DNA of 64,000 nt, taken from contig CAJOFD010000007.1 in the NCBI GenBank assembly GCA_905233585.1, forward strand, positions 6,684-70,683. The letters run 5' to 3'. Shown here piece by piece: positions 1 to 64,000 of this stretch. This DNA is from an uncultured Bacteroidales bacterium (GTDB lineage: Bacteria; Bacteroidota; Bacteroidia; Bacteroidales; WCHB1-69). Made by a program: the position numbers and the translations under genes. Within the stretch, counting starts at the first letter, position 1. The number at the start of each line of letters is the position of its first letter. The notes under the pieces are model-generated. The model made no database searches. It had not been told where the DNA came from and saw only the letters and a list, made by a program, of their open reading frames with translations.

Positions 1-173
1 TTATCCTCGCCAAATGCATCATAAAACTCTTGGAATTTACTGTCATCCCAAGTTTCATGAACCGTCTCCAATGACGCTTCCGTTTTTTTGAGCTGGTCAT
101 TCAGATTATTTACAGTATCCTCAATTTTGTGTCGAAAATCTATCAACTCATCAAGATTGTTTATTACAGCCAT
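1..173 (-). CDS. Small helical WXG100/Esx-like protein (N-terminal part only; the gene runs off the window edge)
   Basis: ATG at 173, 8 nt after the stop of the FtsK-like gene. Hand translation: MAVINNLDELIDFRHKIEDTVNNLNDQLKKTEASLETVHETWDDSKFQEFYDAFGED... About 40 aa from the N-terminus it has W-x4-F-x2-F-x3-F spacing, as in S. aureus EsxA (WEGQAFSRFEEQF). The WxG glycine is Asp here. Confidence 0.45.
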   Translation of the reverse strand, partial: MAVINNLDELIDFRHKIEDTVNNLNDQLKKTEASLETVHETWDDSKFQEFYDAFGED

Positions 174-181
174 ATCCTTGG

Positions 182-3100
182 TTATTTATAAGGTTTAAAC
201 TTGGTTATTTCATTGTTGACGAAATTAAAATACAAAGCACGGAAATCAGAACTTGGGCGGCCGCTAACTTTTAATTTGTTTGCCGCTGCTGTTCCGACAA
301 CCTTGTTCGAATCATTTTCAGGCATCTGCAATGCTATTCTGTGATTGAACAGATTCAATGCACCTCTACCTATGCGAATCAAATTGCTCAGATTGTCCAC
401 CTGAAGCACTGTGAAAACGCCTAACGACGGTCCATCTTTCAAAATGGTTTCCAGCAATTTGCTACAATCTGAAGTACGATCACTAGAAGAACCACCCATG
501 TCAAACATCCTTCCTAATTGGAATGATGTAATGTGCAAATATACATGATGCATCTCTGATTCATCATCCAAATTTTTTCGATAATCAATTAATCCCTTCA
601 GATTTCCTAACACAGTTGAAACCTCATCCGCTTTCCTTGCGTCAAACCATTGAGAACTTTGCTTTATCGCTTCTATTTGTTCCGAATTGTACAAGGTCTG
701 CAATTCGTCATCATTACGCATAAAATTGCACAAAACAAAGGTTGCAGTATTATCATTATGTGCAATTGACTGCGACAAAAGTGAATAGTATGCAATTCTT
801 TTCGCCACGTCCTGTCGCCCACCAATGATGAGTATGTTATTATTAGACTCCTTGACCAATGGGACATAAACATCCGTTGCGGTTATGGCAATGCTTTCAC
901 CAACATATATACCGACTTCCTTAGGTATATTCGACATAACGAAGTGCTTCTCATCCATGATTTTTTTATTGAAATCCGGCAAATCTTTGCTTCTAAACAC
1001 ACGCATTGTCAGATTATCATCTACTTGTTCAAAGTGAGCCTTGGCATATGCGGATACACGTTCAAGCAACTCCCTTAAATCAGTAGATGCCTTGATAAAG
1101 AAGCCTCTGGTGATATTATTGGCATACTCCGAGCCGGATTCATCATTATAAATACACACACCTGTCTGAAGATGTGGTTTTGGAGTCTGCGACGGCCATT
1201 TCACCAGTTCACTGAAATCATTTGGGTCACTCTTGAACACAATTCTATTGGCAATCAAGTCACGAGGCAGAATGCTTTTCGAAGGCAGCTTTTGTGTCGC
1301 CAGAATAAGATTGATGCCAAATTTGCGGTACTCTTGAATGATTACATGTATGTAACGATTAGCTTCTTGGCTGATTTTATCGTTGTCAATTTCAAAAAGC
1401 TTTTGGAACTCGTCAATGATAACCAATAATCGTGGCACTATCATATCGGGGTTTCTCTCTTTAAGTTCAACAATGTTGGTTACATCATTATCCCGACACA
1501 AAGTCATCCTTCTGTCTCCTTCGGCTTTCAACTCCCTCAAAATACTTAGCCCAAACTCTCGTTCTGCCTCTGGTGCCACCACTCTTGCGTGAGGCAGCTT
1601 ATGTTGGGCATAAATATTGAACTCCACGCCGGAAAAGTCAAGCAAATACATCTGAAGTTCTTTTGGTGAATAGTGAATTGAGGCATTAGCAATAAGTGCA
1701 TGAAGGAAGACGCTTTTCCCAGAACCGGGAATACCAATGACGACTGCTGAATTTTGACCGCTCTCCTGTGTGATGTGAAGAGCTTGTGTCTGCATGTCCG
1801 TGGATATTCCAAACGGCACATCTATACGGTTAGCACTTTGCCCTGTCCACCATTCTTTTTCAGGGAGCATATAATCATTAAAGTGTAGCACAGTTTCCGT
1901 TTTCACCTCCATCTCTTGGTTAATCTTTCTTACCACATCCGAAAGGATATACTCCGGTAGGGTGTCATAATGGAGATTGTGTGACACAGATTCCTGATTA
2001 TTAGGATTCTCCTGAGCGAGGAGTTTAATCGTTTCACACGATATACTCTTAATGGCATTCTGCATGATATTGTATCCCTTGAGCATCTCTTCTGAACTGT
2101 TCACTACATCATTATTAACCATCACCACGACGGATACACCTGCTCGAGGTCCATTACGCATGATTTCCTCCAGTTTTCCCCACACTTCACTACCATAACC
2201 GCCCATAGGGACATCTTTCAAAACAAGGAGCTGATAAGCCTCTTTGTTCGTCTTACCCTTGTTGTAATCAGAAAGACAGGTAATTTCACCTTTTAACAGA
2301 TTTTGTATCACATTCTCAATGTGGACAGACAGCCCATTCAACAGCTTTAGGAAATCATCATAGCGTGAGATAATATGAAATACTTTTCTGTTCAGATTCT
2401 TAAAAATATTGCTCGTCCCCTCCATTTCATACAAATCAACCATAAACACGTGTGCTCCCCCATTGGGAACAGATGTCAACATTCTGCTTATCAACGTGTT
2501 CGTTATTCCGAAACACTCTTCTCGATGTTTTCTGTCATAAACCATCTGGATATTTCCTCCGCACAAAGTGTGGACATACGACCTTGTCTTAAACGAAACG
2601 GCTTCTTGAAAAAGAGGGTAACTCACTTCATCTTCACCAAGATAAAAAGTGCTTTGAACGTCATCCGAACGATTATTCAAATTATTCCAAACTAACGAAG
2701 TTGCAGGCGCAAGTTCATACCTATTTGGGTAAAGGGGCGGATTCTGTTCATAAAAATCATCGAAGACAGGATATAATGAAGCCATCACTTGCTTTTTCGC
2801 TTGTTCGTACAAACATCTATATTGAGTCTTCTTATCATCCACCTCCCTTAATGAACTTGATAGGTTTTGAGAACTGTGATGAGCAACTAACCGATATTGA
2901 TAGGTATTGTCCAATTTTCTCAAATCATCTTCATAAATTTTGTTAAATGTTGCGTATTCCCGCTCCAATCTACTCATTAAGTCTATCATTTGCACACAAC
3001 CAAACTGGTATTGTTCCAAAGAAACGTCAAACAACTCCTCTGAATAGTGCTTCGATATATGTGGCCTTTTAACAAGATAATGAGATCTTTTGAAAGTGTC

Positions 3101-3520
3101 AATAATTTGGAGGACATTCTGGGAGAATTCCGCAAAAAATCGTTCCGTGTCCTTAGCAAAGTCATACAATACAGTATCGTTTTGTGGTGTTATAACCACT
3201 TGGGGTTCGGGATCTGGTTTAGATGGTGCAGATTCCACTTCAGGAACGACATTTTCTTTCTGATTCAGGATCTGTACCCAATTAGAAGTCAATGGTGTGG
3301 TTGCAAGTACAATTCTATCTCCAGAATGAACGGGGCTATGCCCTTTCACTTTTCTTCCATTTACATACGTACCATGCTTACTCTGCAAATCTTCTATCTC
3401 ATACGTACCAGAATCCGTTTCGGTTATTTTTGCATGATGACGAGACACAGAAGATACATTAACAACAATATCATTCTCTGGTAATCGTCCTATTGTAACT
3501 GTTTTTGTATTGTTTTTCAT
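182..3520 (-). CDS. FHA-domain FtsK/SpoIIIE-family ATPase with three P-loop-like modules (EssC/EccC-like layout, no TM segment seen)
   Basis: 1112-aa ORF with an N-terminal FHA domain (TIGRLPENDIVV..SRHHAKI..SKHGTYVNGRKV). Walker A GIPGSGKS lies at nt 1712-1735 and Walker B LLVIIDEF at nt 1406-1429, followed by GINLILATQK, which is typical of FtsK/SpoIIIE. The flanking modules keep the pattern but have degenerate P-loops (LCGGN.., IIGGRQDVAKR). Confidence 0.85.
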   Translation of the reverse strand: MKNNTKTVTIGRLPENDIVVNVSSVSRHHAKITETDSGTYEIEDLQSKHGTYVNGRKVKGHSPVHSGDRIVLATTPLTSNWVQILNQKENVVPEVESAPSKPDPEPQVVITPQNDTVLYDFAKDTERFFAEFSQNVLQIIDTFKRSHYLVKRPHISKHYSEELFDVSLEQYQFGCVQMIDLMSRLEREYATFNKIYEDDLRKLDNTYQYRLVAHHSSQNLSSSLREVDDKKTQYRCLYEQAKKQVMASLYPVFDDFYEQNPPLYPNRYELAPATSLVWNNLNNRSDDVQSTFYLGEDEVSYPLFQEAVSFKTRSYVHTLCGGNIQMVYDRKHREECFGITNTLISRMLTSVPNGGAHVFMVDLYEMEGTSNIFKNLNRKVFHIISRYDDFLKLLNGLSVHIENVIQNLLKGEITCLSDYNKGKTNKEAYQLLVLKDVPMGGYGSEVWGKLEEIMRNGPRAGVSVVVMVNNDVVNSSEEMLKGYNIMQNAIKSISCETIKLLAQENPNNQESVSHNLHYDTLPEYILSDVVRKINQEMEVKTETVLHFNDYMLPEKEWWTGQSANRIDVPFGISTDMQTQALHITQESGQNSAVVIGIPGSGKSVFLHALIANASIHYSPKELQMYLLDFSGVEFNIYAQHKLPHARVVAPEAEREFGLSILRELKAEGDRRMTLCRDNDVTNIVELKERNPDMIVPRLLVIIDEFQKLFEIDNDKISQEANRYIHVIIQEYRKFGINLILATQKLPSKSILPRDLIANRIVFKSDPNDFSELVKWPSQTPKPHLQTGVCIYNDESGSEYANNITRGFFIKASTDLRELLERVSAYAKAHFEQVDDNLTMRVFRSKDLPDFNKKIMDEKHFVMSNIPKEVGIYVGESIAITATDVYVPLVKESNNNILIIGGRQDVAKRIAYYSLLSQSIAHNDNTATFVLCNFMRNDDELQTLYNSEQIEAIKQSSQWFDARKADEVSTVLGNLKGLIDYRKNLDDESEMHHVYLHITSFQLGRMFDMGGSSSDRTSDCSKLLETILKDGPSLGVFTVLQVDNLSNLIRIGRGALNLFNHRIALQMPENDSNKVVGTAAANKLKVSGRPSSDFRALYFNFVNNEITKFKPYK

Positions 3521-3553
3521 TCTTTTATTTTTTTGTTTTTCTCACAAGTTATC

Positions 3554-4096
3554 CTATGAACAACCTCTGCCAATAGCGACAATAATGGCAATAAAAATTA
3601 TAATCAAAATTATCGAACCAATACAGCCTATCGTATTGCCTAAATGATTTCCTATATTATCACCCATCTTCCTGCGAAATCCCACAGAAAAGTCATCCCC
3701 TTTTTTACGCACATCCGCAGAAATAATGTGTTCTTCTTTTTTTATGTTCATTTCTGAAGGAATGTCAACAAGTGGTCTGTTTTCATGTGGCGTTTGAGGT
3801 GTATACTGGGAGCTGGCAGGTTGTACAACCGTTTCAGGGATAGGGGTTTTCGTAGAAGAAAAATAGGTTTTCCATGGCAATGTTGTGTTGCCAATCCTAA
3901 CTACATCATTTACCGAAATCCGTACCGTTCCATTGATTCTCTTGCCATTCACATAGGTTCCGTTTGTACTATTAAGATCTGTCAATAGAAAAGCACCTGT
4001 GTTGTCTTGAGAAATCGTACAATGATTGCGCCCAACACAAGGGTCTTCGATGACAATGTCATTTGAGGTATTTCTGCCAATATTTACTTGCTTCAT
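3554..4096 (-). CDS. FHA-domain protein with a C-terminal membrane anchor
   Basis: 180 aa. FHA motifs: NIGRNTSNDIVI..GRNHCTI..STNGTYVNGKRI..RIGNTTLPWKTYF. There is a single hydrophobic segment at the extreme C-terminus (IGSIILIIIFIAIIVAIG). Confidence 0.8.
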   Translation of the reverse strand: MKQVNIGRNTSNDIVIEDPCVGRNHCTISQDNTGAFLLTDLNSTNGTYVNGKRINGTVRISVNDVVRIGNTTLPWKTYFSSTKTPIPETVVQPASSQYTPQTPHENRPLVDIPSEMNIKKEEHIISADVRKKGDDFSVGFRRKMGDNIGNHLGNTIGCIGSIILIIIFIAIIVAIGRGCS

Positions 4097-4109
4097 ATTT
4101 TTAATTTTA

Positions 4110-4964
4110 TTAATATCTCTTTTTTCTCATATATCCCTTAATATGGTTTGCAAACTCTTCGCATGACTGATAACGCTCCGACGGATCCTTCGCCAAAGCA
4201 CGTTCCACAATGAACTGTAGATTTTGTGTGATTGGCGGGTAAAAACTACTCATCTGCGGAGTGGGGGCATACTTGACTTTTTCCTTGATTTCCGCAATGT
4301 TTTGTCGTGGATTTGGATTATCAGAGGTGAATGGCAACGTGCCTGTCAGCATCTCAAAAAGCATGATGCCAAGGGAAAAAATATCGGAGAATACTCCAAC
4401 ACGTCTTTTTTCTGACTGTTCAGGAGGCATATAGGCAGGCGTACCATATCCTTCGCCTGTTGTGCTGGTACTGGCACTTGACATACGCGAGGCAATACCT
4501 AAATCAATGAGTTTCAGCTTTCCATTTGGCTGTATCATCACATTGTTGGCTTTAATATCCAAATGCAATATTCTCTTTTGGTGCAGATACGCCACGGTAT
4601 CCAGAATTTCCAAAAACATCGGCAATGCTTTCTGCTCCGGAATAAGACCTATCTCCCTGTAAATGTAATTCTCAAGACTTCTTCCTTCAATGAATTCCAT
4701 AACGATGAACATTTGCTCGGTTTCTTTCATGTCAATAAAATCCACCAGCTTAGGGATATTCGGATGTGTCAGATACAAGTACATCTGTGTTTCCTCAATG
4801 AATTTCTGCTTGATAACAATATTCTTGAAATGCCTAATCTTCAGTTCCTTAATGGCCACAGGAAAACCGCTGCGCAAGTCTATACCCCAATAGACCTTTG
4901 CGGTTCCACCCTCTGCAATCAGATGGTCAACATGATACCACGGTATTTTGGGCAAGTCGTTCAT
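4110..4964 (-). CDS. Hanks-type Ser/Thr protein kinase (kinase domain only)
   Basis: 284 aa. It carries a Gly-rich loop EGGTAKVYWG, VAIKEL lysine, catalytic loop HLDIKANNVM (non-RD), DLG in place of DFG, and GTPAYMPPEQ as the APE-like motif. Confidence 0.88.
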   Translation of the reverse strand: MNDLPKIPWYHVDHLIAEGGTAKVYWGIDLRSGFPVAIKELKIRHFKNIVIKQKFIEETQMYLYLTHPNIPKLVDFIDMKETEQMFIVMEFIEGRSLENYIYREIGLIPEQKALPMFLEILDTVAYLHQKRILHLDIKANNVMIQPNGKLKLIDLGIASRMSSASTSTTGEGYGTPAYMPPEQSEKRRVGVFSDIFSLGIMLFEMLTGTLPFTSDNPNPRQNIAEIKEKVKYAPTPQMSSFYPPITQNLQFIVERALAKDPSERYQSCEEFANHIKGYMRKKRY

Positions 4965-4969
4965 AACCG

Positions 4970-6034
4970 TTATTCTTTAGACATTTTAGTAGTATCGGTG
5001 GAAGGTGTAGGAGTGGGCGTGGGAGTACTTTCAGCATTGGACTTCTTGTCATTGGAATTTTCTATGGAGTTTGCAAATGCCTCCATAGCATCAACAATTC
5101 TCTGCTGCTCGTCATCGGATGCAGCATTATATTTGTCCTCAATTGTCTTTTTCGTGCCACCTGCACCCCATCCTTGCTTATTGCAGAAGTCTTTTTCATG
5201 CCCTTTTATACTTTTCAGCGTGTTGTTGAAAAGTCTTTTCCTTGAATCCCTTTGGGATTTTGCAAGTTGTGCTTTAGTTGTTTGCAATTCCGTTCGTGCA
5301 GCGGTCAATTCTTTATTCACTGTGTCCAACTGGTTCTTAAGTTGAGTTGCTTCTTTTTCTTTTGCTGTTTCTTTTTCTTTTGCTTTTTTGGCTGCTTCAG
5401 CTGCATCTGCTGCTGCTTTTTTGGCTGCTTTGGCTGCTTCAGCTGCATCTGCTGCTGCTTTTTTGTCTTTGGCAGACTCAGACTCTGCAGCTTTCCGTGC
5501 TGCTCTATCGGCTTCTGCTTGAGCTCTGTCGGCAGCGGCTTGTTTTTCCGCTGCTTCTTTTGCTGCTTTATCAGCTGCAGATTGGGCTTCAGCATATTCC
5601 ATTGCCGCTTTGTCATAGTCTCTCTGGGAATTCTGTATCTGTTGTTCAAGTTCTTGTTCTTGTTTTGTGTCGTTAAGACATACTCCCCATATAACACCTC
5701 CGATTAATAATAACACCACGCTGGCCACGGCCCATGTCCACCATTTGCGATAGAATGGAATGGGGACCATGGTCCTACCACCTCCAGCAGAGGCAAAGTA
5801 GCCTTGCCATGGCAAAACAATGCTGCCAATCTTCACCTCGTCGCCCGGACGGATGACTGTTTGTCCTGATATACGTTTTCCATTGACGAATGTGCCGTTG
5901 GTGCTGTTCAGATCCATTACAGTGAAATTTCCATTATCGTCCTGCACAATCTGCAGATGATTACGGCTTACTTTCTCATCATTTATAATGATGTTATTGT
6001 TCTCCTTACTTCTTCCGATGGTTATTACTTTCAT
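4970..6034 (-). CDS. FHA-TM-coiled-coil protein (Ala/Lys/Glu-rich extracytoplasmic region)
   Basis: 354 aa. The N-terminal FHA domain reads ITIGRSKENNNIIIN..SRNHLQI..STNGTFVNGKRI..KIGSIVLPWQGYF. A TM segment follows (WWTWAVASVVLLLIGGVIWGV), then a long A/K/E-rich heptad-like region and a Thr/Pro-rich tail. Confidence 0.8.
   Translation of the reverse strand: MKVITIGRSKENNNIIINDEKVSRNHLQIVQDDNGNFTVMDLNSTNGTFVNGKRISGQTVIRPGDEVKIGSIVLPWQGYFASAGGGRTMVPIPFYRKWWTWAVASVVLLLIGGVIWGVCLNDTKQEQELEQQIQNSQRDYDKAAMEYAEAQSAADKAAKEAAEKQAAADRAQAEADRAARKAAESESAKDKKAAADAAEAAKAAKKAAADAAEAAKKAKEKETAKEKEATQLKNQLDTVNKELTAARTELQTTKAQLAKSQRDSRKRLFNNTLKSIKGHEKDFCNKQGWGAGGTKKTIEDKYNAASDDEQQRIVDAMEAFANSIENSNDKKSNAESTPTPTPTPSTDTTKMSKE
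5390..5464. repeat. Perfect 33-nt direct repeat (5390-5422 and 5432-5464) inside the coiled-coil region
   Basis: ggctgcttcagctgcatctgctgctgctttttt occurs twice, separated by 9 nt. On the minus strand it encodes KKAAADAAEAAK twice. Confidence 0.9.
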
Positions 6035-6038
6035 AACT

Positions 6039-7223
6039 TTATTTTTTATTTGTTTTCTTGTGACTGTTTGATCTATTAAAAATTCGACGACCTTTCCATT
6101 TATTTAGGTCTCTTTCTGTGATTTCTATGTCTTTATTAATCAAAGAATCTGTTTTTTGTGCTTGTTGCAAGGAATTCTCGGCTTGTTGCAATGTTGTTTC
6201 GGCTGCTGTTTTCTTCTTATGTGTTGCCTTATTCAAATTATCTTTATTGGCCGTGGATTGTGTTTTCAGATTGGCAACTTTGGATTCCAAGTTTCGGATT
6301 TTGCTTTCCACAAAGGAGTCCCAAGAGAAAAGGGCAACCAAAGCCAGTACGACAATAATGACAGCGGCAATGATAATTCTTTTCAAGGATTTCCGAGATG
6401 TATGTCGTTTGGGGTTGAAACTCTCGTACTTGCTTTCTTTCCACGCACTGCCGTCCACTTGAATAAGTTCAACAGTGCAATTGTCCTGACCTCCGGGTTG
6501 AACAGTTTCACCCTCCATTGCAAGATTAATCAGCAAATTGCCTTTATCTTCCAATTTCGAGTTTTGTCGCAGTACCTTTTCTATTGTTTTGTCAGGAATC
6601 ATGCCGGAGAGGCCATCGCTACAAATGAGGAAGATGTCGCCATTTTTGGGCTGAATAGGATTGTTATTCGGATTGAAAGACGGCTGAAGATTTTGAGTTA
6701 CACCCAAAGCCTTGAGAATACGGTTCTTGTTGGGATGATGTTCCGCCTCATCGTCTGTTATTGTACCTGCATCGACCAAAGTTTGCACGTATGAGTGGTC
6801 TTTGGTGATACGATGCAGTTTCTTCTCCTTGCCGAGATAGAGGTATATGCGGCTATCACCCACATGGGCAATCCACACCTCACTTCCTTGCATCAGCACG
6901 ATGCAGGCAGTCGTACCCATGCCTTTATATTCAGGATAGTCATTGGCAAAACCAAGAATCTGCATGTTTGCAAATTGCAATGCACCATTGAGAGCGACAA
7001 GCGGATCTGAATACTTTTCTTTCTTTAGATAACTGATGATGCTATCCACCGCAAGCGAAGAGGCTTTGGCACCACCCACATGGCCACCCATACCATCACA
7101 CACCACAAAAACGTCACCATTGGGAGTGTCCAATGCCATATCGTGGCTGTCTTCCTGTGCCTTACGCACATTGCCAATAACACCCTTCTTGAAAATGTTG
7201 TTTCTATTGGTTACTAAACTCAT
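6039..7223 (-). CDS. PP2C (PPM) family Ser/Thr phosphatase with a TM segment and C-terminal coiled coil
   Basis: 394 aa. PPM motifs are VVCDGMGGHVGG, HVGDSRIY, LICSDGL and GGQDNCTV. A TM segment follows (IIIAAVIIVVLALVALFSW), then a heptad-like tail. Confidence 0.88.
   Translation of the reverse strand: MSLVTNRNNIFKKGVIGNVRKAQEDSHDMALDTPNGDVFVVCDGMGGHVGGAKASSLAVDSIISYLKKEKYSDPLVALNGALQFANMQILGFANDYPEYKGMGTTACIVLMQGSEVWIAHVGDSRIYLYLGKEKKLHRITKDHSYVQTLVDAGTITDDEAEHHPNKNRILKALGVTQNLQPSFNPNNNPIQPKNGDIFLICSDGLSGMIPDKTIEKVLRQNSKLEDKGNLLINLAMEGETVQPGGQDNCTVELIQVDGSAWKESKYESFNPKRHTSRKSLKRIIIAAVIIVVLALVALFSWDSFVESKIRNLESKVANLKTQSTANKDNLNKATHKKKTAAETTLQQAENSLQQAQKTDSLINKDIEITERDLNKWKGRRIFNRSNSHKKTNKK
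7069..7223. repeat. Copy A of a ~155-nt dispersed repeat (5' end of the PP2C gene)
   Basis: Hand alignment to 9645-9799 gives about 16 mismatches in 155 nt. The repeat ends at the shared start codon. Confidence 0.85.
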
Positions 7224-7247
7224 AACTGTATTTTTTATTATACTCCG

Positions 7248-8717
7248 TTATTCAATAAACCATGCTGGTTCGAGACTGCCGTCATTCTTCCATTTTATAA
7301 ATGACAGTTGTCCAAAATCAGGATGGAATTCAATTTCATTTTTCAAAGGATATTGTACCAACAATCTATGGTACTCCATGGCAAAGCTGTCCATATCTCG
7401 GAAACGATTTGTGGGATCAAATGCCAGACATTTTTCCAAGAAAGCCTTCCAATATGGAATACCCTCTTTGTTGTCAATATTTGAATCAGAATAATCAATA
7501 TAAATCATTGGTTCAACAAGCAGTTTTACATTTTTTGTTTTTATACCACCGGTTGGGATTATATAATCAGAAATTTTTCCATAGACAATCCCATCCACAA
7601 TAGAAAGAATAACCAGACCGAGATTATAGATATCTGTTGCAGGAGTTACCGGTTGTGTTAAAATTTGTTCTGGTGCACAGAAGTTGGTTGTCATGCCCGC
7701 TGAAACTTCTCCCATCTTTGTGCAGACAGGGTCAAATGGATGTAATCCGTCATGCAGACACAGTATGTTCTGAGGTTTCAGGTCGCAGTGAACATATCCA
7801 GACTTATGCAATTGCGACAAATCCTTGAACAAAGTCGTCAATGCGTTGGCTAATCGTTGCCTTGCCACTTTGTAATACACCGACAACTTATTGCCATTAG
7901 CAACCTGAACCATTTGTTTCTTGTATTCGTCAGCGTGAATATCCGTTGAACACACGGTATCACCCATTTTTTTTATCTGTACCGTTGGCTGAAAGATAGA
8001 GATGTCTTCACTTTGAAAACTCTCAATTGATTTGACCGATGTTGGATTATCTCTATCAGGCAGACACAAGACCTTGACCTGGCTGTCATGAAGAGAAATG
8101 GAGATATACTTTTTGCTTTCCACCTCCCGACGAGCATCTTGAAACTCTTTGCTCCCATATTCTTCTCCGTATGAAGCACATGCGGCGGTATTCATTGCCT
8201 TGCCTTCACACGAAGCGCTTCTATAACCATTTTCTGCATACAGATTGTCCAATTTGCTTCGCTCTCCCAAAATCTGCGTTAACAATGTCGCAGGAACTAT
8301 CGAACTGACAGTCCTGTCCGATAGGTAATAATTCCCTATAAGCCCATTTTGTATGTTATTAAATCGGTATATGTTTTTCTTCAACAACTCCTGATTAACC
8401 ATACTATCAATTTCCGACATTTTGCGGCTAATGGCGAGGGGAATATTACCTCGATCACAACCTAATACGGATGAGACTTTGTATTGCATATCTAATTCTT
8501 CCCTTTTCCTTTTAATCTCAATATATCTGTTTAAACCATCTGGAGCTGTATCAAACCGAAGGATAACATTAGCTTGTGCATTCAAGTCACTTGCTTGGTT
8601 TGAAATTGGATTAAAAACCGTACCTTCCACAATCTTTTCTGACTGCCGTTGTCCACAATGAGGACAATAATCTCCTTGATAATAGTGCCCGTTGGGACAT
8701 TGTTTGTACTCGCTCAT
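7248..8717 (-). CDS. Zn-ribbon protein with a C-terminal atypical protein-kinase-like domain
   Basis: 489 aa with an N-terminal CPNGHYYQGDYCPHCG. The C-terminal region has a catalytic loop VHCDLKPQNILC and FCAPEQ (APE). I could not recognise a Gly-rich loop or a DFG motif. Confidence 0.65.
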   Translation of the reverse strand: MSEYKQCPNGHYYQGDYCPHCGQRQSEKIVEGTVFNPISNQASDLNAQANVILRFDTAPDGLNRYIEIKRKREELDMQYKVSSVLGCDRGNIPLAISRKMSEIDSMVNQELLKKNIYRFNNIQNGLIGNYYLSDRTVSSIVPATLLTQILGERSKLDNLYAENGYRSASCEGKAMNTAACASYGEEYGSKEFQDARREVESKKYISISLHDSQVKVLCLPDRDNPTSVKSIESFQSEDISIFQPTVQIKKMGDTVCSTDIHADEYKKQMVQVANGNKLSVYYKVARQRLANALTTLFKDLSQLHKSGYVHCDLKPQNILCLHDGLHPFDPVCTKMGEVSAGMTTNFCAPEQILTQPVTPATDIYNLGLVILSIVDGIVYGKISDYIIPTGGIKTKNVKLLVEPMIYIDYSDSNIDNKEGIPYWKAFLEKCLAFDPTNRFRDMDSFAMEYHRLLVQYPLKNEIEFHPDFGQLSFIKWKNDGSLEPAWFIE

Positions 8718-8747
8718 ATCATAATATTATTATGTCATTAAAACTAA

Positions 8748-9320
8748 TCATTTACTGATTTTATGTTTCGTATATCTAATTGGTTGCTCTTTTCTGCCGT
8801 AAACATAAACCGTATAACCTTGAGGTGTATTATCTTCAGCCAATATTAAGGTATCTTTCGTGAGTTTTTTTATCTCATAAATCTCTTTTTGGGGGCAATA
8901 TAATACTAACACAGAATCGCATAATATCTCATACTTCACACCTGAAAGTAAATAAAGTTCACGGATTAGGTTGTTGAACTCAACTGTGTCAGCAACATTG
9001 TTGTTTGTCTTTTCATTAACGACCTCCTCGTTGTTTTCTTCCCAATAGACGACTTCCTCTTCATAAGATTCCTCAAAGGTGTTGTTAAAAGCTTCAGCAT
9101 CCACAAGTGCTTCTTCCACGACTTCTTCATCGTCCATAGAGTTAAAGACAATACATTTATTTTTGTCATACAGAACACCTTCAAGATATTCCTCATTCGA
9201 AGGTATTTGAACCTCTTGCAAATACCACGTTCCTCCTATTAGCTTTTGTTTGGATGATTGTGCGAATATGAATTCACCAACAATCACTAACAGAATAACT
9301 ATTATGGATGCTTTTTTCAT
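8748..9320 (-). CDS. Secreted acidic protein of unknown function
   Basis: The ORF is open to 9344 (GTG). ATG at 9320 gives a signal-peptide-like MKKASIIVILLVIVGEFIFAQ. The middle region is Glu-rich (EEVVEEALVDAE..EESYEEEVVYWEENNEEVV). The start is uncertain (9320/9329/9344). Confidence 0.55.
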   Translation of the reverse strand: MKKASIIVILLVIVGEFIFAQSSKQKLIGGTWYLQEVQIPSNEEYLEGVLYDKNKCIVFNSMDDEEVVEEALVDAEAFNNTFEESYEEEVVYWEENNEEVVNEKTNNNVADTVEFNNLIRELYLLSGVKYEILCDSVLVLYCPQKEIYEIKKLTKDTLILAEDNTPQGYTVYVYGRKEQPIRYTKHKISK

Positions 9321-9346
9321 ATTATACATCTTTACATTTTTCACTT

Positions 9347-9799
9347 CTATTGTTCCAACACTCTATAAAAACTCCCAGGCAAATACACATTCTTGATATC
9401 ATTCTCGATGGCTTTGAAGAACAACGGGGCAATTTCCTGCGGGGTGAAGCCTGCAATACCGCAGCCAATCTCTGTGACCAAGAAATCCAGTTCGCCATGC
9501 ACTGTGGCGAATTGCAGGAAATCATCCACGTAGGGTTTGATAGTTTCCACACCGCCCTGCATAGTCGGGATGGCGTATGTCTTTCCATACATGCCCACTC
9601 CCTTTCCCCATACAGCTCCGAAGTGCTCGTATGCCATACGGGCAGCCCCACCCACATGGCCCCCCATGCCGTCACACACCACAAAAACGTCACCATTCGG
9701 TGTGTCCAATGCCATGTCGTGACTATCTTCCTGTGCCTTTCGGACATTGCCGACAACGCCTTTCTTAAAAATGTTGTTTCTATTGGTTACTAAACTCAT
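9347..9799 (-). CDS. Chimeric ORF: duplicated PP2C N-terminus (52 aa) fused to a small phage-associated-type domain (YAIPT..GCGIAGF)
   Basis: The first 52 aa match the PP2C N-terminus with one I->V change. The remainder (ARMAYEHFGAVWGKGVGMYGKTYAIPT..FLVTEIGCGIAGFTPQEIAPLF) resembles, from memory, the family NCBI labels A1S_2505 phage non-structural protein. It lacks that family's own N-terminal strand. Confidence 0.6.
   Translation of the reverse strand: MSLVTNRNNIFKKGVVGNVRKAQEDSHDMALDTPNGDVFVVCDGMGGHVGGAARMAYEHFGAVWGKGVGMYGKTYAIPTMQGGVETIKPYVDDFLQFATVHGELDFLVTEIGCGIAGFTPQEIAPLFFKAIENDIKNVYLPGSFYRVLEQ
9645..9799. repeat. Copy B of the ~155-nt dispersed repeat (5' end of the chimeric ORF)
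   Basis: See copy A (7069-7223). Confidence 0.85.
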
Positions 9800-9845
9800 A
9801 ATAATGTTTTTAATTAATGTTCATATTGCTACCTCAAATGCCTTT

Positions 9846-10451
9846 TTAAAGGGTTGTTCTTTCGTCAAATAGTTTACTTTCATCATAATCGGAATAATAG
9901 TCCAACTGTTTTAAGATTGGAGAGTTTTGTAACACCTTTATCAAGTGTTTCAATTCATTTGCACTGAGGAAAACACGACCATTTTTATTTGTTATCTCAA
10001 CACCAGAAAGCACCGTATTGACACCTCCTTCTCCAGGAGACATCGTGCGTTCATGATGATTAAAGCCAGCAGCACATACTCTCACACGAGTTTGCCTTTC
10101 ACGATTATCCGGACCTGTTGACCCCATATCAATGTGCATTTCAATATTAAAGTCGTGTCCGCAGCTTTCGCATTTGCCATCCCAATGATAGTTCCACGGA
10201 ACAATGCGATCCCTTATGTCATATAGTGACGACACAACGATTCCAAATTCTGGCCGAGGAATTCCCTTTCTCAGTGGCTGTCCGCAATGAGGACAGGAGG
10301 GTATCGTCATCAATTCTGCAACATGTTGGTGTAAATATTCACGTCCATCAAAAGGATTAACGTTCCTGATTGAATAATACTGCGTCGGACAGTACGGACA
10401 CGTGTCGCCTTCATATAAGTGGCCTCGGGGGCATTGTTTTAGTGTGCTCAT
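9846..10451 (-). CDS. Multi-Zn-ribbon protein of unknown function
   Basis: 201 aa. The N-terminal CPRGHLYEGDTCPYCP is paralogous to the heads of the 489-aa and 205-aa proteins. Further Cys pairs are CPHCG and CESCGH. Confidence 0.6.
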   Translation of the reverse strand: MSTLKQCPRGHLYEGDTCPYCPTQYYSIRNVNPFDGREYLHQHVAELMTIPSCPHCGQPLRKGIPRPEFGIVVSSLYDIRDRIVPWNYHWDGKCESCGHDFNIEMHIDMGSTGPDNRERQTRVRVCAAGFNHHERTMSPGEGGVNTVLSGVEITNKNGRVFLSANELKHLIKVLQNSPILKQLDYYSDYDESKLFDERTTL

Positions 10452-10459
10452 ATTAATTT

Positions 10460-11071
10460 TTATTTAAACCCAGTTACTTTCCATTTGCCATTGATTTTTT
10501 CGAGCAAGACTTTCACGTTAGTATCACCATAGCGTGTTATATCTTGGAATCCGACATGATTAACTTCAGAAGTTGGACTACACGTTACATATACCTTTTT
10601 AATATTTATGCCAGCACGAGGTTCGCTTTCCCCTGGCAAATAAACCATACCGTTTTTAACATATTGCTCAATACCACCATACCTGCTTCCACCTTCCTCA
10701 TAATACCATTCGTCCTGAACATAGGCGATGGTGACCTCATATTCCCTGAATAATGCAGGAAGCCAAGATAAAATAGCAAGCTTCCCTGTAGAAAAGTAAT
10801 CCACAAGGGAATTTATACCATATTCACCATAATCTTTTCGAATGTAAGGATCTGTATAATATATCTTACCCCTAATATCCATATACGACCTCATCTTGTC
10901 AAAATCTTTTTGCAAGATCGCACATATAAAATTATAGGTAATGGCAGCAGGGGTTTTACATTCAGCGATTTCCTGATTGCTTAATCTTAGCACAATCGGA
11001 TTGGGGTATTGAGCATATAGGGTTCCCAAAAACATCACTGACAAAACGATAATTGCGAATAACTTTTTCAT
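10460..11071 (-). CDS. Secreted protein of unknown function
   Basis: 203 aa with a signal-peptide-like MKKLFAIIVLSVMFLGTLYAQ. It sits 8 nt from the next gene, and I recognised no motif. Confidence 0.55.
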   Translation of the reverse strand: MKKLFAIIVLSVMFLGTLYAQYPNPIVLRLSNQEIAECKTPAAITYNFICAILQKDFDKMRSYMDIRGKIYYTDPYIRKDYGEYGINSLVDYFSTGKLAILSWLPALFREYEVTIAYVQDEWYYEEGGSRYGGIEQYVKNGMVYLPGESEPRAGINIKKVYVTCSPTSEVNHVGFQDITRYGDTNVKVLLEKINGKWKVTGFK

Positions 11072-11099
11072 AAATCAAAATAAATTATAACAATGAATA

Positions 11100-12914
11100 T
11101 TAATTTTTCGTTGAAACTCTGGTCAGATTATCTGATCTGAAATCAGACTTTCCGTCATATTTCCATACAGACCATTGACCATCTTTTGCACACCCCCCAA
11201 TATAAAAAGAGTATCCATCTGTCACAACCGACATAGCCTGATACCTTAATTTATCATTTACTTGGAAACCTTCCCCATTGACCCAAACCATTGCATTTGA
11301 GTTAGGATTCTGTACAATTCCAGTCACAACAATCACCCCAGCATTGTTCACTGCAACAGATTGTGCACTACCATATTCCACATTTCCCAGAGATATAAAA
11401 TCACCATCCTTCCATAAAGCGGGTTTGTTATTCACTTCTCCTGCCACAAATATATCTCCTTTATCGGTGAGAAAAATAGAATTGGCACGACTCATCTCCA
11501 AATTATAAGCCACTTCCTCGCCATTTCCTCGTAACACATACAGAAAGGCTTCTCCAGAGAAATATTCACCTGTATATCCTGCCACATATATGTTATCTCC
11601 CTTTACAACCACCGAATTTGCAGATCCGCTTTCGCCTAAACTGTTCGGAACACCATTTTTCCACAGAGTGGGTTGTCCGTCTTTCTGTCCTGCAACATAC
11701 ACATCATTCCTATCTACATATACACAATTTGCCTCCGCTTGTCCCAAGCCCTCCGCCAACATTTGCCTCTCTCCATTCTTCCATAGCAGAGCCTCTCCTT
11801 TATCATTCTCATCTATCGTAACATATACATCATTACCTGAAACGAACACTGATGTTGCTTTATTAAAATTACCCATTTCTCCGATTTCTTGGGCAACACC
11901 ATTCTTCCATAATGTTGGAACATCAGTTTCTGACGTTTGTTCACAAGTGCTACCGACAGCATAAACGTCATTTCCCGAAACGAACACAGAATTAATATCG
12001 GTATAAGGTCTGCTTGTCTTACTGTCGGATTTGTGAAATAGCAATATTGCCACAACAATCACAACAGCAATAATGCTACCCAAAACAAGCCACAACCATG
12101 TTTTTTTCAACCCTTGCGTTTTTGCAGGGGTACTATGATCATACTCCAACAAATTCCAGCAGCTGACACCGTTCTTTTTGATTTGCAAGATAGCCCAAAG
12201 AATAATCAGTGATATTGGGGTTACTATTACCTGAATGATAGGATTTAGGTCAAGACTCAAACCTATTAACATGTAATCCTGCTTAACAAGGTTTATCATG
12301 ATTACATTGACAATGGCAAGTATTATTGCTGTAACAACAGCTCCCCAAAAGCCTATTTTCTTCCATTTCAAAAGCAAAGAGTAACTAATAATCATACAAA
12401 TCCCTCCTATTACGGAAACAATTTGCCAAATTAGAATATGAGGATGTATCGCCTCGGAAAACGGAGTAATATCTATGCCATTGGCAACAAGATCCATGCC
12501 TAAATACCCTAAATTTGTCAAGTTTTGATATGTAAACAGATTCAATATGATTCCTAAAACACTACTCACAATCCCAAGCCACAACCAAAATATCACAAAA
12601 CCATGACGTTCTTTAATGCGAGGAGCGTACGGGATTCCTGCTTCCGGTGCCACTGACGCAACTGTTTCAGAGTCTTCAAAGTATTGCTTCCATGGGATAG
12701 TACTATTGCCAATACGTACCACATCATTTATGTTCAGATTGATTTCCCCACTTATTTTCTGTCCATTAACGTATGTGCCGTTAGTACTTCCAAAATCCGA
12801 CAAGGTGAAATGCCCGTCATCATGTTGGATGATTTGCATGTGATGACGTGACGCATGCGGATCTTTAACCATCACATCGTTTTCTTCGCTTCTTCCTATT
12901 GTAATTACCTTCAT
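11100..12914 (-). CDS. FHA - polytopic membrane - repeat (beta-propeller-like) sensor protein
   Basis: ATG at 12914 (MKVITIGRSEEND..) fits the upstream stop at 12934. The FHA domain reads SRHHMQI..STNGTYVNGQKI..RIGNSTIPWKQYF. Several hydrophobic segments follow. After them come about seven ~40-aa repeats of the type SVFVSGNDVYAVG....PTLWKNG (nt ~11127-11969). Confidence 0.78.
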   Translation of the reverse strand: MKVITIGRSEENDVMVKDPHASRHHMQIIQHDDGHFTLSDFGSTNGTYVNGQKISGEINLNINDVVRIGNSTIPWKQYFEDSETVASVAPEAGIPYAPRIKERHGFVIFWLWLGIVSSVLGIILNLFTYQNLTNLGYLGMDLVANGIDITPFSEAIHPHILIWQIVSVIGGICMIISYSLLLKWKKIGFWGAVVTAIILAIVNVIMINLVKQDYMLIGLSLDLNPIIQVIVTPISLIILWAILQIKKNGVSCWNLLEYDHSTPAKTQGLKKTWLWLVLGSIIAVVIVVAILLFHKSDSKTSRPYTDINSVFVSGNDVYAVGSTCEQTSETDVPTLWKNGVAQEIGEMGNFNKATSVFVSGNDVYVTIDENDKGEALLWKNGERQMLAEGLGQAEANCVYVDRNDVYVAGQKDGQPTLWKNGVPNSLGESGSANSVVVKGDNIYVAGYTGEYFSGEAFLYVLRGNGEEVAYNLEMSRANSIFLTDKGDIFVAGEVNNKPALWKDGDFISLGNVEYGSAQSVAVNNAGVIVVTGIVQNPNSNAMVWVNGEGFQVNDKLRYQAMSVVTDGYSFYIGGCAKDGQWSVWKYDGKSDFRSDNLTRVSTKN

Positions 12915-12933
12915 AAATCCATGTGTGTTTGTA

Positions 12934-14457
12934 TTATACATAAAAAATAATGAGTGCTTCTCCCAAACCAATTATATCTCCGCTTTTTAGTGTGCATTGC
13001 TGGAAAAACTGTCCGTTTACAATAACACCTTGCGTGTATGATTTACTTTTGTTCGTTATATCAAACGCTGTCCCATTAAAAGTTATTTCAGCGTGAAATC
13101 CCGACACTGTCTTATTGTTAAGCACAACATCATTGTTTTCGTTGCGTCCGAGTGTCGTATGGATATTGTTTATAGTGTATGTGAATGATGTGTCAGGTAT
13201 TTTGCATTGTAGATGCGGAAACAGATTTTTCGTCTGCATAAGGTTTGTCAAACGTTTTTCCTTTTCAGCACGCTCTTTTTCAGCGGCTTCAGCGGCTATC
13301 CGTCTCTTTTCTTCCTCTTGCTGACGTTTCAACTCTTCCAATTGCTCGTTTGATTGGTCTATGCCCTTTTGAAGTATTTCATTTTTCTTGTTGCGTTCAG
13401 CAATGCTGCGGCGGATGAACCAAACAGAAAAAATAACAATAGCAATAAAAATCACCACAAAGACAATAAACAATGCCGTATTTTCCTCTATCCAATCACA
13501 AAATGTCATATCGGGAGCATTGAAAGCCGCCAACAACTGCGGTACTTTATTGACAGTAAGCCCTATACGATGGGGTTTACCATCTCTTTTGGCTTTTGTT
13601 GTGAAAGTTATTTCATAATCATTGCCATAGCAACGAGAGTCAAAATTATAATAATAGTTTCGCAAAACAGCAAGAGCTTCATTTACATCGCATGAAGATG
13701 CATGAAGACCATAAGTACTTTCCGATAGAGAATTTACCTCTGGAGCATCTCCAGCAAGAGGATATTTCACTACATAAATAGGAATATCTGCATCCAAAGC
13801 ATTTTTTCTAACACTTTCCATCTCTGTACTTGCCCCAGCCGCTTTCACATTGAGTCCAGCAGTTACTACAATAAGGATACAAGTACGATTAGATGGTTCT
13901 TTCTTTAATAATTCAATACCTTCATTAATAGCAAGATACAAATCAGATTGTTGGGAAAACTCTTTGAAAAATTCACTACTTCTAGTATAACTATATACTG
14001 TATCTTTCAATTGTCGAGAATCTGAAGAAAAAGATTTTAATAGAGGTTCGGTTACAGTCCGTTTGCTACTTTTTTTCCGATTGAACACTGCAACATTAAA
14101 CATATCGGAATCGTTCAATAAAGTTTCGTTAAAGAACCGAGATAGCAATTGGCGTGTAAATTCCGTCTGTTTACTATGACTAACCATGTCTTCCCATAAA
14201 AACAATATACTTTTGTTTTGATTGACATTGCCTTTGGAAAGCACTTTAAAATTAAAATCAATAGGCTGATTATCTTCATCTGTCAAAACGAATTGAGACT
14301 TATCAAGCACATCAGGATTGGCTGAATTCCATACAAATGAAATTTCCGGATATTTTTCAGTATTGTATTTACTTTTAAGACCTCTTGTATTTTGAGCCCA
14401 CAGTTGAGCCGTAAGCAAAAATGCACCGAATACAATATATAGATATACACGTTTCAT
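12934..14457 (-). CDS. Signal peptide - vWA-like domain - TM - coiled coil - C-terminal FHA protein
   Basis: ATG at 14457 (MKRVYLYIVFGAFLLTAQLWAQ). The vWA-like strand pattern has a degenerate MIDAS (LFLWEDMVSHS, ILIVVTAGLN, IPIYVVKYP). A TM segment follows (ALFIVFVVIFIAIVIFSVWFI), then an EEEKRR-rich helix. The C-terminal FHA domain reads TTLGRNENNDVVL..SGFHAEI..GVIVNGQ. Confidence 0.72.
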   Translation of the reverse strand: MKRVYLYIVFGAFLLTAQLWAQNTRGLKSKYNTEKYPEISFVWNSANPDVLDKSQFVLTDEDNQPIDFNFKVLSKGNVNQNKSILFLWEDMVSHSKQTEFTRQLLSRFFNETLLNDSDMFNVAVFNRKKSSKRTVTEPLLKSFSSDSRQLKDTVYSYTRSSEFFKEFSQQSDLYLAINEGIELLKKEPSNRTCILIVVTAGLNVKAAGASTEMESVRKNALDADIPIYVVKYPLAGDAPEVNSLSESTYGLHASSCDVNEALAVLRNYYYNFDSRCYGNDYEITFTTKAKRDGKPHRIGLTVNKVPQLLAAFNAPDMTFCDWIEENTALFIVFVVIFIAIVIFSVWFIRRSIAERNKKNEILQKGIDQSNEQLEELKRQQEEEKRRIAAEAAEKERAEKEKRLTNLMQTKNLFPHLQCKIPDTSFTYTINNIHTTLGRNENNDVVLNNKTVSGFHAEITFNGTAFDITNKSKSYTQGVIVNGQFFQQCTLKSGDIIGLGEALIIFYV

Positions 14458-14459
14458 TT

Positions 14460-15077
14460 TTAACAAGATGTTCTGAATTTAAAAACTGTTTTTCCCATAC
14501 GAATCTCATCACCATCTTGCAAATAACAAGGCTCCAAATCAATATCATTGTTATTCACAAAAGTTCCATGCGAAGATTGCTGGTCAGTAATGGAATATTT
14601 GCCTGCTCGGAAAAGAATAACGGCGTGTTTTGCTGATACCATGTTGTCATTAACAGTGATGTTGCATTCCATATCGCGTCCAATTATGTTGCGTCCCTCA
14701 TATAGTTTAAAGTCAACACCCATATTATCAAGAGTATATGAAACCAACCAACCTACCAATTTACGTGTGGTACGCCCCCCTTGCTTTCTTCCTTCTGGAG
14801 AAGGAACTCCTACATCATATTCATCACCAAAAACAGTGTGACTGCTTGGGCTCGGGTTAGAAACCACAGTTTCAGATTCTACCACAGCGGTTTTTGTCGT
14901 ACCACCAAAATTTCCCGGCATTGTTTCTGTTGGTGCTTGGCTATCTCCACCTCCAAAAATTTCAGTTTTTGCCGAAGTGGGACTTCCCCCCACATTTACA
15001 TTTCCCGTTTTGCAATAAGGACAAGTAGCTCCATGATAGTAATGACCATTAGGACATTGTTTAAATTCGTTTGCCAT
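14460..15077 (-). CDS. Zn-ribbon + FHA protein (first gene of the cluster)
   Basis: ATG at 15077 (MANEFKQCPNGHYYHGATCPYCK). A Gly/Pro/Thr-rich linker follows. The C-terminal FHA domain reads NIIGRDMECNITV..SAKHAVI..SSHGTFVNNNDI. Confidence 0.8.
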   Translation of the reverse strand: MANEFKQCPNGHYYHGATCPYCKTGNVNVGGSPTSAKTEIFGGGDSQAPTETMPGNFGGTTKTAVVESETVVSNPSPSSHTVFGDEYDVGVPSPEGRKQGGRTTRKLVGWLVSYTLDNMGVDFKLYEGRNIIGRDMECNITVNDNMVSAKHAVILFRAGKYSITDQQSSHGTFVNNNDIDLEPCYLQDGDEIRMGKTVFKFRTSC

Positions 15078-15104
15078 AATTATTTCCTTTTTAATAATAA
15101 AGTG

Positions 15105-15112
15105 CAAAGATA
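15105..15112 (-). promoter_or_regulatory. Bacteroidetes -7 promoter box (TATCTTTG) heading the FHA cluster
   Basis: The plus strand reads caaagata, so the minus strand reads TATCTTTG, matching the TAnnTTTG consensus. It lies 28 nt upstream of the ATG at 15077. Confidence 0.55.
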
Positions 15113-15200
15113 TATTTCAACATCTGATAAACCTCTACCGTACAGACAAGAACTTCTCTACATATTGTAGACAAAATATCTACAATATTGTCTGCAATTT

Positions 15201-15419
15201 TTATCTCGTTTCCTTTTTAGCATTTGTTTCTTCAGAAAGGTCTTGGAAAAAATCATACCCCAAAACCACCGACAACCGTTGCAACAAGTCCGTATCTATC
15301 GAAGCGCGTTTGAAAATCAAATACACATTCGTTCTGTCACAATGTATTTGCTTTGCAAGCCACGAAACACTTCTGCCTTGCTGCTTAACAACTTCTCGTA
15401 CTCTTTGCCCTACATGCAT
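15201..15419 (-). CDS. Small helix-turn-helix DNA-binding protein
   Basis: 72 aa. GRSVSWLAKQIHCDRTNVYLIFKR looks like an HTH motif. The gene stands alone, 90 nt upstream of the cluster promoter box. Confidence 0.55.
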   Translation of the reverse strand: MHVGQRVREVVKQQGRSVSWLAKQIHCDRTNVYLIFKRASIDTDLLQRLSVVLGYDFFQDLSEETNAKKETR

Positions 15420-15490
15420 ATTTTTCTACATATACCTCCAGTTCCCAAAGGCTAAAAACAAATAGAAACGTGGAACTGTATCTATATATC

Positions 15491-15622
15491 CTGTAGAGAA
15501 GGTCCCTGAGAAAAACCACAGCATAAGATATAACAATAACAGATCCACGTATAATGCGAGGATCCGTTATTCTTTAACTTGTATGCTGTATATCAAAAGC
15601 TTCTCAGGTCTTTTCTCTACAC
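15491..15622. other. ~130-nt nested imperfect inverted repeat (long hairpin) in a divergent intergenic region
   Basis: The outer arms are ctgtagagaaggtccctgagaa and ttctcaggtcttttctctacac. The middle arms are acagcata and tatgctgt. The inner arms are aataacagatcc (15535-15546) and ggatccgttatt (15560-15571), with a 13-nt loop containing tataat. Confidence 0.6.
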
Positions 15623-15802
15623 AATAAAAGAATAACGTTTCAAAATGAAGATTTTCTTTTCTTCATTTGTTTGCAAAATTACAATTTTATTTTAATACCC
15701 ATTTATGTATTTTTTTCTCTAACATTTTATAACTTTCCACCTTGAACTTTTACATTTTTTTGTCGATTTTTGTATATTTCAACAATATTGAAAATTTTGT
15801 GC

Positions 15803-15810
15803 TATCTTTG
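15803..15810 (+). promoter_or_regulatory. Bacteroidetes -7 promoter box (TATCTTTG)
   Basis: Matches TAnnTTTG and lies 29 nt upstream of the ATG at 15839. Confidence 0.5.
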
Positions 15811-15838
15811 CAAGATAAAATCAAAAACATATAAAAAA

Positions 15839-17098
15839 ATGAATAAACATACCATTCTGACTTCAATTTTATTTGTCATATGCTTGGCTTTGACATTGCC
15901 CATGTTCGGTCAGGCAAAAAAAACAGGTAAAAAAGGTTCTGTACAGACAGACCCCACACTGATAAGTGAAGACAAGTTGCCTGAAGCGGTACTCAAATCC
16001 TTCAAAAAAAGATACTCCACCGCTATCAATCCGCAATGGCACCACTCCGAAACGGATACCACCTACGTGGTAAATTGTGAGGTAAGAAATGCTGCCACCG
16101 AAATCATCTTTGGTCAATCAGGCTGGTTTGTAGCCTCCTCCGAAGAGGTTGCCCCGGACAAACTGCTGTCTGCCTGCTACAAAACATTAGATATGTATTG
16201 CGAAAAATACAAAACCATATCTGCATACAAAATCACACGTGCAGACAAAGAAAATTATTTTTTGGTGAATGTGCTCCAACAAAAAGACAATAAAAGTCAG
16301 AAAATAACCAAAGTATATTTGGACAAATCTGGACGTTTGATAAGAATAGAAGAACCTGACAATTCCTCCAATGAAGAAGACGAAGATGCTGTTTTGTCCA
16401 AAGAAGACAAAAAAATGAACAAAGCTTACGAAAAAGACAGACGTATGGATATTTATCCCGTCAAAATCTCAAGCGGAGAACTTCCGGGGACCATACAACG
16501 CTGGGTGGACAAAAACTATCCTGACTATGTGTATAAAAAAATAGACTACAAAGAAGTTGAAGAATTTGAAAAAGAAGGTCGTATATACGAAATACTCGTT
16601 CAACGCGGTGGCATCAACCAACCCTATGCAACCATTTGGTTTACACGTGACGGTAACTTTTTAAAATTAGAAGATAATTTCAAAAAAGAAGCAAAAAAAG
16701 AAGAACCTGCCCCCATTGAAGCCCCCAAACCTCAAATAACAGAAGCTGTCAAACAAGCGTTTGCAGAAAAATATCCGACAATTGCATCTGTAGAATGGCA
16801 ATTGAGTGATGATGAAACATGGATAGGTGTTTATTCCGACAAATATGGCAAAAATTTCGCGGAATACTCTTCGCAAGCCTCATGGATACGCACACGCACA
16901 CAAATGGACTACACTAAAGTGCCTTACGCCGTGCGGACAGCAGCAGAATCATCTTGTCCCAAATGCGAGATAAAAGCAGCATACAAGGTTTTAGACCCTG
17001 ATGTTACGAAACCTTATTATACAATTGTTTTGTACAATAAAAAAACAAAATCTTCCCAAGAAATCAATTTGCTTCAAACAGGAAAACCTAAAGACTAA
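15839..17098 (+). CDS. Periplasmic PepSY-like (BLIP-like) repeat protein
   Basis: The signal peptide is MNKHTILTSILFVICLALTLPMFGQ. Repeated units of the type LPEAVLKSFKKRYSTAINPQWH and ITEAVKQAFAEKYPTIASVEWQ are typical of Bacteroidetes PepSY-like proteins. Confidence 0.55.
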   Translation: MNKHTILTSILFVICLALTLPMFGQAKKTGKKGSVQTDPTLISEDKLPEAVLKSFKKRYSTAINPQWHHSETDTTYVVNCEVRNAATEIIFGQSGWFVASSEEVAPDKLLSACYKTLDMYCEKYKTISAYKITRADKENYFLVNVLQQKDNKSQKITKVYLDKSGRLIRIEEPDNSSNEEDEDAVLSKEDKKMNKAYEKDRRMDIYPVKISSGELPGTIQRWVDKNYPDYVYKKIDYKEVEEFEKEGRIYEILVQRGGINQPYATIWFTRDGNFLKLEDNFKKEAKKEEPAPIEAPKPQITEAVKQAFAEKYPTIASVEWQLSDDETWIGVYSDKYGKNFAEYSSQASWIRTRTQMDYTKVPYAVRTAAESSCPKCEIKAAYKVLDPDVTKPYYTIVLYNKKTKSSQEINLLQTGKPKD

Positions 17099-17103
17099 AC
17101 TTG

Positions 17104-18933
17104 ATGAAAAGCCTTGAGTTGCTGGCACCTGCCAAAGATATGGCTACAGCAATTTGTGCTATCAACCATGGTGCAGACGCTGTCTATATGGGTTGTGAAC
17201 AATTTGGTGCAAGACAAAATGCAAACAATGCCATTAAAGATATAGAACAAGTGGTAAACTATGCCCACCGCTATCATGCTCGCGTGCATATTACCATGAA
17301 TACGATTCTTTTTGATGACGAATTGCAAAAGGCTTACCGTTTGGCAAATCAATTGTATAACATAGGTGTTGATGCTCTTATTGTTCAAGATATGGCTCTA
17401 TTGAACATGAATTTGCCCCCTATAGCCATTCATGCAAGCACCCAAATGAACAATGTCGATATTGAAAAAATAAAATTTTACAAACAATTGGGCATCAATA
17501 GAGTCATTTTGGCTCGCGAATTGCCTTTAGCACAGATCCAACAAATTGCCAACGAGGTTGATATTGACTTGGAGTGTTTTGTTCATGGTTCTCTTTGTGT
17601 TTGTTATAGCGGACAATGTTATATGAGTTACTTTTTAGGCAATAGAAGTGCCAACAGAGGAGCCTGTGCGCAACCTTGCCGTTTGCCATACAACTTATAC
17701 GACTCTGACGGAAATCTGCTCATGGAAAACAAACATCTGCTATCGTTAAAAGATATGTGCCGAATAGACTGTCTGCATGATATGATAAAAGCCGGCATTT
17801 CTTCCTTTAAAATAGAAGGCAGACTTAAAGACCAAACCTACGTAGCCAATGTCGTCGGAGTATACAGAATGCAGTTGGATAATATTTTGAGCAATAATCC
17901 TCAATACACAAAATCATCATTGGGAAAAGTTTATTTCGATTTTGTCCCTGATGTAGAAAAAACATTCAACAGAGGCTATACTTCTTATTTTCTATACAAT
18001 ACAAGAGAAAAAATTGCACAAATCAATACCCCGAAATCCATGGGAAAATATGTGGGAAAAGTAAAACAAAGGATTGGAAATACTTTTTTTGTTGAAACGG
18101 AAAAACAACTTTCCAACGGTGACGGATTGTGCTGGTTTGATGAAAAGAATGTTTTACAAGGTACAAATATTAGTGGTATCGAAAAACAAAATTGGATAAA
18201 AACCACCAAAGACAAATGCCCTGCCATTGGAACAAAAATTTATATGAACTATGACAAACAATTTTTTGAACTACTCAAAAAAGAACAATCTCAAAGGAAA
18301 ATCAGTACAACTATTTGTTTCTTTTCTGAAAACGGAATTTTTAGCATAAGCCTAACTGATGAAAACGGCAATGTTTCAATGGTTGAAATAGGCAAAGGTT
18401 TTCAAGTGGCACAAAATCCTGAAAAATGCAGACAAAATATTGAAAACCAACTAAAAAAATCGGGCGGAACTATTTTTGAAGTTTTACAGGTAAATATCAC
18501 CTCCTCACTAATTCCTTTTATCCCTTTGGCTCTTTTGAATGAAAAAAGGCGACAATTATTAACTCAACACGAAAACCTATTGATAGGCTCTCATAAAAAA
18601 GAGATAAGAAACGCTCCCGCAAAAAATATTGAAATATATTCTACAACAGCCGATTACACATGGAATATCAGCAACCGACAAGCAGAAGAATTTTATCGGA
18701 AACAAGGTGTCAATATTCTTGAACAGGCATGGGAATGTCAAAGCAGACAACAACAAAAAATAGTGATGAAAACCAAATATTGCCTTAGATTTCAATTGGA
18801 TATGTGTCTCAAAAACAATCCGACAAGACAAAAGAAACTATACATGGCATACAATGACAACTATTTTTGTCTTGATTTCAATTGCCGAAACTGTGAAATG
18901 TTGATAAAACCTATTGATAAAATTGATAAATAA
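17104..18933 (+). CDS. Peptidase U32 family protein
   Basis: Family motifs are LELLAPAKD..GADAVYMGCEQFGAR and ECFVHGSLCVCYSGQCYMS..RSANRGACAQPCR. Confidence 0.85.
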   Translation: MKSLELLAPAKDMATAICAINHGADAVYMGCEQFGARQNANNAIKDIEQVVNYAHRYHARVHITMNTILFDDELQKAYRLANQLYNIGVDALIVQDMALLNMNLPPIAIHASTQMNNVDIEKIKFYKQLGINRVILARELPLAQIQQIANEVDIDLECFVHGSLCVCYSGQCYMSYFLGNRSANRGACAQPCRLPYNLYDSDGNLLMENKHLLSLKDMCRIDCLHDMIKAGISSFKIEGRLKDQTYVANVVGVYRMQLDNILSNNPQYTKSSLGKVYFDFVPDVEKTFNRGYTSYFLYNTREKIAQINTPKSMGKYVGKVKQRIGNTFFVETEKQLSNGDGLCWFDEKNVLQGTNISGIEKQNWIKTTKDKCPAIGTKIYMNYDKQFFELLKKEQSQRKISTTICFFSENGIFSISLTDENGNVSMVEIGKGFQVAQNPEKCRQNIENQLKKSGGTIFEVLQVNITSSLIPFIPLALLNEKRRQLLTQHENLLIGSHKKEIRNAPAKNIEIYSTTADYTWNISNRQAEEFYRKQGVNILEQAWECQSRQQQKIVMKTKYCLRFQLDMCLKNNPTRQKKLYMAYNDNYFCLDFNCRNCEMLIKPIDKIDK

Positions 18934-18957
18934 GAAACAAAAACAATCAGACATTTT

Positions 18958-20505
18958 TTAGTCCTTGACCGCTTGATAACGGTCTTCTCTAAAAATATCA
19001 CTTTTGTTTATCGGGCGGAAATCGGCTAACCAAATAAAATTGGACAACAAAGGCAAAGTCAATTCATTTTCAGGATACATATTGCCTTTTACGTTTTTGT
19101 ACATTCTTATCATACTCACCTGATTGTCTTCAAAAAAAATCCGCATTTGCGAAGAAGTGGATTTTTGTATGCCAACCAAATCGCCATTGTCTTCTTGTAC
19201 ATAATAAATACATTCTGCATTGGCATCAATAAAAACTTGTTGTATCTTGTTGTTTTGAAAATCCAACCACATGTTTATTCCTTTTATCTGGTTGAATTTT
19301 TCTTGTTCAAAAACATCGGCAAAGATAGATGCATTCATAATAAATTGCATATTGCTGATTTCCTGATTTTTGATATACAATTTGACAGTATCGGCTTTCA
19401 TTTGGTTTTTGTCAGACCACAACACAGGATTACCTATAAGATAAATAACTGAATCCAAAGCATCGTATGCCAAAGAATCGCAAACCCCTTGCAAATCTTC
19501 CCGAAAAAACCGCACATTGTAATAGGCTTGAATAGACTGTATTTCCTGTGCCGTATCAAATGCCAACCACATTTCCTGCCCATGCACAAACAAACTGTCA
19601 TTGTTTTCAATCAATACGGCCACGGCACTGTCTATCAGATAGGCATACCCTTTTTGTTGTTGATATTCAGCATAATGTCCCGAAAAGAGCGTATTTTGCG
19701 TACTATCTGAAATCAAAACATTTCTTCTGGCAATTCCCATATCATTGTCTCTATCAAACCAAATCGTATCTGCCTGCAAACATTGTGTATGATTATATAG
19801 TTTGGCATGTTTTTCAAATTGACAAACATTATTGAAGGTATTGTACCAACCATATTCACAAGTTATAAAATTGTCTTCCGATTGTATTAATGTTGGTCCC
19901 AAAAAATAAGCAATTTCACTCTGCGTATTATACATCAAAGTATCCGAATGCACCACATATTGTGGAGTTGTCAAAACTACACTGTCTTTGAAATACACTT
20001 CGCTTGTCTGGGTATAATACCATCCTTGCACACTTTCAAGTGTACTATTACCGCTCACCAATCTTCCATGCGTATTATAAAAACCGACATCGGCAATTCT
20101 ATCGTAAATCAATTTATCTGTATAAAGAGAAGTATTGCCATTGGTTAAAACAACGGTGTCTTTTGTAATAACGGCTTGTTTTGTATTTCCATTGTATATC
20201 AAATGATTGCCGAAAAGAATAACAGAATCGTTGATATGAATATTCAAATTTTTTCCAAAGGCTTCAATAAGATTTTGTTTTTCATGAAAATAAGCCGTAT
20301 CGCAATAGCCAATTGCTCCTTCATGAGAAAACTCGACATTTCCATACAAAATTTGCACATTGGGTTTTATTTCAGCATCATATACAAGCCGTTGAGCAGT
20401 ACATTCTATCTTTTTGGCAGACGTATTTTCTTGCCCCAACAAATAGGGGACAAAACTGATTGGACAAACTAATATAACTATAAAAAAAACTATTTTTCTC
20501 ATCAT
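18958..20505 (-). CDS. OstA/LptA-like domain protein (envelope)
   Basis: 515 aa with a signal peptide. The N-terminal region (YGNVEFSHEGAIGYCDTAYFHEKQNLIEAFGKNLNIH..) resembles the OstA-like fold pattern. Confidence 0.45.
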   Translation of the reverse strand: MMRKIVFFIVILVCPISFVPYLLGQENTSAKKIECTAQRLVYDAEIKPNVQILYGNVEFSHEGAIGYCDTAYFHEKQNLIEAFGKNLNIHINDSVILFGNHLIYNGNTKQAVITKDTVVLTNGNTSLYTDKLIYDRIADVGFYNTHGRLVSGNSTLESVQGWYYTQTSEVYFKDSVVLTTPQYVVHSDTLMYNTQSEIAYFLGPTLIQSEDNFITCEYGWYNTFNNVCQFEKHAKLYNHTQCLQADTIWFDRDNDMGIARRNVLISDSTQNTLFSGHYAEYQQQKGYAYLIDSAVAVLIENNDSLFVHGQEMWLAFDTAQEIQSIQAYYNVRFFREDLQGVCDSLAYDALDSVIYLIGNPVLWSDKNQMKADTVKLYIKNQEISNMQFIMNASIFADVFEQEKFNQIKGINMWLDFQNNKIQQVFIDANAECIYYVQEDNGDLVGIQKSTSSQMRIFFEDNQVSMIRMYKNVKGNMYPENELTLPLLSNFIWLADFRPINKSDIFREDRYQAVKD

Positions 20506-21260
20506 TACAAATCATGAATAGATTTTCTTTTTCCCAAATGCAAGGTTAAAAATCCTGTCAAAAGCACATATTGTTTAGGGGCATACATCATTTTTTCTAC
20601 AGGCAAAGCATATACATCAACGGCAACACCCATATCCATTTTCAAGACAAAATTGTCATTGGAAGAAAAATCAAAACTAAACCCAGTTTTAGCATAAAGC
20701 CCGGGATGAAATTTTATTTTTTTTATTCCGCTAAAAAACGGAGCCTTGCTTTCTATCATATCGATATATGTCTCTTCGGTATATTGTTCTGTTTTTATGT
20801 CCATTACCGCCTGTCCATTGCTATTATAATAAATATAATACACATTTACAAAAACAGGAATAGATACCCCTAAGGAAAATCCGCCATAAAAAAAGTACCC
20901 GAATTCTACTCCTCCATTATAAGGACGAGTGTTCAAAATGCGGGTACAGCCATAACCTCCACGAAGTAAGAAAAAATAATTTTTTTTGCCCAACACAAAA
21001 TTATTTAATCTTTGTTCTTTAAAATGGCGATAAAAAGTCCATTCCATATCAAAACCATGCTGTAATTTAATAGACTTTATTTTTTCTATTCTTGCACCAA
21101 CACCTATACCATTGGTATGTAGGGACAAAAACATATCCCACTGACGAATTTTTAATGTCTGTGTTTCTGGTTCCCCAATATCTATCTCTTGCGAAAATAT
21201 TGGGAGACAAAACATCGACAATAAAATTATCATTGCCGATTTTTTAACAAAATTCCGCAT
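20505..21260 (-). CDS. Hypothetical outer-membrane beta-barrel-like protein
   Basis: 251 aa with the signal peptide MRNFVKKSAMIILLSMFCLPIFSQ. It has aromatic/Gly-rich alternating segments, and its stop overlaps the downstream start by 1 nt. Confidence 0.4.
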   Translation of the reverse strand: MRNFVKKSAMIILLSMFCLPIFSQEIDIGEPETQTLKIRQWDMFLSLHTNGIGVGARIEKIKSIKLQHGFDMEWTFYRHFKEQRLNNFVLGKKNYFFLLRGGYGCTRILNTRPYNGGVEFGYFFYGGFSLGVSIPVFVNVYYIYYNSNGQAVMDIKTEQYTEETYIDMIESKAPFFSGIKKIKFHPGLYAKTGFSFDFSSNDNFVLKMDMGVAVDVYALPVEKMMYAPKQYVLLTGFLTLHLGKRKSIHDL

Positions 21261-21459
21261 AAAAACCCTACACTACAATCAAACTAAAGAGTTGCTGTTT
21301 CTGATACAGTATCAACTGCTTGTGTATATATTGGACAACGTTCATGGGTGTTGCAAGAAATGCAAACAACCGCGATGACCAACACCACAATGGCTATTAA
21401 TTTTTTCATTTCTGTACTTAATATTTTTTATAATTATAAAAATTTCTTGCAAAAAATAT

Positions 21460-21467
21460 TACCTTTG
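21460..21467 (+). promoter_or_regulatory. Bacteroidetes -7 promoter box (TACCTTTG)
   Basis: Matches TAnnTTTG and lies upstream of the ung ATG at 21504. Confidence 0.45.
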
Positions 21468-21503
21468 CATTCTAAACTGCAAAGATATATAAAAAAAACA
21501 TAT

Positions 21504-22190
21504 ATGGAAACAATTAATCCAAAAATTGAATCTTCGTGGAAAAATATTCTTATGCCCGCTTTTCAAACTCCAACATTTTTTGCCTTAAAACAATTCTTGT
21601 TGGAAGAAAAAAAGCACAACCTTGTTTTTCCTCCCAACAATTTAATATTCAATGCATTTCAACTCACTCCTTTTGATAAAGTCAAAGTTGTTTTGTTGGG
21701 ACAAGACCCCTATCACGATGTTGGACAAGCACATGGCTTGTGTTTTTCGGTACCCAATGGTATCGCTTTTCCCAAATCGCTGATAAATATTTTTAAAGAA
21801 TTGTCAAGCGATATAGGTTGTGCCGTTCCTCAAAGCGGCAATTTGGAAATGTGGGCCCAACAAGGCGTTTTGTTGCTCAACGCCACATTAACAGTAAGAG
21901 CACATCAGGCGGGTTCTCATCAAAACAAAGGCTGGGAAGAATTTACCGATTTTGTTATCAAAACCATTTCCGAACAAAAACAAGGGGTTGTTTTTCTGCT
22001 TTGGGGTAAATATGCCCAAAACAAAGAATATCTTATTGATACCAATAAACATTATATTCTCAAAACCGTACACCCTTCTCCTTTATCTGCTTCAAGAGGA
22101 TTTTTTGGTTGCAAACACTTTTCTAAAACTAATGAGATTCTTATAAAACAAGGTCTTACACCTATTGAATGGGATTTGAACAAGCAATGA
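21504..22190 (+). CDS. ung: Uracil-DNA glycosylase
   Basis: Family motifs are VVLLGQDPYH..QAHGLCFSV, LLLNATLTV and HPSPLSA. The start at METINPKIESSW fits family length. Confidence 0.92.
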   Translation: METINPKIESSWKNILMPAFQTPTFFALKQFLLEEKKHNLVFPPNNLIFNAFQLTPFDKVKVVLLGQDPYHDVGQAHGLCFSVPNGIAFPKSLINIFKELSSDIGCAVPQSGNLEMWAQQGVLLLNATLTVRAHQAGSHQNKGWEEFTDFVIKTISEQKQGVVFLLWGKYAQNKEYLIDTNKHYILKTVHPSPLSASRGFFGCKHFSKTNEILIKQGLTPIEWDLNKQ

Positions 22191-23122
22191 CAAAAGTTTT
22201 AAAATATTGTGCGGCATGTTGGCATTTGTTTCGCGTAAATAATTTGATTATTATTATATTAACAGCATTTTTGCTGCAATATTTTCTCATTGTTCCCACT
22301 TTAATCAATTATGGTTACGATAATTGTTTTTCAACAATGGAATGGACTTGCTTTGTTGCAGGCATTGTTTTGATTGCAGCAGGAGGCAATTGTATAAACG
22401 ATTGTATGGACATTATCTCTGATATTGTAAACAAAAAGAAAAACAAAGTTATCGGACAAACAATCTCTTACAACAGAGGTATGATAATTTATTATATCAC
22501 CACCATTTCAGGACTTTTATTGTCCATTGTTCCAAGTTATGAAAAAAATATGCCATGGATTTTCATTTGCTTTTTATTATGTGCTTTGTTGTTATGGCAA
22601 TATTCTACGCTATGGAAAAAAAAATTACTGATTGGCAATTTATTCATTGCCATCTTAAGCAGTTGGGTGGTTTTTTTTCTGTTTTTGATACCTATCAATA
22701 TATTCAAAGGGATAAATGAAAATATAATTCAAGACTTTTATTTATTGATGTTTTGCTATGGAGGCTTAGCTTTTTTGTTTACCTTTATTAGAGAGTTGAT
22801 AAAAACAATGGAAGACGTGCGAGGCGATGCTCGTACACACTGTAGAACCATTGCTGTTGTGTGGGGAATAAAAAAAACAAAACAAATAACCTTGGCTTTT
22901 ATAGCAATTGCCATTATTACCCTATCTTTCATCACCATTATTTTGTTTGTTTATCAACATTTTTTCTTAGCAACTTATGCAGGATTGGGTTTAGTTTGCC
23001 CTACATGCCTGTTATTTTATGAAACGTCTATTATCAAAAACAGCAAAACTTGTCATAAACCAAGTCTTTTAAGCAAAATAATTATGCTATTGGGCATACT
23101 TTCCGCTGTTTTAGTCTATTGA
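22187..23122 (+). CDS. UbiA-family prenyltransferase
   Basis: A polytopic membrane protein with NCINDCMDIISD (NDxxDxxxD) and a second Asp-rich loop (MEDVRGD). Its ATGA overlaps the ung stop. Confidence 0.75.
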   Translation: MTKVLKYCAACWHLFRVNNLIIIILTAFLLQYFLIVPTLINYGYDNCFSTMEWTCFVAGIVLIAAGGNCINDCMDIISDIVNKKKNKVIGQTISYNRGMIIYYITTISGLLLSIVPSYEKNMPWIFICFLLCALLLWQYSTLWKKKLLIGNLFIAILSSWVVFFLFLIPINIFKGINENIIQDFYLLMFCYGGLAFLFTFIRELIKTMEDVRGDARTHCRTIAVVWGIKKTKQITLAFIAIAIITLSFITIILFVYQHFFLATYAGLGLVCPTCLLFYETSIIKNSKTCHKPSLLSKIIMLLGILSAVLVY

Positions 23123-23473
23123 TACTTTATATTTTCCCTAACAAAGAATATATAAAAAGATGGTATTCTCTATTCCAAAACTTCTGACGGTGTTATCAGA
23201 AGTATAGAATCTAGTCAATTATCTTTGAATCTAAATGCACCTATAGATGGAAAAGACGGGAAAAATAACAAAGGATAATATAAGTTAGTAAGTTATTTAA
23301 CATATAGGCAAATCATACTAATGCAAAATAAGTTAAATATAGGCCAAGGAAAGTGCTTTTTTCGATACTCCTGTTAATATTTTTTATAACTTTGCTTGTT
23401 GAATCTATAATCAACAAAAAAATTGTATCTTTGTATTTTGTTATTTATTTTTTTATAAAATCAAACAAAAGTT

Positions 23474-24577
23474 ATGTTGAAACAAAAACACATACTCATC
23501 TTGCTATTATGTATCCCTTTGTTTTTGTGGGGGCAATCAAAATATAGCAATGAATTTATGACATTAGGTGTTGGCGCTAAAGGATTGGCCTTGGCAAACA
23601 CACAAGTAGCCATGAGCAAAGATGTTACGTCTGGCTATTGGAATCCTGCAGGCTTGGGTTTTGTAGAAAAAAACTATCAATTATCTTTCATGCATGCAGA
23701 ATATTTTGCCAGTATTGCCAAATATGATTATGCTGCATTTTCTGCAAGAATAGACAAAAATCAAGCAATAGGACTTACCGTTTTACGATTTGGTGTAGAT
23801 GGCATTCCCAATACAACACAATTAATAGACAATCAAGGAAATATAAATTATGATAGAATTTCATATTTCACAGCTGCCGACTGGGGCATCTTGCTTTCTT
23901 ATGGCAGAACTTTTGCCCAAGTAGAAGGTTTATCTTTTGGAGCAAATGTAAAAGTTATTCGCAGACGTATCGGCAATTTTGCCGGAGCATGGGGATTCGG
24001 TTTAGATGCCGGATTGCAATACAGAATAAAAAAATGGTCTTTAGGGTTGGTTGTCAAAGATTTAACAAGTACATTCAATGCGTGGTCTTTTAATTTGAGC
24101 GAAGAAATGACAGAAGCCTTTATCAAAACAGGTAATTCTTTGCCAGAAAACGGATTGGAATATACTTTACCTCGTCTATTGTTCGGCTTTGGCAGAGATT
24201 TTAATTTAGGCAAAGGCTTTACTTTTATGGCCACTATGGATTTGGATATGAGTTTTGATGGAAAAAGAAATGAACTCATCAGTAGCAAAGTTTTAAATAT
24301 TGACCCCCACCTTGGAATAGAATTTGGCTTTAAAAATATTATTTTCATTCGCGGTGGCTTGGGCAATATGCAACTGGAACCGGATTTTGAAAACAAAAAA
24401 CATTTCACTTGTCAAGTCAATCTTGGTGTGGGAGTAAATATTAAAGATATTGTAACCATTGACTATGCTTTTTGTGATGTCGGCGATGTTTCCATGGCTT
24501 TGTATTCCAATATTTTTTCGCTGAAAATCATGATAAACAAATTTAAAAAAGAAAATAGTACCACTCAAAACTTTTAA
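23474..24577 (+). CDS. PorV/PorQ-family outer-membrane beta-barrel protein (T9SS-associated)
   Basis: 367 aa with a signal peptide. The N-terminal GVGAKGLALANTQVAMSKDVTSGYWNPAGLG is typical of the PorV/PorQ family. It lies directly upstream of a C25 peptidase gene. Confidence 0.6.
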   Translation: MLKQKHILILLLCIPLFLWGQSKYSNEFMTLGVGAKGLALANTQVAMSKDVTSGYWNPAGLGFVEKNYQLSFMHAEYFASIAKYDYAAFSARIDKNQAIGLTVLRFGVDGIPNTTQLIDNQGNINYDRISYFTAADWGILLSYGRTFAQVEGLSFGANVKVIRRRIGNFAGAWGFGLDAGLQYRIKKWSLGLVVKDLTSTFNAWSFNLSEEMTEAFIKTGNSLPENGLEYTLPRLLFGFGRDFNLGKGFTFMATMDLDMSFDGKRNELISSKVLNIDPHLGIEFGFKNIIFIRGGLGNMQLEPDFENKKHFTCQVNLGVGVNIKDIVTIDYAFCDVGDVSMALYSNIFSLKIMINKFKKENSTTQNF

Positions 24578-24583
24578 AATAAT

Positions 24584-27500
24584 ATGCTACTTTTAATAAA
24601 TAAAATAAAACCTTTTGTTGTTGCCACAATATTATTGTTTGCCACTTCAAATAGTTTTGGGCAAGTTTATGGCAATGAATGGATAAATTACAATAACACT
24701 TATCTTAAATTCCCTGTTATAACGACAGGTGCATATCGCATCAATTATGATGTTCTCAAAAACTCTTTGGCTGCCATTGGAGTGGATATTCAAACTATAA
24801 ATGCGAAAAACATCAGTATCTATGGACGAGGACAAGAAATTCCTCTTTACGTTTATGGCGAAAATGATAATAGTTTGGATTCTGGAGATTATATCGAATT
24901 TTTTGCACAAAAAAATGACGGGTGGTTTGATAACAAACTTTACAACAACAACCTTCAACACACCAATCCGTATTACAGCAATTTTACAGACACCGCTTAT
25001 TATTTTCTAACATGGAATAATTCGGCAGGACTTCGTTTCCGCATTGAAACGGACACAAATTTCTCTATGTATAATCCTCATAGTCATATTTTTGTTGAAA
25101 GAATTTTATCTTTCAATAGTTATTATAACCCTGGTCGATACAATAAAGCTCTTGGTATTAGTTTGTATAAAACCGCAGAAGGTTGGATGGACGGAGGTAT
25201 AAAACTAGGGAACAGCAGTACGAAAAGCATTCCAACATCAAACAGATACGCAATTTATCCGACAGCAACTATAGAATACGCTGTAGCGGGGACAAATTCT
25301 CCAACCTATCCCCATCATCTGCAGGTAGAAATTGGGAACGAAATATTAACAGATACGACTTGTGTCGGACAATACTATATGCGAGTAAAAAAAGAAGTAC
25401 CGACCTCGTTTTTCGGACCAAATACAACACCTTTAGTTTTCCGTTCCATCAATGACAAAGGAAACACAACTTCATATCAATCAGTGGTTTATATAAAATT
25501 AAAATATGCACATACTTTCTCTTTAGAAAGTGGGTCATCTTATAGTTTTTCAGCCAACAATCTTGCTGGAGCCAAGGCTTTGTTTTCGTTCACAAGTTAT
25601 ACTATTGGAACTCAATCAGATGATGAAGTTTTTCTCTTAGACCTAACCAACAATCTAAGAATCAAAGCAATAAAACAAGGATACAATATTAAAGCCCTTG
25701 TTCCAAATTACAACAATGAAATTAATTGCTTTTTAACCTCCACAGCAGCAACAAATATAGTTCCTACCCTTGTTCCTGTAAACAAAACAGGAAAATTTAC
25801 CAACCCACAAAATTTTTACAATACGGACTTTTTTATTGTTACCCACAAAAACTTTATATCTCAATGTCAAGACTATGCAAATTATCGCAATCGTTTATCT
25901 CCCTGTAAATATCACGCATTTGTTTTTGATGTTGGCGAACTTTACGATATGTTTGCTTACGGCATACGCAACAATCCCATTGCCATTCACAATCTGATAA
26001 AATACGCATACGAAACGTTTGATACATTACCCAAATATTTATTTTTGGTTGGTAGATCATATACAAGTTCTGCCGGAAGAAAAAATGCAGCAAGATTTAA
26101 TGAAACTTATGTTCCAACAATGGGTTCTGTACCTAGCGATTTTGCCATTACAATGGGATTAGGAGATACTGTTCACAATTTGTGTTTGCCCACAGGCCGA
26201 TTAAGCACATCGACAAACCAACACATATCATGGTATTTGGACAAAATCAGGACTTATGAGGCTGCTCAACAAACACCTCAAGCATGGATGAAACAAATCC
26301 TACATTTTGGAGGTGGATTTTCTGCAATAGAACAACAAACATTTGCTTCTTATCTTGAACATTGCCGACAAATAGCAGAAGGTCCCGCTTTTGGAGCAAA
26401 AGTTAGCACTTTCTTAAAAGTATCTTCTGACCCAATAGAAATAAATCTATCTGATTCATTGAGACATCTTATCAACAATGGTGTACAGATTATGACTTTT
26501 TTCGGACACGCTGGCGGTACTGGATTTGATGTCAGCGTAGATGACCCTGAAAATTATAACAATGATGGCAAATATTTTGTTGTATTGGGTAACGGCTGTT
26601 ATGCCGGAAATATTTTTGAAGGAAAAGACAACTATAGTGAAGCGTTTATCAACATTCCCAACAAAGGAGCAATAGCATATCTTTCTCCAGCAAGTACAGG
26701 CTCCAGTTCCATGCTGTTCCATACAAGCAGACATCTTTATACAGAATTCGCCAATAATAGTTATGGCGAATCACTTGGTTTTTGCTTGCAAAAAGCAATG
26801 AAATCTGTTACTGATGCATACGGGAAAGAAAATATGGATTATGTTTTGCACGGAGACCCTAGCATTAAACTTTCCCCTATTCCAAAACCCGATTTTGATA
26901 TAACCAATAGTGATGTATCTACAATACCTGATTTTGTCCGCACTGATGCAGATAGTTTTGACGTAGTGGCACATTTTTCTAATTTAGGCAAAGTTACCTT
27001 GGATTCATTTCTCGTTATTGCAGAAAGATTTTATCCAAATGGAACATCTGAAAAATTAAATAAAAGAGTGGTTTGCCAATCTTTTTCTACAGAAGTCAGG
27101 TTTAGATTTGCTGTAAAAAAATCTTTATCTTTAGGACAAAATCGTATCGTTATTTCCTTAGACGCATTGAATGAAATAGATGAAGTTAATAAAAACAATA
27201 ACACGGCATCAATTTCGTTTAACATAGTTTCTTCAGATGTTTTAGCGTCTTTCCCTTATAAATATGCAATTGTCCCCAACAACGAAATTTCGCTTATTGC
27301 TACATCTAATATCGAAAAAGGAGAACATTTTGTCTGTCTTTTTGAAATAGATACTTGCAATAGTTTCAATAGCCCGTTGAAAACACAAACAGAAATACCC
27401 AACAACACTGGTATTATTGAATGGAAACTGCCTTTTTCTTTAACAGACAGCACTGTTTATTATTGGAGAGTATGCAACAAAGATAAAGATACCATTATTT

Positions 27501-29587
27501 GGAACGAAAGCAGTTTTCAATACATTGCAGGAAAAACAGGAGTATCTCAGGCTCACTTCTATCAAATGGAAGACAACACCTATTATAATGCCAATATTTC
27601 CCGACAAAACAGAAGCATCAACTTCCAACAAGGATATTATGCTTTTCTTGTAAAAACCCGATTTTTTGCTTCTTTAAGCGAAGAAGCCCAATATGAACAA
27701 GAAGTTTATGTCAGAAGAAACAATGTCGGTTTGGACATTATAGAATGTGTTATGGGCAACCGTCCTTATATACAACTACTTGTTTTCAATCCTATTACAG
27801 GAGACAATTGGAAAAACGAAGAAACTACCCAATGGACTTCCATTGGAAAATACGGACAAAGCATTTGCCGTAATTATGTAACCAATAGTTTTAGTTTCTA
27901 TATGGACAATGCTACTGACAGAGCCAATGTTGCCAAATTACTACAAGATATTCCTAATGGCTATTACGTTTTGATATACTCTGTTAATAATCCGGGCGCA
28001 CAATGGTTTACCGAAGAAGAATATCAAGCATGGGAAAGCATTGGAAGTTCTCAAATAAGAAATCTTACCGCTTCAAACGACTATATTATTTGGGGACGAA
28101 AAGGAGCGAACATCGGAGATGCAGGCATTAGAGAAGCCGTTGGAACAAACAATGGACAATTTCTCACACTTGCCTTTGAAATGCAGGTGCCTCTTGGCAA
28201 TGCAAAAATCGTTACCCCCAATTTCGGACCGGCAAAAAATTGGCAATCATTCCATTGGCAAGCCTTACTCGCTGATACATCAGACTCTGTTTCTGTCAAT
28301 ATCTACGGAGTGAATAATATGGGACAATCCACTTTACTTGTCGAAAATTTAACCTATCCCGACAATAAAGATTATTTTGACCTATCCTCAAAAATAGATG
28401 CTCAACAATTTCCATACGTCTATTTGGAAATATCTTTACAAGATAATGTTTCTCGCACCTCCCCACAACTAAAACACTTGTTGCTAATGTATGAAGACAT
28501 ACCGGATATTGCTGTTTGTCTTGACAATTATTTTTTCCATACTGATACAGTTTTGCAAGGAGATAATATTCGATTATCTATTTCTGCAAAAAACATTAGC
28601 CAAAAAGATATGGATTCATTAACTGTTCGTTATCATATTATACAACAAAATCAAATAATTGATGCAATCAATAAAGATTTACCCTCACCCTTGCAGGCAA
28701 ACAATCTTATAACAGATACAATCACCATTTCTACCAAAAATTATCAAGGAGGACATTTTTTGATAAAAACTGAATTTAATCCAGAACATAAACCAATAGA
28801 AAAATATTATCACAACAACTATCACGAAACTCCTTTCTTTGTTACCAAAGACACCGTCAATCCTTTGCTTGACGTTACTTTTGACGGCACTCATATCATT
28901 GATGGAGAATTGGTTTCTGCTAAACCATATATTCAAATTGTTCTTAAAGACGAAAACAAATTTCTCTTTTTAGATAATATTGAAGACACGGCTAATTTCA
29001 AAATATATCTAAAATCACCTCGCTCTACTATTTATAAATATGTCCCGTTTTTTGCCAATGGAAAAGAGGTAATGCAATTTGTCCCTGCCAATTCCAAAAA
29101 TAAATGTCAAGTTAATTATCCTGCTGTTTTTGAGGAGGATGGAACTTATACTCTTCGTGTTGAAGCAACAGACAAAACAAACAATCCTTCCGGAAAAAAT
29201 GCTTTTGTTGTTAATTTTGAAGTACAAAACAAATCTACCATTACAGAGGTTTATAATTATCCTAATCCGTTTTCTACACACACACAATTTGTTTTTACTC
29301 TCACAGGATCAGAATTACCTACTTTTATGAAAATTCAAATTATGACCATTAGTGGGAAAGTAGTTAAAGAAATAGATATGAGCGAAATAGGAAATTTAAG
29401 AATAGGGAAAAACATTACTTCATATTCATGGGATGGTCGAGATAACAATGGTGATTTATTGGCCAATGGAGTATATTTATATCGTGTAATCACAAAAATT
29501 GACAATCAAAACATAGAACTCAACAGTCAATCAAACAATGCCAAAGCATTTAAAAATGGATTTGGCAAAATGGTAATAATTAGATAG
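24584..29587 (+). CDS. Very large peptidase C25 (gingipain/PorU-like) family protein with a T9SS-type C-terminal domain
   Basis: 1667 aa with a signal peptide. The C25 region reads FFIVTHKNF..YLFLVGRS..VPSDFA, with a catalytic-type His (FFGHAGG) and Cys (LGNGCYAG). The C-terminal NYPNPFSTHTQFVFTL...ANGVYLYRV resembles a T9SS sorting/FlgD-Ig-like domain. Confidence 0.75.
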   Translation: MLLLINKIKPFVVATILLFATSNSFGQVYGNEWINYNNTYLKFPVITTGAYRINYDVLKNSLAAIGVDIQTINAKNISIYGRGQEIPLYVYGENDNSLDSGDYIEFFAQKNDGWFDNKLYNNNLQHTNPYYSNFTDTAYYFLTWNNSAGLRFRIETDTNFSMYNPHSHIFVERILSFNSYYNPGRYNKALGISLYKTAEGWMDGGIKLGNSSTKSIPTSNRYAIYPTATIEYAVAGTNSPTYPHHLQVEIGNEILTDTTCVGQYYMRVKKEVPTSFFGPNTTPLVFRSINDKGNTTSYQSVVYIKLKYAHTFSLESGSSYSFSANNLAGAKALFSFTSYTIGTQSDDEVFLLDLTNNLRIKAIKQGYNIKALVPNYNNEINCFLTSTAATNIVPTLVPVNKTGKFTNPQNFYNTDFFIVTHKNFISQCQDYANYRNRLSPCKYHAFVFDVGELYDMFAYGIRNNPIAIHNLIKYAYETFDTLPKYLFLVGRSYTSSAGRKNAARFNETYVPTMGSVPSDFAITMGLGDTVHNLCLPTGRLSTSTNQHISWYLDKIRTYEAAQQTPQAWMKQILHFGGGFSAIEQQTFASYLEHCRQIAEGPAFGAKVSTFLKVSSDPIEINLSDSLRHLINNGVQIMTFFGHAGGTGFDVSVDDPENYNNDGKYFVVLGNGCYAGNIFEGKDNYSEAFINIPNKGAIAYLSPASTGSSSMLFHTSRHLYTEFANNSYGESLGFCLQKAMKSVTDAYGKENMDYVLHGDPSIKLSPIPKPDFDITNSDVSTIPDFVRTDADSFDVVAHFSNLGKVTLDSFLVIAERFYPNGTSEKLNKRVVCQSFSTEVRFRFAVKKSLSLGQNRIVISLDALNEIDEVNKNNNTASISFNIVSSDVLASFPYKYAIVPNNEISLIATSNIEKGEHFVCLFEIDTCNSFNSPLKTQTEIPNNTGIIEWKLPFSLTDSTVYYWRVCNKDKDTIIWNESSFQYIAGKTGVSQAHFYQMEDNTYYNANISRQNRSINFQQGYYAFLVKTRFFASLSEEAQYEQEVYVRRNNVGLDIIECVMGNRPYIQLLVFNPITGDNWKNEETTQWTSIGKYGQSICRNYVTNSFSFYMDNATDRANVAKLLQDIPNGYYVLIYSVNNPGAQWFTEEEYQAWESIGSSQIRNLTASNDYIIWGRKGANIGDAGIREAVGTNNGQFLTLAFEMQVPLGNAKIVTPNFGPAKNWQSFHWQALLADTSDSVSVNIYGVNNMGQSTLLVENLTYPDNKDYFDLSSKIDAQQFPYVYLEISLQDNVSRTSPQLKHLLLMYEDIPDIAVCLDNYFFHTDTVLQGDNIRLSISAKNISQKDMDSLTVRYHIIQQNQIIDAINKDLPSPLQANNLITDTITISTKNYQGGHFLIKTEFNPEHKPIEKYYHNNYHETPFFVTKDTVNPLLDVTFDGTHIIDGELVSAKPYIQIVLKDENKFLFLDNIEDTANFKIYLKSPRSTIYKYVPFFANGKEVMQFVPANSKNKCQVNYPAVFEEDGTYTLRVEATDKTNNPSGKNAFVVNFEVQNKSTITEVYNYPNPFSTHTQFVFTLTGSELPTFMKIQIMTISGKVVKEIDMSEIGNLRIGKNITSYSWDGRDNNGDLLANGVYLYRVITKIDNQNIELNSQSNNAKAFKNGFGKMVIIR

Positions 29588-29589
29588 AT

Positions 29590-30180
29590 ATGGATTTAAT
29601 TTTTGCAAGCAACAATAAACACAAATGTGAAGAAATTCGGGCAATGCTCAATGAACAATATCGCCTTTTATCATTGGAAGATATTGGTTGTAAAGAAGAA
29701 ATACCTGAAACTCACCCTAATTTACAAGGCAATGCATTACAAAAAGCCGAATTTATATACCAAAAATATCACAAAAATTGTTTCGCTGATGATACAGGTT
29801 TAGAAATTGAATGCTTAGACAATCGCCCTGGGGTCTATTCAGCACGCTATGCTGGTGAACATTGCTCATTTGAAGATAATATGAACAAGGTTTTACAAGA
29901 AATGGGCAACTCTCAACATCGCAAAGCACAATTCAGAACTGTCATTGCCCTCATTCTCAACGATAAAAAATACTTTTTTGAAGGTATTGTTCATGGACAA
30001 ATTCTAACAGAAAAACATGGCAAAGACGGCTTCGGCTATGACCCTATTTTCCTACCTGATGGCTATACTCAATCGTTTGCAGAAATGGACCTCACCACAA
30101 AAAATGCAATTAGCCACCGAGGACAAGCAGTAAAAAAATTAATAGCGTTTTTAAAAAACTTTAATTATGCCACAAAATGA
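29590..30180 (+). CDS. rdgB: Non-canonical purine NTP pyrophosphatase (RdgB/HAM1)
   Basis: Family motifs are FASNNKHKCEEI, DDTGLEIECLDNRPGVYSARYAG, GFGYDPIF and SHRGQA. Confidence 0.9.
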   Translation: MDLIFASNNKHKCEEIRAMLNEQYRLLSLEDIGCKEEIPETHPNLQGNALQKAEFIYQKYHKNCFADDTGLEIECLDNRPGVYSARYAGEHCSFEDNMNKVLQEMGNSQHRKAQFRTVIALILNDKKYFFEGIVHGQILTEKHGKDGFGYDPIFLPDGYTQSFAEMDLTTKNAISHRGQAVKKLIAFLKNFNYATK

Positions 30181-30946
30181 TAAACTCTCCATCAATATGA
30201 TTGGGGCAGGCAATGTTGCTTGGCATTTGTCCCAATTTTTGTATTCCAATGGTTTTAAAATAAATACAATATATAGTTTTCATTTAGAAAATGCCAAACA
30301 ATTAGCCGATTTGGTCCAAGCCAAAGCCATTGATAAAATTGCTGATATTGAACCAGCCGATATGTTTATTCTTTCTTTAAGGGATTCTGTTTATCAAGAT
30401 CTTATAGTAGAAATACCTAAAACGGAAGCCCTTGTTGTACACACTTCAGGGTCTTTGCCTAAAGAAATTTTAAAGAATATTTCTCCAAACTATGGAGTGT
30501 TATATCCTTTTCAAACATTTAACAAAATAAAAAAACTATCCATAGAACAAATTCCTTTTTGCATAGAAGCCTCAAATGAACAAACTCAACAATTACTTGA
30601 TAATCTTATTGATAGATTGAATGGCAAATACTATCATCTCAACTTTCACCAAAGAGAAAAACTACATTTGGCAGGTGTTTTTGCGTGCAACTTTTCCAAT
30701 GCTTTATATGGATTGGCCGAAGACATCTTAAAAAGTGAAAATATTGATTTTGAAATACTAAAACCTTTAATCAGCGAAACAGCACAAAAGATAAAATATC
30801 TCTCTCCCCAAAAAGCCCAAACGGGTCCTGCCGCACGGCAAGATTATAATATTATTAACAAACATATCGCATTGTTAGACAACGATAATATTAGAAACTT
30901 ATATAGATTTTTATCTCAAATTATTTTTGAACAACAAAAAAAATAG
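30167..30946 (+). CDS. Rossmann-fold / DUF2520-type protein
   Basis: It has an N-terminal dinucleotide-binding motif (MIGAGNVAWHL), and its length and pattern fit DUF2520 proteins. Confidence 0.55.
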   Translation: MPQNDKLSINMIGAGNVAWHLSQFLYSNGFKINTIYSFHLENAKQLADLVQAKAIDKIADIEPADMFILSLRDSVYQDLIVEIPKTEALVVHTSGSLPKEILKNISPNYGVLYPFQTFNKIKKLSIEQIPFCIEASNEQTQQLLDNLIDRLNGKYYHLNFHQREKLHLAGVFACNFSNALYGLAEDILKSENIDFEILKPLISETAQKIKYLSPQKAQTGPAARQDYNIINKHIALLDNDNIRNLYRFLSQIIFEQQKK

Positions 30947-30947
30947 C

Positions 30948-31469
30948 ATGAAAAATTATAAAGAAAAATTATCGGTCATTACTACCTTTGTTTTCGATTT
31001 TGACGGGGTATTGTCTGATGGAAAAGTTTTAACTTTGCCCGATGGGGATCAATTGCGAGCAACAAATGTAAAAGATGGCTATGCTATTCAATATGCTTTA
31101 AAACAAGGTTTTAATGTTTGCATCATTTCCGGCGGTTATTCTCCCAGTATGCAAAAAAGATATATGGGTTTTCCAAAAATGGACATTTTTCTTCAATGTG
31201 AGAACAAAACATTGAAATTCAATGAATACATATCTTCAAAACAACTAAAAAAAGAACAAATTGTCTATATGGGCGATGACATTCCAGATTATGAAGTAAT
31301 GCTATTAGCAGGGCTAAAAGCGTGTCCATCTGACGCTTGTATTGAAATAAAAGGAATCGCCGATTATATTTCTTTGTACAAAGGTGGAGAAGGTTGCGTG
31401 AGAGACATCATAGAACAAACGCTCCGTGTTCAAAACAAATGGTTTAACGAAAATGCATTTTTGTGGTAA
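30948..31469 (+). CDS. kdsC: KDO 8-phosphate phosphatase (HAD-IIIA)
   Basis: Family motifs are FVFDFDGVLSDGKV, NVKDGYAI, CIISGG, YMGDDIPD and GGEGCVRD. Confidence 0.8.
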   Translation: MKNYKEKLSVITTFVFDFDGVLSDGKVLTLPDGDQLRATNVKDGYAIQYALKQGFNVCIISGGYSPSMQKRYMGFPKMDIFLQCENKTLKFNEYISSKQLKKEQIVYMGDDIPDYEVMLLAGLKACPSDACIEIKGIADYISLYKGGEGCVRDIIEQTLRVQNKWFNENAFLW

Positions 31470-31534
31470 AGCCGTATTGATTTTTTGCTATTTTTGCAAA
31501 CTTGAAAAAACAAAAGGGATTCCTTAATAAATAC

Positions 31535-33028
31535 GTGGTTAAAGTAAAAAAACTTATCGGACAGACAGCCATTTACGGCACAACTACAATTTTAGGAAGA
31601 TTGTTGAATTATCTTCTTGTTCCTTTTCATACTTACATTTTTCTTGAACCGAAAGCTTATGGCGTTGTTGGAGATTTATATGCATGGGTTGCTCTATTGT
31701 TAGTACTTCTTACTTATGGTATGGAAACAACATTTTTCCGCTTCTCCGAAATGGAAAAAGATAGAAGCAATGTTTTTAGAACAACATTGACATGTATTCT
31801 TTGCACATCCACAATATTCATTCTTTTAGGACTGTTGTTCAATCACCAAATTGCTGATATTCTAAAATATCCGTCTCACCCTGAATATATTCGTTGGTTT
31901 ATTATTATTGTTGGCTTAGATGCTATAAGCACTATTCCTTTTGCAAAACTTCGTGCAGAAAACAAACCGATTGTTTTTGCGAGCGTAAAAATTACAAATA
32001 TTCTCATTAATGTATTTTTCAACGTATTTTTCCTTTGGTTTTGTCCATTTATGATTGCCAAAGGTTGGGCAACAAGTATTTTTTCTACAATATACAATCC
32101 TAATATGGGAGTAGGCTATATTTTTATCGCCAATTTAATTGCTTCTACTTGTCAAATTATTTTATTATTATTTGTATCCGGAAAAATCCATTTACATATT
32201 GACAAATCTCTGTTAAAGAGAATGTTAAAATATGCTTTTCCTTTGTTAATTTTAGGATTGGCTGGCATTGTCAATGAAGTGATAGACAGATTTATGGTAA
32301 AAAATCTTTCTGCAGATAATGTAGAAGATGCCCTACACAATTTAGGAGTTTATTCCGCTTGTTTTAAAATTGCCATTATCATGAATTTATTTATACAAGC
32401 CTTTCGTTATTCTGCAGAACCTTTCTTTTTCTCTCAATACAAAGAAAAAGATGCCAAAGAAGGATATTCTGTTGTAATGACTTATTTTGTAATAGCATGT
32501 ACTGTCATTTTTCTTGGAACAATGATGTACATTGATTTCATTAAATACTTTGTCAGCGCCAATTATCATGAAGGGCTATCGGTTGTTCCCATATTATTGT
32601 TAGCATATATGCTTTTAGGAGTTTGTTTTAATTTGTCTATTTGGTATAAACTTACTGGTCAAACCTCATACGGAGCATATATTACCATTGGTGGTGCAGT
32701 TATAACAATAATTTCCAATCTTATTCTTGTTCCCAAAACCGGATATATGGGGGCAGCATGGGGACATTTAATCACCTATATTGCAATGACAATTGCTTCT
32801 TATCTGATGGGACAAAAATATTTTCCTATCAATTATAATTTGAAAAAAATGGGATTTTATATTTCTTTAAGTCTCATATTATTCTGTATCAGTTATTTCT
32901 TAATTCCTTTTGATGTTTTTGGCCAATATCAACTATTCGCGAAAACAATAATTAATACTATGATTCTATTAATTTATCTCGTAATTATTGTTGCCAAAGA
33001 ACGAAAAAATATAAAAGCGATTTTGTAA
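31535..33028 (+). CDS. Polysaccharide/lipid-linked oligosaccharide flippase (MOP/Wzx-like)
   Basis: A polytopic ORF, open from TTG 31502. A TATTTTTG box at 31489-31496 makes the TTG start unlikely. In-frame GTG at 31535 gives MVKVKKLIGQTAIYG, typical of this family. The start remains uncertain. Confidence 0.7.
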   Translation: MVKVKKLIGQTAIYGTTTILGRLLNYLLVPFHTYIFLEPKAYGVVGDLYAWVALLLVLLTYGMETTFFRFSEMEKDRSNVFRTTLTCILCTSTIFILLGLLFNHQIADILKYPSHPEYIRWFIIIVGLDAISTIPFAKLRAENKPIVFASVKITNILINVFFNVFFLWFCPFMIAKGWATSIFSTIYNPNMGVGYIFIANLIASTCQIILLLFVSGKIHLHIDKSLLKRMLKYAFPLLILGLAGIVNEVIDRFMVKNLSADNVEDALHNLGVYSACFKIAIIMNLFIQAFRYSAEPFFFSQYKEKDAKEGYSVVMTYFVIACTVIFLGTMMYIDFIKYFVSANYHEGLSVVPILLLAYMLLGVCFNLSIWYKLTGQTSYGAYITIGGAVITIISNLILVPKTGYMGAAWGHLITYIAMTIASYLMGQKYFPINYNLKKMGFYISLSLILFCISYFLIPFDVFGQYQLFAKTIINTMILLIYLVIIVAKERKNIKAIL

Positions 33029-33972
33029 TGCCACACGGAAAGATTCTTTTTATCGACAAAGCCCATCCGAGTTTTAAAGAGAAACTTCAAAATATGGGGT
33101 TTGAATGCGATGAGCAAAATATAAACTACCAACAATTGTTGGAAACCGCTTCCCAATATGTGGGTTATATCATTAGAAGTAAATTTGCCATAGACAAACT
33201 ATTGTTAGACGCTTCTACAAACCTAAAATTTATTGCACGGATTGGAGCAGGAATGGAAAACATTGACATACAATATGCTGAAACTAAAGGTGTACACTGC
33301 ATCAATTCTCCTGAAGGCAATGCCGATGCTGTAGGAGAATTTGTTATCGGAGGAATACTTGCCTTATTCAGGCATATTTTACAGGCAGATATCCAAGTGA
33401 GAAATGGCCAATGGTTACGCGAGGAAAACAGAGGCATGGAACTTAACAAAAAAACAATTGGAATTGTTGGCTATGGAAACATGGGCAAAAGTTTAGCAAA
33501 AAAACTAAGCGGTTTCGGATGCAGAGTTTTAGCATACGATAAATACAAAACCAAGTTTTCCGACAATTTTGTCCAAGAAGTTAATTTAAGAACCTTACAA
33601 CAAGAAGCAGAAATTGTTAGCATTCATATAAATTATTTGCCTGAGAATCATTACTATATTAATGAAAAATGGATTAACAATTTTGAACACAATATTTTCT
33701 TGGCAAATACATCTCGTGGCAAGGTCCTAAACATAAAAGATTTAAACTCTGCCCTATTGTCCGGAAAAATCAGAGGAGCCGTTTTAGATGTTTTGGAATA
33801 TGAAAACATTCGTTTGCAAAACAAACCAAAAGAAGAATGGAATGAAGATATGATAACTTTGGCAAAAAACAAAAACGTTATTCTCTCCCCTCATATCGCA
33901 GGACAAACCACCGAATCTTTGGAAAAACACGTAAATGTATTAATAAACAAAATTCTCACCTTGAATTTTTAA
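33028..33972 (+). CDS. D-isomer-specific 2-hydroxyacid dehydrogenase family protein
   Basis: It has the NAD-binding motif IGIVGYGNMGKSLAKKL, plus RGAVLDV and SPHIAGQT. Confidence 0.8.
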   Translation: MPHGKILFIDKAHPSFKEKLQNMGFECDEQNINYQQLLETASQYVGYIIRSKFAIDKLLLDASTNLKFIARIGAGMENIDIQYAETKGVHCINSPEGNADAVGEFVIGGILALFRHILQADIQVRNGQWLREENRGMELNKKTIGIVGYGNMGKSLAKKLSGFGCRVLAYDKYKTKFSDNFVQEVNLRTLQQEAEIVSIHINYLPENHYYINEKWINNFEHNIFLANTSRGKVLNIKDLNSALLSGKIRGAVLDVLEYENIRLQNKPKEEWNEDMITLAKNKNVILSPHIAGQTTESLEKHVNVLINKILTLNF

Positions 33973-33978
33973 AAGGAA

Positions 33979-35313
33979 ATGGAAATATTGCTCACTTGTT
34001 TTTATACGCTTTTGTTGAGTTTTGTGGTTTTTAAATCCAATTTTTTTAAATCAACAATCGTGAGCAAAAAATATTTACTTTCTTTTTTTTGGTTAAAAAT
34101 AATAGCAGGACTTTGCTTATATTTTATTTATACTTATTATTATCCCGACAGGCAAAAAGCCGATATTTTTCGTTATTTCAACGATGCTCAACAAATCTAT
34201 AAGGCATTACCGCAACATCCTTTGGACTATATCCAAATGATTTTCGGCATAAACATTGACAATCAATATTTTTATGATAATTATTTTATCTACACCAATC
34301 ATTGGGATAGAATTTTACAAGAAAATATTGTTTCAGACTCACATTTTCTGATTCGCTTTAATGCAATAATTTTATTGTTTTCGTTTGGCTATTTCAATGT
34401 TCATACAATTTTTGCCGCATTTGTTTCTTTTATAGGACAAATGGGACTTTGTCATTTTGTGGAAAACAACTTCAAATCAGTTCATATCGGACATATTTTG
34501 CCTATATTTATCATACCTTCTGTTATTTTTTGGTCATCAAATGTCTTGAAAGAGTTTTTGCTTGTATTCGGAATAGGAATATTTATTTATGCTGCTGACA
34601 AACTGTTTTTTTACACAAAAACAATAAAACAAAAACTATGGATGTTGTTATTGATAATCATTGCTTGCAAAGCATTAATTTTTACAAAATACTATATTTT
34701 TTGTCTTCTTTTTATTTTATTGATACCTTTCTTTTTCATAAAAAAATACCACCTAAAAAACATATTTATTTGTTATTTAATCACTATTTTGTTCTTTTTG
34801 TTTTGCGGGTGGATTTTTGTAGAAACAACCGATAGAAATATCATCAACACATTAGTTTACAAACATAATGATATGCTCAATTTGGCAATAGCAGAACATG
34901 CTCAAATTACAGAAATTCGGTATCTTCAAGCTGATTTTATTGATATTTTTACTTATTTGCCTATCGCCTTGCTCAATGTTTTGTTTCGCCCCTTGCCATT
35001 TGAAGGCTCTTCTCTTATGATACGTTTGGCTGAGACAGAACAAATATTCTTGCTTATTTGTGCGGCAAGTATTTTAATTTTAGGATTCAACAAACAGATT
35101 GTACAAAAAAATCTATTCTGGTTCTGCTTTATTTTCACTTTTGGCAATGCCATTATCGTTGGACTTGCAACGCCTATTTTAGGAGCAATTATTCGCTATA
35201 GAAGTATTGGATTACCATTTGTTTTTCTTTCTCTTTGGCTTCTCTGCGATACCAATACGATGAAACATCGATACCACAAAATACAAACTTTTTTTAAAAC
35301 AAAAAAGAAATGA
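33979..35313 (+). CDS. Polytopic membrane protein of unknown function (in an LPS-related neighbourhood)
   Basis: 444 aa with more than 10 hydrophobic segments. Its stop overlaps the lpxB start (ATGA). Confidence 0.5.
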   Translation: MEILLTCFYTLLLSFVVFKSNFFKSTIVSKKYLLSFFWLKIIAGLCLYFIYTYYYPDRQKADIFRYFNDAQQIYKALPQHPLDYIQMIFGINIDNQYFYDNYFIYTNHWDRILQENIVSDSHFLIRFNAIILLFSFGYFNVHTIFAAFVSFIGQMGLCHFVENNFKSVHIGHILPIFIIPSVIFWSSNVLKEFLLVFGIGIFIYAADKLFFYTKTIKQKLWMLLLIIIACKALIFTKYYIFCLLFILLIPFFFIKKYHLKNIFICYLITILFFLFCGWIFVETTDRNIINTLVYKHNDMLNLAIAEHAQITEIRYLQADFIDIFTYLPIALLNVLFRPLPFEGSSLMIRLAETEQIFLLICAASILILGFNKQIVQKNLFWFCFIFTFGNAIIVGLATPILGAIIRYRSIGLPFVFLSLWLLCDTNTMKHRYHKIQTFFKTKKK

Positions 35314-36410
35314 AATATTACATCATATCAGGGGAAGCATCAGGAGACTTGCACGCTTCAAACTTAGCAAGACAATTGTTCTTAATTGATAATCAAGCAC
35401 AAATTAGGGCATGGGGTGGAGATTTGCTACGTAAAGCCGGTGTTGAAGTTGTAAAAGACTATAAAGACTTGGCTTATATGGGTTTTGTGGAAGTCGTACT
35501 GCATTTAGGTAAAATACTCAAAAATATGGCTTTTTGCAAAAAAAACATCCTGGAATATCAACCCGATGCAGTTATTTTGGTGGATTATCCCGGCTTTAAT
35601 CTCAGACTTGCCAAATTCTTACATAAAAAACAAATAAAAGTATTCTATTATATTTCTCCTCAGGTTTGGGCTTGGAAAAAATCAAGAGTGAAAACCATCA
35701 AACAATATGTTGATGAAATGTTTGTAATTCTTCCTTTTGAACAAGATTTTTATAAAAAATATGATATAAATGCCCATTATTTTGGACATCCCTTATTAGA
35801 TGTTGTCAAACAATATCATATCAGTGAAGATTTTAAACATAAAAACAATTTGGACAACCGACCCATAATCGCCATTTTGCCGGGAAGCAGAAAACAAGAA
35901 ATTTTGCGAATGTTGCCAACAATGTTGAATGTCGCTCAAAAATTTCCAGATTATCAGTTCGTTATAGCAGGAGTAAAAAATCACCAAGGTTTATATACTC
36001 AATCAAACATAAATGTTATTTATAATCAAACATATAATCTATTGTCCCATTCTTATGCAGCCCTTGTTACCTCTGGAACAGCCACTTTAGAAACAGCCTT
36101 GTTTAATGTTCCGCAAGTAGTTTGCTACAAAGGTAACTTCTTTTCTTATTTAATTGCCAAACACCTTATTTCTGGAATAAAATATATTTCTTTGGTCAAT
36201 CTGATTGCTGATGAAAAAGTTGTTACAGAACTGATACAAAATGAAATGAATGCGAATTTATTGAAAAGAGAACTTGAAAAAATTCTTTCCAACAACGAAG
36301 CCCGAACAAAAATGTTAGAATCCTACAAAACCCTCCACCATCGTTTGGGCGATGGCTCTGCATCAAAATATATTGCAGAAAAAATGATACAACTATTGGG
36401 AAATAAATAA
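35310..36410 (+). CDS. lpxB: Lipid-A-disaccharide synthase
   Basis: Family motifs are ISGEASGDLHASNLARQL, VDYPGFNLRLAK, YYISPQVWAWKKSR, LPGSRKQE and SGTATLETALFNVPQVV. Confidence 0.9.
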   Translation: MKYYIISGEASGDLHASNLARQLFLIDNQAQIRAWGGDLLRKAGVEVVKDYKDLAYMGFVEVVLHLGKILKNMAFCKKNILEYQPDAVILVDYPGFNLRLAKFLHKKQIKVFYYISPQVWAWKKSRVKTIKQYVDEMFVILPFEQDFYKKYDINAHYFGHPLLDVVKQYHISEDFKHKNNLDNRPIIAILPGSRKQEILRMLPTMLNVAQKFPDYQFVIAGVKNHQGLYTQSNINVIYNQTYNLLSHSYAALVTSGTATLETALFNVPQVVCYKGNFFSYLIAKHLISGIKYISLVNLIADEKVVTELIQNEMNANLLKRELEKILSNNEARTKMLESYKTLHHRLGDGSASKYIAEKMIQLLGNK

Positions 36411-36766
36411 TTTGAGTTGTAGCGATTACAGACAAACTTATTTTTTTTATTTTAAACCAATAAAATCACTTAAGGGGCGAATTTTTGCCCGATATGTATT
36501 GATATGTTGTTTTATATTGCAGTGTTTATTGAAGTCAATTTCTTTTGAGTTATTGAAATGTAATACGACATAATAAGGAGCATGTTCGGTATAATATTCA
36601 ATTTGGAAAGTTATAAAATTTAGGAGAAAAAATGCCACATTTGCGGTCTCTAAAAAATGAATATGGCACATTTAAAAGGGACACAATTGTTAGAATGCAA
36701 AGAGAAAGAAAAACACAGACAGAAATTTACAGATTCAACAAGCATTTCTTTATTGCAAACATTGCT

Positions 36767-38068
36767 CTAATTATCTTCACAAACGAACTTCAACATTGAT
36801 TCGTAAATTGTTTGCCAGTCATGGAGTTCATTTTGTGAAAAATTTTGTTGGTGAAACAAAGATACAAAAACACCATTGTGTTTTTTAACTTCTTGTATAG
36901 CCATATAAAGCTGTTTTAGAATAAGTTCTTCTTTTTTGATTTTTCCTAACTGATTTTCCATACAAAACAACGGATAAACACGCAAAGTTGTTTGAACATT
37001 CTTCTTCAAATCAAAAAACAAAAAAGATGAACATGTAGAGGCACGCCAACCTAAAACAGAAGCATAGCCCATAGAATAATCTTCTTGTATGTTATTCGAA
37101 ATCAAACTATTATAACTATTTGGCAAACAAAAATGCAAATAATGAAATCTATTTTTACGAATGGATTTTTGAGTGCATTTTTGCAAAAAATCAATTTCTT
37201 GTTGTTGTAAATCCAAATTTCCAAAACTTTGAAAAGAAGCATGCCAACCTATTTGGTTTTGTTGTGCAACTTTTACAATAACTTGCTGAAAATCTTTATT
37301 TTTTATAGATATATTTTTGTCATATTTACTTCGTTGTTGAGCAACTAAAAAGAAATAAATGGCTTGCAGATTATATTTTCTATGAATATTTTCCAAATAA
37401 TCAAAATTATCGTATGGGTCTTGTTTTTTGTTAAACAACACCTCTCTACGTTGTTTTACTCCACGTAAATCAAACCGAAAAACTTGTTTTACAAATCCTG
37501 CAACAGATAACCAAAAACCTTTGTTTTTGTAACAATATGCAATATCAATATCATAAGTCGGCAAATATTCAAAATTCGGCTCTTTAAATTCCAAAGAAGG
37601 AAAAACAGACAACAATTTTTCTTTCAAAAATAATATCCACCTGTCCACCATAGCTTTATCCAAACAATTGTGAACAAAAGCCCAACTATTTTCGGGCTTA
37701 AATCGACCAAGATAATCCGTTTGGGCACACAAATATTCTTCATAACGACTTAGACAATAAAAGCAAGCCGCAAAAATATCAAAACCTAAAAAATCCTCTT
37801 TTGTGCTTTTAAATAAAATTTTATTTGATTGTATTTCATCTATTTGCAACTCTTGATTGTGAATATCTTTTTCAAACAACAGTGTTTTTGCTTCAATAAA
37901 AGGAACATCTGCAAAATCCATTCCATAAGCAATTTTCATTCCTTTATATTCTTGGAAATCAGACTTATTTGTACATAACTGAAACGCTATGCCCAATCTT
38001 TCCCCAAAAATATGTCTGAACACATACTCTAATCGTTTTGTCTGTTGTGGAACAAAAATAAGCAACAT
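36767..38068 (-). CDS. Conserved hypothetical protein (possibly polysaccharide-deacetylase-like)
   Basis: A 433-aa ORF contiguous with the TrmH-family gene. The N-terminus (MLLIFVPQQTKRLEYVFRHIF) resembles a Bacteroidetes family often annotated that way. The function is not supported from sequence alone. Confidence 0.4.
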   Translation of the reverse strand: MLLIFVPQQTKRLEYVFRHIFGERLGIAFQLCTNKSDFQEYKGMKIAYGMDFADVPFIEAKTLLFEKDIHNQELQIDEIQSNKILFKSTKEDFLGFDIFAACFYCLSRYEEYLCAQTDYLGRFKPENSWAFVHNCLDKAMVDRWILFLKEKLLSVFPSLEFKEPNFEYLPTYDIDIAYCYKNKGFWLSVAGFVKQVFRFDLRGVKQRREVLFNKKQDPYDNFDYLENIHRKYNLQAIYFFLVAQQRSKYDKNISIKNKDFQQVIVKVAQQNQIGWHASFQSFGNLDLQQQEIDFLQKCTQKSIRKNRFHYLHFCLPNSYNSLISNNIQEDYSMGYASVLGWRASTCSSFLFFDLKKNVQTTLRVYPLFCMENQLGKIKKEELILKQLYMAIQEVKKHNGVFVSLFHQQNFSQNELHDWQTIYESMLKFVCEDN

Positions 38069-38608
38069 TTATTGATTGTTTTGAAGATACAATTGACAAA
38101 AATGCCATAAAACCACACCTGTACTTACAGAAATGTTCAAAGAATGTTTGGTTCCAAATTGTGGTATTTCAATACTTTTTTCGCATTTATCTATTACCTC
38201 TTGCTCTACACCATGCACTTCATTGCCAAAAACAAGAGCCACTTTGGTTTTTCCATCCCATTGCACTTGGTGCAAAAAAAGACTATCTGTCGTTTGTTCT
38301 ACGGCAAATAGTTTATAATCTTCTTTTTGAAGTTGAACAAGGGCATCTAAAGTATTTTCAAAATACTGCCAATCAACCGATTGTGTTGCTCCCAATGCTG
38401 TTTTTTCAATATCTTTATGAGGGGGTCGGGCTGTTATGCCACAAAGATAAATTTTCTCTATTTTAAAAGCGTCTGAAGTTCTAAAAACTGAACCGATGTT
38501 GTTCATACTACGAACATTGTCCAAAACTACAACAATAGGGAGTTTATCACTCTGTTTAAATTCATCTACAGACATTCGTCCTAAGTCTTCCATGGATAAT
38601 TTTTTCAT
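38069..38608 (-). CDS. TrmH/SpoU-family RNA 2'-O-methyltransferase
   Basis: Family motifs are VVLDNVRSMNNIGSVFRTSDAF, LVFGNEVHGV and IEIPQFGTKHSLNISVSTG. Confidence 0.85.
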   Translation of the reverse strand: MKKLSMEDLGRMSVDEFKQSDKLPIVVVLDNVRSMNNIGSVFRTSDAFKIEKIYLCGITARPPHKDIEKTALGATQSVDWQYFENTLDALVQLQKEDYKLFAVEQTTDSLFLHQVQWDGKTKVALVFGNEVHGVEQEVIDKCEKSIEIPQFGTKHSLNISVSTGVVLWHFCQLYLQNNQ

Positions 38609-39768
38609 ATCTCTCCCTCCTTTTGTACTTGGTTTTCTTGCGAAAGATTTGGATTGCCTTCCAAATTTCTCGTCAATGTTTTCACAAAGTTGTTGTTCCC
38701 AAAAAACTCACTGGCAACAATTCTAATAATTGTATAAGCAGGTATGCCTAACATCATACCCGGCACTCCGGCAATGGTACCCGAAATCAAAACAATTAAA
38801 AATATTTCCAAGGGATGTGCCTTGACAGAACGAGATGCAATATAAGGTTGCAAGAAAAAATTGTCCAACAAACGGCAAAAAACAAAAGTGCCGACAACTT
38901 TTAATACAATAGGAAGCAAAACAACTTCAGGATTGAGCATATAGCCCCCCATCACAGCAAGTACACAACCCAAAACACAAGCAATTATCGAACCTAAAAA
39001 AGGAATGATAACCAAGATTCCACCCAAAACTGCTATTAACAATGCATTTTCTATATGCAAGACAGACAACAAAACAAACTCCAACACACCCATTATTACC
39101 ACCTCAACAGCAAGACCGGTAAAATAATTGGACAACAACCTTTGCGAGCGAGTTAAAATATGAGATGTTTCCTTTTGATAACGATTGGGCATCATATTTA
39201 TAATATAGCGGTGTAATTTAGGCACATCTTTCAAAAAGAAAAACGAAATGAACAAAATGGAAAAAATACCTAAAAACAAATCGCCAATCATTTGAATGAC
39301 ATTACTAAAAAATGTAGAAACATTCAATGTTTTTATCTTGCCTACAACAGCCTCAAAAACAACCTCTTCCAAACTTTCATCTTCCGTCAAAAAACCAATA
39401 TTCTGCAATCCCTCATCTACAACTTGCAATTGTTCATTATATGAATTTTGAAAACTATACGGATTCAAATTTGCAATGCTGCTTATCTGCCGATGAATAG
39501 GAGGAATTATTACACAAAACAATAAAGTAATAAAACCAATAATAATTAACAACGATAAGACACTTGACAAGTTATTGCCTATTTGTTTTTTCCCTATTTT
39601 TATTTTTTGCAGCAGTTGTTTTATCGGGGCTGCCAACAAAGTAATAATAACAGAAATAATAATAAAAAGGGTTATTGTGGAAAAATACCACGCCAACCAA
39701 ATTAGCAGGGCAATAACAACTATTGCGGAAATTGTTCCAATAAACTTGGTTTGCGATTGTTTCTTCAT
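38605..39768 (-). CDS. AI-2E family transporter (PerM/UPF0118)
   Basis: A polytopic protein with a C-terminal LLDNFFLQPYIASRSVKAHPLEIFLIVL..GVPGMMLGIPAY, typical of the family. Confidence 0.8.
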   Translation of the reverse strand: MKKQSQTKFIGTISAIVVIALLIWLAWYFSTITLFIIISVIITLLAAPIKQLLQKIKIGKKQIGNNLSSVLSLLIIIGFITLLFCVIIPPIHRQISSIANLNPYSFQNSYNEQLQVVDEGLQNIGFLTEDESLEEVVFEAVVGKIKTLNVSTFFSNVIQMIGDLFLGIFSILFISFFFLKDVPKLHRYIINMMPNRYQKETSHILTRSQRLLSNYFTGLAVEVVIMGVLEFVLLSVLHIENALLIAVLGGILVIIPFLGSIIACVLGCVLAVMGGYMLNPEVVLLPIVLKVVGTFVFCRLLDNFFLQPYIASRSVKAHPLEIFLIVLISGTIAGVPGMMLGIPAYTIIRIVASEFFGNNNFVKTLTRNLEGNPNLSQENQVQKEGEI

Positions 39769-39772
39769 ATGT

Positions 39773-40762
39773 TTAATCCAAGCGGTTCAAGCCATCTATA
39801 GCCAACTGGTAGTGATCATCCAATTTCAAGCAATACATAAAATCTTGACGGGCTTTGTCTTTTTCATTTAACATTTCGGAGCAAAGACCTCGATTGTAAA
39901 TTGCCTCAATGTATGTTCCATCTTCTTCTATGGCTTTGGAAAAAAAGACAAAACCTTCTTCATATTTTCCTTGAGCCATATAAACCCAACCCATATTGTG
40001 CAATGCCACTTTGTTATGAACATCGTTTTGCAGTATCATCTTGTAAATTTCCAATGCTTTGTCATAATCTTTTGCTTCCTGATAAAACATGGCTTTGTTG
40101 TATAAAGCCTGAAAATCATTAACTTTACAATTCAAAGCATTGTTATAATAATCTATTGCCAAAGCATTTTGACGACAATGATACAATATGCCCAATTCCA
40201 TATAAGCATCATAATAATCAGAATTTTGCTCTGTTGCCTTCAAATAATTATTAATTGCCATGGACGTATCTCCTTTTTCTCGGAAAATCCAACCCAAAAG
40301 AAAATAGGCTTTGGGGTTATAACTATTTGTTTTTAGACTTTGTTCTGCAAATTTTTGGGACAAATCATATCGTTTAAGCAAAAAATGCAGTTCTGCCAAT
40401 TTTAACATAGCCTCTTCATTTTTCGGATTGATTGCCAAAACTTTTTCCAATGTTTCTTCAGACAAATCAACATTGGTTTGAGCAAAATAAACATCTGATA
40501 ATGTCAAATAATACGTTTCGTTGGCGGAATCCAACGAAATCGCTTTGGATATCGCACTTAATGCACTATCAAATTGTTGATTTTGAATAAAATATACTGC
40601 TAATTTGTTGAAAAGTTCCGGATTTTTTGCATCTTTGTCTATTTGTGCATACAAATCCTGCAATTCTTGTGGCAATTCAGAATCATTACCTTGCTTGTCT
40701 GGACGATGACAACAAGTACAACAAAGGCTAACTATCAGTAAAAAACAAACAATTTTGTGCAT
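39773..40762 (-). CDS. TPR-repeat lipoprotein
   Basis: It has a Cys-rich lipoprotein-type leader, followed by repeated 34-aa A/Y/L patterns (AL..Y..A..L.P.N). Confidence 0.75.
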   Translation of the reverse strand: MHKIVCFLLIVSLCCTCCHRPDKQGNDSELPQELQDLYAQIDKDAKNPELFNKLAVYFIQNQQFDSALSAISKAISLDSANETYYLTLSDVYFAQTNVDLSEETLEKVLAINPKNEEAMLKLAELHFLLKRYDLSQKFAEQSLKTNSYNPKAYFLLGWIFREKGDTSMAINNYLKATEQNSDYYDAYMELGILYHCRQNALAIDYYNNALNCKVNDFQALYNKAMFYQEAKDYDKALEIYKMILQNDVHNKVALHNMGWVYMAQGKYEEGFVFFSKAIEEDGTYIEAIYNRGLCSEMLNEKDKARQDFMYCLKLDDHYQLAIDGLNRLD

Positions 40763-40764
40763 TT

Positions 40765-41793
40765 TTATTCCGTTTTGGAAATATTTTTGTTAGCAATTGC
40801 CTCTTTTATTCTGTTTTCTAATTCTTCTGCCAATTCCGGATTGTCTTCTACAATTTGTTTAACGGCTTCTCTTCCTTGTCCAAGTTTGGTATCATTATAC
40901 GAAAACCAAGAGCCACTTTTCTTAACAATATCATATTCAACACCTAAATCAACTATTTCTCCGCTTTTGGAAATTCCCTTGCCATACATTATATCAAATT
41001 CTGCTGTGCGGAAAGGTGGGGCAACTTTGTTTTTTACCACTTTTACTTTCACGTGATTACCAATAACTTCATCGCCTTCTTTTATCTGCGTTTGCCTACG
41101 AATATCGATACGCACGGAAGAATAAAATTTAAGGGCATTACCTCCTGTTGTTGTTTCCGGATTACCAAACATTACACCTATTTTCTCTCTCAACTGGTTG
41201 ATAAAGATACAGCAACAGTTTGTTTTGCTGATTGTTGCGGTTAATTTACGAAGAGCCTGCGACATCAATCGGGCTTGCAAACCCATTTTTGAATCACCCA
41301 TTTCTCCGTCTATTTCGCTTTTGGGAGTCAATGCCGCTACTGAATCTATGACAATAATATCTATCGCACCCGAACGGATAAGATTATCGGCTATTTCCAA
41401 GGCTTGTTCACCATTGTCCGGTTGAGAAATCAATAAATTTTGTACATCTACGCCCAATTTTTCCGCATAAAAACGGTCAAAGGCATGTTCTGCATCTATA
41501 AAAGCCGCAATACCGCCATTTTTTTGTGCTTCCGCTATGGCATGAATAGCCAACGTGGTTTTACCTGATGATTCCGGACCAAAAATTTCTATAATACGGC
41601 CTTTTGGAAAACCATTGACACCCAATGCTATATCTAAACCAAGTGAACCTGTAGATATAACATCCATTTTTTCTATTTCGGTATCCCCCATTTTCATTAC
41701 GGAACCTTTGCCGTACAATTTTTCCAAACGTTCTAAGGTTGAATTTAATACCTTTAATTTTTCTGAATTATCGTTCTTTACTTCTTTTGCCAT
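40765..41793 (-). CDS. recA: Recombinase RecA
   Basis: Family motifs are [46 protein letters not shown]. Confidence 0.97.
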
Positions 41794-41827
41794 TATTTTT
41801 TATTTACTGTGTTTAACAAACTTGTGG

Positions 41828-41835
41828 CAAAGATA
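41828..41835 (-). promoter_or_regulatory. Bacteroidetes -7 promoter box (TATCTTTG) for recA
   Basis: The plus strand reads caaagata. It lies 35 nt upstream of the recA ATG at 41793. Confidence 0.5.
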
Positions 41836-41930
41836 CACAAATTTTTCGAGAAAAGGCAAAATAATAATAAAAATGATTTCAGGGGAAAACAATATAATTT
41901 TGGAGAAAACTTTTCGTTGTTAAAAATCAT

Positions 41931-42821
41931 TTATTTCTCCTTATTCCACACATAAACCTTTTTGTGTTTGCTGTCCCAAAACAAGTAATCAAAACGCCGA
42001 AAAAATCTCAATCCAATAAGATTGCGAAATTTGTGATTTGATATATGTACATCATTATAATATCTATTGCCAACCTTTAAGCTGTCAAAGTAATAGTTTT
42101 CGGTTAAATCCCAACTAAACAAACCAAAGGTTGTATCTATTAGTGTAGAATAAGTTTTGTTCTGTTTACAAATTTTCGCTATCTGCAACGAATCCAAACA
42201 CAAATCTACATTGCAACCAAAATCTATCAAAGCCTTACATTTTAAATCACAGACATTTAATTTGACTTCCGGAGTTCTATTGTCACTATATATCCACACA
42301 AGTGCATCGGATGGTATTTTTATCACACTGTCCAATGGTAAACTTTCCATTGTACAATTGGATAAATCAAAATGCCAATTGGCTCTGCCAATAACATCCA
42401 TTCCTAAAATACCTGCTACAAAACTATTATTTTTTGGAGAGGCTTCATGAACATCATATTCCCCAATAAGATTTGATAGAAAGAACTGTGATTTATAACA
42501 TTCAATTTGTGGAAAAAAAAAGAATGGTGCTATCTTCCTCTTTCCATGCACATCATATACCCATGAAACAGCAACAAAACTTTTCTTATAACCGTTTTTG
42601 TAAAAATAACTATAAGGTGCTCCGGAATCCATTATAAAATATTCCTTTGGATTGCCTATTGCCATCACCCCTTTAGTATAAATAAACGGAATTTTTGTAT
42701 AAGAAATTTTTACTTTGTTAAAATGTATTAAAATATTAACAAAAACATTAAGTAAAATAACAACAAACAAAACTATTATTGCCACTATAATAAAGTTTCG
42801 TTTCTTTTGCTTTTGCAACAT
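41931..42821 (-). CDS. Membrane-anchored retropepsin-like aspartyl protease candidate
   Basis: It has an N-terminal TM segment. FIMDSGAPYSYF (D-S-G-A) and GILGMDVIG fit the retropepsin-like pattern. The second half has degenerate equivalents (ALIDFGCNVDL, LIGLRFFRRF). Confidence 0.4.
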   Translation of the reverse strand: MLQKQKKRNFIIVAIIVLFVVILLNVFVNILIHFNKVKISYTKIPFIYTKGVMAIGNPKEYFIMDSGAPYSYFYKNGYKKSFVAVSWVYDVHGKRKIAPFFFFPQIECYKSQFFLSNLIGEYDVHEASPKNNSFVAGILGMDVIGRANWHFDLSNCTMESLPLDSVIKIPSDALVWIYSDNRTPEVKLNVCDLKCKALIDFGCNVDLCLDSLQIAKICKQNKTYSTLIDTTFGLFSWDLTENYYFDSLKVGNRYYNDVHISNHKFRNLIGLRFFRRFDYLFWDSKHKKVYVWNKEK

Positions 42822-42845
42822 TTTCTCTTATACAACAAACATTTT

Positions 42846-43217
42846 CTATCTGCCTATTTCCACGTCGGCATTGGTCATTTTCACAGATACACTATCCATT
42901 TGTCCGCCCAAAGGTGGATTGAGTTTGCATATTTCCACCGCAACATTCTCCACCTCCGCAAAGGTATCCATAATCGCTTTGATAATTCTATATGCAATGT
43001 GTTCCAACAAATCGGACGATTGTTTCATTTGGTCGGCAATAACCTTATATACTTCCTGATAATTAACGGTTTGCGACAAATCATCAGTAAAGGCTGCTTG
43101 TTTGCAATCCACATCAAGACTGCAATTGACAACAAAATGAGTTCCGACAATTTTTTCTTCATCAAAACAACCATGATAGGCATAAAATTTCATTCCGTTG
43201 ATGTTTATCTGTGCCAT
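42846..43217 (-). CDS. folB: Dihydroneopterin aldolase
   Basis: 123 aa with FYAYHGCFDEEKIVGTHFVVN..TVNYQEVY. Confidence 0.8.
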   Translation of the reverse strand: MAQININGMKFYAYHGCFDEEKIVGTHFVVNCSLDVDCKQAAFTDDLSQTVNYQEVYKVIADQMKQSSDLLEHIAYRIIKAIMDTFAEVENVAVEICKLNPPLGGQMDSVSVKMTNADVEIGR

Positions 43218-43220
43218 ATT

Positions 43221-45464
43221 TTAATTATTCCCTACGTTTTTAACATTATTTTTCTCTCCTACCACCCAAATTAAATCATTCTGTTGGAAAACCATTGACA
43301 TTGGCGGATTAAAAATTTCTTTTCCGTTCCTTTCTAAACAAACTATCATACATCCACCTTGCTCACGAATGCCCGATTCTGCAATAGTTTGATTAATGTA
43401 TTTTGATTTTTCATTGATAACAAAAGAGGAAAGTTGCATGTTTTTTCTATGTTTAACAGGCTGTACTTCCGTATCTTCAACCATTTTTTTGAACGAAGAA
43501 ATCTGTTTGTCTGTTCCTAAAATAACCAACCTGTCGCTCGGATAAATACATTCCGCACCTGAAGGCAGATAAATATCCTTGCTCCCCCGTTCTATTTTTA
43601 CAATACTCACGCCATATTTATCATAACAAGCCGTTTGTGCTATCGTCTGTCCCACCATTTCAGAATCAGGAGAAACAAGAATTTGAGCCAAGTGAATATC
43701 TTTGCCTGCAAATTGCGACTGTATGCTCACCTGAATAGGGTGTTTTTTTCTTTCTTCCTCTTCCCGTTGTTTCAAATTGGCGATAAAACGATGTTCTATG
43801 CTTGAGAATCTCGAAAATGACATTTTGGATACCAACAAAAACAATCCCAAGCCCAAAGCGACAACAATAATAATCCAGGATGTGGACGAAAATGCACGGG
43901 AAAGGACAACAACCAAATACAACACCACCAAAAATATTCTCAACAACAACAAGGCAACAATAGCCCCTCTGTTATATCTGCTATTGCCCCACAAATGAGT
44001 AATAATTTCATGGTCCTCCTTTTTGTTAATCATCATACCTCGCAAAAATGGAGCGATAGCTAAAATGGTAGCACCGGCACACAAAACATCTCCCCATGTA
44101 CCGGCAATATATGTTTGCACAAACGGGAAAAACCAAACAAAAGAAAAAATAATAATTGCCACTATCAACACAGAAAGAATCAATATTCTGAGTATATAGG
44201 TTTTTATCAACTTTTTCCAAGCACTATCTTTGGTCACCACATTGGATCCCGAACCATAACGATTGAGCAAATCAAGAAACCTTTGTGGTAAATGTTTTTC
44301 CACCCATATTGCCACCGGTTCGGAGGCTCTGATGCAATAAGGTGTTGTAAATGTTGTGATAACAGAAACCGCAACAATAACCGGATAAATATAAGCACTC
44401 AATACATTCAACGACAAACCCAATGTTGCTATAATAAAGGCAAATTCACCTATCTGAGACAAACTTGCTCCCACTTGTACTGCAGTTTTGATATTTTGCC
44501 CAGAAATCAACACACCCAAAGCAGAAAAAAAGGTTTTCCCAAAAATAGTAACAAATGTCAATATTAATATCGGCAACCAATAAGCTGCCAAAATCTGCGG
44601 GTCAACCATCATACCCACAGAAACAAAGAATATAGCCCCAAATAAATCTTTTATCTGTTTGGTCAATCGGTCAATACGTTCCGCTTCTATTGTTTCCGCC
44701 AAAATAGAACCCATTACAAATGCCCCTAATGCTGAAGAAAAACCTGCGTATGTTGCCAATACAACCATACCGAAACACAAACCAATGGAAAAAATCAACA
44801 AGGTTTCATCGTTCATCAACTTACGGAATCTGTGGAAAAACGTAGGCAAAACATAAATGCCTATCAAAAACCACAAAATAAGGAAAAATACTAATTTCAA
44901 AATATTGAATAAAACGTCTTTCCCTGCAAACTGCTGACCTACAGCCGCTGTAGAGAGCAACACCATCAACAAAATAGCCACCAAATCTTGAATGATAAGT
45001 ACAACAAGTGTGATGTTGGCAAACTTCTGTTGCATAACACCTAAATCTTCAAAGGCTTTGATAACAATCACCGTTGAAGACATGCACAACATACCGCCCA
45101 AAAACAAACTCTCCATCAAAGTCCAGCCCATCAATTTTCCGATAAACACACCCAACAAAGCAACTGTTATCACTTCGGTACCTGCCGTTATAAAGGCCGT
45201 ACTGCCCAAGGTGAACAATTTTTTGAAACTAAACTCCAATCCCAATGCAAACAATAGGAATATAATACCTATTTCCGACCATTCCTGAACACTTTGTACC
45301 TCCACTACTGTCGGGAAAATACCAAAATGAGGGCCGACAAAAAAACCTGCTACAATATAACCCAATACGACAGGCTGTTTTAATACCTTGAAAATCAACG
45401 TAATAACGCCTGCCGAAATTAATATTAACGCTAAATCCGTTACAAGATGTAATTCCTCTGACAT
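43221..45464 (-). CDS. CPA2-family cation:proton antiporter with C-terminal RCK/TrkA-C-like domains
   Basis: A Kef-type polytopic N-terminal half (GYIVAGFFVGPH..), with two soluble repeats in the C-terminal half. Confidence 0.78.
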   Translation of the reverse strand: MSEELHLVTDLALILISAGVITLIFKVLKQPVVLGYIVAGFFVGPHFGIFPTVVEVQSVQEWSEIGIIFLLFALGLEFSFKKLFTLGSTAFITAGTEVITVALLGVFIGKLMGWTLMESLFLGGMLCMSSTVIVIKAFEDLGVMQQKFANITLVVLIIQDLVAILLMVLLSTAAVGQQFAGKDVLFNILKLVFFLILWFLIGIYVLPTFFHRFRKLMNDETLLIFSIGLCFGMVVLATYAGFSSALGAFVMGSILAETIEAERIDRLTKQIKDLFGAIFFVSVGMMVDPQILAAYWLPILILTFVTIFGKTFFSALGVLISGQNIKTAVQVGASLSQIGEFAFIIATLGLSLNVLSAYIYPVIVAVSVITTFTTPYCIRASEPVAIWVEKHLPQRFLDLLNRYGSGSNVVTKDSAWKKLIKTYILRILILSVLIVAIIIFSFVWFFPFVQTYIAGTWGDVLCAGATILAIAPFLRGMMINKKEDHEIITHLWGNSRYNRGAIVALLLLRIFLVVLYLVVVLSRAFSSTSWIIIVVALGLGLFLLVSKMSFSRFSSIEHRFIANLKQREEEERKKHPIQVSIQSQFAGKDIHLAQILVSPDSEMVGQTIAQTACYDKYGVSIVKIERGSKDIYLPSGAECIYPSDRLVILGTDKQISSFKKMVEDTEVQPVKHRKNMQLSSFVINEKSKYINQTIAESGIREQGGCMIVCLERNGKEIFNPPMSMVFQQNDLIWVVGEKNNVKNVGNN

Positions 45465-45528
45465 TTTTGCTTTGTTTTATGTATAAAACTCTTCTTTTTA
45501 AATATAATAAATATTTGATTTGTCTCTT

Positions 45529-45984
45529 TTAGTCGTCATAGTCGTCTTCTTGTCGCCATTGAACATAAGAACTTGCTGTTTCAGACAAAGTTACACTAAT
45601 CAATCGATTGTATCCTATATCTAAATGCGGTGCCAATCTTTCAACAAAATCAATCAACAAATTTTCAGAAGTAGGCGTATAATTTGTTAATATCAGTTTT
45701 TGCTGATTGGCTTTTATAGCATTAATAAGTTTTTTGTCGGCATTTTTACTCAAAACAATAGCATGGTCAAAATCATTGATAATCGTTTTTTCAACTATTT
45801 TTTTTAAGTCACCAAAATCTATAACCATTCCTTTTTTAGGACTGTTTGATCTTTTTTCAGGATAACCTGAAACCGTTACTTCCAAACGATAGGAATGTCC
45901 ATGTATGTTTTTGCAAGGACCATTATATTTTTCAAGGGCATGAGCCATCTCAAAAGTAAATATCTTTGTTACACGTACAAGCAT
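45529..45984 (-). CDS. queD: 6-carboxytetrahydropterin synthase
   Basis: The family pattern FTFEMAHAL..CKNIHGHSYRLEVTV is present. Confidence 0.85.
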   Translation of the reverse strand: MLVRVTKIFTFEMAHALEKYNGPCKNIHGHSYRLEVTVSGYPEKRSNSPKKGMVIDFGDLKKIVEKTIINDFDHAIVLSKNADKKLINAIKANQQKLILTNYTPTSENLLIDFVERLAPHLDIGYNRLISVTLSETASSYVQWRQEDDYDD

Positions 45985-46010
45985 TGTTTATATCTTTTTT
46001 TGATTCATTG

Positions 46011-46018
46011 CAAAGATA
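46011..46018 (-). promoter_or_regulatory. Bacteroidetes -7 promoter box (TATCTTTG) for queD
   Basis: The plus strand reads caaagata. It lies 27 nt upstream of the ATG at 45984. Confidence 0.5.
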
Positions 46019-46079
46019 ATATTTTTTCCCTTACAAAATCTAAGGTCAAACAAAATCTGCCTCAAAAATTATACAAACA

Positions 46080-47807
46080 TCAAAACAAAGCTGTATAACC
46101 AAAAGTTATTTTGCCCGTAGAAAATTTAATCGGATTGCCATGTTGTCTGCCCAAAGCATAATTGAAAGCAAAAATACCCGCTTTGGTATCAAACGAAAGA
46201 CCAGCCCCAAATCCAAAAGGAAAATCACTTACATATTTCTCCAATTGCTGTTGATAACCGGCTATATCAAAAAACAATTGCAAATAAGATTTTTGAGCAA
46301 AACTAAAACGCAATTCATCTCTTACAATAATATAAGTTGAAGCATATATTGACAGTTGGTCAAAACCCCGTAATGTTTTTAGACCACCAATGCGATACAA
46401 TTCGTTTTTATACAAATTATTGGCTTGCATGTGTCCCCCTTGCACAGACAAAACCCACGTAAAACGCTTATGCAAAGGAAAATAAAAGTCTGCCGTCATT
46501 TGTATATGCAAACTATTGCTATTTTTGGAAATAGCATCATATAGTTCTGATTTTATTTTAATGTTTTTCACTATTTTTTTCTTCCCGACAGACACATCTG
46601 CCATCAAATAAAAGCCCTTGTGGGGATTAAAAATATAATCCAACTTTTGCCAAACAAAAGAAAAACCATACAAGTTCATATTATAATCAACATTTTCAGG
46701 CAATTGTGTTAAATATGTAAGAGATTCATTGGCTACCAACCTTGAATTTTTGTACGTATAATACAATCTCAAATAATTGCTTTGCTGAATATAATAATGC
46801 ACACCTGCTGTTATAGATAAATTGAGGTAAGAAGTGTCCTTTTTTTCCAATCCGAAATTAGCATCTATGCCAAAAGGAGAAAAAAACAAAAAAGGAAAAT
46901 CTATAGCAATATCCAACGTTTGTGATTGTGTCTGCGGGCGGTTCCATGATAGTTTAATATTTTCTCCAACGGCAAAAATATTGGTAAGATTCAAATTCAA
47001 TTGACCCGTAAGCAGAAGTTTGCCTGTTGTTTCATTGTTGGGAACTATCCCCAAAAAACCATCAAACTGATTCACTTTTACTTTGTCGGCAAAAATATAC
47101 AATGCCGCCTTTTTCGGTGCAAACATCAAGGCCGCCTCTTGCGTTTGTTTTATATACCCCAACTCCGACAACCTTTGATTGACATTTTGCAGAATAGATT
47201 CATTATAAGCACATTTACGTTTTAATCCTAAATATCCATACAAAAAACTCTGTCGCAAACGCATTGTTCCATTGGTAATTATACTATCAAGTATAATCAA
47301 TTCTCCTTTGTCTACTTCTATAGTAGCAGCATATTTGTCTTCCTTTTTTGTTAAAGATATTACTTGTGTACTTGCAAATGGATAACCATTATTTTCGTAA
47401 TAACGCACTATTTCATTATTATACAACAATAATTTGTTTATAGTTGTAATATTTTTAGACAATTTTTGTATTTTTTTAGGGGCAAATTCTGTCGAATCGG
47501 AATAAATCAGATGTACCTCTTCAATTTTTATAGGAGGTCCAACAAAAATATTCGCATAAATTTGATTATTCTCTATAAAAATAGTATCTAAAACGGCTGA
47601 TTCATAGCCTTTTTTTTGCAACAACCCAATTAGTTGCAAACATTTTTTTTTCGCTACACTTATTTTTTTATACGATTGTTTCAGTTTTTTTTCTCCCAAA
47701 ACCTGTACAACTTCATCTCCATCTATAAAACTTACATTTATAGGCATTTGCGATTGTGCCGATAAAAAAACAAACAGAAAATATAAAGCAAGGAATTGCT
47801 TTTTCAT
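46080..47807 (-). CDS. BamA/TamA-like outer-membrane protein (POTRA + surface-antigen barrel)
   Basis: ATG at 47807 gives the signal peptide MKKQFLALYFLFVFLSAQSQ. The C-terminal barrel ends ..GKITFGYTALF. Confidence 0.6.
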   Translation of the reverse strand: MKKQFLALYFLFVFLSAQSQMPINVSFIDGDEVVQVLGEKKLKQSYKKISVAKKKCLQLIGLLQKKGYESAVLDTIFIENNQIYANIFVGPPIKIEEVHLIYSDSTEFAPKKIQKLSKNITTINKLLLYNNEIVRYYENNGYPFASTQVISLTKKEDKYAATIEVDKGELIILDSIITNGTMRLRQSFLYGYLGLKRKCAYNESILQNVNQRLSELGYIKQTQEAALMFAPKKAALYIFADKVKVNQFDGFLGIVPNNETTGKLLLTGQLNLNLTNIFAVGENIKLSWNRPQTQSQTLDIAIDFPFLFFSPFGIDANFGLEKKDTSYLNLSITAGVHYYIQQSNYLRLYYTYKNSRLVANESLTYLTQLPENVDYNMNLYGFSFVWQKLDYIFNPHKGFYLMADVSVGKKKIVKNIKIKSELYDAISKNSNSLHIQMTADFYFPLHKRFTWVLSVQGGHMQANNLYKNELYRIGGLKTLRGFDQLSIYASTYIIVRDELRFSFAQKSYLQLFFDIAGYQQQLEKYVSDFPFGFGAGLSFDTKAGIFAFNYALGRQHGNPIKFSTGKITFGYTALF

Positions 47808-47813
47808 AAACAA

Positions 47814-48410
47814 CTAAAATTGATAGGCAACATAAAACAATAGAGCGTTGCTCCACATATAAGTTTGCACTTTTTTAGCATTTCTTACTATTGCGTTCAC
47901 TCCTATTGGAGACAAAGCATAATTGAATCGCCCTCCAAGAATAAATTTTTCTTTTATCGCATAATGCAAACCTGCTATTCCCCCTAAATCACAAAAATAA
48001 AAACGATTCATGTCTTCTATTTTGTCTTTATGCAAATATTCATTCGCAGACACCAACATATCAAAAGACAAACCCAAATCAATATGCAAGCCTTTCCAAC
48101 AATTCCACATCAAAAGTAACGGCATTTCTATCTGATGCGTACTTATTTTGTATTGAATAGCATTGTTTCTGCTGCCTTTTTGTGCATAATTGAGTTCTAA
48201 TTGCAACACAAGAGGCACTTTTTCAAAAGGATAATTGACAAAACCACCGACAAACAAACCTGCTTTTTTGTAACCACTATGTTCATCTCCATCAACTTGT
48301 GTGGCCAATAAACCCACTTGTACTCCCCCTTTGAATTTTTGAGAAAATCCAATCAAAGAAATATTGACAAGCAAAAATAAAATTAATACTTTGTTGATGG
48401 CAATATTCAT
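47814..48410 (-). CDS. Small outer-membrane beta-barrel (porin-family/PorT-like) protein
   Basis: 198 aa with a signal peptide, alternating strands and a C-terminal ..FYVAYQF. Confidence 0.55.
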   Translation of the reverse strand: MNIAINKVLILFLLVNISLIGFSQKFKGGVQVGLLATQVDGDEHSGYKKAGLFVGGFVNYPFEKVPLVLQLELNYAQKGSRNNAIQYKISTHQIEMPLLLMWNCWKGLHIDLGLSFDMLVSANEYLHKDKIEDMNRFYFCDLGGIAGLHYAIKEKFILGGRFNYALSPIGVNAIVRNAKKVQTYMWSNALLFYVAYQF

Positions 48411-49687
48411 TTCATCAAATCTTTTCCAATATCACGGCGGAAATAAACTTTATCAAAAACAACCTTTTGGGCATTTCTATTGGATATGGCAAGAGCCTCT
48501 TCTATGTTTTTCCCATAAGAAGTAATTGTCAAAACCCGACCGCCATTGGTTACAATTGTATTATTGTCGGCATTTTTTGTTCCGGCATGAAAAATTATAC
48601 TGTCTTTTACATTCTCAAAACCGGTTATTTCTTTGCCTTTTTCATATTTTTCAGGATACCCGCCCGACACCAACATAATAGTTGCGACAAAACGTTCATC
48701 TATTTGTACCTTTGCTTCATGCAATCTTTTTTGTCCGCACAAAACAAACAAATCCACCAAATCGTTTTTCAATCTTGGCATAACAGATTCTGTTTCAGGG
48801 TCTCCCATGCGAACATTGTATTCTATTACGTATGGATTGCCCTGCACATTCATCAACCCGAAAAATATAAAACCACAATAATCAATATTTTCTTTTTGCA
48901 ATCCTGCAATTGTTGGTCGAATGATACGCTGTTCCACTTTTTGCATGAAATAATCATCGGCAAAAGGCACAGGAGAAACAGAACCCATGCCACCCGTATT
49001 AAGACCGGTATCGCCTTCGCCAATACGCTTATAATCTTTAGCAGAAGGAAGCACAACATACGAACTGCCATCTGTAAGCACAAAAACAGACATTTCTATT
49101 CCTGCCAAAAATTCTTCTATCAATACTTTATCGGTAGCATTCCCAAATTTATTGTCAAAAAACATCGCATGCAAATCCTCTTTTGCCTTTTGCAAATTTG
49201 GGGAAATAATAACACCTTTGCCCGCAGCCAATCCATCTGCTTTTAATACGTATGGAGCCTGTAATGTCTGCATAAATGCTACGGCATCATCATATTGTTG
49301 CTTTGTAAAAGTTGCATATTGAGCGGTTGGAATTTGGTATTTTCGCATAAATTGTTTGGCAAAATCTTTGCTGCCCTCCAATTGAGCCCCTTTTTCATTA
49401 GGTCCAATCACAACAACATGTTTTGTTGCCTCGCAAGTCTGTATTATATCTGCAAGTCCTTCTACCAAAGGTTGTTCCGGACCAACAACAAGCATATCTA
49501 TTTTATTATTGATGAGAAAATCCTTAATCGCCTCAACATCATTGTCTGCAATAGGCACATTTGTTCCACACAAAGCGGTTCCCGCATTACCGGGGGCTAT
49601 ATATAAAGTTTCACATTGCTGACTTTGAGTTAATTTCCATGCCAAAGCATGTTCGCGACCACCTGAGCCTAAAAGCATTATTTTCAT
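48407..49687 (-). CDS. purD: Phosphoribosylamine-glycine ligase
   Basis: Family motifs are MKIMLLGSGGREHALAWKL, VLKADGLAAGKGV, EFNVRMGDPETE-type (EYNVRMGDPETESV) and VTNGGRVL. Confidence 0.95.
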   Translation of the reverse strand: MKIMLLGSGGREHALAWKLTQSQQCETLYIAPGNAGTALCGTNVPIADNDVEAIKDFLINNKIDMLVVGPEQPLVEGLADIIQTCEATKHVVVIGPNEKGAQLEGSKDFAKQFMRKYQIPTAQYATFTKQQYDDAVAFMQTLQAPYVLKADGLAAGKGVIISPNLQKAKEDLHAMFFDNKFGNATDKVLIEEFLAGIEMSVFVLTDGSSYVVLPSAKDYKRIGEGDTGLNTGGMGSVSPVPFADDYFMQKVEQRIIRPTIAGLQKENIDYCGFIFFGLMNVQGNPYVIEYNVRMGDPETESVMPRLKNDLVDLFVLCGQKRLHEAKVQIDERFVATIMLVSGGYPEKYEKGKEITGFENVKDSIIFHAGTKNADNNTIVTNGGRVLTITSYGKNIEEALAISNRNAQKVVFDKVYFRRDIGKDLMK

Positions 49688-49707
49688 ATTTATCTATTTT
49701 TTTATTG

Positions 49708-49715
49708 CAAAGATA
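49708..49715 (-). promoter_or_regulatory. Bacteroidetes -7 promoter box (TATCTTTG) for purD
   Basis: The plus strand reads caaagata. It lies 21 nt upstream of the ATG at 49687 and is divergent from the box at 49750. Confidence 0.5.
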
Positions 49716-49749
49716 GCACAAAAAATTTAAAGTATTGGAGATTTTATGT

Positions 49750-49757
49750 TATCTTTG
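49750..49757 (+). promoter_or_regulatory. Bacteroidetes -7 promoter box (TATCTTTG)
   Basis: It lies 20 nt upstream of the ATG at 49777. Confidence 0.5.
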
Positions 49758-49776
49758 CGAAATATAACTCATATCC

Positions 49777-50712
49777 ATGGAAAAAACAAAAATAATCAAA
49801 AGAATTCCCCGTAGATTGATTCGCAAAGAATTGACAAACGAACATTTGATTTGTAAAACCAATCATGGTGGTAATATTGTCTATCGGATTAACAATTTTG
49901 ATGCTCCCAATACGATGCAAGAAATCGGACGCTTGCGTGAAATTGCCTTCCGCAACGCGGGTGGAGGTACAGGACAAGCCGTCGATATTGACGAATACGA
50001 TATTTGCAATCCTCCTTTTGAACAATTGTTGGTATGGAACCCTTTGGCAAGAGAAATTGTCAGCAGTTACAGATATATTTTAGGCAAAAACATTAGAGTA
50101 GATAACAATAACAATGTACAATCGCCTGTAGGTGAATTGTTTCACTTTTCCGAAAAATTTATACAAGAATATTTGCCCAAATCCATTGAATTGGGAAGAA
50201 GTTTTGTTCAACCCAAATACCAGGCCTCTCGCAAAGGAATTTTTGCTTTGGATAACATTTGGGACGGACTGGGAGCCTTGCTTTGCATGTCTCCCGAAAT
50301 TGAATATTTCTATGGAAAAATGACCATGTACAAATCCTACAACAAATTGGCAAGAGATTTGATTCTCTTTTTCTTGCAAAAACATTTTTCTCCAAAAGAA
50401 AATCTTATTCAACCCATAAAACCTTTGAATTTGTATCACAAAAAAAATCTTTTGGCTTCTATACTTCTTGCCGATAAATTTGAAGATGACTACAAGATTT
50501 TGGTGAGAGAAACCAACAATTTGCAGTGTAAAATACCGCCTTTGGTAAATATTTATATGGGATTGTCTCCAACTATGCAATTTTTTGGGACCTCTGACAA
50601 TGAAGAATTTGGAGATGTAGAAGAATCTACCATACTTATCAGTATTAAAGATATTTATCCCATAAAAAAAGAACGACATATCAATTGTTTTAAACAACAA
50701 AACGAACAATAA
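49777..50712 (+). CDS. GNAT-type N-acyltransferase (OlsB/GlsB-like, N-acyl amino-acid lipid synthesis)
   Basis: 311 aa. RLREIAFRNAGGGTGQAVDIDEYD and the following pattern resemble the OlsB-like Acetyltransf_5 family. Confidence 0.55.
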   Translation: MEKTKIIKRIPRRLIRKELTNEHLICKTNHGGNIVYRINNFDAPNTMQEIGRLREIAFRNAGGGTGQAVDIDEYDICNPPFEQLLVWNPLAREIVSSYRYILGKNIRVDNNNNVQSPVGELFHFSEKFIQEYLPKSIELGRSFVQPKYQASRKGIFALDNIWDGLGALLCMSPEIEYFYGKMTMYKSYNKLARDLILFFLQKHFSPKENLIQPIKPLNLYHKKNLLASILLADKFEDDYKILVRETNNLQCKIPPLVNIYMGLSPTMQFFGTSDNEEFGDVEESTILISIKDIYPIKKERHINCFKQQNEQ

Positions 50713-50714
50713 AT

Positions 50715-51320
50715 ATGCAAATACGGAGCACTCAGTTTGTCAAAAGCAGTCAAACATATTCGGCTTGTCCTCAAGCCAATATGCCGGAATATGCTTTTAT
50801 TGGAAGGTCTAATGTCGGCAAATCTTCCTGTATCAATATGCTGACCAATCATGGCAATTTGGCAAAAATATCGTCCAAACCCGGCAAAACCCAACTTATC
50901 AATCATTTTATTATCAACAATGAATGGTACTTGGTCGATTTACCCGGATACGGCTATGCAAAAACAGCAAAAAACATTAGAGAAGGCTTTGCTCCGATGA
51001 TTTCGGACTATATTCTCCACCGACCTAATTTGGCATGCATTTTCGTATTGATAGACAGTAGATTAAATCCACAAAAAATAGATTTGGACTTTCTGTTTAA
51101 ATTGGGGGAAAACGAAATTCCTTTTGCCCTTATTTTTACCAAATCCGATAAACTCAGTGCAAAAAAAACAAATGAAAACATTCAATTGTTTTTACAAACC
51201 ATTGAAGAATACTGGGAAACCTTACCCCCTTATTTTGTATCCTCTGCTGTAACCAAAGCGGGAAGAGAAGAAATTTTAAATTTTATTGAACAAACAAATC
51301 TTGAATTAAAGAACCTTTAG
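50715..51320 (+). CDS. engB: Ribosome-biogenesis GTPase YihA/EngB
   Basis: It has G1 GRSNVGKSS, DLPGYGYA and TKSDK. Confidence 0.9.
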   Translation: MQIRSTQFVKSSQTYSACPQANMPEYAFIGRSNVGKSSCINMLTNHGNLAKISSKPGKTQLINHFIINNEWYLVDLPGYGYAKTAKNIREGFAPMISDYILHRPNLACIFVLIDSRLNPQKIDLDFLFKLGENEIPFALIFTKSDKLSAKKTNENIQLFLQTIEEYWETLPPYFVSSAVTKAGREEILNFIEQTNLELKNL

Positions 51321-51324
51321 CACA

Positions 51325-53049
51325 ATGAATAAGTATTACTTTTTGAACAAAAAATTTTTTATCTATTTGTTTATCATTGTTTTGTCTATTGAGTCAGGAT
51401 GGACTCAAACTCCTGCCAAATATTGGATAGCTTTCAAAGACAAAAAAAATTCATCTTATAGTATCAATCGCCCATATGAATTTTTATCCCAACGGGCCAT
51501 AGAAAAAAGACAACGCTTCAACATTCCCATAACCGAAGAAGATTTGCCCGTTAACAAAAACTATATTGACCAAATCTTAAATATTGACACAACAATCATT
51601 CTCTTTACACAATCAAAATGGATGAATGGCATTACTGTTTATTGTAAAGACTCTGCTGCCTTACAAAAAATAAAAGCCCTGCCTTTTGTCAAACAATGCG
51701 AATGCAACAGCAAAACAAAACAAGAAGAAAAGCCATATTCTCAAATATATGCCTATCAACCCAATGGCAATGAAAACATTTCTCCTATTGATTACAAAAA
51801 TATAAAATACGGCAAAGCAAACCCTCAAATACGGACAAACAATATACATTGGCTACATCGAATGGGATTTTTAGGTCAAGGTATTGTTATGTCTGTACAA
51901 GACGGTGGTTTTCACAATGTGGATTCTATTCCGCATTTTAGAAAACTCATTACCGAAAATCGGCTTTTGGGAGTACGTAATTTTGTACAACCCGACATCA
52001 ACCCTATGCGTGCCCATAGTCATGGCACAATGGTATTGTCTTGCATCGCCTCTTATTTACCCGACACACTTGTCGGGACGGCTCCTTTGGTTGCTGTCTA
52101 TCTTGCCCAAACAGAAGACGGGCGTTCTGAATATCCTATCGAAGAAGACAATTGGATAGCAGGATTGGAATGGGCTGATAGTCTTGGCTGTGATGTTGTC
52201 AATTCTTCTTTGGGATATACTCATTTTGAAGATACATCATTCAACCATCGCCACGAATATTTAACAGGAGAATATACTCGTGTTTCCAAGGCTGCAAACA
52301 AGGCTGCCCAAAAAGGAATTGTAGTTTGCAACAGTGCTGGCAACGAAGGTCAGGGTACATGGCACTATATAGGCTTTCCTGCCGATGCAAAAAACATATT
52401 GACCGTTGGCAGTGTACAACCCGACAAGAGAAAATCTGCTTTCAGCTCCTTTGGATACCACGCAAGCGGAAACATCAAACCTGACGCATGTGCCGTAGGC
52501 AGTTTCACGTGGGTGGGAATGCCTAACGGAAAAACGGCTTTCAGTTTCGGCACTTCTTTTTCCTCCCCATTGTTGGCAGGAATGGTGGCCTGCTTGTGGC
52601 AATCCTGTCCCGACAAAACACCTTTGGAAATTATCGAAGCCATACACAAAAGCGGAAGCCAATACTCAAAACCTGACGAGGCTCTCGGATATGGTATCAC
52701 CGACTTTTTCAAAGCCTACAATCTGCTTAAAAATAACGGCGGTGATATTGTCCTGAATAATGAAAAAAAAATATTATTGGCCGTAAATATGCCCGATTTT
52801 GTCGTCAAAAACGGAAAATTGACACTCGGCATTTCGTCCCAATGCAAATCAAATATAACTATCCGCATTGAAAATGAAAACAAACAACTAATTTTAGAAA
52901 AAAAGATAAAAGCAAACACAAAAGCAAGAAACATAAAACTAAAAAATATTTCTCTGCTTAATGCCTCGGCAGAATATGCTTTAGGAACAATGACATTCTT
53001 CGCCAACGAACAAAAAGTATTTGTTTATACCATTGGAGAAGAACGATAA
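51325..53049 (+). CDS. Secreted subtilisin-like (S8) serine peptidase
   Basis: It has a signal peptide and the catalytic triad contexts VQDGGF (Asp), HGTMVLS (His) and GTSFSSP (Ser). Confidence 0.85.
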   Translation: MNKYYFLNKKFFIYLFIIVLSIESGWTQTPAKYWIAFKDKKNSSYSINRPYEFLSQRAIEKRQRFNIPITEEDLPVNKNYIDQILNIDTTIILFTQSKWMNGITVYCKDSAALQKIKALPFVKQCECNSKTKQEEKPYSQIYAYQPNGNENISPIDYKNIKYGKANPQIRTNNIHWLHRMGFLGQGIVMSVQDGGFHNVDSIPHFRKLITENRLLGVRNFVQPDINPMRAHSHGTMVLSCIASYLPDTLVGTAPLVAVYLAQTEDGRSEYPIEEDNWIAGLEWADSLGCDVVNSSLGYTHFEDTSFNHRHEYLTGEYTRVSKAANKAAQKGIVVCNSAGNEGQGTWHYIGFPADAKNILTVGSVQPDKRKSAFSSFGYHASGNIKPDACAVGSFTWVGMPNGKTAFSFGTSFSSPLLAGMVACLWQSCPDKTPLEIIEAIHKSGSQYSKPDEALGYGITDFFKAYNLLKNNGGDIVLNNEKKILLAVNMPDFVVKNGKLTLGISSQCKSNITIRIENENKQLILEKKIKANTKARNIKLKNISLLNASAEYALGTMTFFANEQKVFVYTIGEER

Positions 53050-53110
53050 AATACAATAAATTAAGGATTTTTGCGTTATATTTATATATAGTTATTTCAA
53101 AAATAAACCT

Positions 53111-53557
53111 ATGGAAATATTAACAATATGGCAAATTTGGCTTATCATAGCCTTAATAACTTTTATTATTGAAATTTTTTCCAATACCTTTGTTTTCTTG
53201 TGCTTTTGTTTGGGTAGTCTTTGTTCCGCATTATCAGTGGCTTTTACAGACAACCTGATTATTCAACTTGTCGTTTTCGCTGTTGTTACTCTCATCAGTT
53301 TGTTTTTTATTCGTCCCTTGATGAAAAAAGTGTTTTTCAAACATAGTGATAATCAAAAACTCAATATTGAGGCTTTGGAAGGAAAAACAGGAAGAGTATT
53401 GGAAGAAATTAATCCGCAAAAAAACAGCGGACGCGTTTTGGTTTATGGCGATGATTGGAAAGCAGTGAGCGAAGACCAATCCGTTATTGCCGTAGACAGT
53501 CAGATAGAAGTTGTAAAAGTGGATTGTAATATACTAATTGTCAAACAAATAAAATAA
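53111..53557 (+). CDS. NfeD-family membrane protein
   Basis: 148 aa with N-terminal TM helices and a C-terminal OB-like GRVLVYGDDWKAV. It lies upstream of an SPFH gene, the usual pairing. Confidence 0.8.
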   Translation: MEILTIWQIWLIIALITFIIEIFSNTFVFLCFCLGSLCSALSVAFTDNLIIQLVVFAVVTLISLFFIRPLMKKVFFKHSDNQKLNIEALEGKTGRVLEEINPQKNSGRVLVYGDDWKAVSEDQSVIAVDSQIEVVKVDCNILIVKQIK

Positions 53558-53563
53558 ATAATC

Positions 53564-54544
53564 ATGAGTTTAATTATAGGTATTCTTATTGCCATTGTGG
53601 CTATTGCTTTTGTAAGTGCCGGTGTACGCATTGTTCAACAATCTGAAACTGTTATTATCGAAAGATTAGGAAAATATCATCGCACTTTGCAAGCAGGGAT
53701 TAATATCATTATCCCGATTATTGACAAACCGAGAAATATCATTTGGAGATATACTCGCGAAGGTGTAAACGGAAGGTCATACGTGCTAAAAAAAGAAGTG
53801 AGCAAAATAGATTTAAGAGAAACCGTTTACGATTTCCCAAAACAAAACGTTATCACCAAAGATAATGTTGTTACAGAAATCAATGCAATATTGTATTTTC
53901 AGGTAATGGATCCCGTAAAAGCCGTTTACGAAATCTCCAATTTGCCTGACGCTATCGAAAAATTGACCCAAACAACATTGAGAAATGTTATCGGGGATAT
54001 GAACTTGGACGAAACCCTCACCTCCCGTGATACCATCAACAGCAAATTGCGTTCCGTGCTTGACGATGCTTCCCACAAATGGGGTGTAAAAGTCAATCGT
54101 GTTGAATTACAGGATATCAATCCCCCTCACGACATTAGGGACGCTATGGAAAAACAAATGCGTGCCGAAAGAGACAAACGTGCCAAAATATTGGAAGCAG
54201 AAGCAGAAAAACAAGCACAGATATTGGAGTCAGAAGGGTGGAAAACCGCTCTTATCAACAAAGCAGAAGCGGAAAAACAGTCTCAAATACTCCGTGCAGA
54301 AGGTGATGCACAAGCAAGAATACGCACCGCTGAAGGTGAAGCACAAGCGATTCACAATATCACCGCTGCTATTGCAGATACAGAATCCGACCCCGTAAAA
54401 TATATGGTTGCCATCAGATATATTGACACCCTCAAAACTATGGTGGACGGAAAAGAAAACAAAACCATCTATATGCCTTACGAAGCAACAGGAGTTTTGG
54501 GCTCACTTGGCGGTATAAAAGATTTATTTCAAGCAACAAAATAA
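53564..54544 (+). CDS. SPFH/band-7 (stomatin-like) protein
   Basis: It has an N-terminal TM segment, the family pattern VRIVQQSETVIIERLGKYHRTL..TKDNV..LRNVIG, and an AEAEKQ-rich coiled coil. Confidence 0.88.
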   Translation: MSLIIGILIAIVAIAFVSAGVRIVQQSETVIIERLGKYHRTLQAGINIIIPIIDKPRNIIWRYTREGVNGRSYVLKKEVSKIDLRETVYDFPKQNVITKDNVVTEINAILYFQVMDPVKAVYEISNLPDAIEKLTQTTLRNVIGDMNLDETLTSRDTINSKLRSVLDDASHKWGVKVNRVELQDINPPHDIRDAMEKQMRAERDKRAKILEAEAEKQAQILESEGWKTALINKAEAEKQSQILRAEGDAQARIRTAEGEAQAIHNITAAIADTESDPVKYMVAIRYIDTLKTMVDGKENKTIYMPYEATGVLGSLGGIKDLFQATK

Positions 54545-54582
54545 CTGAAAATATAAATCTTTTTGATTTTTCTTCATTTTTG

Positions 54583-54615
54583 CTGCCTTATTTATATAAG
54601 GCAGTTTTTTATTTT
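54583..54615 (+). terminator. Rho-independent terminator after the SPFH gene
   Basis: The stem is ctgcctta / taaggcag with loop tttata, followed by ttttttatttt. Confidence 0.7.
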
Positions 54616-54971
54616 CCGAGATTTTTCAACGAAGAGAATAAATATTTTCGGACACACTGATGAGTGTCCTTACAAAATACAAATACGACTCCTTAGACAG
54701 CCCTACAAATATATTTCAAAAATTCTCCATTGAATAGAAGGGCTGTGGGGAAGGTCAATGCTCAATACAATGAGACATAGCACGGCACACAACGTCTTCA
54801 CAGAATATCCTCAACCAAAATTTCTCCTCTCATCTGTGATGGCACCTTTTCAAGAGGGGGATTTGACTTTCGGACGCACGCGGGGCATTATTTGGCTTTG
54901 CCAAATTTGCAGCGTGTCTCGGAATAGGTTAAACAAGTTTAACCTCAATTCTCAACTCTCATGTCCTCTTG

Positions 54972-55011
54972 CAAAAAACAAGCGAGAACCTCCTGAAAAG
55001 AAGTTCTCGCT
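54972..55011 (-). terminator. Rho-independent terminator of the T9SS-cargo gene
   Basis: The stem is agcgagaac / gttctcgct (54981-54989 / 55003-55011). The A-run at 54973-54978 is a T-run on the minus strand. It lies 26 nt downstream of the stop at 55037. Confidence 0.7.
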
Positions 55012-55036
55012 GAAAAATCATAGATTTTTTTTACGC

Positions 55037-56782
55037 TTATCTTGCAATGGAAATTTTCTGTGTTTGAACTTTTCCGTTTTGACTTACTCTTAACATATAG
55101 ATACCTGCTGTCAAATCATCTACTGCAATGGTAGAAGTTTGTTCGGTAAGGGTGGTTGTCTTTACTGCTTGACCTATCAAGTTGTACAAAGTTGCAACAG
55201 CAACTCCGTTTTCTCCTAAACGAACATTGATTTGATCTTTTGCAGGATTCGGATAGATGGCAATAGAAGAAACGCTTGCTTCATTTATTCCTGATGGACT
55301 TGTTGAAATAAAATATCCGGTAAATGTTGTAGGTTCATGTACTTCTACGGTTCTTGGATTTGTAGTATCCATGTCATTCCAATGGTCAAATTTGTACCCT
55401 GTATTTGGAACAGCTTTGATAGTTGCCATAGGATCTGCTGTTGTAGGATATTTTACAACTCCGCATTTTCCCATATTTGTATCTGCTGTTTCTGCTTTTA
55501 TCTCTATAATAGCATCTGAACCTACAGAAACCTTAAAAGCAAACATCGGCATAATATAGTGGTATGGAACGTATGCACCACTCCAGAAACTAGAAGCATA
55601 ATTCGAATAACTATATCTTATATCTCTATGTTCTGCGCATTTGGAGTTAACACCTTCACCATTGTCAAGAGTTCTTATATAACCTTGTGTATTTGCCGTC
55701 AAATGACAATAAGGTATTTCCATATTATTGAAATAACATGTGTCATATATCCATTTCTTTTGGTCTATATTCCATGCTTTCTTTTCAATAGTGTCATTCA
55801 AATCATATTGATAACCCGGCAAAAATTCCATCATAAACGAAACAACATAGCCTGCTTCCACTTCAAAAGGTTCTGCCATATTTAATATACGACCTCTATA
55901 TCCCGTATATCCCAACTCAGAATAAGTGGTGTCTGTTCTTGTATTGAGAATATAGTCATACACTTTCATCGGTTTAACTATTGCTTTGGGTCTTGTGGAA
56001 ACACCTTTTGCATTAGCAGGGTCGGCTATACGCTGCCAACCTGGAGTTACCATTTTTACACCGGCATATTCTCCGCTTGAATAATAAGCACTTACATAAT
56101 CCCAATCTGCACTTCCGCTTCCTGGACGCATACCAGGTCTTTTATTCGCTACATCGTATGCACTATATTGCATCATATACACTCTCAAAGTATCAGGATT
56201 ATCATTTACGGTATTATTATATATACCAGCACGATAACGCATATAAAGTGTAAGAGAGTCTATTCTGTAATTTAACAACTTATCATTAGAGTTACCTGCT
56301 TCTTCATAAAACAATTGTTCGTCAAACATAGCACTGAATGCTTTTGAATAGGGGTCAAAAGTATAACCTATTTTTGAAAAAGTAGGTCTTTCTATAATAC
56401 AAGAATCTCCTCCTGTTGAAGCGGGAAGACCAGGAAATGTTCTCTGAGCAAGAACTATACTATCCGGAAAAATTTCTACGCTACCGCCATCCCATTTCAA
56501 ACTGTCTTCACTTGCGTAATTGACAGCATACTGCCAAGAACCCATCCATCCAAATGGAGTATAGGTGGATTTGTGTACAAATTTTTTGTCCAAATAATTG
56601 GCATAAGGGTTAGCCACTACAGCCGTAGGAGCGTCAAGTACTGCTTTTGCTTGAGCGGCAGCAGAATAAGACGGAGCCGGCAAAGGCATAATTGTAGATT
56701 GTGATGCGTTTTGCGGCTGTGCATTCAAAACCACAACACCGGCAATCACGGTAATCAACGATAATATCTTTTTCATTTTCAT
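55037..56782 (-). CDS. Secreted protein with a Listeria-Bacteroides-type repeat and a T9SS C-terminal sorting domain
   Basis: It has a signal peptide and GYKFDHWND..FTGYF. The C-terminal IYPNPAKDQINVRL....AGIYMLRVSQNGKVQTQKISI is typical of the Por secretion tail. Confidence 0.8.
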   Translation of the reverse strand: MKMKKILSLITVIAGVVVLNAQPQNASQSTIMPLPAPSYSAAAQAKAVLDAPTAVVANPYANYLDKKFVHKSTYTPFGWMGSWQYAVNYASEDSLKWDGGSVEIFPDSIVLAQRTFPGLPASTGGDSCIIERPTFSKIGYTFDPYSKAFSAMFDEQLFYEEAGNSNDKLLNYRIDSLTLYMRYRAGIYNNTVNDNPDTLRVYMMQYSAYDVANKRPGMRPGSGSADWDYVSAYYSSGEYAGVKMVTPGWQRIADPANAKGVSTRPKAIVKPMKVYDYILNTRTDTTYSELGYTGYRGRILNMAEPFEVEAGYVVSFMMEFLPGYQYDLNDTIEKKAWNIDQKKWIYDTCYFNNMEIPYCHLTANTQGYIRTLDNGEGVNSKCAEHRDIRYSYSNYASSFWSGAYVPYHYIMPMFAFKVSVGSDAIIEIKAETADTNMGKCGVVKYPTTADPMATIKAVPNTGYKFDHWNDMDTTNPRTVEVHEPTTFTGYFISTSPSGINEASVSSIAIYPNPAKDQINVRLGENGVAVATLYNLIGQAVKTTTLTEQTSTIAVDDLTAGIYMLRVSQNGKVQTQKISIAR

Positions 56783-56855
56783 TTTATAATTTTAAATTAT
56801 TTAACAATATTATTTCTTTTTCTATTGCACAAAATATGCTATAGATTTCATTTGG

Positions 56856-56863
56856 CAAAGATA
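56856..56863 (-). promoter_or_regulatory. Bacteroidetes -7 promoter box (TATCTTTG)
   Basis: The plus strand reads caaagata. It lies 74 nt upstream of the ATG at 56782. Confidence 0.4.
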
Positions 56864-56939
56864 CTGAAAAAAAAGACATATCTTTATGTTATTTTCGAAA
56901 AATTTTTTATTTTTTTTGCAAATTTCACTAACTAATTGA

Positions 56940-58820
56940 TTATAAACTACCTTTTAGTATATCAAAACTGCGTTTTACAAACTTATCCAAGGCTTCGCCT
57001 GCCAACATTTGGTGAGAAAGTTTCGCCAAATCGAACAATTGTGCTGCTTTTTCTTTACGATTTTCATCATTTGTTTCCGCCAAAAGGTTTGCAATCAAAT
57101 CATGATTGGTATTAATCACCAAATTGTAATGCTGCATATCGTTGTTCATAAACGAATTGGTGGCAGACATTTTCTGCATATCCGCCCAACGTCTCATAAA
57201 CTCGGGCTGTGTAATAAGCACAGGAGTCTCATCGTTGGACAAGTTTTCCAATTGTACGGTAAATTTTGTTTTGTCGGCAATGTCTTCAAACAAGTTTTTC
57301 AATGTCTCTTCTTCGCTTTTGGATAGTTTTGAAGGCAAAACCTCTTCTTTTACAATTAATTTGTCCATTACATCGGCATCAACACGCGTAAAAGAACATT
57401 TTTCCAATTTTTGTTCCAAATAATTAACAAAGTGCATATCCAATACACTATCCATGCAAAGCACATCGTAACCTCTTGATTTTGCAGTTTGTATCGGAGC
57501 ATATTGTTCTTCCGGATTGGTTGCATACAAAGCCACCACATTGCCTTCTTTGTTGGTTTGCAATGTTTCTATCTGCTTGCGGTATTCGTCTATGGTAAAA
57601 TATTTTCCGTCTATATTTTTGAGCAATAAGAATTTTTGTGCTCTTTCGGAAAATTTTTCATCTGTCAAAACACCATATTGCATAAACACTTTGATGTCGT
57701 CCCATTTCTTTTCAAAATCTTCACGGTCGTTTTTGAACATATCTTCCAACTTGTCCGCCACTTTTTTGGTGATATGCGAAGCAATTTTTTTCACATTAGC
57801 ATCGCTTTGCAGATAACTTCTGCTTACATTCAAAGGAATATCAGGAGAATCTATCACCCCATGCAATAACATCAGAAATTCCGGCACAATACCTTCCAAT
57901 TGGTCAGTAATATACACTTGATTGCAATACAATTGTATTTTGTTCTTCTGAATGTCAACCTGTTGTTTTACTTTCGGGAAAGCCAACACCCCTGTAAGAT
58001 TGAACGGGTAGTCTATATTAATATGTATATAGAATAAAGGCTGTTCAAAGGAATAGGGATAAAGTTCGCGATAAAATTCATTGTAGTCTTCATCTTTGAG
58101 TTCAGAAGGATTTCTTTTCCACAAAGGATTAACATTGTTGATAATTCGCGGTTGTTCAACCTCCACTTCTTTTTCAGCACCCTCCGGTTTTTCCCATTTT
58201 TTTTCATTTCCGAAACGGATAGGCACAGGCAGAAATTTGCAGTATTTTTTCAACATGTTCAAAATACGCTGTTCTTCCAAAAATTCAACGGCATCGTCTG
58301 CCAAATGAAGAATAATGTCTGTCCCGCGTTCCGGTTTTTCAGTTTCTTCAATGGTAAATTCCGTAGAACCGTCGCAAGTCCATTTTGCTGCTTTGACTCC
58401 TTTTTGATACGACAAAGTAAGTATTTCCACTTTGTCGGCCACCATAAATGAAGAATAGAAGCCCAAACCGAAATGTCCGATCAATGAGGCGGCATCAACA
58501 CCTTTGTATTTTTCCAAAAACTCGCTTGCTCCCGAAAACGCCACATTGTTGATATATTTTTCCACCTCATCGGCAGTCATGCCAATGCCATGGTCTGAAA
58601 TGGTAAGTGTTTTAGCCTCTTTGTCTATTTTTATTTCTATAGTCAAATCACCCAATTCACAATCCGCCTTACCTATGCTGACCAATGTCTGCAATTTTTT
58701 GGTTGCATCAACGGCATTTGACACCAATTCACGCAAAAATATTTCATTGTCAGAATACAAAAACTTTTTAATTATCGGAAACATATTTTCCGTCTGCATG
58801 CTTATATGACCACTTTTCAT
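56940..58820 (-). CDS. htpG: Molecular chaperone HtpG (Hsp90)
   Basis: Family motifs are TENMFPIIKKFLYSDNEIFLRELVSNAVDA and GHFGLGFYSSFMVADKVEI. Confidence 0.96.
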   Translation of the reverse strand: MKSGHISMQTENMFPIIKKFLYSDNEIFLRELVSNAVDATKKLQTLVSIGKADCELGDLTIEIKIDKEAKTLTISDHGIGMTADEVEKYINNVAFSGASEFLEKYKGVDAASLIGHFGLGFYSSFMVADKVEILTLSYQKGVKAAKWTCDGSTEFTIEETEKPERGTDIILHLADDAVEFLEEQRILNMLKKYCKFLPVPIRFGNEKKWEKPEGAEKEVEVEQPRIINNVNPLWKRNPSELKDEDYNEFYRELYPYSFEQPLFYIHINIDYPFNLTGVLAFPKVKQQVDIQKNKIQLYCNQVYITDQLEGIVPEFLMLLHGVIDSPDIPLNVSRSYLQSDANVKKIASHITKKVADKLEDMFKNDREDFEKKWDDIKVFMQYGVLTDEKFSERAQKFLLLKNIDGKYFTIDEYRKQIETLQTNKEGNVVALYATNPEEQYAPIQTAKSRGYDVLCMDSVLDMHFVNYLEQKLEKCSFTRVDADVMDKLIVKEEVLPSKLSKSEEETLKNLFEDIADKTKFTVQLENLSNDETPVLITQPEFMRRWADMQKMSATNSFMNNDMQHYNLVINTNHDLIANLLAETNDENRKEKAAQLFDLAKLSHQMLAGEALDKFVKRSFDILKGSL

Positions 58821-58950
58821 ATATTTTCCCTTTCATTTAAATTATACCGTACTAATAAAAACAAAAGTTGTGCCGAAACAAAAAAACTGACATTTTGTCA
58901 GCACTCAACAGAAAAAAATCTCACGTCCACCTCAATACATAAAAATATGC

Positions 58951-58958
58951 TATCTTTG
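58951..58958 (+). promoter_or_regulatory. Bacteroidetes -7 promoter box (TATCTTTG) for the riboswitch-btuB transcript
   Basis: It lies immediately upstream of the riboswitch P1-like gcagg. Confidence 0.5.
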
Positions 58959-59122
58959 CAGGCGAATCTGGTTCATCTTAACGATGATTAAAAGGGAATC
59001 AGGTGCAAAGCCTGAACAGTCCCGCTGCTGTAAGCTCTTTGCAAGTCAAATCCAAACAAATGCCACTGTTTGCACAACTGACGGGAAGGCGGATTTGATG
59101 GAGCGAGTCAGAAGACCTGCCA
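58958..59122 (+). promoter_or_regulatory. Cobalamin (B12) riboswitch
   Basis: The core aaaagggaatcaggtgcaaagcctgaacagtcccgctgctgtaag is present, as is gccactg. The B12 box agtcagaagacctgcc lies at 59106-59121. The 5' gcagg can pair with the 3' cctgc. It sits upstream of a TonB-dependent receptor. Confidence 0.9.
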
Positions 59123-59229
59123 AATTTATATAAATCAATGCTTTCGAGGAAAAGGCTTGAAAAATAACATTCTATGCAATTTTTCACTATTTTTTGAAAG
59201 CTGTTTTGTCTAAATGTCAAAATAGTGAT

Positions 59230-61239
59230 ATGTTATTGTCAGAAAAAAAAATTTGTATGGTTTTGCTTTTGTTGTGTCATTTTGGGAGCAGCATGGCCCA
59301 AGATACACTCACACAACAAACCCTGAAAGAAATAAGTGTTGAGGCGAAATCGCAACACTCGGCAACATCTTCACAAACCCCCTTGCAAATTATTGACAAA
59401 CAAAAAATAGAACAAATCAACGCATGGCAACTGTCAGATATTGCCAAACAACTTTTGGGTGTGGTTTTAAAAGACTATGGCGGTATTGGTGGCATAAAAA
59501 CCATTTCGGCACGAGGTTTGGGCAGTCAATTTTCCACCCTGTCAATAGATGGTTTTGCCGTAGGCGATTGCCAAAACGGACAACCTGACGTGGGGCGTTT
59601 TGTGGTGGCAAATGTAGAACAAATAAGTTTTGCCAACGGGCAAATTGACGACATTTTTCAACCGGCACGCCTATTGGCAGCAGGCAATGTGTTAAACATA
59701 CAAACCGCACGCCCTCAATTCAACAACAAAAAAACAAACCTGAAAATCGCTCTTGATGTGGGTTCTTTTGCCCTTTTTAATCCAAGTCTGATTATTGAAC
59801 AAAAGATTTCCCCTAAAATAGATATTTCTTTACAAGCCAACTATATACAATCAGATGGCGATTATCCTTACACCGTTTATTATACCAACAACAAAAAAGA
59901 CAGCAATGCAACTTTCAAACGCCAACATTCTGCTGTAAAACGAACTAATATCGAGGCTAATTTGTTTTATAATATAACACAAAATCAATATTTTACAACA
60001 AAAATTCATTATTACAATGCCATTCAGGAATTGCCGGGACCTGTTATTTTTTATAAAGAAAACCTTGGTTCGGAAAACACTTGGGACCAAGCCGCATTGT
60101 TACAAATCCACTATTTGAACAAAATAACGGAAAAACTTCATTTTCAAATAAACGGCAAACTATATACAACATCTAATATTTATGAAGATACGGCTTATCA
60201 AAACAGTGCGGGTTTTTTGCACCACCATTTCAGACAATCAGAATACTATGTGGCAGGAACATTGTTGGCTCGCCCTATCCATTGGCTGAAAATATCTTAT
60301 GCTACAGATTATTTTTATAACAAACTCAAATCCAATATAGAACAAAGTGCGGAAGTTGCCCGACATTCGTGGCTCAACGCCTTATCGGGCAATCTCTGTT
60401 TTGAACATGTAAACATTTCTGCAACAGCATTATATAACCTGTATAGCGAAGATGTTCTTAACGAATTTTCCAAAGCCTACTATCATTTTACTCCCTATTT
60501 TGGCATTTCTTACAAACCTTTCAAAAACATTGATTTACGATTCCGATATTTTATAAAACAAAATTATCGCCTACCCAATTTTAATGAATGTTATTATACG
60601 GCCTTGTCAAGAAAATTAAAACCCGAAAAAGCATTGCAAAACAACGTAGGCATTATTTTTGACACAAAAATTGAAAACAAACATAGCCATAAGCTATCTT
60701 TTTCATTAGACGCTTATTACAATCGTGTAAACAACAAAATTATTGCTATTCCACGGCAAAGTCTTTATCTTTGGTCAATGCAAAATATCGGCTTGGTTTC
60801 CATTGCGGGAATAGAGGCAAGAGCAAATATGTGTTTCGGCCTTGCCCAATCGGTACAAATGGAAATAAACATGAATTATACTTATCAACAAGCAATAGAT
60901 ATAACTGATAAAAAATCAAAAACATACAATCAACAAATACCTTATACACCCCGACATTCAGCAACGGCAGAACTGTTTTTGTCTTCAAAAATTGTGGACT
61001 TCGGGTACAATATTATTTTTGTGGGCAATCGTTACAGTTTTGCTCAAAATACAGCCAATAATTTAGTAAAATGGTATGTTGATCAAGGCCTTACAATTTC
61101 AAAAGTGCTAGATTTGAAAAAAGGATACTTGAAACTGCTTGGACAAATCTTAAATTTGTTCAATGTTCAATATGAAATAGTGAACAGTTATCCTATGATG
61201 GGAAGAAATTATAAATTAAAAATATTGTATAACTTTTAA
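59230..61239 (+). CDS. btuB: TonB-dependent receptor, probable cobalamin/corrinoid transporter
   Basis: It has a signal peptide from the ATG at 59230, the plug motif ISARGLGSQFSTLSIDG and a C-terminal ..YKLKILYNF. The gene is controlled by a B12 riboswitch. The ORF is open from TTG 59194. Confidence 0.8.
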   Translation: MLLSEKKICMVLLLLCHFGSSMAQDTLTQQTLKEISVEAKSQHSATSSQTPLQIIDKQKIEQINAWQLSDIAKQLLGVVLKDYGGIGGIKTISARGLGSQFSTLSIDGFAVGDCQNGQPDVGRFVVANVEQISFANGQIDDIFQPARLLAAGNVLNIQTARPQFNNKKTNLKIALDVGSFALFNPSLIIEQKISPKIDISLQANYIQSDGDYPYTVYYTNNKKDSNATFKRQHSAVKRTNIEANLFYNITQNQYFTTKIHYYNAIQELPGPVIFYKENLGSENTWDQAALLQIHYLNKITEKLHFQINGKLYTTSNIYEDTAYQNSAGFLHHHFRQSEYYVAGTLLARPIHWLKISYATDYFYNKLKSNIEQSAEVARHSWLNALSGNLCFEHVNISATALYNLYSEDVLNEFSKAYYHFTPYFGISYKPFKNIDLRFRYFIKQNYRLPNFNECYYTALSRKLKPEKALQNNVGIIFDTKIENKHSHKLSFSLDAYYNRVNNKIIAIPRQSLYLWSMQNIGLVSIAGIEARANMCFGLAQSVQMEINMNYTYQQAIDITDKKSKTYNQQIPYTPRHSATAELFLSSKIVDFGYNIIFVGNRYSFAQNTANNLVKWYVDQGLTISKVLDLKKGYLKLLGQILNLFNVQYEIVNSYPMMGRNYKLKILYNF

Positions 61240-61252
61240 AATTTATCGAAAA

Positions 61253-62308
61253 ATGAAAAAATTATTGATTTCATTAAGTATGTTATTGGTTTTTGTTGCG
61301 TGCAAAAAAGAAAACAAAGAAAATCCAGAAGGCAGCAATGCCCTCGAAGAAAATTCACCGTACTCCTACATTTATGTCCTCAACCAAGGAGCTTGGGGAG
61401 AAAACAATGCTTCTTTGGATAGAATTGCTTTACAAACAGGAGAAGTGGAAAACGACATTTTTGCCAAAACAAACTCGCGTAATTTAGGTGATGTTGCCAA
61501 CGATATAATTCTATATGGCAGCAAAATGTATATTGTGGTAAACAATTCAAATACAATAGAAATTATTAATCCTCAAACCGCCCAATCTATCCAACAAATA
61601 TCGTTGGCAAACAAACAACCACGCTACATTTTTCCTTACAACGGTTTTGTCTATGTTAGTTGCTATAGTGATGAAATTGTAGAAATAGACACTACAACAT
61701 ACACAATAACAAAAACTTGCAATGTAGGCAAAGACCCCGAAGAATTTGTAATAACAAACAACAAATTATACGTTACTAACTCCGGTGGTTTGGATTACCC
61801 GAACTACGACTCCACTATTTCTATAGTAGGAATGTCTAATTTTCAAGAAGAAAAGAAATTGACTGTTGGACTCAATCCTACTAAAATTGCAGATATGGGC
61901 AATGGAAAATTGTTGGTTTTATGCAATGGAGATTATGATACAATACCCGCTTTTTTAGCAGTGGTGGACATCAATACCGAAGCAATTACAAGATTAACAT
62001 ATAGTTGTTCCAACTTTATGGTTTTCAACAATTATGTTTATTGCTATGATTTTGATTGGAATACGTATCAAGCCGTTTTTTTCAAGATAAATGTAAATTC
62101 TTTGGAAAAAGAAAGTCTTATCTTGAATGGCGGAGGTTCTATAGTTAGTCCTTATCATATTGCCATCAACCCGTCTAACGGCAATATTTATATATCTGAT
62201 TCCCAAAATTTCAGAAGCAATGGCGATATTAATTGTTTCACCTCCACAGGTACATTTAATTATAAAAAAGAATGTGGCATAGGAACATCAAAAATAGTTT
62301 TTTGGTAG
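61253..62308 (+). CDS. Surface lipoprotein, YncE-like beta-propeller (possible BtuG-like corrinoid-capture protein)
   Basis: It has the lipobox LVFVAC. Repeated blade-like units (IYVLNQG, MYIVVNNSNTIEII, VYVSCYSDEIVEI, LYVTNSGG, IYISDSQNF) follow. It lies 13 nt downstream of the receptor gene. Confidence 0.6.
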   Translation: MKKLLISLSMLLVFVACKKENKENPEGSNALEENSPYSYIYVLNQGAWGENNASLDRIALQTGEVENDIFAKTNSRNLGDVANDIILYGSKMYIVVNNSNTIEIINPQTAQSIQQISLANKQPRYIFPYNGFVYVSCYSDEIVEIDTTTYTITKTCNVGKDPEEFVITNNKLYVTNSGGLDYPNYDSTISIVGMSNFQEEKKLTVGLNPTKIADMGNGKLLVLCNGDYDTIPAFLAVVDINTEAITRLTYSCSNFMVFNNYVYCYDFDWNTYQAVFFKINVNSLEKESLILNGGGSIVSPYHIAINPSNGNIYISDSQNFRSNGDINCFTSTGTFNYKKECGIGTSKIVFW

Positions 62309-62334
62309 AAATTGCCTTTGTATAATCTTGAAAA

Positions 62335-62388
62335 TTAAGCCCGATTCGGAGAAAAAATTAAGGTTTTAGGTTATAAAATCGGGCTTAA
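62335..62388 (+). terminator. Long-loop hairpin after the B12 locus (possible terminator)
   Basis: A 12-bp perfect stem ttaagcccgatt / aatcgggcttaa with a 30-nt loop, followed by a T-rich tract. Confidence 0.3.
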
Positions 62389-62455
62389 ATTATTGTTTTT
62401 TCAGCATTTGATAATTTTTTTGTTGTCAAATGCTTGATATATTGTTTTTTTTTTA

Positions 62456-62463
62456 TACTTTTG
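62456..62463 (+). promoter_or_regulatory. Bacteroidetes -7 promoter box (TACTTTTG) for infC-rpmI-rplT
   Basis: Matches TAnnTTTG and lies about 45 nt upstream of the proposed infC start. Confidence 0.45.
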
Positions 62464-62505
62464 CACGGCAAAAAATTAAGTATTAATTAAAGAATAGGAG
62501 ACAGC

Positions 62506-63063
62506 ATTATAGCAACAAACAATCCTCGCCCCAATGTCGGGCGAAAAAGCGGAGCAGACGATTCTGCTTATAGAATAAACAGAGAAATAGACGCCCCAAT
62601 TGTAAGAATAGTGGGTGAAGATGTAGAAACACGCATAGTTCCAATCAAAGAGGCTATGCTGTTGGCAACAAAAATGGAAGTGGATTTGGTGGAAATATCC
62701 CCCATGGCCAATCCTCCGGTTTGCAAACTGATGAACTATCAAAAGTTTCTTTATGAACAAAAAAAGAAACAAAAAGAAATCAAAGCCAAATCGGTGAAAA
62801 TAGTTGTCAAAGAAATACGTTTAGGACCCAATACCGATGAGCATGATTTTAGATTTAAGGTGAAACACGCCATCGATTTCTTGCAAGACGGCAACAAAGT
62901 AAAAGTAGATGTTTTCTTCAGAGGACGTTCTATCGTATATAAAGACCAAGGAGAAGAAATGTTGAAAAATTTTGCGGAGGCATGTGCCGATTATGGCAAA
63001 TTAGACCAAGAACCAAGATTGGAAGGCAAAAGAATGATAATTATTCTTTCTCCTAAAAAATAG
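62506..63063 (+). CDS. infC: Translation initiation factor IF-3 (non-AUG start)
   Basis: The listed ORF starts at GTG 62611 inside the conserved N-domain. The frame is open back to 62491 and encodes ..[24 protein letters not shown], the conserved IF-3 N-terminus, with no ATG. The candidate starts are ATT 62506, ATA 62509 and ATA 62494. Confidence 0.85.
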
Positions 63064-63115
63064 ACAAAAAACCAACCTATTTCAAATCAAAATATTAACA
63101 TTAAAAAGAAAAGAA

Positions 63116-63310
63116 ATGCCAAAAGTAAAAACAAAAGCCGCTGCGAAAAAAAGATTCGCATTTACCGGAACCGGTAAAATTAAAAGACATCACGCTTACA
63201 AAAGTCACATTTTGACCAAAAAATCTACCAAACGCAAACGTAATTTAGGTTACGATGCCGTAATAGACAAAACAAATGTGAATGCAGTAAAAATGATGCT
63301 TCATTGTTAA
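63116..63310 (+). CDS. rpmI: 50S ribosomal protein L35
   Basis: The sequence [36 protein letters not shown] is diagnostic. Confidence 0.95.
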
Positions 63311-63404
63311 ACATTTTGTTTAAAGTAGTTAAATAAATTATTAATTTACCATCAGCCAAAAAGTTCGATTTTCGACGCTGACGTAAAAAAGAAAGGAGCA
63401 AATT

Positions 63405-63749
63405 ATGCCAAGATCAGTTAATCATGTAGCTTCAAGAGCTCGTAGAAAAAAAATCCTTAAATTAACCAGAGGATACTTCGGAAAACGTAAAAATGTCTGG
63501 ACCGTTGCCAAAAATACTTGGGAAAAAGGTCAACAATATGCCTACAGAGACAGAAGACAGAAAAAACGTAACTTCCGTAGTTTATGGATCGCACGTATCA
63601 ATGCAGGCGTGCGTCAATATGGAATGTCGTATTCCGTTTTTATGGGAGAATTGCACAAGAAAGGTATTGCCCTTAACCGTAAGGCTTTAGCCGACCTTGC
63701 CGCAAACAATCCGCAGGCATTCAAAACAATTGTAGATTTAGTAAAATAA
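63405..63749 (+). CDS. rplT: 50S ribosomal protein L20
   Basis: The sequence [35 protein letters not shown] is diagnostic. Confidence 0.96.
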
Positions 63750-63800
63750 ACTAATTTCTTCAAATAAAATTAACGATTTGAATTTAGGTTGATTTTTATA

Positions 63801-63839
63801 AAAGAAAGTGTATCCCTTACAGATACACTTTTCTTTTTG
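63801..63839 (+). terminator. Rho-independent terminator after rplT
   Basis: The stem is gaaagtgtatc / gatacactttc with loop ccttaca, followed by tttttg. Confidence 0.75.
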
Positions 63840-63914
63840 TTTGCTGACAAATTGTCAGTTTTTGCTATTATGGCAAGCATTTTGACTATCGTGTAAAACA
63901 AAGTTATTTTAAAT

Positions 63915-64000
63915 ATGAAAGAACAAAAAGAAAATATAGAAAACAACGAAGAAAATGTTGTAAAATCTGAAGAAAATCCACAAAATCTATCGGAAGAAAC
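63915..64000 (+). CDS. Start of an unidentified ORF (acidic N-terminus; runs off the window)
   Basis: An ATG at 63915 gives MKEQKENIENNEENVVKSEENPQNLSEE..., with only 28 codons visible. Confidence 0.3.
   Translation, partial: MKEQKENIENNEENVVKSEENPQNLSEE

Follow-up and report, generated by a model that had tools for sequence, protein, structure and literature searches.

Gene content and extent of the island

The locus lies at one edge of a 64,000-nt stretch of DNA (the window) from a rumen Bacteroidales bacterium. As listed in Table 1, 13 complete genes on the minus strand are followed by a 14th that starts at position 173 and runs past the window edge, an arrangement given both by the ORF listing and by gene calls on an identical contig. 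Successive genes are separated by 2, 19, 28, 8, 46, 26, 30, 24, 4, 5, 13, 33 and 8 nt, which bears out the tight junctions (every gap ≤46 nt) reported in a preliminary description of this DNA. The "fourteen-gene" unit of that description reflects where the window happens to end: on the identical metagenome contig the operon carries on for at least 7 further genes, and the acquired island comprises at least 20. It is missing from a sister genome, which reveals the island boundary, and its G+C content is 0.40, compared with ~0.34 in the remaining window. The flank seen in the window is housekeeping DNA, and not the integrative element or prophage that had been named as a setting that would count against a dedicated system.

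Table 1. Features of the locus within the window
Feature	Position	Strand	Description
TATCTTTG	15105..15112	-	matches Bacteroidota -7 consensus TAnnTTTG; 28 nt upstream of first ATG
g01	14460..15077	-	205 aa, soluble: Zn-ribbon head, Thr/Ser-rich linker, C-terminal FHA (Pfam 7.4e-18); no TM
g02	12934..14457	-	probable signal peptide, ~300-aa extracytoplasmic domain, one TM (residues 330-348), coiled coil, cytoplasmic FHA (Pfam 1.2e-12)
g03	11100..12914	-	cytoplasmic FHA (Pfam 2.9e-19), polytopic membrane module, extracytoplasmic ~40-aa tandem repeats
g04	10460..11071	-	203 aa, probable signal peptide (hydropathy); no Pfam family
g05	9846..10451	-	201 aa: Zn-ribbon head and more CxxC pairs; Pfam Zn-ribbon matches all sub-threshold
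g06	9347..9799	-	chimeric ORF: first 52 codons copied from PP2C gene, fused to unrelated ~100-aa domain
g07	8748..9320	-	190 aa, acidic, probable signal peptide (hydropathy); no Pfam family
g08	7248..8717	-	Zn-ribbon head, ~270-aa stretch, then kinase C-lobe (HCDLKPQN, APE)
g09	6039..7223	-	PP2C phosphatase: one TM (residues 283-301), extracytoplasmic coiled coil
g10	4970..6034	-	FHA (Pfam 1.3e-21), one TM (residues 102-120), extracytoplasmic Ala/Lys/Glu-rich coiled coil
g11	4110..4964	-	soluble Hanks-type Ser/Thr kinase (Pfam Pkinase 1.7e-52); catalytic motifs VAIK, HLDIKxxN, DLG kept
g12	3554..4096	-	180 aa, tail-anchored FHA protein (Pfam FHA 5.6e-22); TM residues 156-174
g13	182..3520	-	TM-less ATPase: N-terminal FHA, helical region (~residues 120-260), three P-loop-fold modules
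g14	1..173	-	first 57 codons of 91-aa WXG100-superfamily protein; W42-D43-D44 at predicted turn; cut by window edge

The -7 box noted at the operon head is indeed present, in flank common to the sister genome. TAnnTTTG occurs 147 times in the window, more often than the 101 ± 9.5 expected, but one match alone is not significant. Terminator-like sites within the operon (13, with 9.9 ± 3.4 expected) show no excess over chance.

The domain set described previously was recovered by Pfam: six FHA domains (E 1e-12 to 6e-22), a Pkinase domain in g11, a partial one in g08 and PP2C in g09 (PP2C_2 6e-14, PP2C 2.6e-9; metal-binding motifs DGMGGH, GDSR, DG and DN kept). Most FHA domains keep GR, SxxH and N(G), read in the translations, which we take to be the phosphothreonine-binding residues. 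Three paralogous Zn-ribbon heads are likewise legible as an N-terminal CPxGHxYxGxxCPxC. Hydropathy fits the two signal-peptide proteins, g04 and g07, in which N-terminal hydrophobic segments are found, and assigns one or several membrane segments to each of the other membrane proteins. The start of g02, MKRVYLYIVFGAFLLTAQLWAQ, reads as a signal peptide by eye, although the hydropathy scan did not flag it.

Other assignments required revision. The "vWA-like" label given to g02 finds no support in Pfam or PDB profiles, and the "propeller-like" label has as its only basis the ~40-residue tandem repeats read in the sequence. The Pkinase match of g08 (1.6e-13) is confined to profile positions 87–253, the C-lobe, and its PDB matches to residues 254–386; since neither search gives a recognisable N-lobe, g08 may be a pseudokinase. 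The PP2C-derived part of g06 lies within a direct repeat of 172 nt (7069–7240 and 9645–9816, 88% identity), and its ~100-aa domain is a free-standing gene in three sister loci (L007, L012, L017). Homologues of g01 occur in L004, L005, L018 and L023, and one of g05 in L007; g02 is kept in four genomes at 45–52% identity.

The ATPase and the small WxD proteins

The product of g13 had been described as a three-module FHA-FtsK/SpoIIIE ATPase of the type found in type VII secretion systems (T7SS), and every comparison agrees. Pfam identifies FHA and FtsK_SpoIIIE (1.4e-22) domains. Among PDB sequences the best matches are EccC (7.8e-17), EccC5 and YukB, with FtsK at only 3e-6; the family profile retrieves EccC5 and YukB at 6e-17, and the best NCBIfam matches are EssC, EccCb and EccCa. 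In a Foldseek search with an AF2 model of low confidence (pLDDT 64.8, active module unresolved), T. curvata EccC (9e-13) and EssC outrank TcpA, B204 and FtsK through multi-domain alignments. Sequence and fold thus support placing the ATPase nearest to EccC/EssC/YukB, and not with FtsK or coupling proteins, the clustering that had been cited as grounds for rejection. Walker A (GIPGSGKS, 596–603) and Walker B (LLVIIDEF, 698–705) are found in the middle module only, and it is only there that both are invariant across the family. Unlike FtsK and TraB, the island ATPase has three modules, two of them degenerate. It differs from its T7SS counterparts in that hydropathy detects no transmembrane segment in the ATPase of any family member; we propose that an N-terminal adaptor replaces the anchor.

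The edge ORF, g14, had been called Esx-like. Family profile and Pfam both place it in the WXG100 superfamily, with W-x-D where the WXG100 proteins of T7SS have W-x-G. The top 12 structure matches of the WxD family profile (48 members) are all WXG100 proteins, including EsxA-like SAG1039 (6.4e-6), S. aureus EsxA (1.9e-5), EsxB and HP0062, with the two motifs aligned. W-x-D is invariant in the family, and 29 of the 48 members match Pfam WXG100 at E ≤0.01; the AF2 model of the WxD protein is of low confidence (pLDDT 58.2). Beyond the window edge, the g15 family is a Cys-rich helical protein and the g16 family a third WxD paralogue (hhalign 88%, 3e-6).

A conserved core with exchangeable regulatory layers

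Gene-neighbourhood comparison shows that the gene set is kept as a unit in related genomes, as would be expected of a dedicated system. About 50 uncultured Bacteroidota species carry the ATPase together with two or three WxD proteins and the Cys-rich helical protein, and of ~52 loci, 30 to 46 combine the ATPase with WxD proteins, g15 and g16. In L006 the five-gene core stands alone between housekeeping genes, with no envelope proteins.

The phospho-signalling genes of the preliminary description are present here, but they are an accessory of one subclade and not part of the core. The FHA/kinase/PP2C layer is confined to loci whose ATPase has an N-terminal FHA; all of these lack GYF proteins nearby, and most have further FHA proteins. 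Conversely, all loci with GYF-headed ATPases lack FHA proteins nearby. In such sister loci GYF domains with ThiF (E1) and JAB take the place of FHA/kinase/PP2C, and some loci have neither layer. Individual genes cross this divide: the membrane module of g03 recurs with or without FHA in loci of both types, and g04 has a 52% homologue in a GYF-type locus (L013). The link to phospho-signalling recurs in a more distant relative on a betaproteobacterial (Caballeronia) plasmid, where the core adjoins vWA, PP2C and Zn-ribbon kinase genes. The operon there also encodes a CARF protein along with an AAA protein of 1151 aa.

The system had been called undescribed, which holds only in part: Bacteroidetes solo-WXG proteins accompanied by a three-module ATPase, active in its middle module alone, are mentioned by Zhang et al. 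2012 (PMC3482391, Table 1 footnote 6), who termed such loci "mobile versions of T7SS". In the literature the ATPase and small-protein core is noted this once, with no experimental study; all carriers are uncultured MAGs.

Candidate functions of the locus

We read the locus, with moderate confidence, as an accessory genomic island that codes for a machine related to type VII secretion. The preliminary description had left export and defence as alternatives, and export is now favoured on the strength of sister loci in which a papain-fold toxin is joined to locus-specific N-terminal domains. L023:15507-16865 joins a WxD domain (98.3%, 2.6e-14) to toxin Pfam PF15644 (8e-18), and L025:13572-14990 joins a g15-family domain (99.9%, 2e-34) to the same toxin (46% identity); homologous ORFs of 79–81 aa follow both. 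N-terminal targeting, C-terminal toxin and small downstream ORF together are a polymorphic-toxin architecture, and among the Bacteroidetes toxins that Zhang et al. 2012 (PMC3482391) assign to export by T7SS (WXG) is Tox-PL1. The fusions occur in only 2 of 13 FHA-type genomes. A WxD-domain profile search returned only short stand-alone proteins, and no toxin domain is recognisable in the readable part of this strain's locus.

An intracellular, NTPase-centred conflict system directed against phages or mobile elements is a less probable alternative. The ATPase and WxD proteins would sense or act on the invader, the kinase/PP2C/FHA layer would serve as trigger or safety catch, and the toxin-bearing variants would be abortive-infection effectors restrained by the small downstream proteins. 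The TM-less ATPase suits such a system, and its patchy distribution (absent from the sister genome, with deviant G+C), the wholesale exchange of regulatory layers and the CARF and large AAA proteins of the Caballeronia relative also fit. E1/JAB and kinase/PP2C/vWA modules recur in described conflict systems (Kaur et al. 2020). In PADLOC the FtsK module of g13 has matches at 1e-14 to SspH and mad8, both ATPases of defence systems, and defence-system kinase models match g08. However, no complete PADLOC system model was matched, and the ATPase scores 77 and 69 bits with EssC/EccC against ~50 bits with SspH or mad8. The strictly conserved WXG100-type pair is without known defence role, many locus proteins have large periplasmic domains, and the toxin fusions are laid out like exported polymorphic toxins.

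It is rather unlikely that the locus serves phospho-signalling and the assembly of a structure in the envelope or on the cell surface, with WxD proteins as intracellular regulators or chaperone-like ATPase partners that are not exported. An intracellular role for EsxAB has been proposed in Streptomyces development. Many membrane proteins of the loci carry periplasmic coiled coils, repeats, BACON or peptidoglycan-binding OmpA_C domains, Hsp70 substrate-binding-like and DnaJ zinc-finger-like proteins are encoded alongside them, and no channel was identified; yet the L006 core dispenses with envelope proteins, and toxin fusions to WxD and g15 domains are hard to square with purely regulatory proteins. 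That the locus encodes a DNA translocase or a coupling protein for conjugation (FtsK, TraB or TcpA type) as part of an integrative or conjugative element is highly improbable: the FtsK_SpoIIIE domain, the weaker TcpA and FtsK matches and the acquired nature of the island are outweighed by the first rank of EccC and EssC in every measure, the three-module layout in which two modules are degenerate, the absence of relaxase, integrase and T4SS genes from both the window flank and the sister loci examined, and the fact that no plasmid or phage record spans ≥80% of the protein.

For the secretion-related machine that we favour, the WxD proteins and g15-type domain would be substrates or targeting modules, extended in some genomes by C-terminal toxin domains. 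The ATPase would recognise these modules and drive translocation at the inner membrane and, because it has no membrane anchor, would be recruited through its N-terminal adaptor, FHA in this subclade. Two Hanks kinases, one soluble and one membrane-anchored, would write phosphothreonine marks and the membrane PP2C would erase them; seven FHA domains would read them, five on membrane proteins whose far ends (repeat module, coiled coils, subtilisin-like protease) would face the periplasm. Whether the ATPase assembles on a membrane scaffold would thus be gated by phosphorylation, much as type VI secretion is by its PpkA/PppA/Fha1 checkpoint. We infer this gating from domain content and adaptor co-variation, and we likewise infer the pairing of kinases with targets, FHA recruitment, translocation and a route across the outer membrane.

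Pfam and NCBIfam profile searches turned up no counterpart of EccB, EccD, EccE, EsaA, EssA or EssB, the membrane components of T7SS. As first described, no outer-membrane conduit is visible, and neither one nor a channel-forming protein was identified in the locus or the relatives examined; no barrel can be recognised in the BACON/OmpA_C proteins of a 93%-identical relative. The downstream FHA-TM-subtilase (Peptidase_S8 21.5 bits, below the cut-off of 21.8, plus a fervidolysin prodomain) recalls the mycosin of T7SS.

Gene content and chromosomal setting of the operon

The island operon lies on the minus strand at 1-15112 and comprises 13 complete genes and a fourteenth that starts at 173 and is cut by the window edge. 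With start codons taken from gene calls on an identical contig, all junctions measure 2-46 nt, in keeping with the tight operon proposed in the preliminary description. Pfam searches detected a complete Hanks kinase (1.7e-52), a second protein in which just the C-lobe of a kinase is recognised, six FHA domains, one PP2C, and a 1112-aa protein combining FHA with FtsK_SpoIIIE. Three Zn-ribbon heads of the form CPxGHxYxGxxCPxC were read in the translations, and membrane topologies were derived by a hydropathy scan. The catalogue of domains first reported is confirmed by these data with the exception of two labels. The vWA-like label for g02 found no support from Pfam, from phmmer searches of the PDB or from a five-sequence profile; Pfam and PDB sequence/profile searches detected no vWA domain within the window. 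The sole basis of the "propeller-like" label is a set of ~40-residue repeats read in the sequence.

The ATPase sequence was found unchanged on a 75.5-kb metagenome scaffold, L001, which continues the operon beyond the window edge, and in a strain with a 93%-identical ATPase two more genes follow. The unit thus has at least 20 genes, with seven FHA domains and two intact kinases; the "fourteen-gene" operon is therefore accurate for the window, its last gene being cut, and not for the full unit.

Features of the operon, its continuation, its flank and related loci
Feature	Location (strand)	Remarks
PorV-like and PorU-like genes	23474-29587 (+)	PorU-like: Peptidase_C25 plus FlgD_ig; 8 kb from island
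Hairpin, ~135 nt	15490-15622	Between small HTH-like gene and divergent PepSY-like gene
HTH-like ORF, 72 aa	15201-15419 (-)	Directly upstream of operon
Promoter-like box TATCTTTG	15105-15112 (-)	28 nt 5′ of first ATG
g02	12934-14457 (-)	
g03	11100-12914 (-)	Polytopic membrane module, residues ~100-260
Chimeric ORF, 150 aa	9347-9799 (-)	First 52 residues equal PP2C N-terminus
Direct repeats of PP2C 5′ end	7069-7240 and 9645-9816	172 nt, 88% identity
g09, PP2C	6039-7223 (-)	
g10	4970-6034 (-)	Extracytoplasmic coiled coil
Short degenerate direct repeats	5347-5577	Within g10
g12	3554-4096 (-)	
Second TAnnTTTG match	3605-3612 (-)	In g12 3′ end, 85 nt upstream of ATPase start
g13, ATPase	182-3520 (-)	1112 aa
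g14, edge ORF	1-173 (-)	Cut by window edge
Complete edge ORF	L001 continuation, same strand	91 aa
g15	L001 continuation, same strand	258-aa helical, Cys-rich protein
g16	L001 continuation, same strand	164-aa protein
g17	L001 continuation, same strand	196-aa protein
FHA-TM protein	L001 continuation, same strand	759 aa; fervidolysin-type prodomain, borderline Peptidase_S8 match
Hsp70-like protein	L001 continuation, same strand	346 aa; matches Hsp70 substrate-binding region
Membrane-anchored Hanks kinase	L001 continuation, same strand	413 aa; last gene before L001 contig end
TPR-like/BACON protein	Strain with 93%-identical ATPase	Probable signal peptide
BACON/OmpA_C protein	Strain with 93%-identical ATPase	
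Hsp70 substrate-binding-region-only and DnaJ-type proteins	L001:18090-19130, L019:15984-16919, L004:16003-17031	FHA-type loci
Lys-rich N-terminal motif	L012:15813-16604, L013:16010-17005	GYF-type loci; examples
Caballeronia operon	L061, NZ_CP049321.1 19333-39423	Plasmid pSBC2-5

The -7 box described at the operon head is present. TAnnTTTG is enriched throughout the window, with 147 matches against 101 ± 9.5 expected, and a single match proves nothing. The second match, inside g12, could be an internal promoter. Terminator-like sites were no more numerous than expected by chance.

Upstream of the operon the flank is ordinary chromosome, encoding a U32 peptidase, an LptA-like protein, UDG, UbiA, PorV/PorU-like type IX secretion proteins and Ham1. 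The nearest species representative is the MAG of a Bacteroidales bacterium from water-buffalo rumen. Between 18434 and 15102 it matches the window at 92% identity; beyond 15102 it carries an unrelated lipoprotein gene in place of the operon. Synteny thus ends at the operon head, which marks an island boundary, and G+C is ~0.40 in the island versus ~0.34 in the rest of the window. Residence in a known ICE or prophage, named at the outset as contrary evidence, was checked, and for the visible flank, which represents one island end, its gene content rules out such an origin. Scans for tRNA genes and Rfam families found neither near the island, and no plasmid or phage record contained at least 80% of the ATPase.

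Several features of the flank and of the operon itself deserve mention. The small HTH-like gene is kept in an operon-less sister MAG, RGIG8104; since the 92% synteny stops at 15102, this gene and the promoter box are part of the flank and not of the island. The near-perfect hairpin (RNA fold -56.6 kcal/mol, z = -7.7) is likewise in the flank common to the sister genome and has no Rfam match. No type IX C-terminal sorting domain was found in the locus proteins. Within the operon, a copy of the PP2C gene 5′ end and its upstream spacer sits before an unrelated gene, creating the chimeric ORF; its C-terminal domain, which belongs to no Pfam family, is encoded by a gene of its own (132-220 aa) in three related loci (L007, L012, L017). 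The degenerate repeats in g10 encode its Ala/Lys/Glu-rich coiled coil, and the long plus-strand ORFs over them look like shadows of low-complexity coding sequence, not genes.

An EccC-like ATPase and its small helical partners

By sequence, the closest solved relatives of the ATPase are T. curvata EccC (7.8e-17), EccC5 and YukB, with FtsK (3e-6) and TcpA (5e-4) lower, and a family profile searched against the PDB left this ranking unchanged, with EccC, EccC5 and YukB on top. The leading NCBIfam models were EssC, EccCb and EccCa at 68-77 bits, against equivalog cut-offs of 346-778 (for EssC, 77 bits against 778). An AlphaFold2 (AF2) model of modest quality (pLDDT 64.8) shows three alpha/beta modules in addition to the FHA domain and a helical region. 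It does not resolve the conserved middle module (pLDDT <50 for residues 539-884), and its use is limited to counting modules and to local fold comparison. In a Foldseek search with this model, multi-domain structures of EccC and EssC scored best (9e-13 to 7e-9), before TcpA, B204 and FtsK. The likeness to EccC, EssC and YukB that was first noticed in the sequence is therefore upheld by all four rankings.

When 14 homologues are aligned, invariant Walker motifs (A, GIPGSGKS; B, LLVIIDEF) are confined to the middle module. GK[ST] is absent from modules 1 and 3, and the protein ends right after module 3. Hydropathy analysis found no TM segment reaching threshold in the window ATPase or in 11 of the 13 aligned homologues, the remaining two being marginal. 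An exhaustive profile search recovered 2,294 cluster representatives at E ≤1e-30; among the best 150 of these, most align over all three modules and the few named organisms are Phycisphaerales, Anaerolineae and Pyrinomonadaceae. We rejected an FtsK translocase or coupling protein on the grounds that two of the three modules are degenerate, that no domain, such as a DNA-binding gamma or wHTH domain, follows module 3, and that FtsK and TcpA rank below EccC and EssC; no conjugation genes were found in the window flank or the examined sister loci.

Directly 3′ of the ATPase, sister loci encode two paralogous types of small protein (A-type and B-type, 90-98 aa), to which the edge ORF belongs. Only W42 and D44 are invariant among 48 sequences, giving W-x-D where WXG100 proteins have W-x-G, and we refer to the family as WxD. 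The edge ORF itself scores 20.1 bits (7.8e-4) against Pfam WXG100, under the cut-off of 27.3, and 29 of the 48 members match that model. All 12 of the best PDB matches to the WxD profile are WXG100 structures, including SAG1039 (6.4e-6), S. aureus EsxA (1.9e-5), B. anthracis EsxB and H. pylori HP0062, the EsxA/EsxB/HP0062 structures being matched at 6.4e-6 to 4e-3. The Esx-like assignment of the edge ORF consequently stands, although the window copy is sub-threshold in Pfam. The AF2 model, built on a shallow alignment of 14 close homologues, agrees with the anticipated helical hairpin at low confidence (pLDDT 58), with helices at 7-42 and 45-87 separated by a break at W42-D43-D44.

Two further partners are encoded downstream. 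In g16, the N-terminal domain represents a third W-x-D paralogue (hhalign 88%, 3e-6). The g15 proteins are helical and make up a family of their own, with conserved Cys motifs and CxxCGRPxxxCxC at the C-terminus, and show no convincing relation to PDB entries or to the WxD profile.

In two FHA-type sister loci (FHA-type and GYF-type being named by the N-terminal adaptor domain of the ATPase), a papain-fold toxin domain was found (Pfam PF15644, 8e-18 and 3e-11). In L023 it lies C-terminal to a B-type WxD domain (98.3%, 2.6e-14), and in L025 a toxin 46% identical to that of L023 lies C-terminal to a g15-family domain (99.9%, 2e-34). Both genes are followed by homologous ORFs of 79-81 aa, putative immunity genes. 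Both toxins display an NC...H...ExQ pattern resembling the NC-H-DxQ signature of Tox-PL1, with Glu for Asp; Zhang et al. (2012, PMC3482391) name Tox-PL1 among the toxins that Bacteroidetes export via T7SS (WXG) and give Imm35 as the matching immunity protein. The occurrence of one toxin on two locus-specific N-terminal domains, with a small 3′ gene, corresponds to the layout of exported polymorphic toxin systems (shared trafficking N-terminus, variable toxin, immunity gene), and this argues that WxD and g15 domains are targeting modules. Such fusions were seen in two genomes only. A profile search with the B-type domain for additional examples returned only proteins of ~95-170 aa, and no toxin domain was recognised in the readable part of this strain's locus.

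The C-terminal tails of WxD proteins are conserved and type-specific across loci L001-L051. A-type tails read E-Y-x-[DEN]-L in GYF-type and headless loci and Y-x4-[MT]-H-L or YLGQSF in FHA-type loci, and B-type tails read G-[IL]-[GKR] or F-N-[ML]-G. Longer B-type proteins and toxin fusions continue exactly past the tail motif, which suggests a recognition or processing site.

A conserved core with alternating adaptor layers

A single-protein scan of genome contigs with the ATPase gave no match, making an alignment-based scan necessary; with one genome per species, the latter recovered 50 loci. These relatives are all uncultured MAGs from rumen, gut, termite and lake, carried by ~50 Bacteroidota species, and the records are labelled Bacteroidota or unclassified save for one weak actinobacterial match and three MAGs labelled Bacillota. 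The conserved unit consists of the ATPase with WxD proteins (46 loci), g15 (40 loci) and g16 (30 loci). In L006, this core stands alone amid housekeeping genes. FHA, kinase and PP2C genes occur only in the 13 genomes with an N-terminal FHA domain on the ATPase, so that the expectation of a unit conserved across related genomes is borne out for the core, but for the phosphorylation layer only alongside an FHA-headed ATPase.

The ATPase of 24 other genomes has GYF_2 domains at its N-terminus in place of FHA; encoded in these operons are GYF-TM proteins, a membrane protein with Prok-JAB, a ThiF (E1) protein and DUF4234. Adaptor co-variation is strict: loci with FHA-headed ATPases encode 1-9 FHA proteins and zero GYF proteins, and those with GYF-headed ATPases encode zero FHA proteins. 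In a neighbour-joining tree of the three modules, calculated without support values, most FHA-type ATPases form one clade nested among GYF types and two lie elsewhere, suggesting repeated head-domain swaps. From these sequence patterns, the adaptor domain looks like a locus-wide means of assembly, and its strict co-variation is the main indirect argument for recruitment of the soluble ATPase by FHA-phosphothreonine binding.

The GYF-type loci with the same core include L012, L013, L015, L021, L024 and L026, among others, and carry GYF_2 on the ATPase and on membrane proteins; L024 also encodes a PrsW protease. ThiF and JAB were verified in these loci. An "E2-like" assignment for a protein between the core and the JAB/ThiF genes found no Pfam or PDB support; the protein shows only an invariant NHP...YLC pattern. 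One to three copies of a Lys-rich N-terminal motif of ~45 aa (…LKAKREELKKKLL.G.KV.IAP.GNV) occur on this candidate E2 and, in the same loci, on several proteins that are otherwise unrelated; the motif was not found in FHA-type loci.

The reading of WxD and g15 domains as targeting modules is also supported by a distant relative of the core, which resides on a mobilizable plasmid, pSBC2-5, of the cultured and annotated Caballeronia sp. SBC2. Its operon encodes, in order, an annotated vWA protein; a W-x-D WXG100 protein (96% to the family profile); a 436-aa protein whose g15-type region (94%) is joined to a different C-terminal domain, for which no PDB match was found; two small ORFs; a TM-less three-module ATPase; a CARF protein (DUF1887); a second annotated vWA protein; a PP2C; a kinase with a Zn ribbon; and a large AAA protein of 1151 aa. 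The link between the core and PP2C/kinase signalling therefore recurs across phyla.

Relation to known systems and proposed function

In a table footnote, Zhang, de Souza, Anantharaman, Iyer and Aravind (2012, Biol Direct 7:18, Table 1 footnote 6; PMC3482391) mention "mobile versions of T7SS" in which solo WXG proteins accompany a distinct YueA-like ATPase; of the three HerA/FtsK domains of this ATPase, the middle one alone is active. Judged from sequence, the core belongs to this class: it shares the three-module ATPase with Walker A/B in the middle only, the solo WXG-type neighbours, the occurrence in Bacteroidetes and a patchy or mobile spread (the island is missing in a sister genome, and there is a plasmid relative). 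That note is one sentence, and is silent on anchor loss, the W-x-D turn, g15/g16, and the FHA/kinase/PP2C and GYF plus ThiF/JAB layers. Literature searches for a Bacteroidota FHA/FtsK/WXG system returned this footnote only and no experimental work, and in the literature searched we found no description of the FHA-rich variant, the anchorless ATPase, W-x-D, the g15/g16 partners or the alternation of FHA with GYF/ThiF/JAB. The claim in the preliminary description that the system is undescribed thus applies to the FHA-rich variant, and not to the ATPase and solo-WXG core.

Type VII secretion is usually regarded as Gram-positive and mycobacterial. The T7SSb (Ess/Yuk) systems of Bacillota comprise EssC/YukB, EsxA/YukE, the pseudokinase EssB/YukC, the ubiquitin-like protein EsaB/YukD and LXG toxins. 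Similarities to the loci studied here are a multi-module FtsK/SpoIIIE ATPase with N-terminal FHA, WXG100-type neighbours, a kinase-like protein, and toxins consisting of an N-terminal helical targeting domain and a C-terminal toxin with an immunity gene; T7SSb has a ubiquitin-like subunit, and sister loci here carry ubiquitin-system enzymes. In contrast to T7SSb, the island ATPase has no TM helices, a single FHA and an active module between two degenerate ones, the kinases and PP2C look catalytically intact, most of the FHA domains keep the residues that bind phosphothreonine, and the host is diderm. T7SSa (ESX) of Actinomycetota comprises EccC, EsxA/EsxB, MycP and EccB/D/E. EccC is the best match by sequence and structure, small helical proteins are paired, and the island encodes a membrane-anchored, outward-facing subtilisin-like protease, as is MycP; however, this protease has a cytoplasmic FHA, the turn is W-x-D and not W-x-G, and there is no EccB/EccD/EccE. 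Neither these nor EsaA/EssA/EssB or EsaB/YukD were found among 20 locus proteins searched with Pfam, or among the 10 also scanned with NCBIfam. Two features of canonical T7SS are present (ATPase type, WXG100 neighbours) and two are absent (membrane anchor, membrane components), and we therefore use the name "T7SS-related", not T7SS.

The H1 T6SS of P. aeruginosa is controlled by a threonine-phosphorylation checkpoint formed by PpkA, PppA and Fha1. Here too, the locus encodes FHA scaffold proteins along with a PP2C and a membrane-bound Hanks kinase; at seven, its FHA domains are far more abundant than in that checkpoint, and one is on the motor ATPase itself. Pfam searches found no T6SS structural families (TssB/C, Hcp, VgrG, TssM, others) in the locus proteins, and by analogy the island appears to share the checkpoint logic without membership in T6SS. 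Kinase, Zn-ribbon, PP2C and vWA themes have been described by Kaur et al. 2020 (PMC7159879). As in TerY-P-type vWA/PP2C/kinase triads, the PP2C gene lies next to a kinase gene and signalling proteins bear Zn-ribbon heads, and the Caballeronia relative has a textbook vWA/PP2C/Zn-ribbon-kinase set with its two vWA genes. In the window no vWA domain was detected, and the described triads are unlinked to an EccC-like ATPase or WXG100 proteins.

The best-supported reading is that the operon encodes a T7SS-related export module whose soluble motor would be recruited to a membrane scaffold via phosphothreonine and FHA. Two kinases would write phosphothreonine marks and the membrane PP2C would erase them, FHA-phosphothreonine binding would bring the ATPase to the scaffold, and the periplasmic modules (repeat domain, coiled coils, mycosin-like protease, BACON/OmpA_C proteins) may serve envelope functions. 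Its weak points are the anchorless ATPase, the lack of a recognisable channel or outer-membrane conduit among the locus proteins, the lack of a recognised toxin in the readable part here, and the detection of fusions in just two genomes. As the principal alternative, the locus would be an intracellular conflict system. In favour of this are its nature as an island, the swapping of modules, the presence of CARF and AAA proteins in the Caballeronia operon and the PADLOC output, which consisted of generic FtsK-module and kinase matches only; the polymorphic-toxin layout points to targeting modules. A purely regulatory or envelope-assembly role is less likely, as is a DNA-translocase role, given the rejection of FtsK and coupling-protein assignments for the ATPase.

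A broader and more tentative extension of the export reading, to which we give rather less than even credence, is that the ATPase, WxD proteins and g15-type domain form a portable engine for phylum-spanning, diderm T7-like export, delivering polymorphic toxins and docking on lineage-specific scaffolds through interchangeable post-translational "plug" layers. In this island the layer would be phosphothreonine/FHA; sister Bacteroidota would use GYF together with ThiF (E1) and JAB, and Burkholderiales vWA/PP2C/kinase/CARF. T7SS-type secretion would then be neither limited to monoderm and mycolate-bearing bacteria nor bound to a membrane-embedded ATPase. If functional, such a relative in Bacteroidota of gut and rumen would constitute an unstudied route of interbacterial antagonism in a much-studied microbiome phylum, and would show how a T7SS motor runs without its own membrane anchor. 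The use of one motor with phosphothreonine/FHA or with GYF and ubiquitin-type enzymes offers a natural comparison for the gating of secretion and conflict machines, and the Caballeronia plasmid provides a cultured organism for testing the core. The chief interest is that T7-like export in Gram-negative gut bacteria, and its gating, become directly testable.

Two other elements recur among the loci. The polytopic membrane module of g03 is found in L019, L004, L031, L039, L028 and L013, with or without an FHA head, in FHA-type and GYF-type loci alike; no other polytopic membrane element of the window's locus was found common to both types, which makes the module a candidate for the ATPase's partner in the membrane. 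FHA-type loci also carry proteins whose match to Hsp70 is limited to its substrate-binding region, and a DnaJ-type CXXCXGXG zinc-finger protein, which hints at a dedicated chaperone pair.

Follow-up and report, generated by a model that had tools for sequence, protein, structure and literature searches.

A W-x-D hairpin protein of very probable WXG100 kinship is encoded beside an FHA–FtsK ATPase in uncultured Bacteroidales

We analysed a stretch of 64,000 nt from an uncultured Bacteroidales bacterium (the window), at whose edge (positions 1–173, reverse strand) lie the first 57 of the 91 codons of a small gene. The 57-residue translation given in the initial annotation matches the reverse strand of positions 1–173 exactly, and the ATG (173–171) does follow the stop codon of an ATPase gene (TAA, 184–182) after 8 nt. 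This spacer (174–181, reverse strand), CCAAGGAT, fits co-transcription of the two genes. The last 34 codons lie beyond the window edge (complete gene L001:13348–13623). Three metagenome contigs, with 100% identity over a 400-nt overlap, complete the ORF to 91 aa, so the full-length protein is not much larger than ~100–130 aa. That this is a genuine gene rather than an accidental reading frame is shown by its completion in identical contigs and by a family of equal length that holds the corresponding place in 47 out of 50 related loci. The product, hereafter the hairpin protein, is small and shows no hydrophobic segment in a TM scan; its turn motif is W42-D43-D44 and its aromatic set W42/F47/F50/F54. 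A stretch of 40 residues free of Gly and Pro had been noted; the helix-like stretch is there but measures 54 residues, the first Gly being residue 55 and Pro being absent from the 57 visible residues.

The neighbouring gene (182–3520, reverse strand) encodes a soluble ATPase of 1112 aa, whose FtsK-like nature is borne out by Pfam matches to FHA (residues 8–72) and FtsK_SpoIIIE (residues 554–744). A coiled coil (residues about 125–259) and a degenerate P-loop domain (about 290–530) separate these two, and another degenerate P-loop domain (about 840–1112) ends the protein. Of its three P-loop domains Pfam detects the middle one only, which is the active one and holds the single Walker A (GIPGSGKS at 596) and the single Walker B (LVIIDE at 699). 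The two flanking domains, N and C, show kinship with one another (hhalign 67%, E 5e-5); the C domain is also colinear with the middle domain, but weakly (hhalign E 0.015), and has GGRQDVAK in place of Walker A. The TM scan found no TM helix in the ATPase. Its closest relatives in the PDB and NCBIfam are EccC, EccC5, YukB and EssC, and its match to EccC/EssC is far stronger than that to FtsK motors, although its 77 bits with the NCBIfam EssC model are far under the equivalog cut-off of 778. Foldseek retrieved EssC/EccC tandem ATPases at E about 1e-11, using for domain-level searches only an AF2 model that is of low confidence beyond residue 539. By sequence and fold kinship, the protein would be an EccC/EssC-type motor.

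The other genes of the cluster lie on the same strand. The first of them (14460–15107) encodes a 215-aa protein with a zinc-ribbon-like N-terminus and a C-terminal FHA domain (residues 141–205; Pfam), and this gene order recurs in the related loci L005–L008. Next come a 510-aa protein (12934–14466) comprising a signal peptide, an extracytoplasmic domain, a TM helix, a coiled coil and a C-terminal FHA domain (437–502; Pfam, sequence), and a protein of about 604–623 aa (11100–12971) with an FHA domain, five TM helices and a large non-cytoplasmic repeat domain (Pfam, TM scan), which is a candidate membrane component. Four clade-specific ORFs (198, 150, 201 and 203 aa; 8748–11071) gave no Pfam match above noise and do not occur in the L005 and L007 clusters; two have signal-peptide-like N-termini and one is a chimera with a duplicated PP2C 5' end. 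They are followed by a 489-aa protein (7248–8717) with an N-terminal zinc-ribbon-like motif and a partial kinase domain, the C-lobe (Pfam Pkinase, 1.6e-13, profile positions 87–253 only); a 394-aa PP2C-type phosphatase (6039–7223) with one TM helix and a coiled-coil tail (Pfam PP2C_2 and PP2C, TM scan); a 354-aa protein (4970–6034) with an FHA domain, one TM helix and an Ala/Lys/Glu-rich coiled-coil region (Pfam, TM scan, low-complexity repeats); a 284-aa Ser/Thr protein kinase (4110–4964; Pfam Pkinase, 1.7e-52); and a 180-aa protein (3554–4096) with an N-terminal FHA domain and a C-terminal membrane anchor (Pfam, TM scan). The cluster holds at least seven FHA domains besides kinases and a PP2C, and many of its proteins are membrane-anchored with large non-cytoplasmic parts. 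Its GC content is above that of the rest of the window, and it contains no relaxase, integrase or replication gene. Pfam matched no other T7SS core component (EccB/D/E/MycP, EssA/EssB/EsaA/EsaB-YukD) in the window cluster or in its L001 continuation, and no recognisable toxin domain was found at the window's own locus. Genes for LptD/OstA, a TonB receptor and POTRA proteins show that the host has an outer membrane. An FHA–TM–subtilase resembles MycP by analogy only.

A genome scan with an ATPase alignment found 50 related GTDB loci, almost all in Bacteroidales MAGs; the scan with a single ATPase sequence gave no match. In 47 of the 50 a member of the hairpin family directly follows the ATPase gene, and this linkage is also seen in the more distant metagenome loci L009–L011. 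Most loci carry tandem paralogue pairs, an arrangement that may hint at a dimer or four-helix bundle but is suggestive only. In one relative the cluster is chromosomal and adjoins rpoA/rplQ. Relatives also occur on Caballeronia and Helicobacter plasmids, the former among vWA, CARF, PP2C, STK and AAA genes, and in L009 a related cluster is adjoined by E2-CBASS/JAB/ThiF genes.

The initial annotation had taken the small protein for a divergent member of the WXG100 superfamily, pointing to EsxA-like spacing and to the missing diagnostic Gly. The EsxA sequence it quoted is identical to PDB 2vs0, and the aromatic residues of EsxA (W43/F48/F51/F55) do have the same spacing as those of the hairpin protein, which stand one residue earlier. 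An exhaustive HMM search yielded a family of ~86 clusters, nearly all of 88–101 aa; a word-indexed homology search reached only relatives of at least 71% identity. In the alignment W is present in 79/80 members, D in 79/80 and G in 1/80, and F47, F50 and F54 are nearly invariant. With D in all but one of the aligned sequences, the absent Gly is a family trait. Members at the 47 loci share length, position and motif at 25–40% identity. The single sequence matched PF06013 at E 7.8e-4 (20.1 bits, under the Pfam cut-off of 27.3) and TIGR03930 at 17.5 bits (under the NCBIfam cut-off of 44.85), and PDB searches with it or with a profile of close relatives (A2) returned nothing significant; the WXG100 relationship is visible only with the deep family alignment (A3). 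Pfam WXG100 was matched at E<=0.01 by 60 of the 80 members. The family profile spans solved WXG100 proteins end to end, namely B. anthracis EsxB (4j42, E 7.9e-7), SAG1039 (E 3.4e-6, full length) and S. aureus EsxA (2vs0, E 6.1e-6, full length), with the Asp of W-x-D aligned on the Gly of W-x-G in all three; H. pylori HP0062 was likewise matched over its full length, at E 5.7e-4. In hhalign, too, the family aligned with S. aureus EsxA W on W (92.5% probability, E 4.8e-7). The C-terminal pattern HxxxD/ExxhxxxH (Poulsen et al. 2014) is kept in register 76/80/83/87 by 19/80 members strictly and by 42/80 if Q/N is allowed, and in a second register by 26/80; the window protein has Q at position 80. 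Outside Bacteroidales, the family HMM gives 33 bits with a W-G-D homologue on a Helicobacter plasmid, and a Caballeronia protein with W-Q-D, annotated as WXG100 by PGAP, scores 30.8 bits, over the Pfam cut-off. HP0062 (W-R-D) and the Caballeronia protein make it plain that W-x-G is no strict requirement.

The hairpin protein is predicted to fold as a helix-turn-helix hairpin. In the AF2 model (mean pLDDT 89.4) helices at residues 2–38 and 45–87 are joined by a loop (39–44) that contains W42-x-D44. The top ~40 Foldseek matches of this model are almost all Esx/WXG100 structures (TM 0.65–0.84). With these profile matches and the predicted hairpin, the superfamily assignment of the initial annotation has held up, and we regard it as very likely that the ORF encodes a WXG100-superfamily homologue.

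In sister loci, downstream proteins of 131–563 aa have the hairpin domain at their N-terminus, followed by a Gly/Ser linker and variable C-termini. One of them, a 452-aa protein of L031, joins a WXD N-domain to PF15644 ('Papain fold toxin 1, glutamine deamidase', 66 bits), and a 79-aa ORF 5 nt after its gene is a candidate immunity gene. On the Helicobacter plasmid, genes for a WHH-nuclease toxin, a SUKH immunity protein and an FtsK ATPase come after that of the W-G-D homologue. The C-termini differ strongly between close relatives and therefore indicate conflict rather than housekeeping. The next gene after that of the hairpin protein encodes a 258-aa product, to which the hairpin is joined in a natural fusion (P0096). 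This product shows no profile relation to the hairpin family and no match to the Helicobacter toxin, and shares with a 436-aa Caballeronia protein a short motif match only (E 8e-4). In L026 a PLA2-like HDxCY motif was noticed by eye but discarded, Pfam giving no support (E 0.54), and the LDXD domain of Zhang et al., which is confined to Firmicutes, was set aside. HExxH motifs in P0045 and L016 were seen by eye only.

The closest solved precedent is HP0062 (PDB 3FX7, 2GTS), which like the hairpin protein has about 86–91 aa, a helix-hairpin-helix structure and no signal peptide, and which carries W-R-D at the bend, a W-x-D motif as in our family. It gave the highest structure-based identities to the hairpin model (18–22%; TM 0.80/0.84). 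HP0062 has been described as ESAT-6-like and clustered with an FtsK/SpoIIIE protein in a Gram-negative host (PMC3397514). It belongs to another phylum. The Bacteroidales loci go beyond it: their ATPase carries an FHA domain, and they also encode many FHA membrane proteins, kinases, a phosphatase and several paralogous WXD-domain proteins. With EsxA/YukE of the Gram-positive T7SSb (sagEsxA-like) the hairpin protein shares length, hairpin fold, the W(+5)F(+3)F(+4)F spacing, a full-length profile match and a gene position next to an EssC-type ATPase gene; the LXG-like logic of larger proteins with a related N-terminal helical domain and toxin C-termini is common to both. In contrast to T7SSb, the hairpin protein has Asp for the diagnostic Gly and scores under the Pfam and NCBIfam cut-offs, the ATPase has one intact P-loop instead of several and no TM helices whereas EccC/EssC are membrane-bound, and the cluster, in a diderm host, contains no EssA/EssB/EsaA/EsaB homologues.

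'Mobile versions of T7SS' in Gram-negatives, Bacteroidetes among the lineages, were mentioned by Zhang, de Souza, Anantharaman, Iyer and Aravind (Zhang et al. 2012, Biol Direct 7:18, Table 1 footnote 6; PMC3482391), with solo WXG proteins and a three-domain YueA-like ATPase of which the middle domain alone is active. Our locus, with its three-domain ATPase active in the middle domain and its relatives in Bacteroidales MAGs, fits that description; unlike the class described there, the related Bacteroidales loci have WXD-domain proteins fused to a toxin domain, and the clusters look chromosomal. This class is thus not wholly new, given this brief mention in 2012 and the solved precedent HP0062. 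We found no paper describing a T7SS-like system in Bacteroidota. The T7SSc–j of Gram-positives combine WXG100 proteins, an FtsK-type ATPase often with FHA, a membrane Ser/Thr kinase and PPM/PP2C (Garrett et al. 2024, PMC11217815). These parts are common to the Bacteroidales cluster, as are separate FHA proteins and extra small WXG100-like partners, but T7SSc–j belong to Bacillota or Actinomycetota and have ATPases that sit in the membrane and contain four NTPase domains; our cluster showed no YukD-like ubiquitin protein, which is common in T7SSc–j. Type VI secretion also has a membrane kinase, a phosphatase and FHA proteins that gate assembly, the threonine-phosphorylation control parts being called Fha1, PpkA and PppA in Pseudomonas. 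Here the likeness is in regulatory logic only, and the cluster contains no T6SS structural genes. Garrett et al. cite this type VI gating in Gram-negatives as an analogy (PMC11217815).

Taking the explanation as a whole, we think it probable that, in diderm Bacteroidales, the hairpin protein serves a type VII-like export module as its small EsxA-like partner or co-substrate; that it works in protein export is, on its own, somewhat better than an even prospect. The hairpin, proposed earlier as a 'substrate or adaptor', would pair with itself or with the homologous N-domains of the larger downstream proteins into a helical bundle, which the soluble FHA–FtsK ATPase would recognise. Export of this bundle, together with the attached variable C-terminal effector domains, would then be powered by ATP hydrolysis at the one intact P-loop, and Ser/Thr phosphorylation, set by two kinases and one PP2C and read by the many FHA domains, may gate assembly. 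We infer these steps, as we do the nature of the membrane conduit. More tentatively, and with clearly less than even confidence, we suggest that this phosphorylation-gated type VII-like pathway of gut and rumen Bacteroidales exports polymorphic toxins with W-x-D targeting domains, the soluble ATPase docking onto FHA membrane proteins. Against export stand an ATPase with no membrane helix, a cluster with no other T7SS core homologue, a host outer membrane whose passage is not explained, the lack of a toxin domain at the locus itself and a C-terminal WXG100 pattern that is only partly kept.

Alternatively, the hairpin may stay in the cell as an adaptor or regulator of the FHA–FtsK ATPase in a phospho-signalling conflict or defence system, for instance freeing or activating toxin effectors in an infected cell, an account that we consider unlikely. 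It would suit a soluble ATPase, a cluster dominated by signalling parts, and the neighbours of the Caballeronia relative and of the L009 cluster. PADLOC also gave domain-level matches of the ATPase to SspH/mad8 and of the kinase to PD-T4-6/mad6; however, these are generic P-loop and kinase matches (50 bits, against 77 for the EssC model) and none falls on the hairpin, FHA or PP2C proteins, so the cluster was rejected as a known defence system. The succession of N-terminal targeting-type domain, linker, variable toxin and small downstream ORF is the hallmark of exported polymorphic toxins and their immunity genes, SUKH proteins are immunity factors typical of inter-bacterial toxins, and the many membrane-anchored proteins with large non-cytoplasmic parts also speak against an intracellular role.

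A role in physiology rather than antagonism, for example in regulating the envelope or development, seems improbable to us. Such roles have been reported for some Esx proteins of Streptomyces. In Bacillus cereus, WXG100 proteins with a role in sporulation are reported (PMC11406982). A role of this kind would agree with a locus of no recognisable toxin and with the chromosomal cluster beside rpoA/rplQ in one relative; the toxin-domain fusions and immunity-like ORFs of sister loci, and C-termini that vary strongly among close relatives, argue otherwise. Finally, the gene could be a short ORF that arose by chance, or encode a generic coiled coil outside the WXG100 superfamily, next to the DNA translocase of a mobile element. 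The Foldseek E-values of the hairpin model are weak (>=0.08), as is typical of helical hairpins, single-sequence and shallow-alignment PDB searches gave nothing, and one source names a relative 'prefoldin subunit 5'. This idea is effectively refuted by the conservation of length, position and motif over the 47 loci, the full-length, in-register profile matches specifically to Esx proteins and the 47/50 linkage; moreover, the ATPase is far closer to EccC/EssC than to FtsK motors, and the cluster has none of the mobile-element genes sought.

Type VII secretion and WXG100 proteins are usually treated as a Gram-positive and mycobacterial speciality, and Bacteroidales are thought to fight their neighbours mainly by T6SSiii and secreted bacteriocin-like toxins. 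The combination of an EsxA-like hairpin, an EccC-like motor and toxin fusions suggests another inter-bacterial weapon in this dominant gut phylum and, if the export reading is true, would add a new architecture to the secretion systems of diderm bacteria, next to T6SSiii and T9SS. The cluster, whose conservation extends over dozens of uncultured Bacteroidales species from gut and rumen, would then offer a natural experiment in how an Esx-type motor operates with no membrane anchor of its own and across two membranes. That Asp is invariant where the 'diagnostic' Gly would stand indicates that the fold does not depend on W-x-G, a point of use in annotation.

The 57 residues quoted in the initial annotation are the exact reverse-strand translation of window positions 1–173. 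The gene starts at an ATG at position 173, 8 nt past the TAA (184–182) of a 1112-aa ATPase ORF (3520..182, minus strand). The reading frame was completed from three metagenome contigs (L001–L003), found by exact look-up of the ATPase, which are 100% identical to the window across a 400-nt overlap and reach beyond its edge. The complete product has 91 aa (MAVINNLDELIDFRHKIEDTVNNLNDQLKKTEASLETVHETWDDSKFQEFYDAFGEDKEKIIPLTKVFDEYQGEILLNLQHKIEDYLGQSF) and no hydrophobic segment; its first Gly is residue 55, and Pro is absent from the 57 residues visible in the window. The EsxA-like spacing noted earlier is correct, with W42/F47/F50/F54 here against W43/F48/F51/F55 in Staphylococcus aureus EsxA, whose sequence as quoted in that annotation is identical to that in PDB 2vs0.

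Taken alone, the protein scored below threshold against Pfam PF06013 (E 7.8e-4, 20.1 bits; cut-off 27.3) and NCBIfam TIGR03930 (17.5 bits; cut-off 44.85), and a PDB search with the single sequence gave no match. An indexed homology search returned close relatives only, and a shallow profile built from those matched nothing. Searching 1.84 billion representatives exhaustively with an HMM yielded 86 family clusters, nearly all of 88–101 aa, 80 of which form the deep alignment used for conservation counts. Of these 80, 79 carry W42 and 79 carry D44 (one has G instead), F47 is present in 74, F50 in 77, F54 in 79, L76 in 72 and Y86 in 66, and 60 match Pfam WXG100 at E≤0.01 (best E 1.6e-7). The family profile aligned end to end with Bacillus anthracis EsxB (7.9e-7, positions 1–86 on 4–88), Streptococcus agalactiae SAG1039 (3.4e-6), S. 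aureus EsxA (6.1e-6) and Helicobacter pylori HP0062 (5.7e-4), the W pairing with W and the family D with the G of W-x-G in EsxB, SAG1039 and EsxA. Using hhalign, the family matched EsxA with 92.5% probability (E 4.8e-7). An AlphaFold2 model from the deep alignment consists of a helix (2–38), a loop (39–44) and a second helix (45–87) with a mean pLDDT of 89.4, and Esx/WXG100 structures made up almost all of its first ~40 Foldseek matches in the PDB (TM 0.65–0.84), with weak E-values, as expected for a hairpin shape. Together, the profile matches, hhalign, AlphaFold2 and Foldseek provide good support for homology of this hairpin protein to the WXG100 superfamily and for the predicted fold, and we regard the replacement of Gly by Asp as characteristic of the subfamily rather than as a defect. 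The earlier observation is thus confirmed and its interpretation, a divergent WXG100-superfamily protein, is supported by the family profile, the hhalign match to EsxA and the modelled hairpin.

The upstream ATPase combines an FHA domain, in which the established signature GR...SRxH...NG is kept, with an FtsK_SpoIIIE domain. Its best PDB relatives are Thermomonospora curvata EccC (7.8e-17), EccC5 and Bacillus subtilis YukB, whereas FtsK DNA motors reached only about 3e-6; in NCBIfam it scores highest against EssC, EccCb and EccCa, in every case far under the equivalog cut-off. The AlphaFold2 model, confidently predicted only in the FHA domain, a coiled coil (125–259) and the first P-loop-like domain, recovered EssC and EccC tandem ATPase domains first in Foldseek (E about 1e-11, about 500 aligned columns). 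Unlike canonical EccC/EssC, which are membrane-anchored with several nucleotide-binding sites, the window ATPase has a single Walker A (GIPGSGKS, 596) and a single Walker B (LVIIDE, 699), and no clear TM helix was found in it or in 32 homologues. The flanks 290–530 and 840–1112 are mutually related (hhalign 67%, E 5e-5), and the C-terminal flank aligns colinearly with the active domain, GGRQDVAK standing at the place of Walker A. One Walker A/B pair and degenerate flanks fit the Gram-negative T7SS-like class with a three-domain ATPase of which only the middle domain is active (Zhang et al. 2012, PMC3482391, Table 1 footnote).

ATPase homologues of at least 45% identity form about 50 clusters, the named ones being 'MAG: FHA domain-containing protein [Bacteroidales bacterium]'. 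Scanning the GTDB species representatives turned up 50 loci, none from a cultured isolate and almost all from rumen and gut MAGs of Bacteroidales or Bacteroidia (Alistipes, Alloprevotella, Prevotellaceae, Muribaculaceae, Porphyromonadaceae, Paludibacteraceae and others). A family member of 82–102 aa lies directly 3' of the ATPase gene on the same strand in 47 of the 50; the exceptions are two truncated contigs and one distant Amycolatopsis match. The arrangement persists in distant members (about 30% identity). In most Bacteroidales loci (L012–L061) a second hairpin paralogue follows the first, a tandem resembling the EsxA/EsxB pair, and loci close to the window's own carry one hairpin gene plus larger proteins headed by a similar W-x-D (WXD-type) domain. 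Three of the loci L012–L061 come from MAGs that carry the names Clostridium, Clostridiales or Bacilli, which could reflect mis-binning or transfer.

The cluster spans window positions 182–15107 (minus strand). Going upstream from the ATPase gene, it encodes an FHA-TM protein (180 aa), a Ser/Thr kinase (284 aa), an FHA-TM-coiled coil protein (354 aa), a PP2C-TM protein (394 aa), a partial kinase (489 aa), four clade-specific ORFs and, furthest, FHA-5TM, signal peptide-TM-FHA and zinc ribbon-FHA proteins. The core order FHA-FHA-FHA-PP2C-FHA-STK-ATPase-hairpin also occurs in other MAGs. The coiled-coil segment of the 354-aa protein, rich in Ala, Lys and Glu, is encoded by imperfect short tandem repeats at 5347–5577. 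A 172-nt direct repeat (88% identity) lies at 7069–7240 and 9645–9816, and a second copy of the PP2C gene's 5' end precedes a 150-aa ORF (9347–9799, minus strand), whose first ~52 residues are the PP2C N-terminus and whose other 98 have no Pfam match. Since block 8748–11071, probably together with the 489-aa kinase-like gene, is missing from the related clusters L005 and L007, it looks like an insertion or rearrangement. G+C is 0.35–0.43 in window 1–16000, which holds the cluster, versus 0.30–0.38 in 16001–64000 and might reflect horizontal acquisition, but neither an integrase nor a tRNA gene was detected in the window.

On L001, the hairpin gene is followed by genes for a 258-aa helical Cys-motif protein, whose homologue is joined to a hairpin in a natural fusion (P0096), a 164-aa W-R-D protein and a 198-aa protein related to the hairpin family at its N-terminus (hhalign 96%, E 3.3e-9), then an FHA-TM-subtilase, an HSP70 substrate-binding-domain-like protein and another kinase. 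The subtilase (L001:15740–18019, 759 aa) has an FHA domain, one TM helix, a fervidolysin-type propeptide and an S8 domain, and by analogy only recalls mycosin MycP of mycobacterial ESX systems, as a membrane-anchored subtilase of a T7SS-like cluster. The HSP70-like protein (L001:18090–19130, 346 aa), inside the cluster, matches HSP70/DnaK in the substrate-binding part alone (profile positions 326–474), the ATPase domain being absent.

Downstream ORFs of 131–563 aa in the window's subclade begin with a WXD-type domain, continue with a linker rich in Gly, Ser and Ala, and differ greatly at their C-termini. In L031, a 452-aa product (10507–11865) matches PF15644, 'Papain fold toxin 1, glutamine deamidase' (E 8.3e-18, 66 bits; cut-off 24.1), and is followed after 5 nt by a 79-aa ORF without a family match, in the position of an immunity gene. 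Proteobacterial versions of the module occur on Caballeronia plasmid pSBC2-5 (vWA, W-Q-D WXG100, a 436-aa protein, further ORFs, FtsK, CARF, vWA, PP2C, STK and AAA genes) and on a plasmid of Helicobacter sp. NHP19-012, where the W-G-D hairpin is followed by a 340-aa protein with a WHH HNH-nuclease toxin at its end, then by a SUKH-1 immunity protein, a 77-aa ORF and the FtsK ATPase. This layout of domain, linker and variable toxin is the architecture of exported polymorphic toxins, and it is mainly on this ground that we favour a role in export.

What the sequences show is a WXG100-superfamily hairpin whose gene is tightly linked to that of a T7SS-type ATPase, toxin-type proteins headed by that domain in sister loci, and a cluster rich in phospho-signalling parts. 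In the proposed mechanism, the hairpin would dimerise with itself or with WXD-headed effectors, and the degenerate C-terminal ATPase domain would recognise the bundle, just as in T7SSa the last EccC domain recognises EsxB; export may then be powered by the single active P-loop through a conduit of FHA-anchored membrane proteins, with assembly gated by kinase and PP2C activity through the FHA domains. The window outside the cluster is ordinary Bacteroidota chromosome, and its outer-membrane genes (OstA/LptD, TonB receptor, POTRA/ShlB), found along with a C25 peptidase, indicate a diderm host; the proposed model leaves passage across the outer membrane unexplained.

A serious alternative, which we nevertheless think unlikely, is an intracellular conflict or defence system. 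It is favoured by an ATPase that is soluble, the CARF and vWA genes nearby in Caballeronia, the E2/JAB/ThiF genes beside the L009 cluster and PADLOC matches, which are generic. The related cluster in L009 (6103–8858) has a GYF-FtsK ATPase gene and, in tandem, three small WXG/WXD ORFs, behind which E2-CBASS-like, Prok-JAB and E1-like (ThiF) genes make up the type of ubiquitin-like conjugation module known from defence systems. A physiological, non-antagonistic role is possible and distinctly improbable. A chance ORF is for practical purposes excluded.

The gene product under study is a WXG100 protein of the W-x-D type that belongs to a T7SS-like module. It was foreshadowed by the 2012 note of Zhang et al., the only literature that we found on such a system in Bacteroidota, and by HP0062, an ESAT-6-like protein with 'WRD' at the hairpin bend whose gene lies in a cluster with that of an FtsK/SpoIIIE protein (PMC3397514, a review of H. 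pylori structures). The family HMM also matches the Helicobacter W-G-D protein and the Caballeronia W-Q-D protein, the latter exceeding the Pfam cut-off (30.8 bits) and annotated by PGAP as 'WXG100 family type VII secretion target'. What sets this variant apart is the Bacteroidales setting, the unusual FHA-rich architecture with a TM-less ATPase and the toxin-type fusions; Bacteroidales WXD-toxin fusions appear not to have been described before. We regard the finding as solid and biologically suggestive, and the function is one that we infer from sequence.

Elsewhere in the window, a 1667-aa protein (24584–29587, plus strand) combines a Peptidase_C25 domain of the gingipain family with Ig-like domains at the C-terminus, as is typical of surface or secreted proteases in Bacteroidota. 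A full-length cobalamin riboswitch (58952–59138, plus strand; RF00174, 111 bits) lies directly 5' of a TonB-dependent receptor gene (59194–61239), an ordinary B12-uptake arrangement.

Follow-up and report, generated by a model that had tools for sequence, protein, structure and literature searches.

Composition and surroundings of the chimeric ORF

The window analysed here, a stretch of 64,000 nucleotides from an uncultured Bacteroidales bacterium, carries on its minus strand an ORF whose frame is open throughout its 150 codons and in which the first 50 codons come from a PP2C phosphatase gene and the remaining 100 from the end of a small macro-like (A1S_2505-like) gene. A full-length PP2C gene matching the Stp1/IreP PP2C profile with 229.6 bits is resident in the same cluster. 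The features referred to in the following are:

9846–10451 (−): upstream neighbour, gene of a 201-aa Zn-ribbon protein
9818–9826 (−): left junction, the 9-nt ATATGAACA, holding the old A1S start codon (ATG 9822–9824)
9800–9817 (−): 18-nt leader TTAATTAAAAACATTATT preceding the ATG of the chimera, which arrived with the PP2C-b piece
9768–9801 (−): 34-nt stretch identical to 7192–7225, made up of 32 nt from the start of the coding sequence and the 2 nt upstream of it
9347–9799 (−): chimeric ORF, 150 aa, ATG 9797–9799, TAG 9347–9349
9648–9799 (−): PP2C-derived 5' part ("allele b"), codons 1–50 plus 2 nt (152 nt)
9648–9649 (−): right crossover with a 2-nt GG microhomology
9347–9649 (−): A1S_2505-like (macro-like) 3' part, codons 51–150 and stop codon
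8748–9344 (−): downstream gene of a 198-aa putative lipoprotein
7248–8717 (−): downstream Zn-ribbon Ser/Thr kinase gene
7072–7223 (−): second copy of the sequence, 5' end of the full-length PP2C gene resident here (allele a; gene 6039–7223)

Ungapped comparison of 9644–9799 with 7068–7223 from the minus-strand gene starts revealed 17 mismatches in 156 nt (52 codons), and exactly 16 in the 155 nt for which the initial annotation had counted about 16 by hand. Its description of an almost purely synonymous divergence with I16V as the only amino acid change was also correct, as 16 of the mismatches fall on third positions and are synonymous, leaving A46G (I16V) as the single non-synonymous one. 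According to Nei-Gojobori, 16 of 33 synonymous sites (Sd) and 1 of 123 non-synonymous sites (Nd) differ, giving a pS of 0.48, a pN of 0.008 and a dN/dS of about 0.01 (Fisher p 7e-12). The similarity ends where it had been said to end, but the PP2C-derived part covers only 9648–9799: codons 51 and 52 (G, A) and the mismatches at 9647 and 9644 belong to the A1S parent, and both codons agree in amino acid because G-G-A is present at this position in both families. Between the allele b part alone and the resident PP2C there are 15 differences, namely 14 synonymous ones and I16V. The two copies are direct repeats on either side of 2.58 kb that contain the 3' part of the chimera, the lipoprotein gene and the kinase gene, and with their 152 nt they could conceivably, though improbably, allow a reversible loss and regain of the kinase–lipoprotein cassette.

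Residues 43–144 of the chimera match the NCBIfam profile A1S_2505_Nterm (NF049995) over model positions 7–109 of 109 with 119.8 bits (E 5.9e-35, profile cutoff 45 bits), confirming the family assignment of the initial annotation, and PHROG phrog_2072 (function unknown) was found with an E of 4.4e-26. Phage members of the family do exist in phrog_2072, but the former label of a truncated phage-type domain is imprecise for what is here a conserved chromosomal member of an FHA/kinase/PP2C cluster. The PP2C half gave a sub-threshold Stp1/IreP match (residues 16–65, 34.5 bits against a cutoff of 230) and no match to the Pfam PP2C families PF13672 and PF00481; for the chimera and the intact A1S members Pfam returned no family even at E 10.

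In four relatives (L001, L017, L019, L020) the Zn-ribbon gene is directly followed by an intact A1S gene, and intact A1S relatives are resident members of FHA/kinase/PP2C clusters of (ruminant-)gut Bacteroidales. The order A1S–lipoprotein–kinase–PP2C occurs with 94–95% identity in X7 and, on a contig of 26 kb, in X12, while X13 has no difference from the window over 9216–9392; the lipoprotein and kinase genes (7248–9344) are the native continuation of A1S in the commoner arrangement. The locus as a whole is a highly mosaic one: L013–L015 are 96–100% identical downstream of the PP2C start with unrelated genes upstream of it, the PP2C start being a recurrent breakpoint (L013 versus the window), X21 has the left flank in common only down to 10461, and X45 has part of the Zn-ribbon gene in common with the window. 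A size difference of 1185 nt in X2 had prompted the idea that a further PP2C paralogue in tandem had been joined to A1S by deletion; this was ruled out, as what L010, X7 and X12 contain in addition is a duplicated lipoprotein-like gene of 415 aa and not a PP2C. Neither the window nor the X1 unitigs contain a second PP2C.

Junctions and parental sequences

At the right crossover PP2C-b reads ..CATGTGGGTGG/TGCCAAA and intact A1S ..CATGGTGGCGG/GGCTGCCCGT. Identity to the PP2C-b contigs stops at 9648 and identity to the intact A1S contigs (X2, X4, X11, X24) at 9649, beyond which the latter continue with ..GSNLQGAHGG. The crossover lies inside a GxHxGGA motif common to the PP2C and A1S families, in both of which a beta-strand leads into a G-x-H-x-G-G-A loop (DVFVVCDGMGGHVGGA in PP2C, EVFVFGSNLQGAHGGGA in intact A1S). 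Recombination at microhomology within a shared Gly-rich motif had been suggested before; the motif is indeed found in both families, whereas the exact nucleotide microhomology amounts to GG only.

On the left side the old A1S start codon has been left with a remnant ORF of M-N-I-N-stop. Homology to intact Zn-ribbon–A1S loci stops exactly after ATGAACA at 9818, with a left-flank identity of 93% over 9818–9919 for L019 and of 89% for L017/L018. The 9-mer ATATGAACA is also present at the 3' end of A1S genes terminating in ..YEH*, and 9808–9826 is a 19-nt exact match to such a 3' end plus spacer of intact A1S in L020–L024. The leader at 9800–9817 resembles the PP2C leaders of other alleles (X23, L012, L013). 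Parents could thus be identified on both sides of the fusion, with X11, X4 and X2 for A1S, X15 and X23 for PP2C-b and L019, L017 and L020 for the left flank.

Both joints were found again in an independent unitig assembly of X1, which is probably the run behind the window. The fusion point 9648/9649 lies in one unbranched unitig of 2602 bp (k=31, depth 15.4) with 0 differences over 7196–9797, and the left scar at 9818 in an unbranched Logan unitig of 13,636 bp (depth 13.9), likewise with 0 differences from the window. The k=31 unitigs break at the 34-nt repeat (overlap 9772–9797), and the roughly equal depths of the three pieces (13.9, 15.4 and 10.9) fit one linear copy. As only GG is common to the parents at the crossover, no k-mer overlap could have joined them. 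The junction is therefore real and no assembly artefact.

Among the public runs searched, junction words are confined to X1 (0.99 versus at most 0.24 elsewhere). The 119 closest A1S and 122 closest PP2C proteins (241 in total) include no hybrid, a degenerate junction pattern (DGMGGHVGGAARMAYE) had 0 matches in JGI metagenome contigs and 0 in viral contigs, a 35-nt b-specific pattern had 0 matches in a JGI metagenome scan, and an exact look-up of the chimera for encoding contigs found nothing on record. Hence, of the chimera and the intact parental genes that were to be sought elsewhere, other samples yielded the parents alone, and the chimera appears to be a very young fusion of one sample only and not a conserved one.

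Origin of the silent differences

The excess of silent changes had been read as a sign of selection preserving the duplicated peptide in the two genes. This reading fails on the comparison with unfused parents, from which the two halves of the chimera differ at 0 of 156 (X15) and 0 of 106 nt (X11). A 237-bp contig of X15 is identical to the chimera over 9648–9803 and continues with 65 nt of PP2C body, and contigs of X23 show 0 differences over 9648–9687 and 9711–9803 with PP2C body beyond. In these two other gut metagenomes, represented by short contigs (237–340 bp) of low depth (2.5–4.4), the allele b 5' end runs into a PP2C body reading GGAKASSLAVD; their leaders agree with that of the chimera exactly as far as −4 only, and to about −17 if one indel is allowed. 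Thus allele b is shown to circulate in other samples inside normal full-length phosphatase genes. As a control, the genuine full-length alleles a and c were compared over the same 150 nt and differ by 11 synonymous changes and one non-synonymous change, and allele b has five states in common with c against a.

The A1S half is just as close to intact alleles of other samples (0/106 nt different in X11, 4/247 in X4 and 9/284 in X2), and has therefore undergone essentially no change since the fusion. With allele b being identical to the PP2C 5' ends of X15 and X23 and the A1S part only 0–3% different, the 15 differences must pre-date the fusion. The silent differences would then represent allelic divergence between real phosphatase genes, and what we see between a and b is probably the purifying-selection signature of full-length PP2C orthologues or alleles and not of the chimera. 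The synonymous-only divergence from the resident PP2C is uninformative on selection acting on the chimera.

It is in the strict sense conceivable that a chimera is present in the X15 and X23 strains too, or that one was the source from which their PP2C 5' ends were converted. Such a conversion, suggested by an a/b divergence boundary that coincides with the fusion point, is weakened by the PP2C of X23, which is divergent across its body, with most differences from allele a in its 300 nt lying at third codon positions. In X15 the b-type 5' end is followed by a body with a single difference from allele a in 65 nt; these 65 nt past the junction are simply conserved.

Predicted product and origin of the fusion

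In its A1S half the chimera is without private residues and follows the family at each of the 67 columns with a conservation of 90% or more among 107 members; its C-terminal 100 residues are 85–91% identical to intact A1S members of 132–139 aa, with no decay. The damage lies in the first strand and loop, which in intact A1S read E-x-F-V-F-G-S-N-x-x-G-x-H-G-G-G-A. E18, F20, V21, F22, G23, S24, N25, G28, H30 and G33 are invariant in the 107 intact members, G31 is nearly so, and GSN is kept in 118 of the 119 closest relatives. At this site the chimera has D-V-F-V-V-C-D-G-M-(gap)-G-G-H-V-G-G-A, that is V-C-D-G for F-G-S-N, a one-residue deletion and V at G31, so that F22, G23, S24, N25 and G31 are replaced. 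AF2 modelled an intact A1S protein with a pLDDT of 88.9 and a pTM of 0.86, and at equal alignment depth the chimera with 58.5 and 0.56 and residues 1–55 below 50, AF2 confidence being no measure of stability.

The model of the intact member points to what has been lost. Almost all of its top 50 Foldseek matches in the PDB are macrodomains (TARG1/C6orf130, MacroD2, E. coli YmdB, yeast Poa1p, PARP14), with probabilities of 0.75–1.0, E values of 3e-3 to 3e-2 and TMq values of 0.40–0.68 (best 4j5q, TARG1, 0.68), and a BFVD search found phage homologues first and then proteins of the macro, PARG and ADP-ribose-phosphatase kinds. FGSN..GxHGGGA and EIGCGIAGF are motifs that resemble the two ADP-ribose-binding loops of macrodomains. 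At the sequence level Pfam gave no link to macrodomains, a PDB profile search gave chance matches only, and an hhalign comparison of the profile with an approximate TARG1 sequence was not significant (probability 0.7%); a literature search on A1S_2505 found nothing beyond incidental locus-tag mentions. The intact A1S_2505/phrog_2072 family therefore appears to have a macrodomain-like fold, at the level of the fold only.

Judged from the lost invariant residues and the low-confidence model, the product of the chimera is most likely inactive or unstable, because the invariant F-G-S-N ligand-loop residues are gone, and the fusion seems to have destroyed the strain's only visible macro-like gene copy. 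It cannot be a phosphatase, as about 200 catalytic-domain residues are absent. The ORF is uninterrupted and in frame, its translation start is plausible, and it would probably go on being transcribed with the rest of the operon and translated off the PP2C leader; among the RNA runs no metatranscriptome contained the chimera. That the fusion is a functional new gene strikes us as improbable. In that case the PP2C strand plus Gly-loop VFVVCDGMGGHVGGA would stand in for the first strand and loop VFVFGSNLQGAHGGGA of the macro-like fold, and the hybrid, stable and changed in its ligand specificity or else dominant-negative, would rewire the strain's FHA/kinase/PP2C module.

We consider it probable that the ORF is a real but very young by-product of illegitimate recombination in a mosaic FHA/Ser-Thr-kinase/PP2C cluster of a ruminant-gut Bacteroidales strain. 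A rival reading in line with the initial annotation is an established gene, with a 52-residue peptide under purifying selection in both copies since an old duplication and a product acting as decoy or competitor for partners of the phosphatase N-terminus. A dN/dS of about 0.01, an intact ORF in an operon with its own leader and the retention of every conserved residue of the A1S part do agree with this, yet the divergence is fully explained by the pre-existing PP2C allele without any difference in X15 and X23, and an A1S half differing by 0–3% is incompatible with the time needed for a pS of about 0.45 in the other half. With the junction in one run only, the invariant G-S-N loop lost and no support for a decoy or competitor, the 50 residues being, to judge by the PPM fold, its core beta-strands and first metal motif rather than a docking module, we give an established gene little credence. 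In silico joining of two strains' sequences, by assembly or chimeric reads, is hardly credible, even if the source is a metagenome-assembled contig with a 34-nt exact repeat at both gene starts that renders the k=31 graph ambiguous there: this ambiguity leaves the existence of the ORF untouched, and the unbranched unitigs across both joints, the equal depths of the three pieces and the missing k-mer path between the parents speak against it.

An intragenomic origin is unlikely as well, if less so than these two. Here the patch would have been copied by template switching or ectopic conversion from the strain's own PP2C while this was b-type, and the PP2C 5' end would later have been replaced by allele a. 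The PP2C gene lies on the same strand at a distance of only 2.5 kb, recombination is heavy at the locus with the PP2C start as a recurrent breakpoint, and in X15 a b-type 5' end is joined to a body with one difference from allele a in 65 nt. However, an extra replacement event is required, the same-species contigs L011, L012 and L016 all have allele a behind the kinase, and the 19-nt exact match to L020 implies a donor with A1S directly before PP2C, as in L019, where the window has the kinase. Whether the origin was intragenomic or foreign, the conclusion on dN/dS is unchanged.

A piece of about 170 nt (the 18-nt leader and the first 152 nt of PP2C) occupies the place of codons 3–33 of a resident A1S gene, with GG in the shared Gly-rich loop motif as right joint and the 9-nt ATATGAACA repeat, which kept the A1S start codon, as left joint. 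Under the favoured reading, illegitimate recombination, this may have happened by homology-facilitated illegitimate recombination (HFIR) between a recipient 'Zn-ribbon–A1S–PP2C-b' and an incoming 'A1S–lipoprotein–kinase–PP2C-a', followed by deletion of the upstream A1S copy between ATATGAACA repeats. It may also have been a single insertion of a patch with microhomology at both ends, by the short-patch kind of double illegitimate recombination (SPDIR) or template switching. By either route the synonymous-only divergence would have built up in full-length PP2C genes before the fusion. The exact donor was not found among the contigs searched, PP2C-b being known from short contigs.

The locus thus calls for caution. 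When a gene and a partial copy of it differ with a dN/dS of 0.01, a maintained peptide seems strongly indicated, yet the population context reveals that this signal came in with a divergent allele, and scans of recombining bacteria for 'conserved' partial duplicates all face the same trap. It is also a clean natural example, resolved to the nucleotide, of illegitimate recombination yielding an in-frame fusion, with a crossover at a beta-strand and Gly-rich loop motif that two unrelated folds happen to have in common. The more interesting by-product is the macrodomain-like fold of A1S_2505/phrog_2072 and its conserved place in FHA-rich Ser/Thr-kinase/PP2C clusters, which hints at an ADP-ribose-type chemistry linked to phospho-signalling.

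Compared with known systems, the first 50 residues of the chimera are a bona fide N-terminus of a Stp1/IreP-type PPM (PP2C) phosphatase with D-G-M-G-G-H as first metal-binding motif, but the remaining part of the catalytic domain is missing. They take the place of the first 34 residues of A1S_2505_Nterm/phrog_2072, named as the N-terminal domain of a phage non-structural protein but found here on a chromosome in a signalling cluster and not in a phage; classical macrodomains are larger than this family with its approximately 132 aa. The event itself, seen through its sequence traces only, is HFIR- or SPDIR-like in that an ectopic segment was joined at microhomologies of 9 and 2 nt, donor and resident alleles are different and the surroundings are mosaic, although typical SPDIR microindels are shorter than this patch.

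A hybrid gene within an FHA/kinase/PP2C cluster

Between 4.9 and 14.5 kb the minus strand of the window carries a tight operon-like cluster that starts with FHA proteins, and the 150-aa chimeric ORF is among its members.

Cluster members around the chimera (window positions)
10460-11071 (-), 203-aa protein
9846-10451 (-), 201-aa Zn-ribbon protein
9347-9799 (-), chimeric ORF, 150 aa
8748-9344 (-), putative lipoprotein, 198 aa
7248-8717 (-), Zn-ribbon Ser/Thr kinase
6039-7223 (-), Stp1/IreP-type PP2C, 394 aa
4970-6034 (-), FHA protein, cluster end after PP2C

In an ungapped alignment the starts of the chimera and of the PP2C gene differ at 17 of 156 nt (52 codons), 16 of these mismatches being synonymous and one causing I16V (Nei-Gojobori pS 0.48, pN 0.008), and their first 32 coding nt are the same. 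Past codon 52 the chimera consists of an A1S_2505_Nterm domain, which matches NCBIfam NF049995 with 119.8 bits over model positions 7-109 of 109. The initial annotation, which had described a partial PP2C duplicate joined to a small domain and named an A1S_2505-like family, was correct on both points, as the alignment and the NF049995 match show.

The gene starts also form direct repeats (7192-7225 and 9768-9801, 34 nt exact; 7072-7223 and 9648-9799, 152 nt, 90% identical) flanking 2.58 kb with the 3' part of the chimera, the lipoprotein gene and the kinase gene, and k=31 assembly graphs break exactly there. Recombination between them would remove the kinase, and the Zn-ribbon gene would again be followed by just one PP2C.

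The FHA protein at 4970-6034(-) contains a long low-complexity Ala/Lys/Glu-rich stretch (AAKEAAEKQAAADRAQAEADRAARKAAE...), and the plus-strand ORFs antisense to it (4563-5345, 5252-5707, 5347-5676) resemble mere shadows of the coding strand; the same holds for a 161-aa ORF opposite the chimera (9308-9793(+)). A 623-aa FHA protein (11100-12971(-)), for which a Pfam search returned FHA only, has predicted membrane segments and a C-terminal, possibly beta-propeller-like array of ~45-aa repeats, each with L-W-K-N-G ... N-D-V-Y-V-(A/S)-G. The same Zn-ribbon module opens the kinase (MSEYKQCPNGHYYQGDYCPHCG, 8646-8717(-)) and the 201-aa protein (MSTLKQCPRGHLYEGDTCPYCP, 10380-10451(-)), and a similar piece occurs in the 611-aa gene of the related contig L013 (L013:2190-2241); it appears to have been shuffled among cluster genes.

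Authenticity of the junction and source of the PP2C-like half

The junction is present in one public metagenome run only, X1, in which 99% of the words sampled from 9200-9950 occur. In an independent k=31 unitig assembly of this run, an unbranched unitig of 2602 bp (depth 15.4) covers 7196-9797 undivided with zero differences and therefore spans the fusion point; another of 13,636 bp (depth 13.9) extends from 9772 on, left scar included, and one of 1786 bp (depth 10.9) holds the PP2C body. The 34-nt exact repeat is the sole graph ambiguity, and the unitigs are equally deep, as expected for a single linear copy. A k-mer overlap could not have made the joint, because the parents have only GG in common at the crossover. 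None of the 241 closest proteins is a hybrid with this junction, and it was not found in JGI metagenome contigs or viral contigs.

A word search with 9645-9830 identified the runs X15 and X23 (0.78 and 0.44 of sampled words). A 237-bp contig of X15 shows 0 of 156 differences to 9648-9803 and then has TGCCAAAGCCTCTTCGCTTGCAGTGGATAG in place of A1S, which reads ..GGAKASSLAVD, that is PP2C, and is 1 of 65 nt off the window's gene. The X23 contigs, with zero differences over 9648-9687 and 9711-9803, continue into the PP2C body for 300 nt, with 35 positions, mostly third codon, differing from the window's PP2C. The leader upstream in both (..ATAATAGAAACATATATT ATG) is akin to that of the chimera, not identical. 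As the identical stretches run on into PP2C, the 152 nt of the chimera are a naturally occurring PP2C allele (b), V16 included. Normal full-length PP2C genes in same-species contigs carry allele a, that of the resident gene (L011, L012, L016), or a third allele c (L013-L015), and at least three 5' alleles, 8-10% apart, are in circulation. Over the same 150 nt there are 11 synonymous changes and 1 non-synonymous change between a and c, and 14 and 1 between a and b; 5 states are common to b and c against a. The silent-only divergence had been taken as a sign that selection keeps the peptide in both genes. Since alleles of full-length genes differ alike, it is instead the usual mark of purifying selection on full-length PP2C genes, and the claim falls: b is a pre-existing PP2C allele, and the a versus c control is likewise nearly silent-only.

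Unfused counterparts of the A1S-derived half differ from it at 0 of 106 nt adjoining the junction in X11 (then ..GGCAGCAACTTGCAGGGTGCGCATGGTGGC, GSNLQGAHGG), 4 of 247 in X4 and 9 of 284 in X2, and X13 shows 0 of 177 from the A1S 3' end into the beginning of the lipoprotein gene. With (nearly) identical unfused counterparts for both halves, about zero substitutions have therefore occurred since fusion. In the C-terminal part 0 of 67 well-conserved columns deviate, which fits youth and selection equally and so does not decide between them.

The A1S_2505 family and the fate of the hybrid

The closest relatives of the chimera are intact proteins of 131-139 aa starting MNKKRISSNRITRLAPNEVFVFGSNLQGAHGGGAARMAYEHF, whose first 34 residues are swapped in the chimera for the first 50 of PP2C; the parents are locally alike (PNEVFVFGSNLQGAHGGGA vs PNGDVFVVCDGM-GGHVGGA). 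E18, F20, V21, F22, G23, S24, N25, G28, H30 and G33 are invariant in 107 intact members, and the chimera has V-C-D-G for F-G-S-N, a one-residue deletion and V for the nearly invariant G31.

A Pfam search gave no model for the family, which matches PHROG phrog_2072 (annotated unknown function). The AlphaFold model of an intact relative, P0002 (pLDDT 88.9, pTM 0.86), retrieved from the PDB almost only macrodomains (TM-score up to 0.68), including the Oceanobacillus macrodomain, PARP14 macro 1, Poa1p, YmdB, MacroD2 and TARG1. In a viral library true phage homologues ranked first, some of them in fusions with helicase or ART-polyvalent proteins from crAss-like phages, followed by macro, PARG and ADP-ribose-phosphatase proteins. 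Tests for a sequence-level link to macrodomains were negative, and it is at the fold level that this ~132-aa family is predicted to be macrodomain-like. The relatives' gene is not prophage-borne; it is fixed in the same FHA/kinase/PP2C cluster (L001, L002, L010, L017, L019, L020-L024) and is a conserved member of the FHA-rich Ser/Thr-kinase/PP2C clusters of ruminant-gut Bacteroidales.

Intact A1S genes in related contigs
L001:6098-6511
L002:9072-9476
L010:6880-7296
L017:4193-4597
L019:433-840
L020:5711-6109

Modelled fold, cluster setting and phage fusions together suggest ADP-ribose-related chemistry tied to phospho-signalling. P0038, P0047, P0091 and about five more A1S-like proteins (182-186 aa) have a C-terminal CxC...CPYCG Zn-ribbon extension, which may be the reason for 'Nterm' in the NCBIfam name.

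The product of the chimera cannot be a phosphatase; it reaches 34.5 bits against the PP2C profile (cutoff 230). Gone from its macro-like domain are the invariant residues of the loop, and AF2 with the alignment used for the intact member gave a confidence of 58.5, with the N-terminal 55 residues below 50. No second A1S-like gene was found in the 64-kb window. We infer that the fusion inactivated this strain's macro-like gene, leaving a hybrid that is predicted to be expressed and is probably inert. The proposed role as a decoy is judged wrong; the chimera is an ordinary, recent recombination scar.

Two junctions in a mosaic locus

At the right junction PP2C-b reads ..CATGTGGGTGG|TGCCAAA, intact A1S ..CATGGTGGCGG|GGCTGCCCGT and the chimera ..CATGTGGGTGG|GGCTGCCCGT. 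The crossover lies inside GG (9648-9649), and the patchy similarity around it stems from the common GxHxGGA motif, in agreement with the recombination at motif-level microhomology proposed initially. On the left, homology to intact Zn-ribbon-A1S loci (93% identity in L019, 89% in L017/L018) crosses the intergenic spacer and stops after ATGAACA at 9818, the old A1S start (M-N-) now continuing I-N-stop. The next 18 nt are the chimera's leader, and leader plus the 9-mer ATATGAACA form a 19-nt exact match to the A1S 3' end (..YEH*) and spacer in L020-L024; in L019 PP2C directly follows A1S. Read most simply, the PP2C-b piece derives from a locus arranged 'A1S - spacer - PP2C-b', and the 9-nt repeat ATATGAACA, at A1S start and end, would have mediated deletion of one entire A1S copy.

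Downstream of the PP2C start, L013-L015 match the window at 96-100% identity; their genes upstream of it are unrelated (thioredoxin-like, 611-aa and 190-aa; L013:1-3815 compared). X21 shares the left flank down to 10461 only, a gene boundary. X45, a carrier of allele a, matches over part of the Zn-ribbon gene. In X12 and X7 the order is A1S-lipoprotein-kinase-PP2C (94-95% identity), and, like L010, they have an extra gene separating the Zn-ribbon gene from A1S. Compared with these loci, the cluster at 7224-10461 is mosaic, made up of gene-sized cassettes that break at gene boundaries, and the chimera lies precisely where a rare left segment meets a common right one. The extra gene, which encodes 415 aa in L010 (L010:5610-6857) and takes this place in X2, X7 and X12 too, is an internal tandem duplication, both halves corresponding to the window's 203-aa protein; in these loci its order with the Zn-ribbon gene is reversed relative to the window.

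The event involved two microhomology joints, a donor allele unlike that of the resident gene, and a mosaic context. A variant in which the copy was made within the genome and the allele replaced afterwards is less likely, as the leader suggests a donor with A1S before PP2C. We favour one of two other routes, and the conclusion on selection is unaffected by the choice. Incoming 'A1S-lipoprotein-kinase-PP2C-a' DNA may have joined a 'Zn-A1S-PP2C-b' recipient by homology-facilitated illegitimate recombination, with a further deletion at the 9-nt repeat, or a single patch with double microhomology may have been inserted in a manner resembling SPDIR (bioRxiv 10.1101/2023.11.22.568220).
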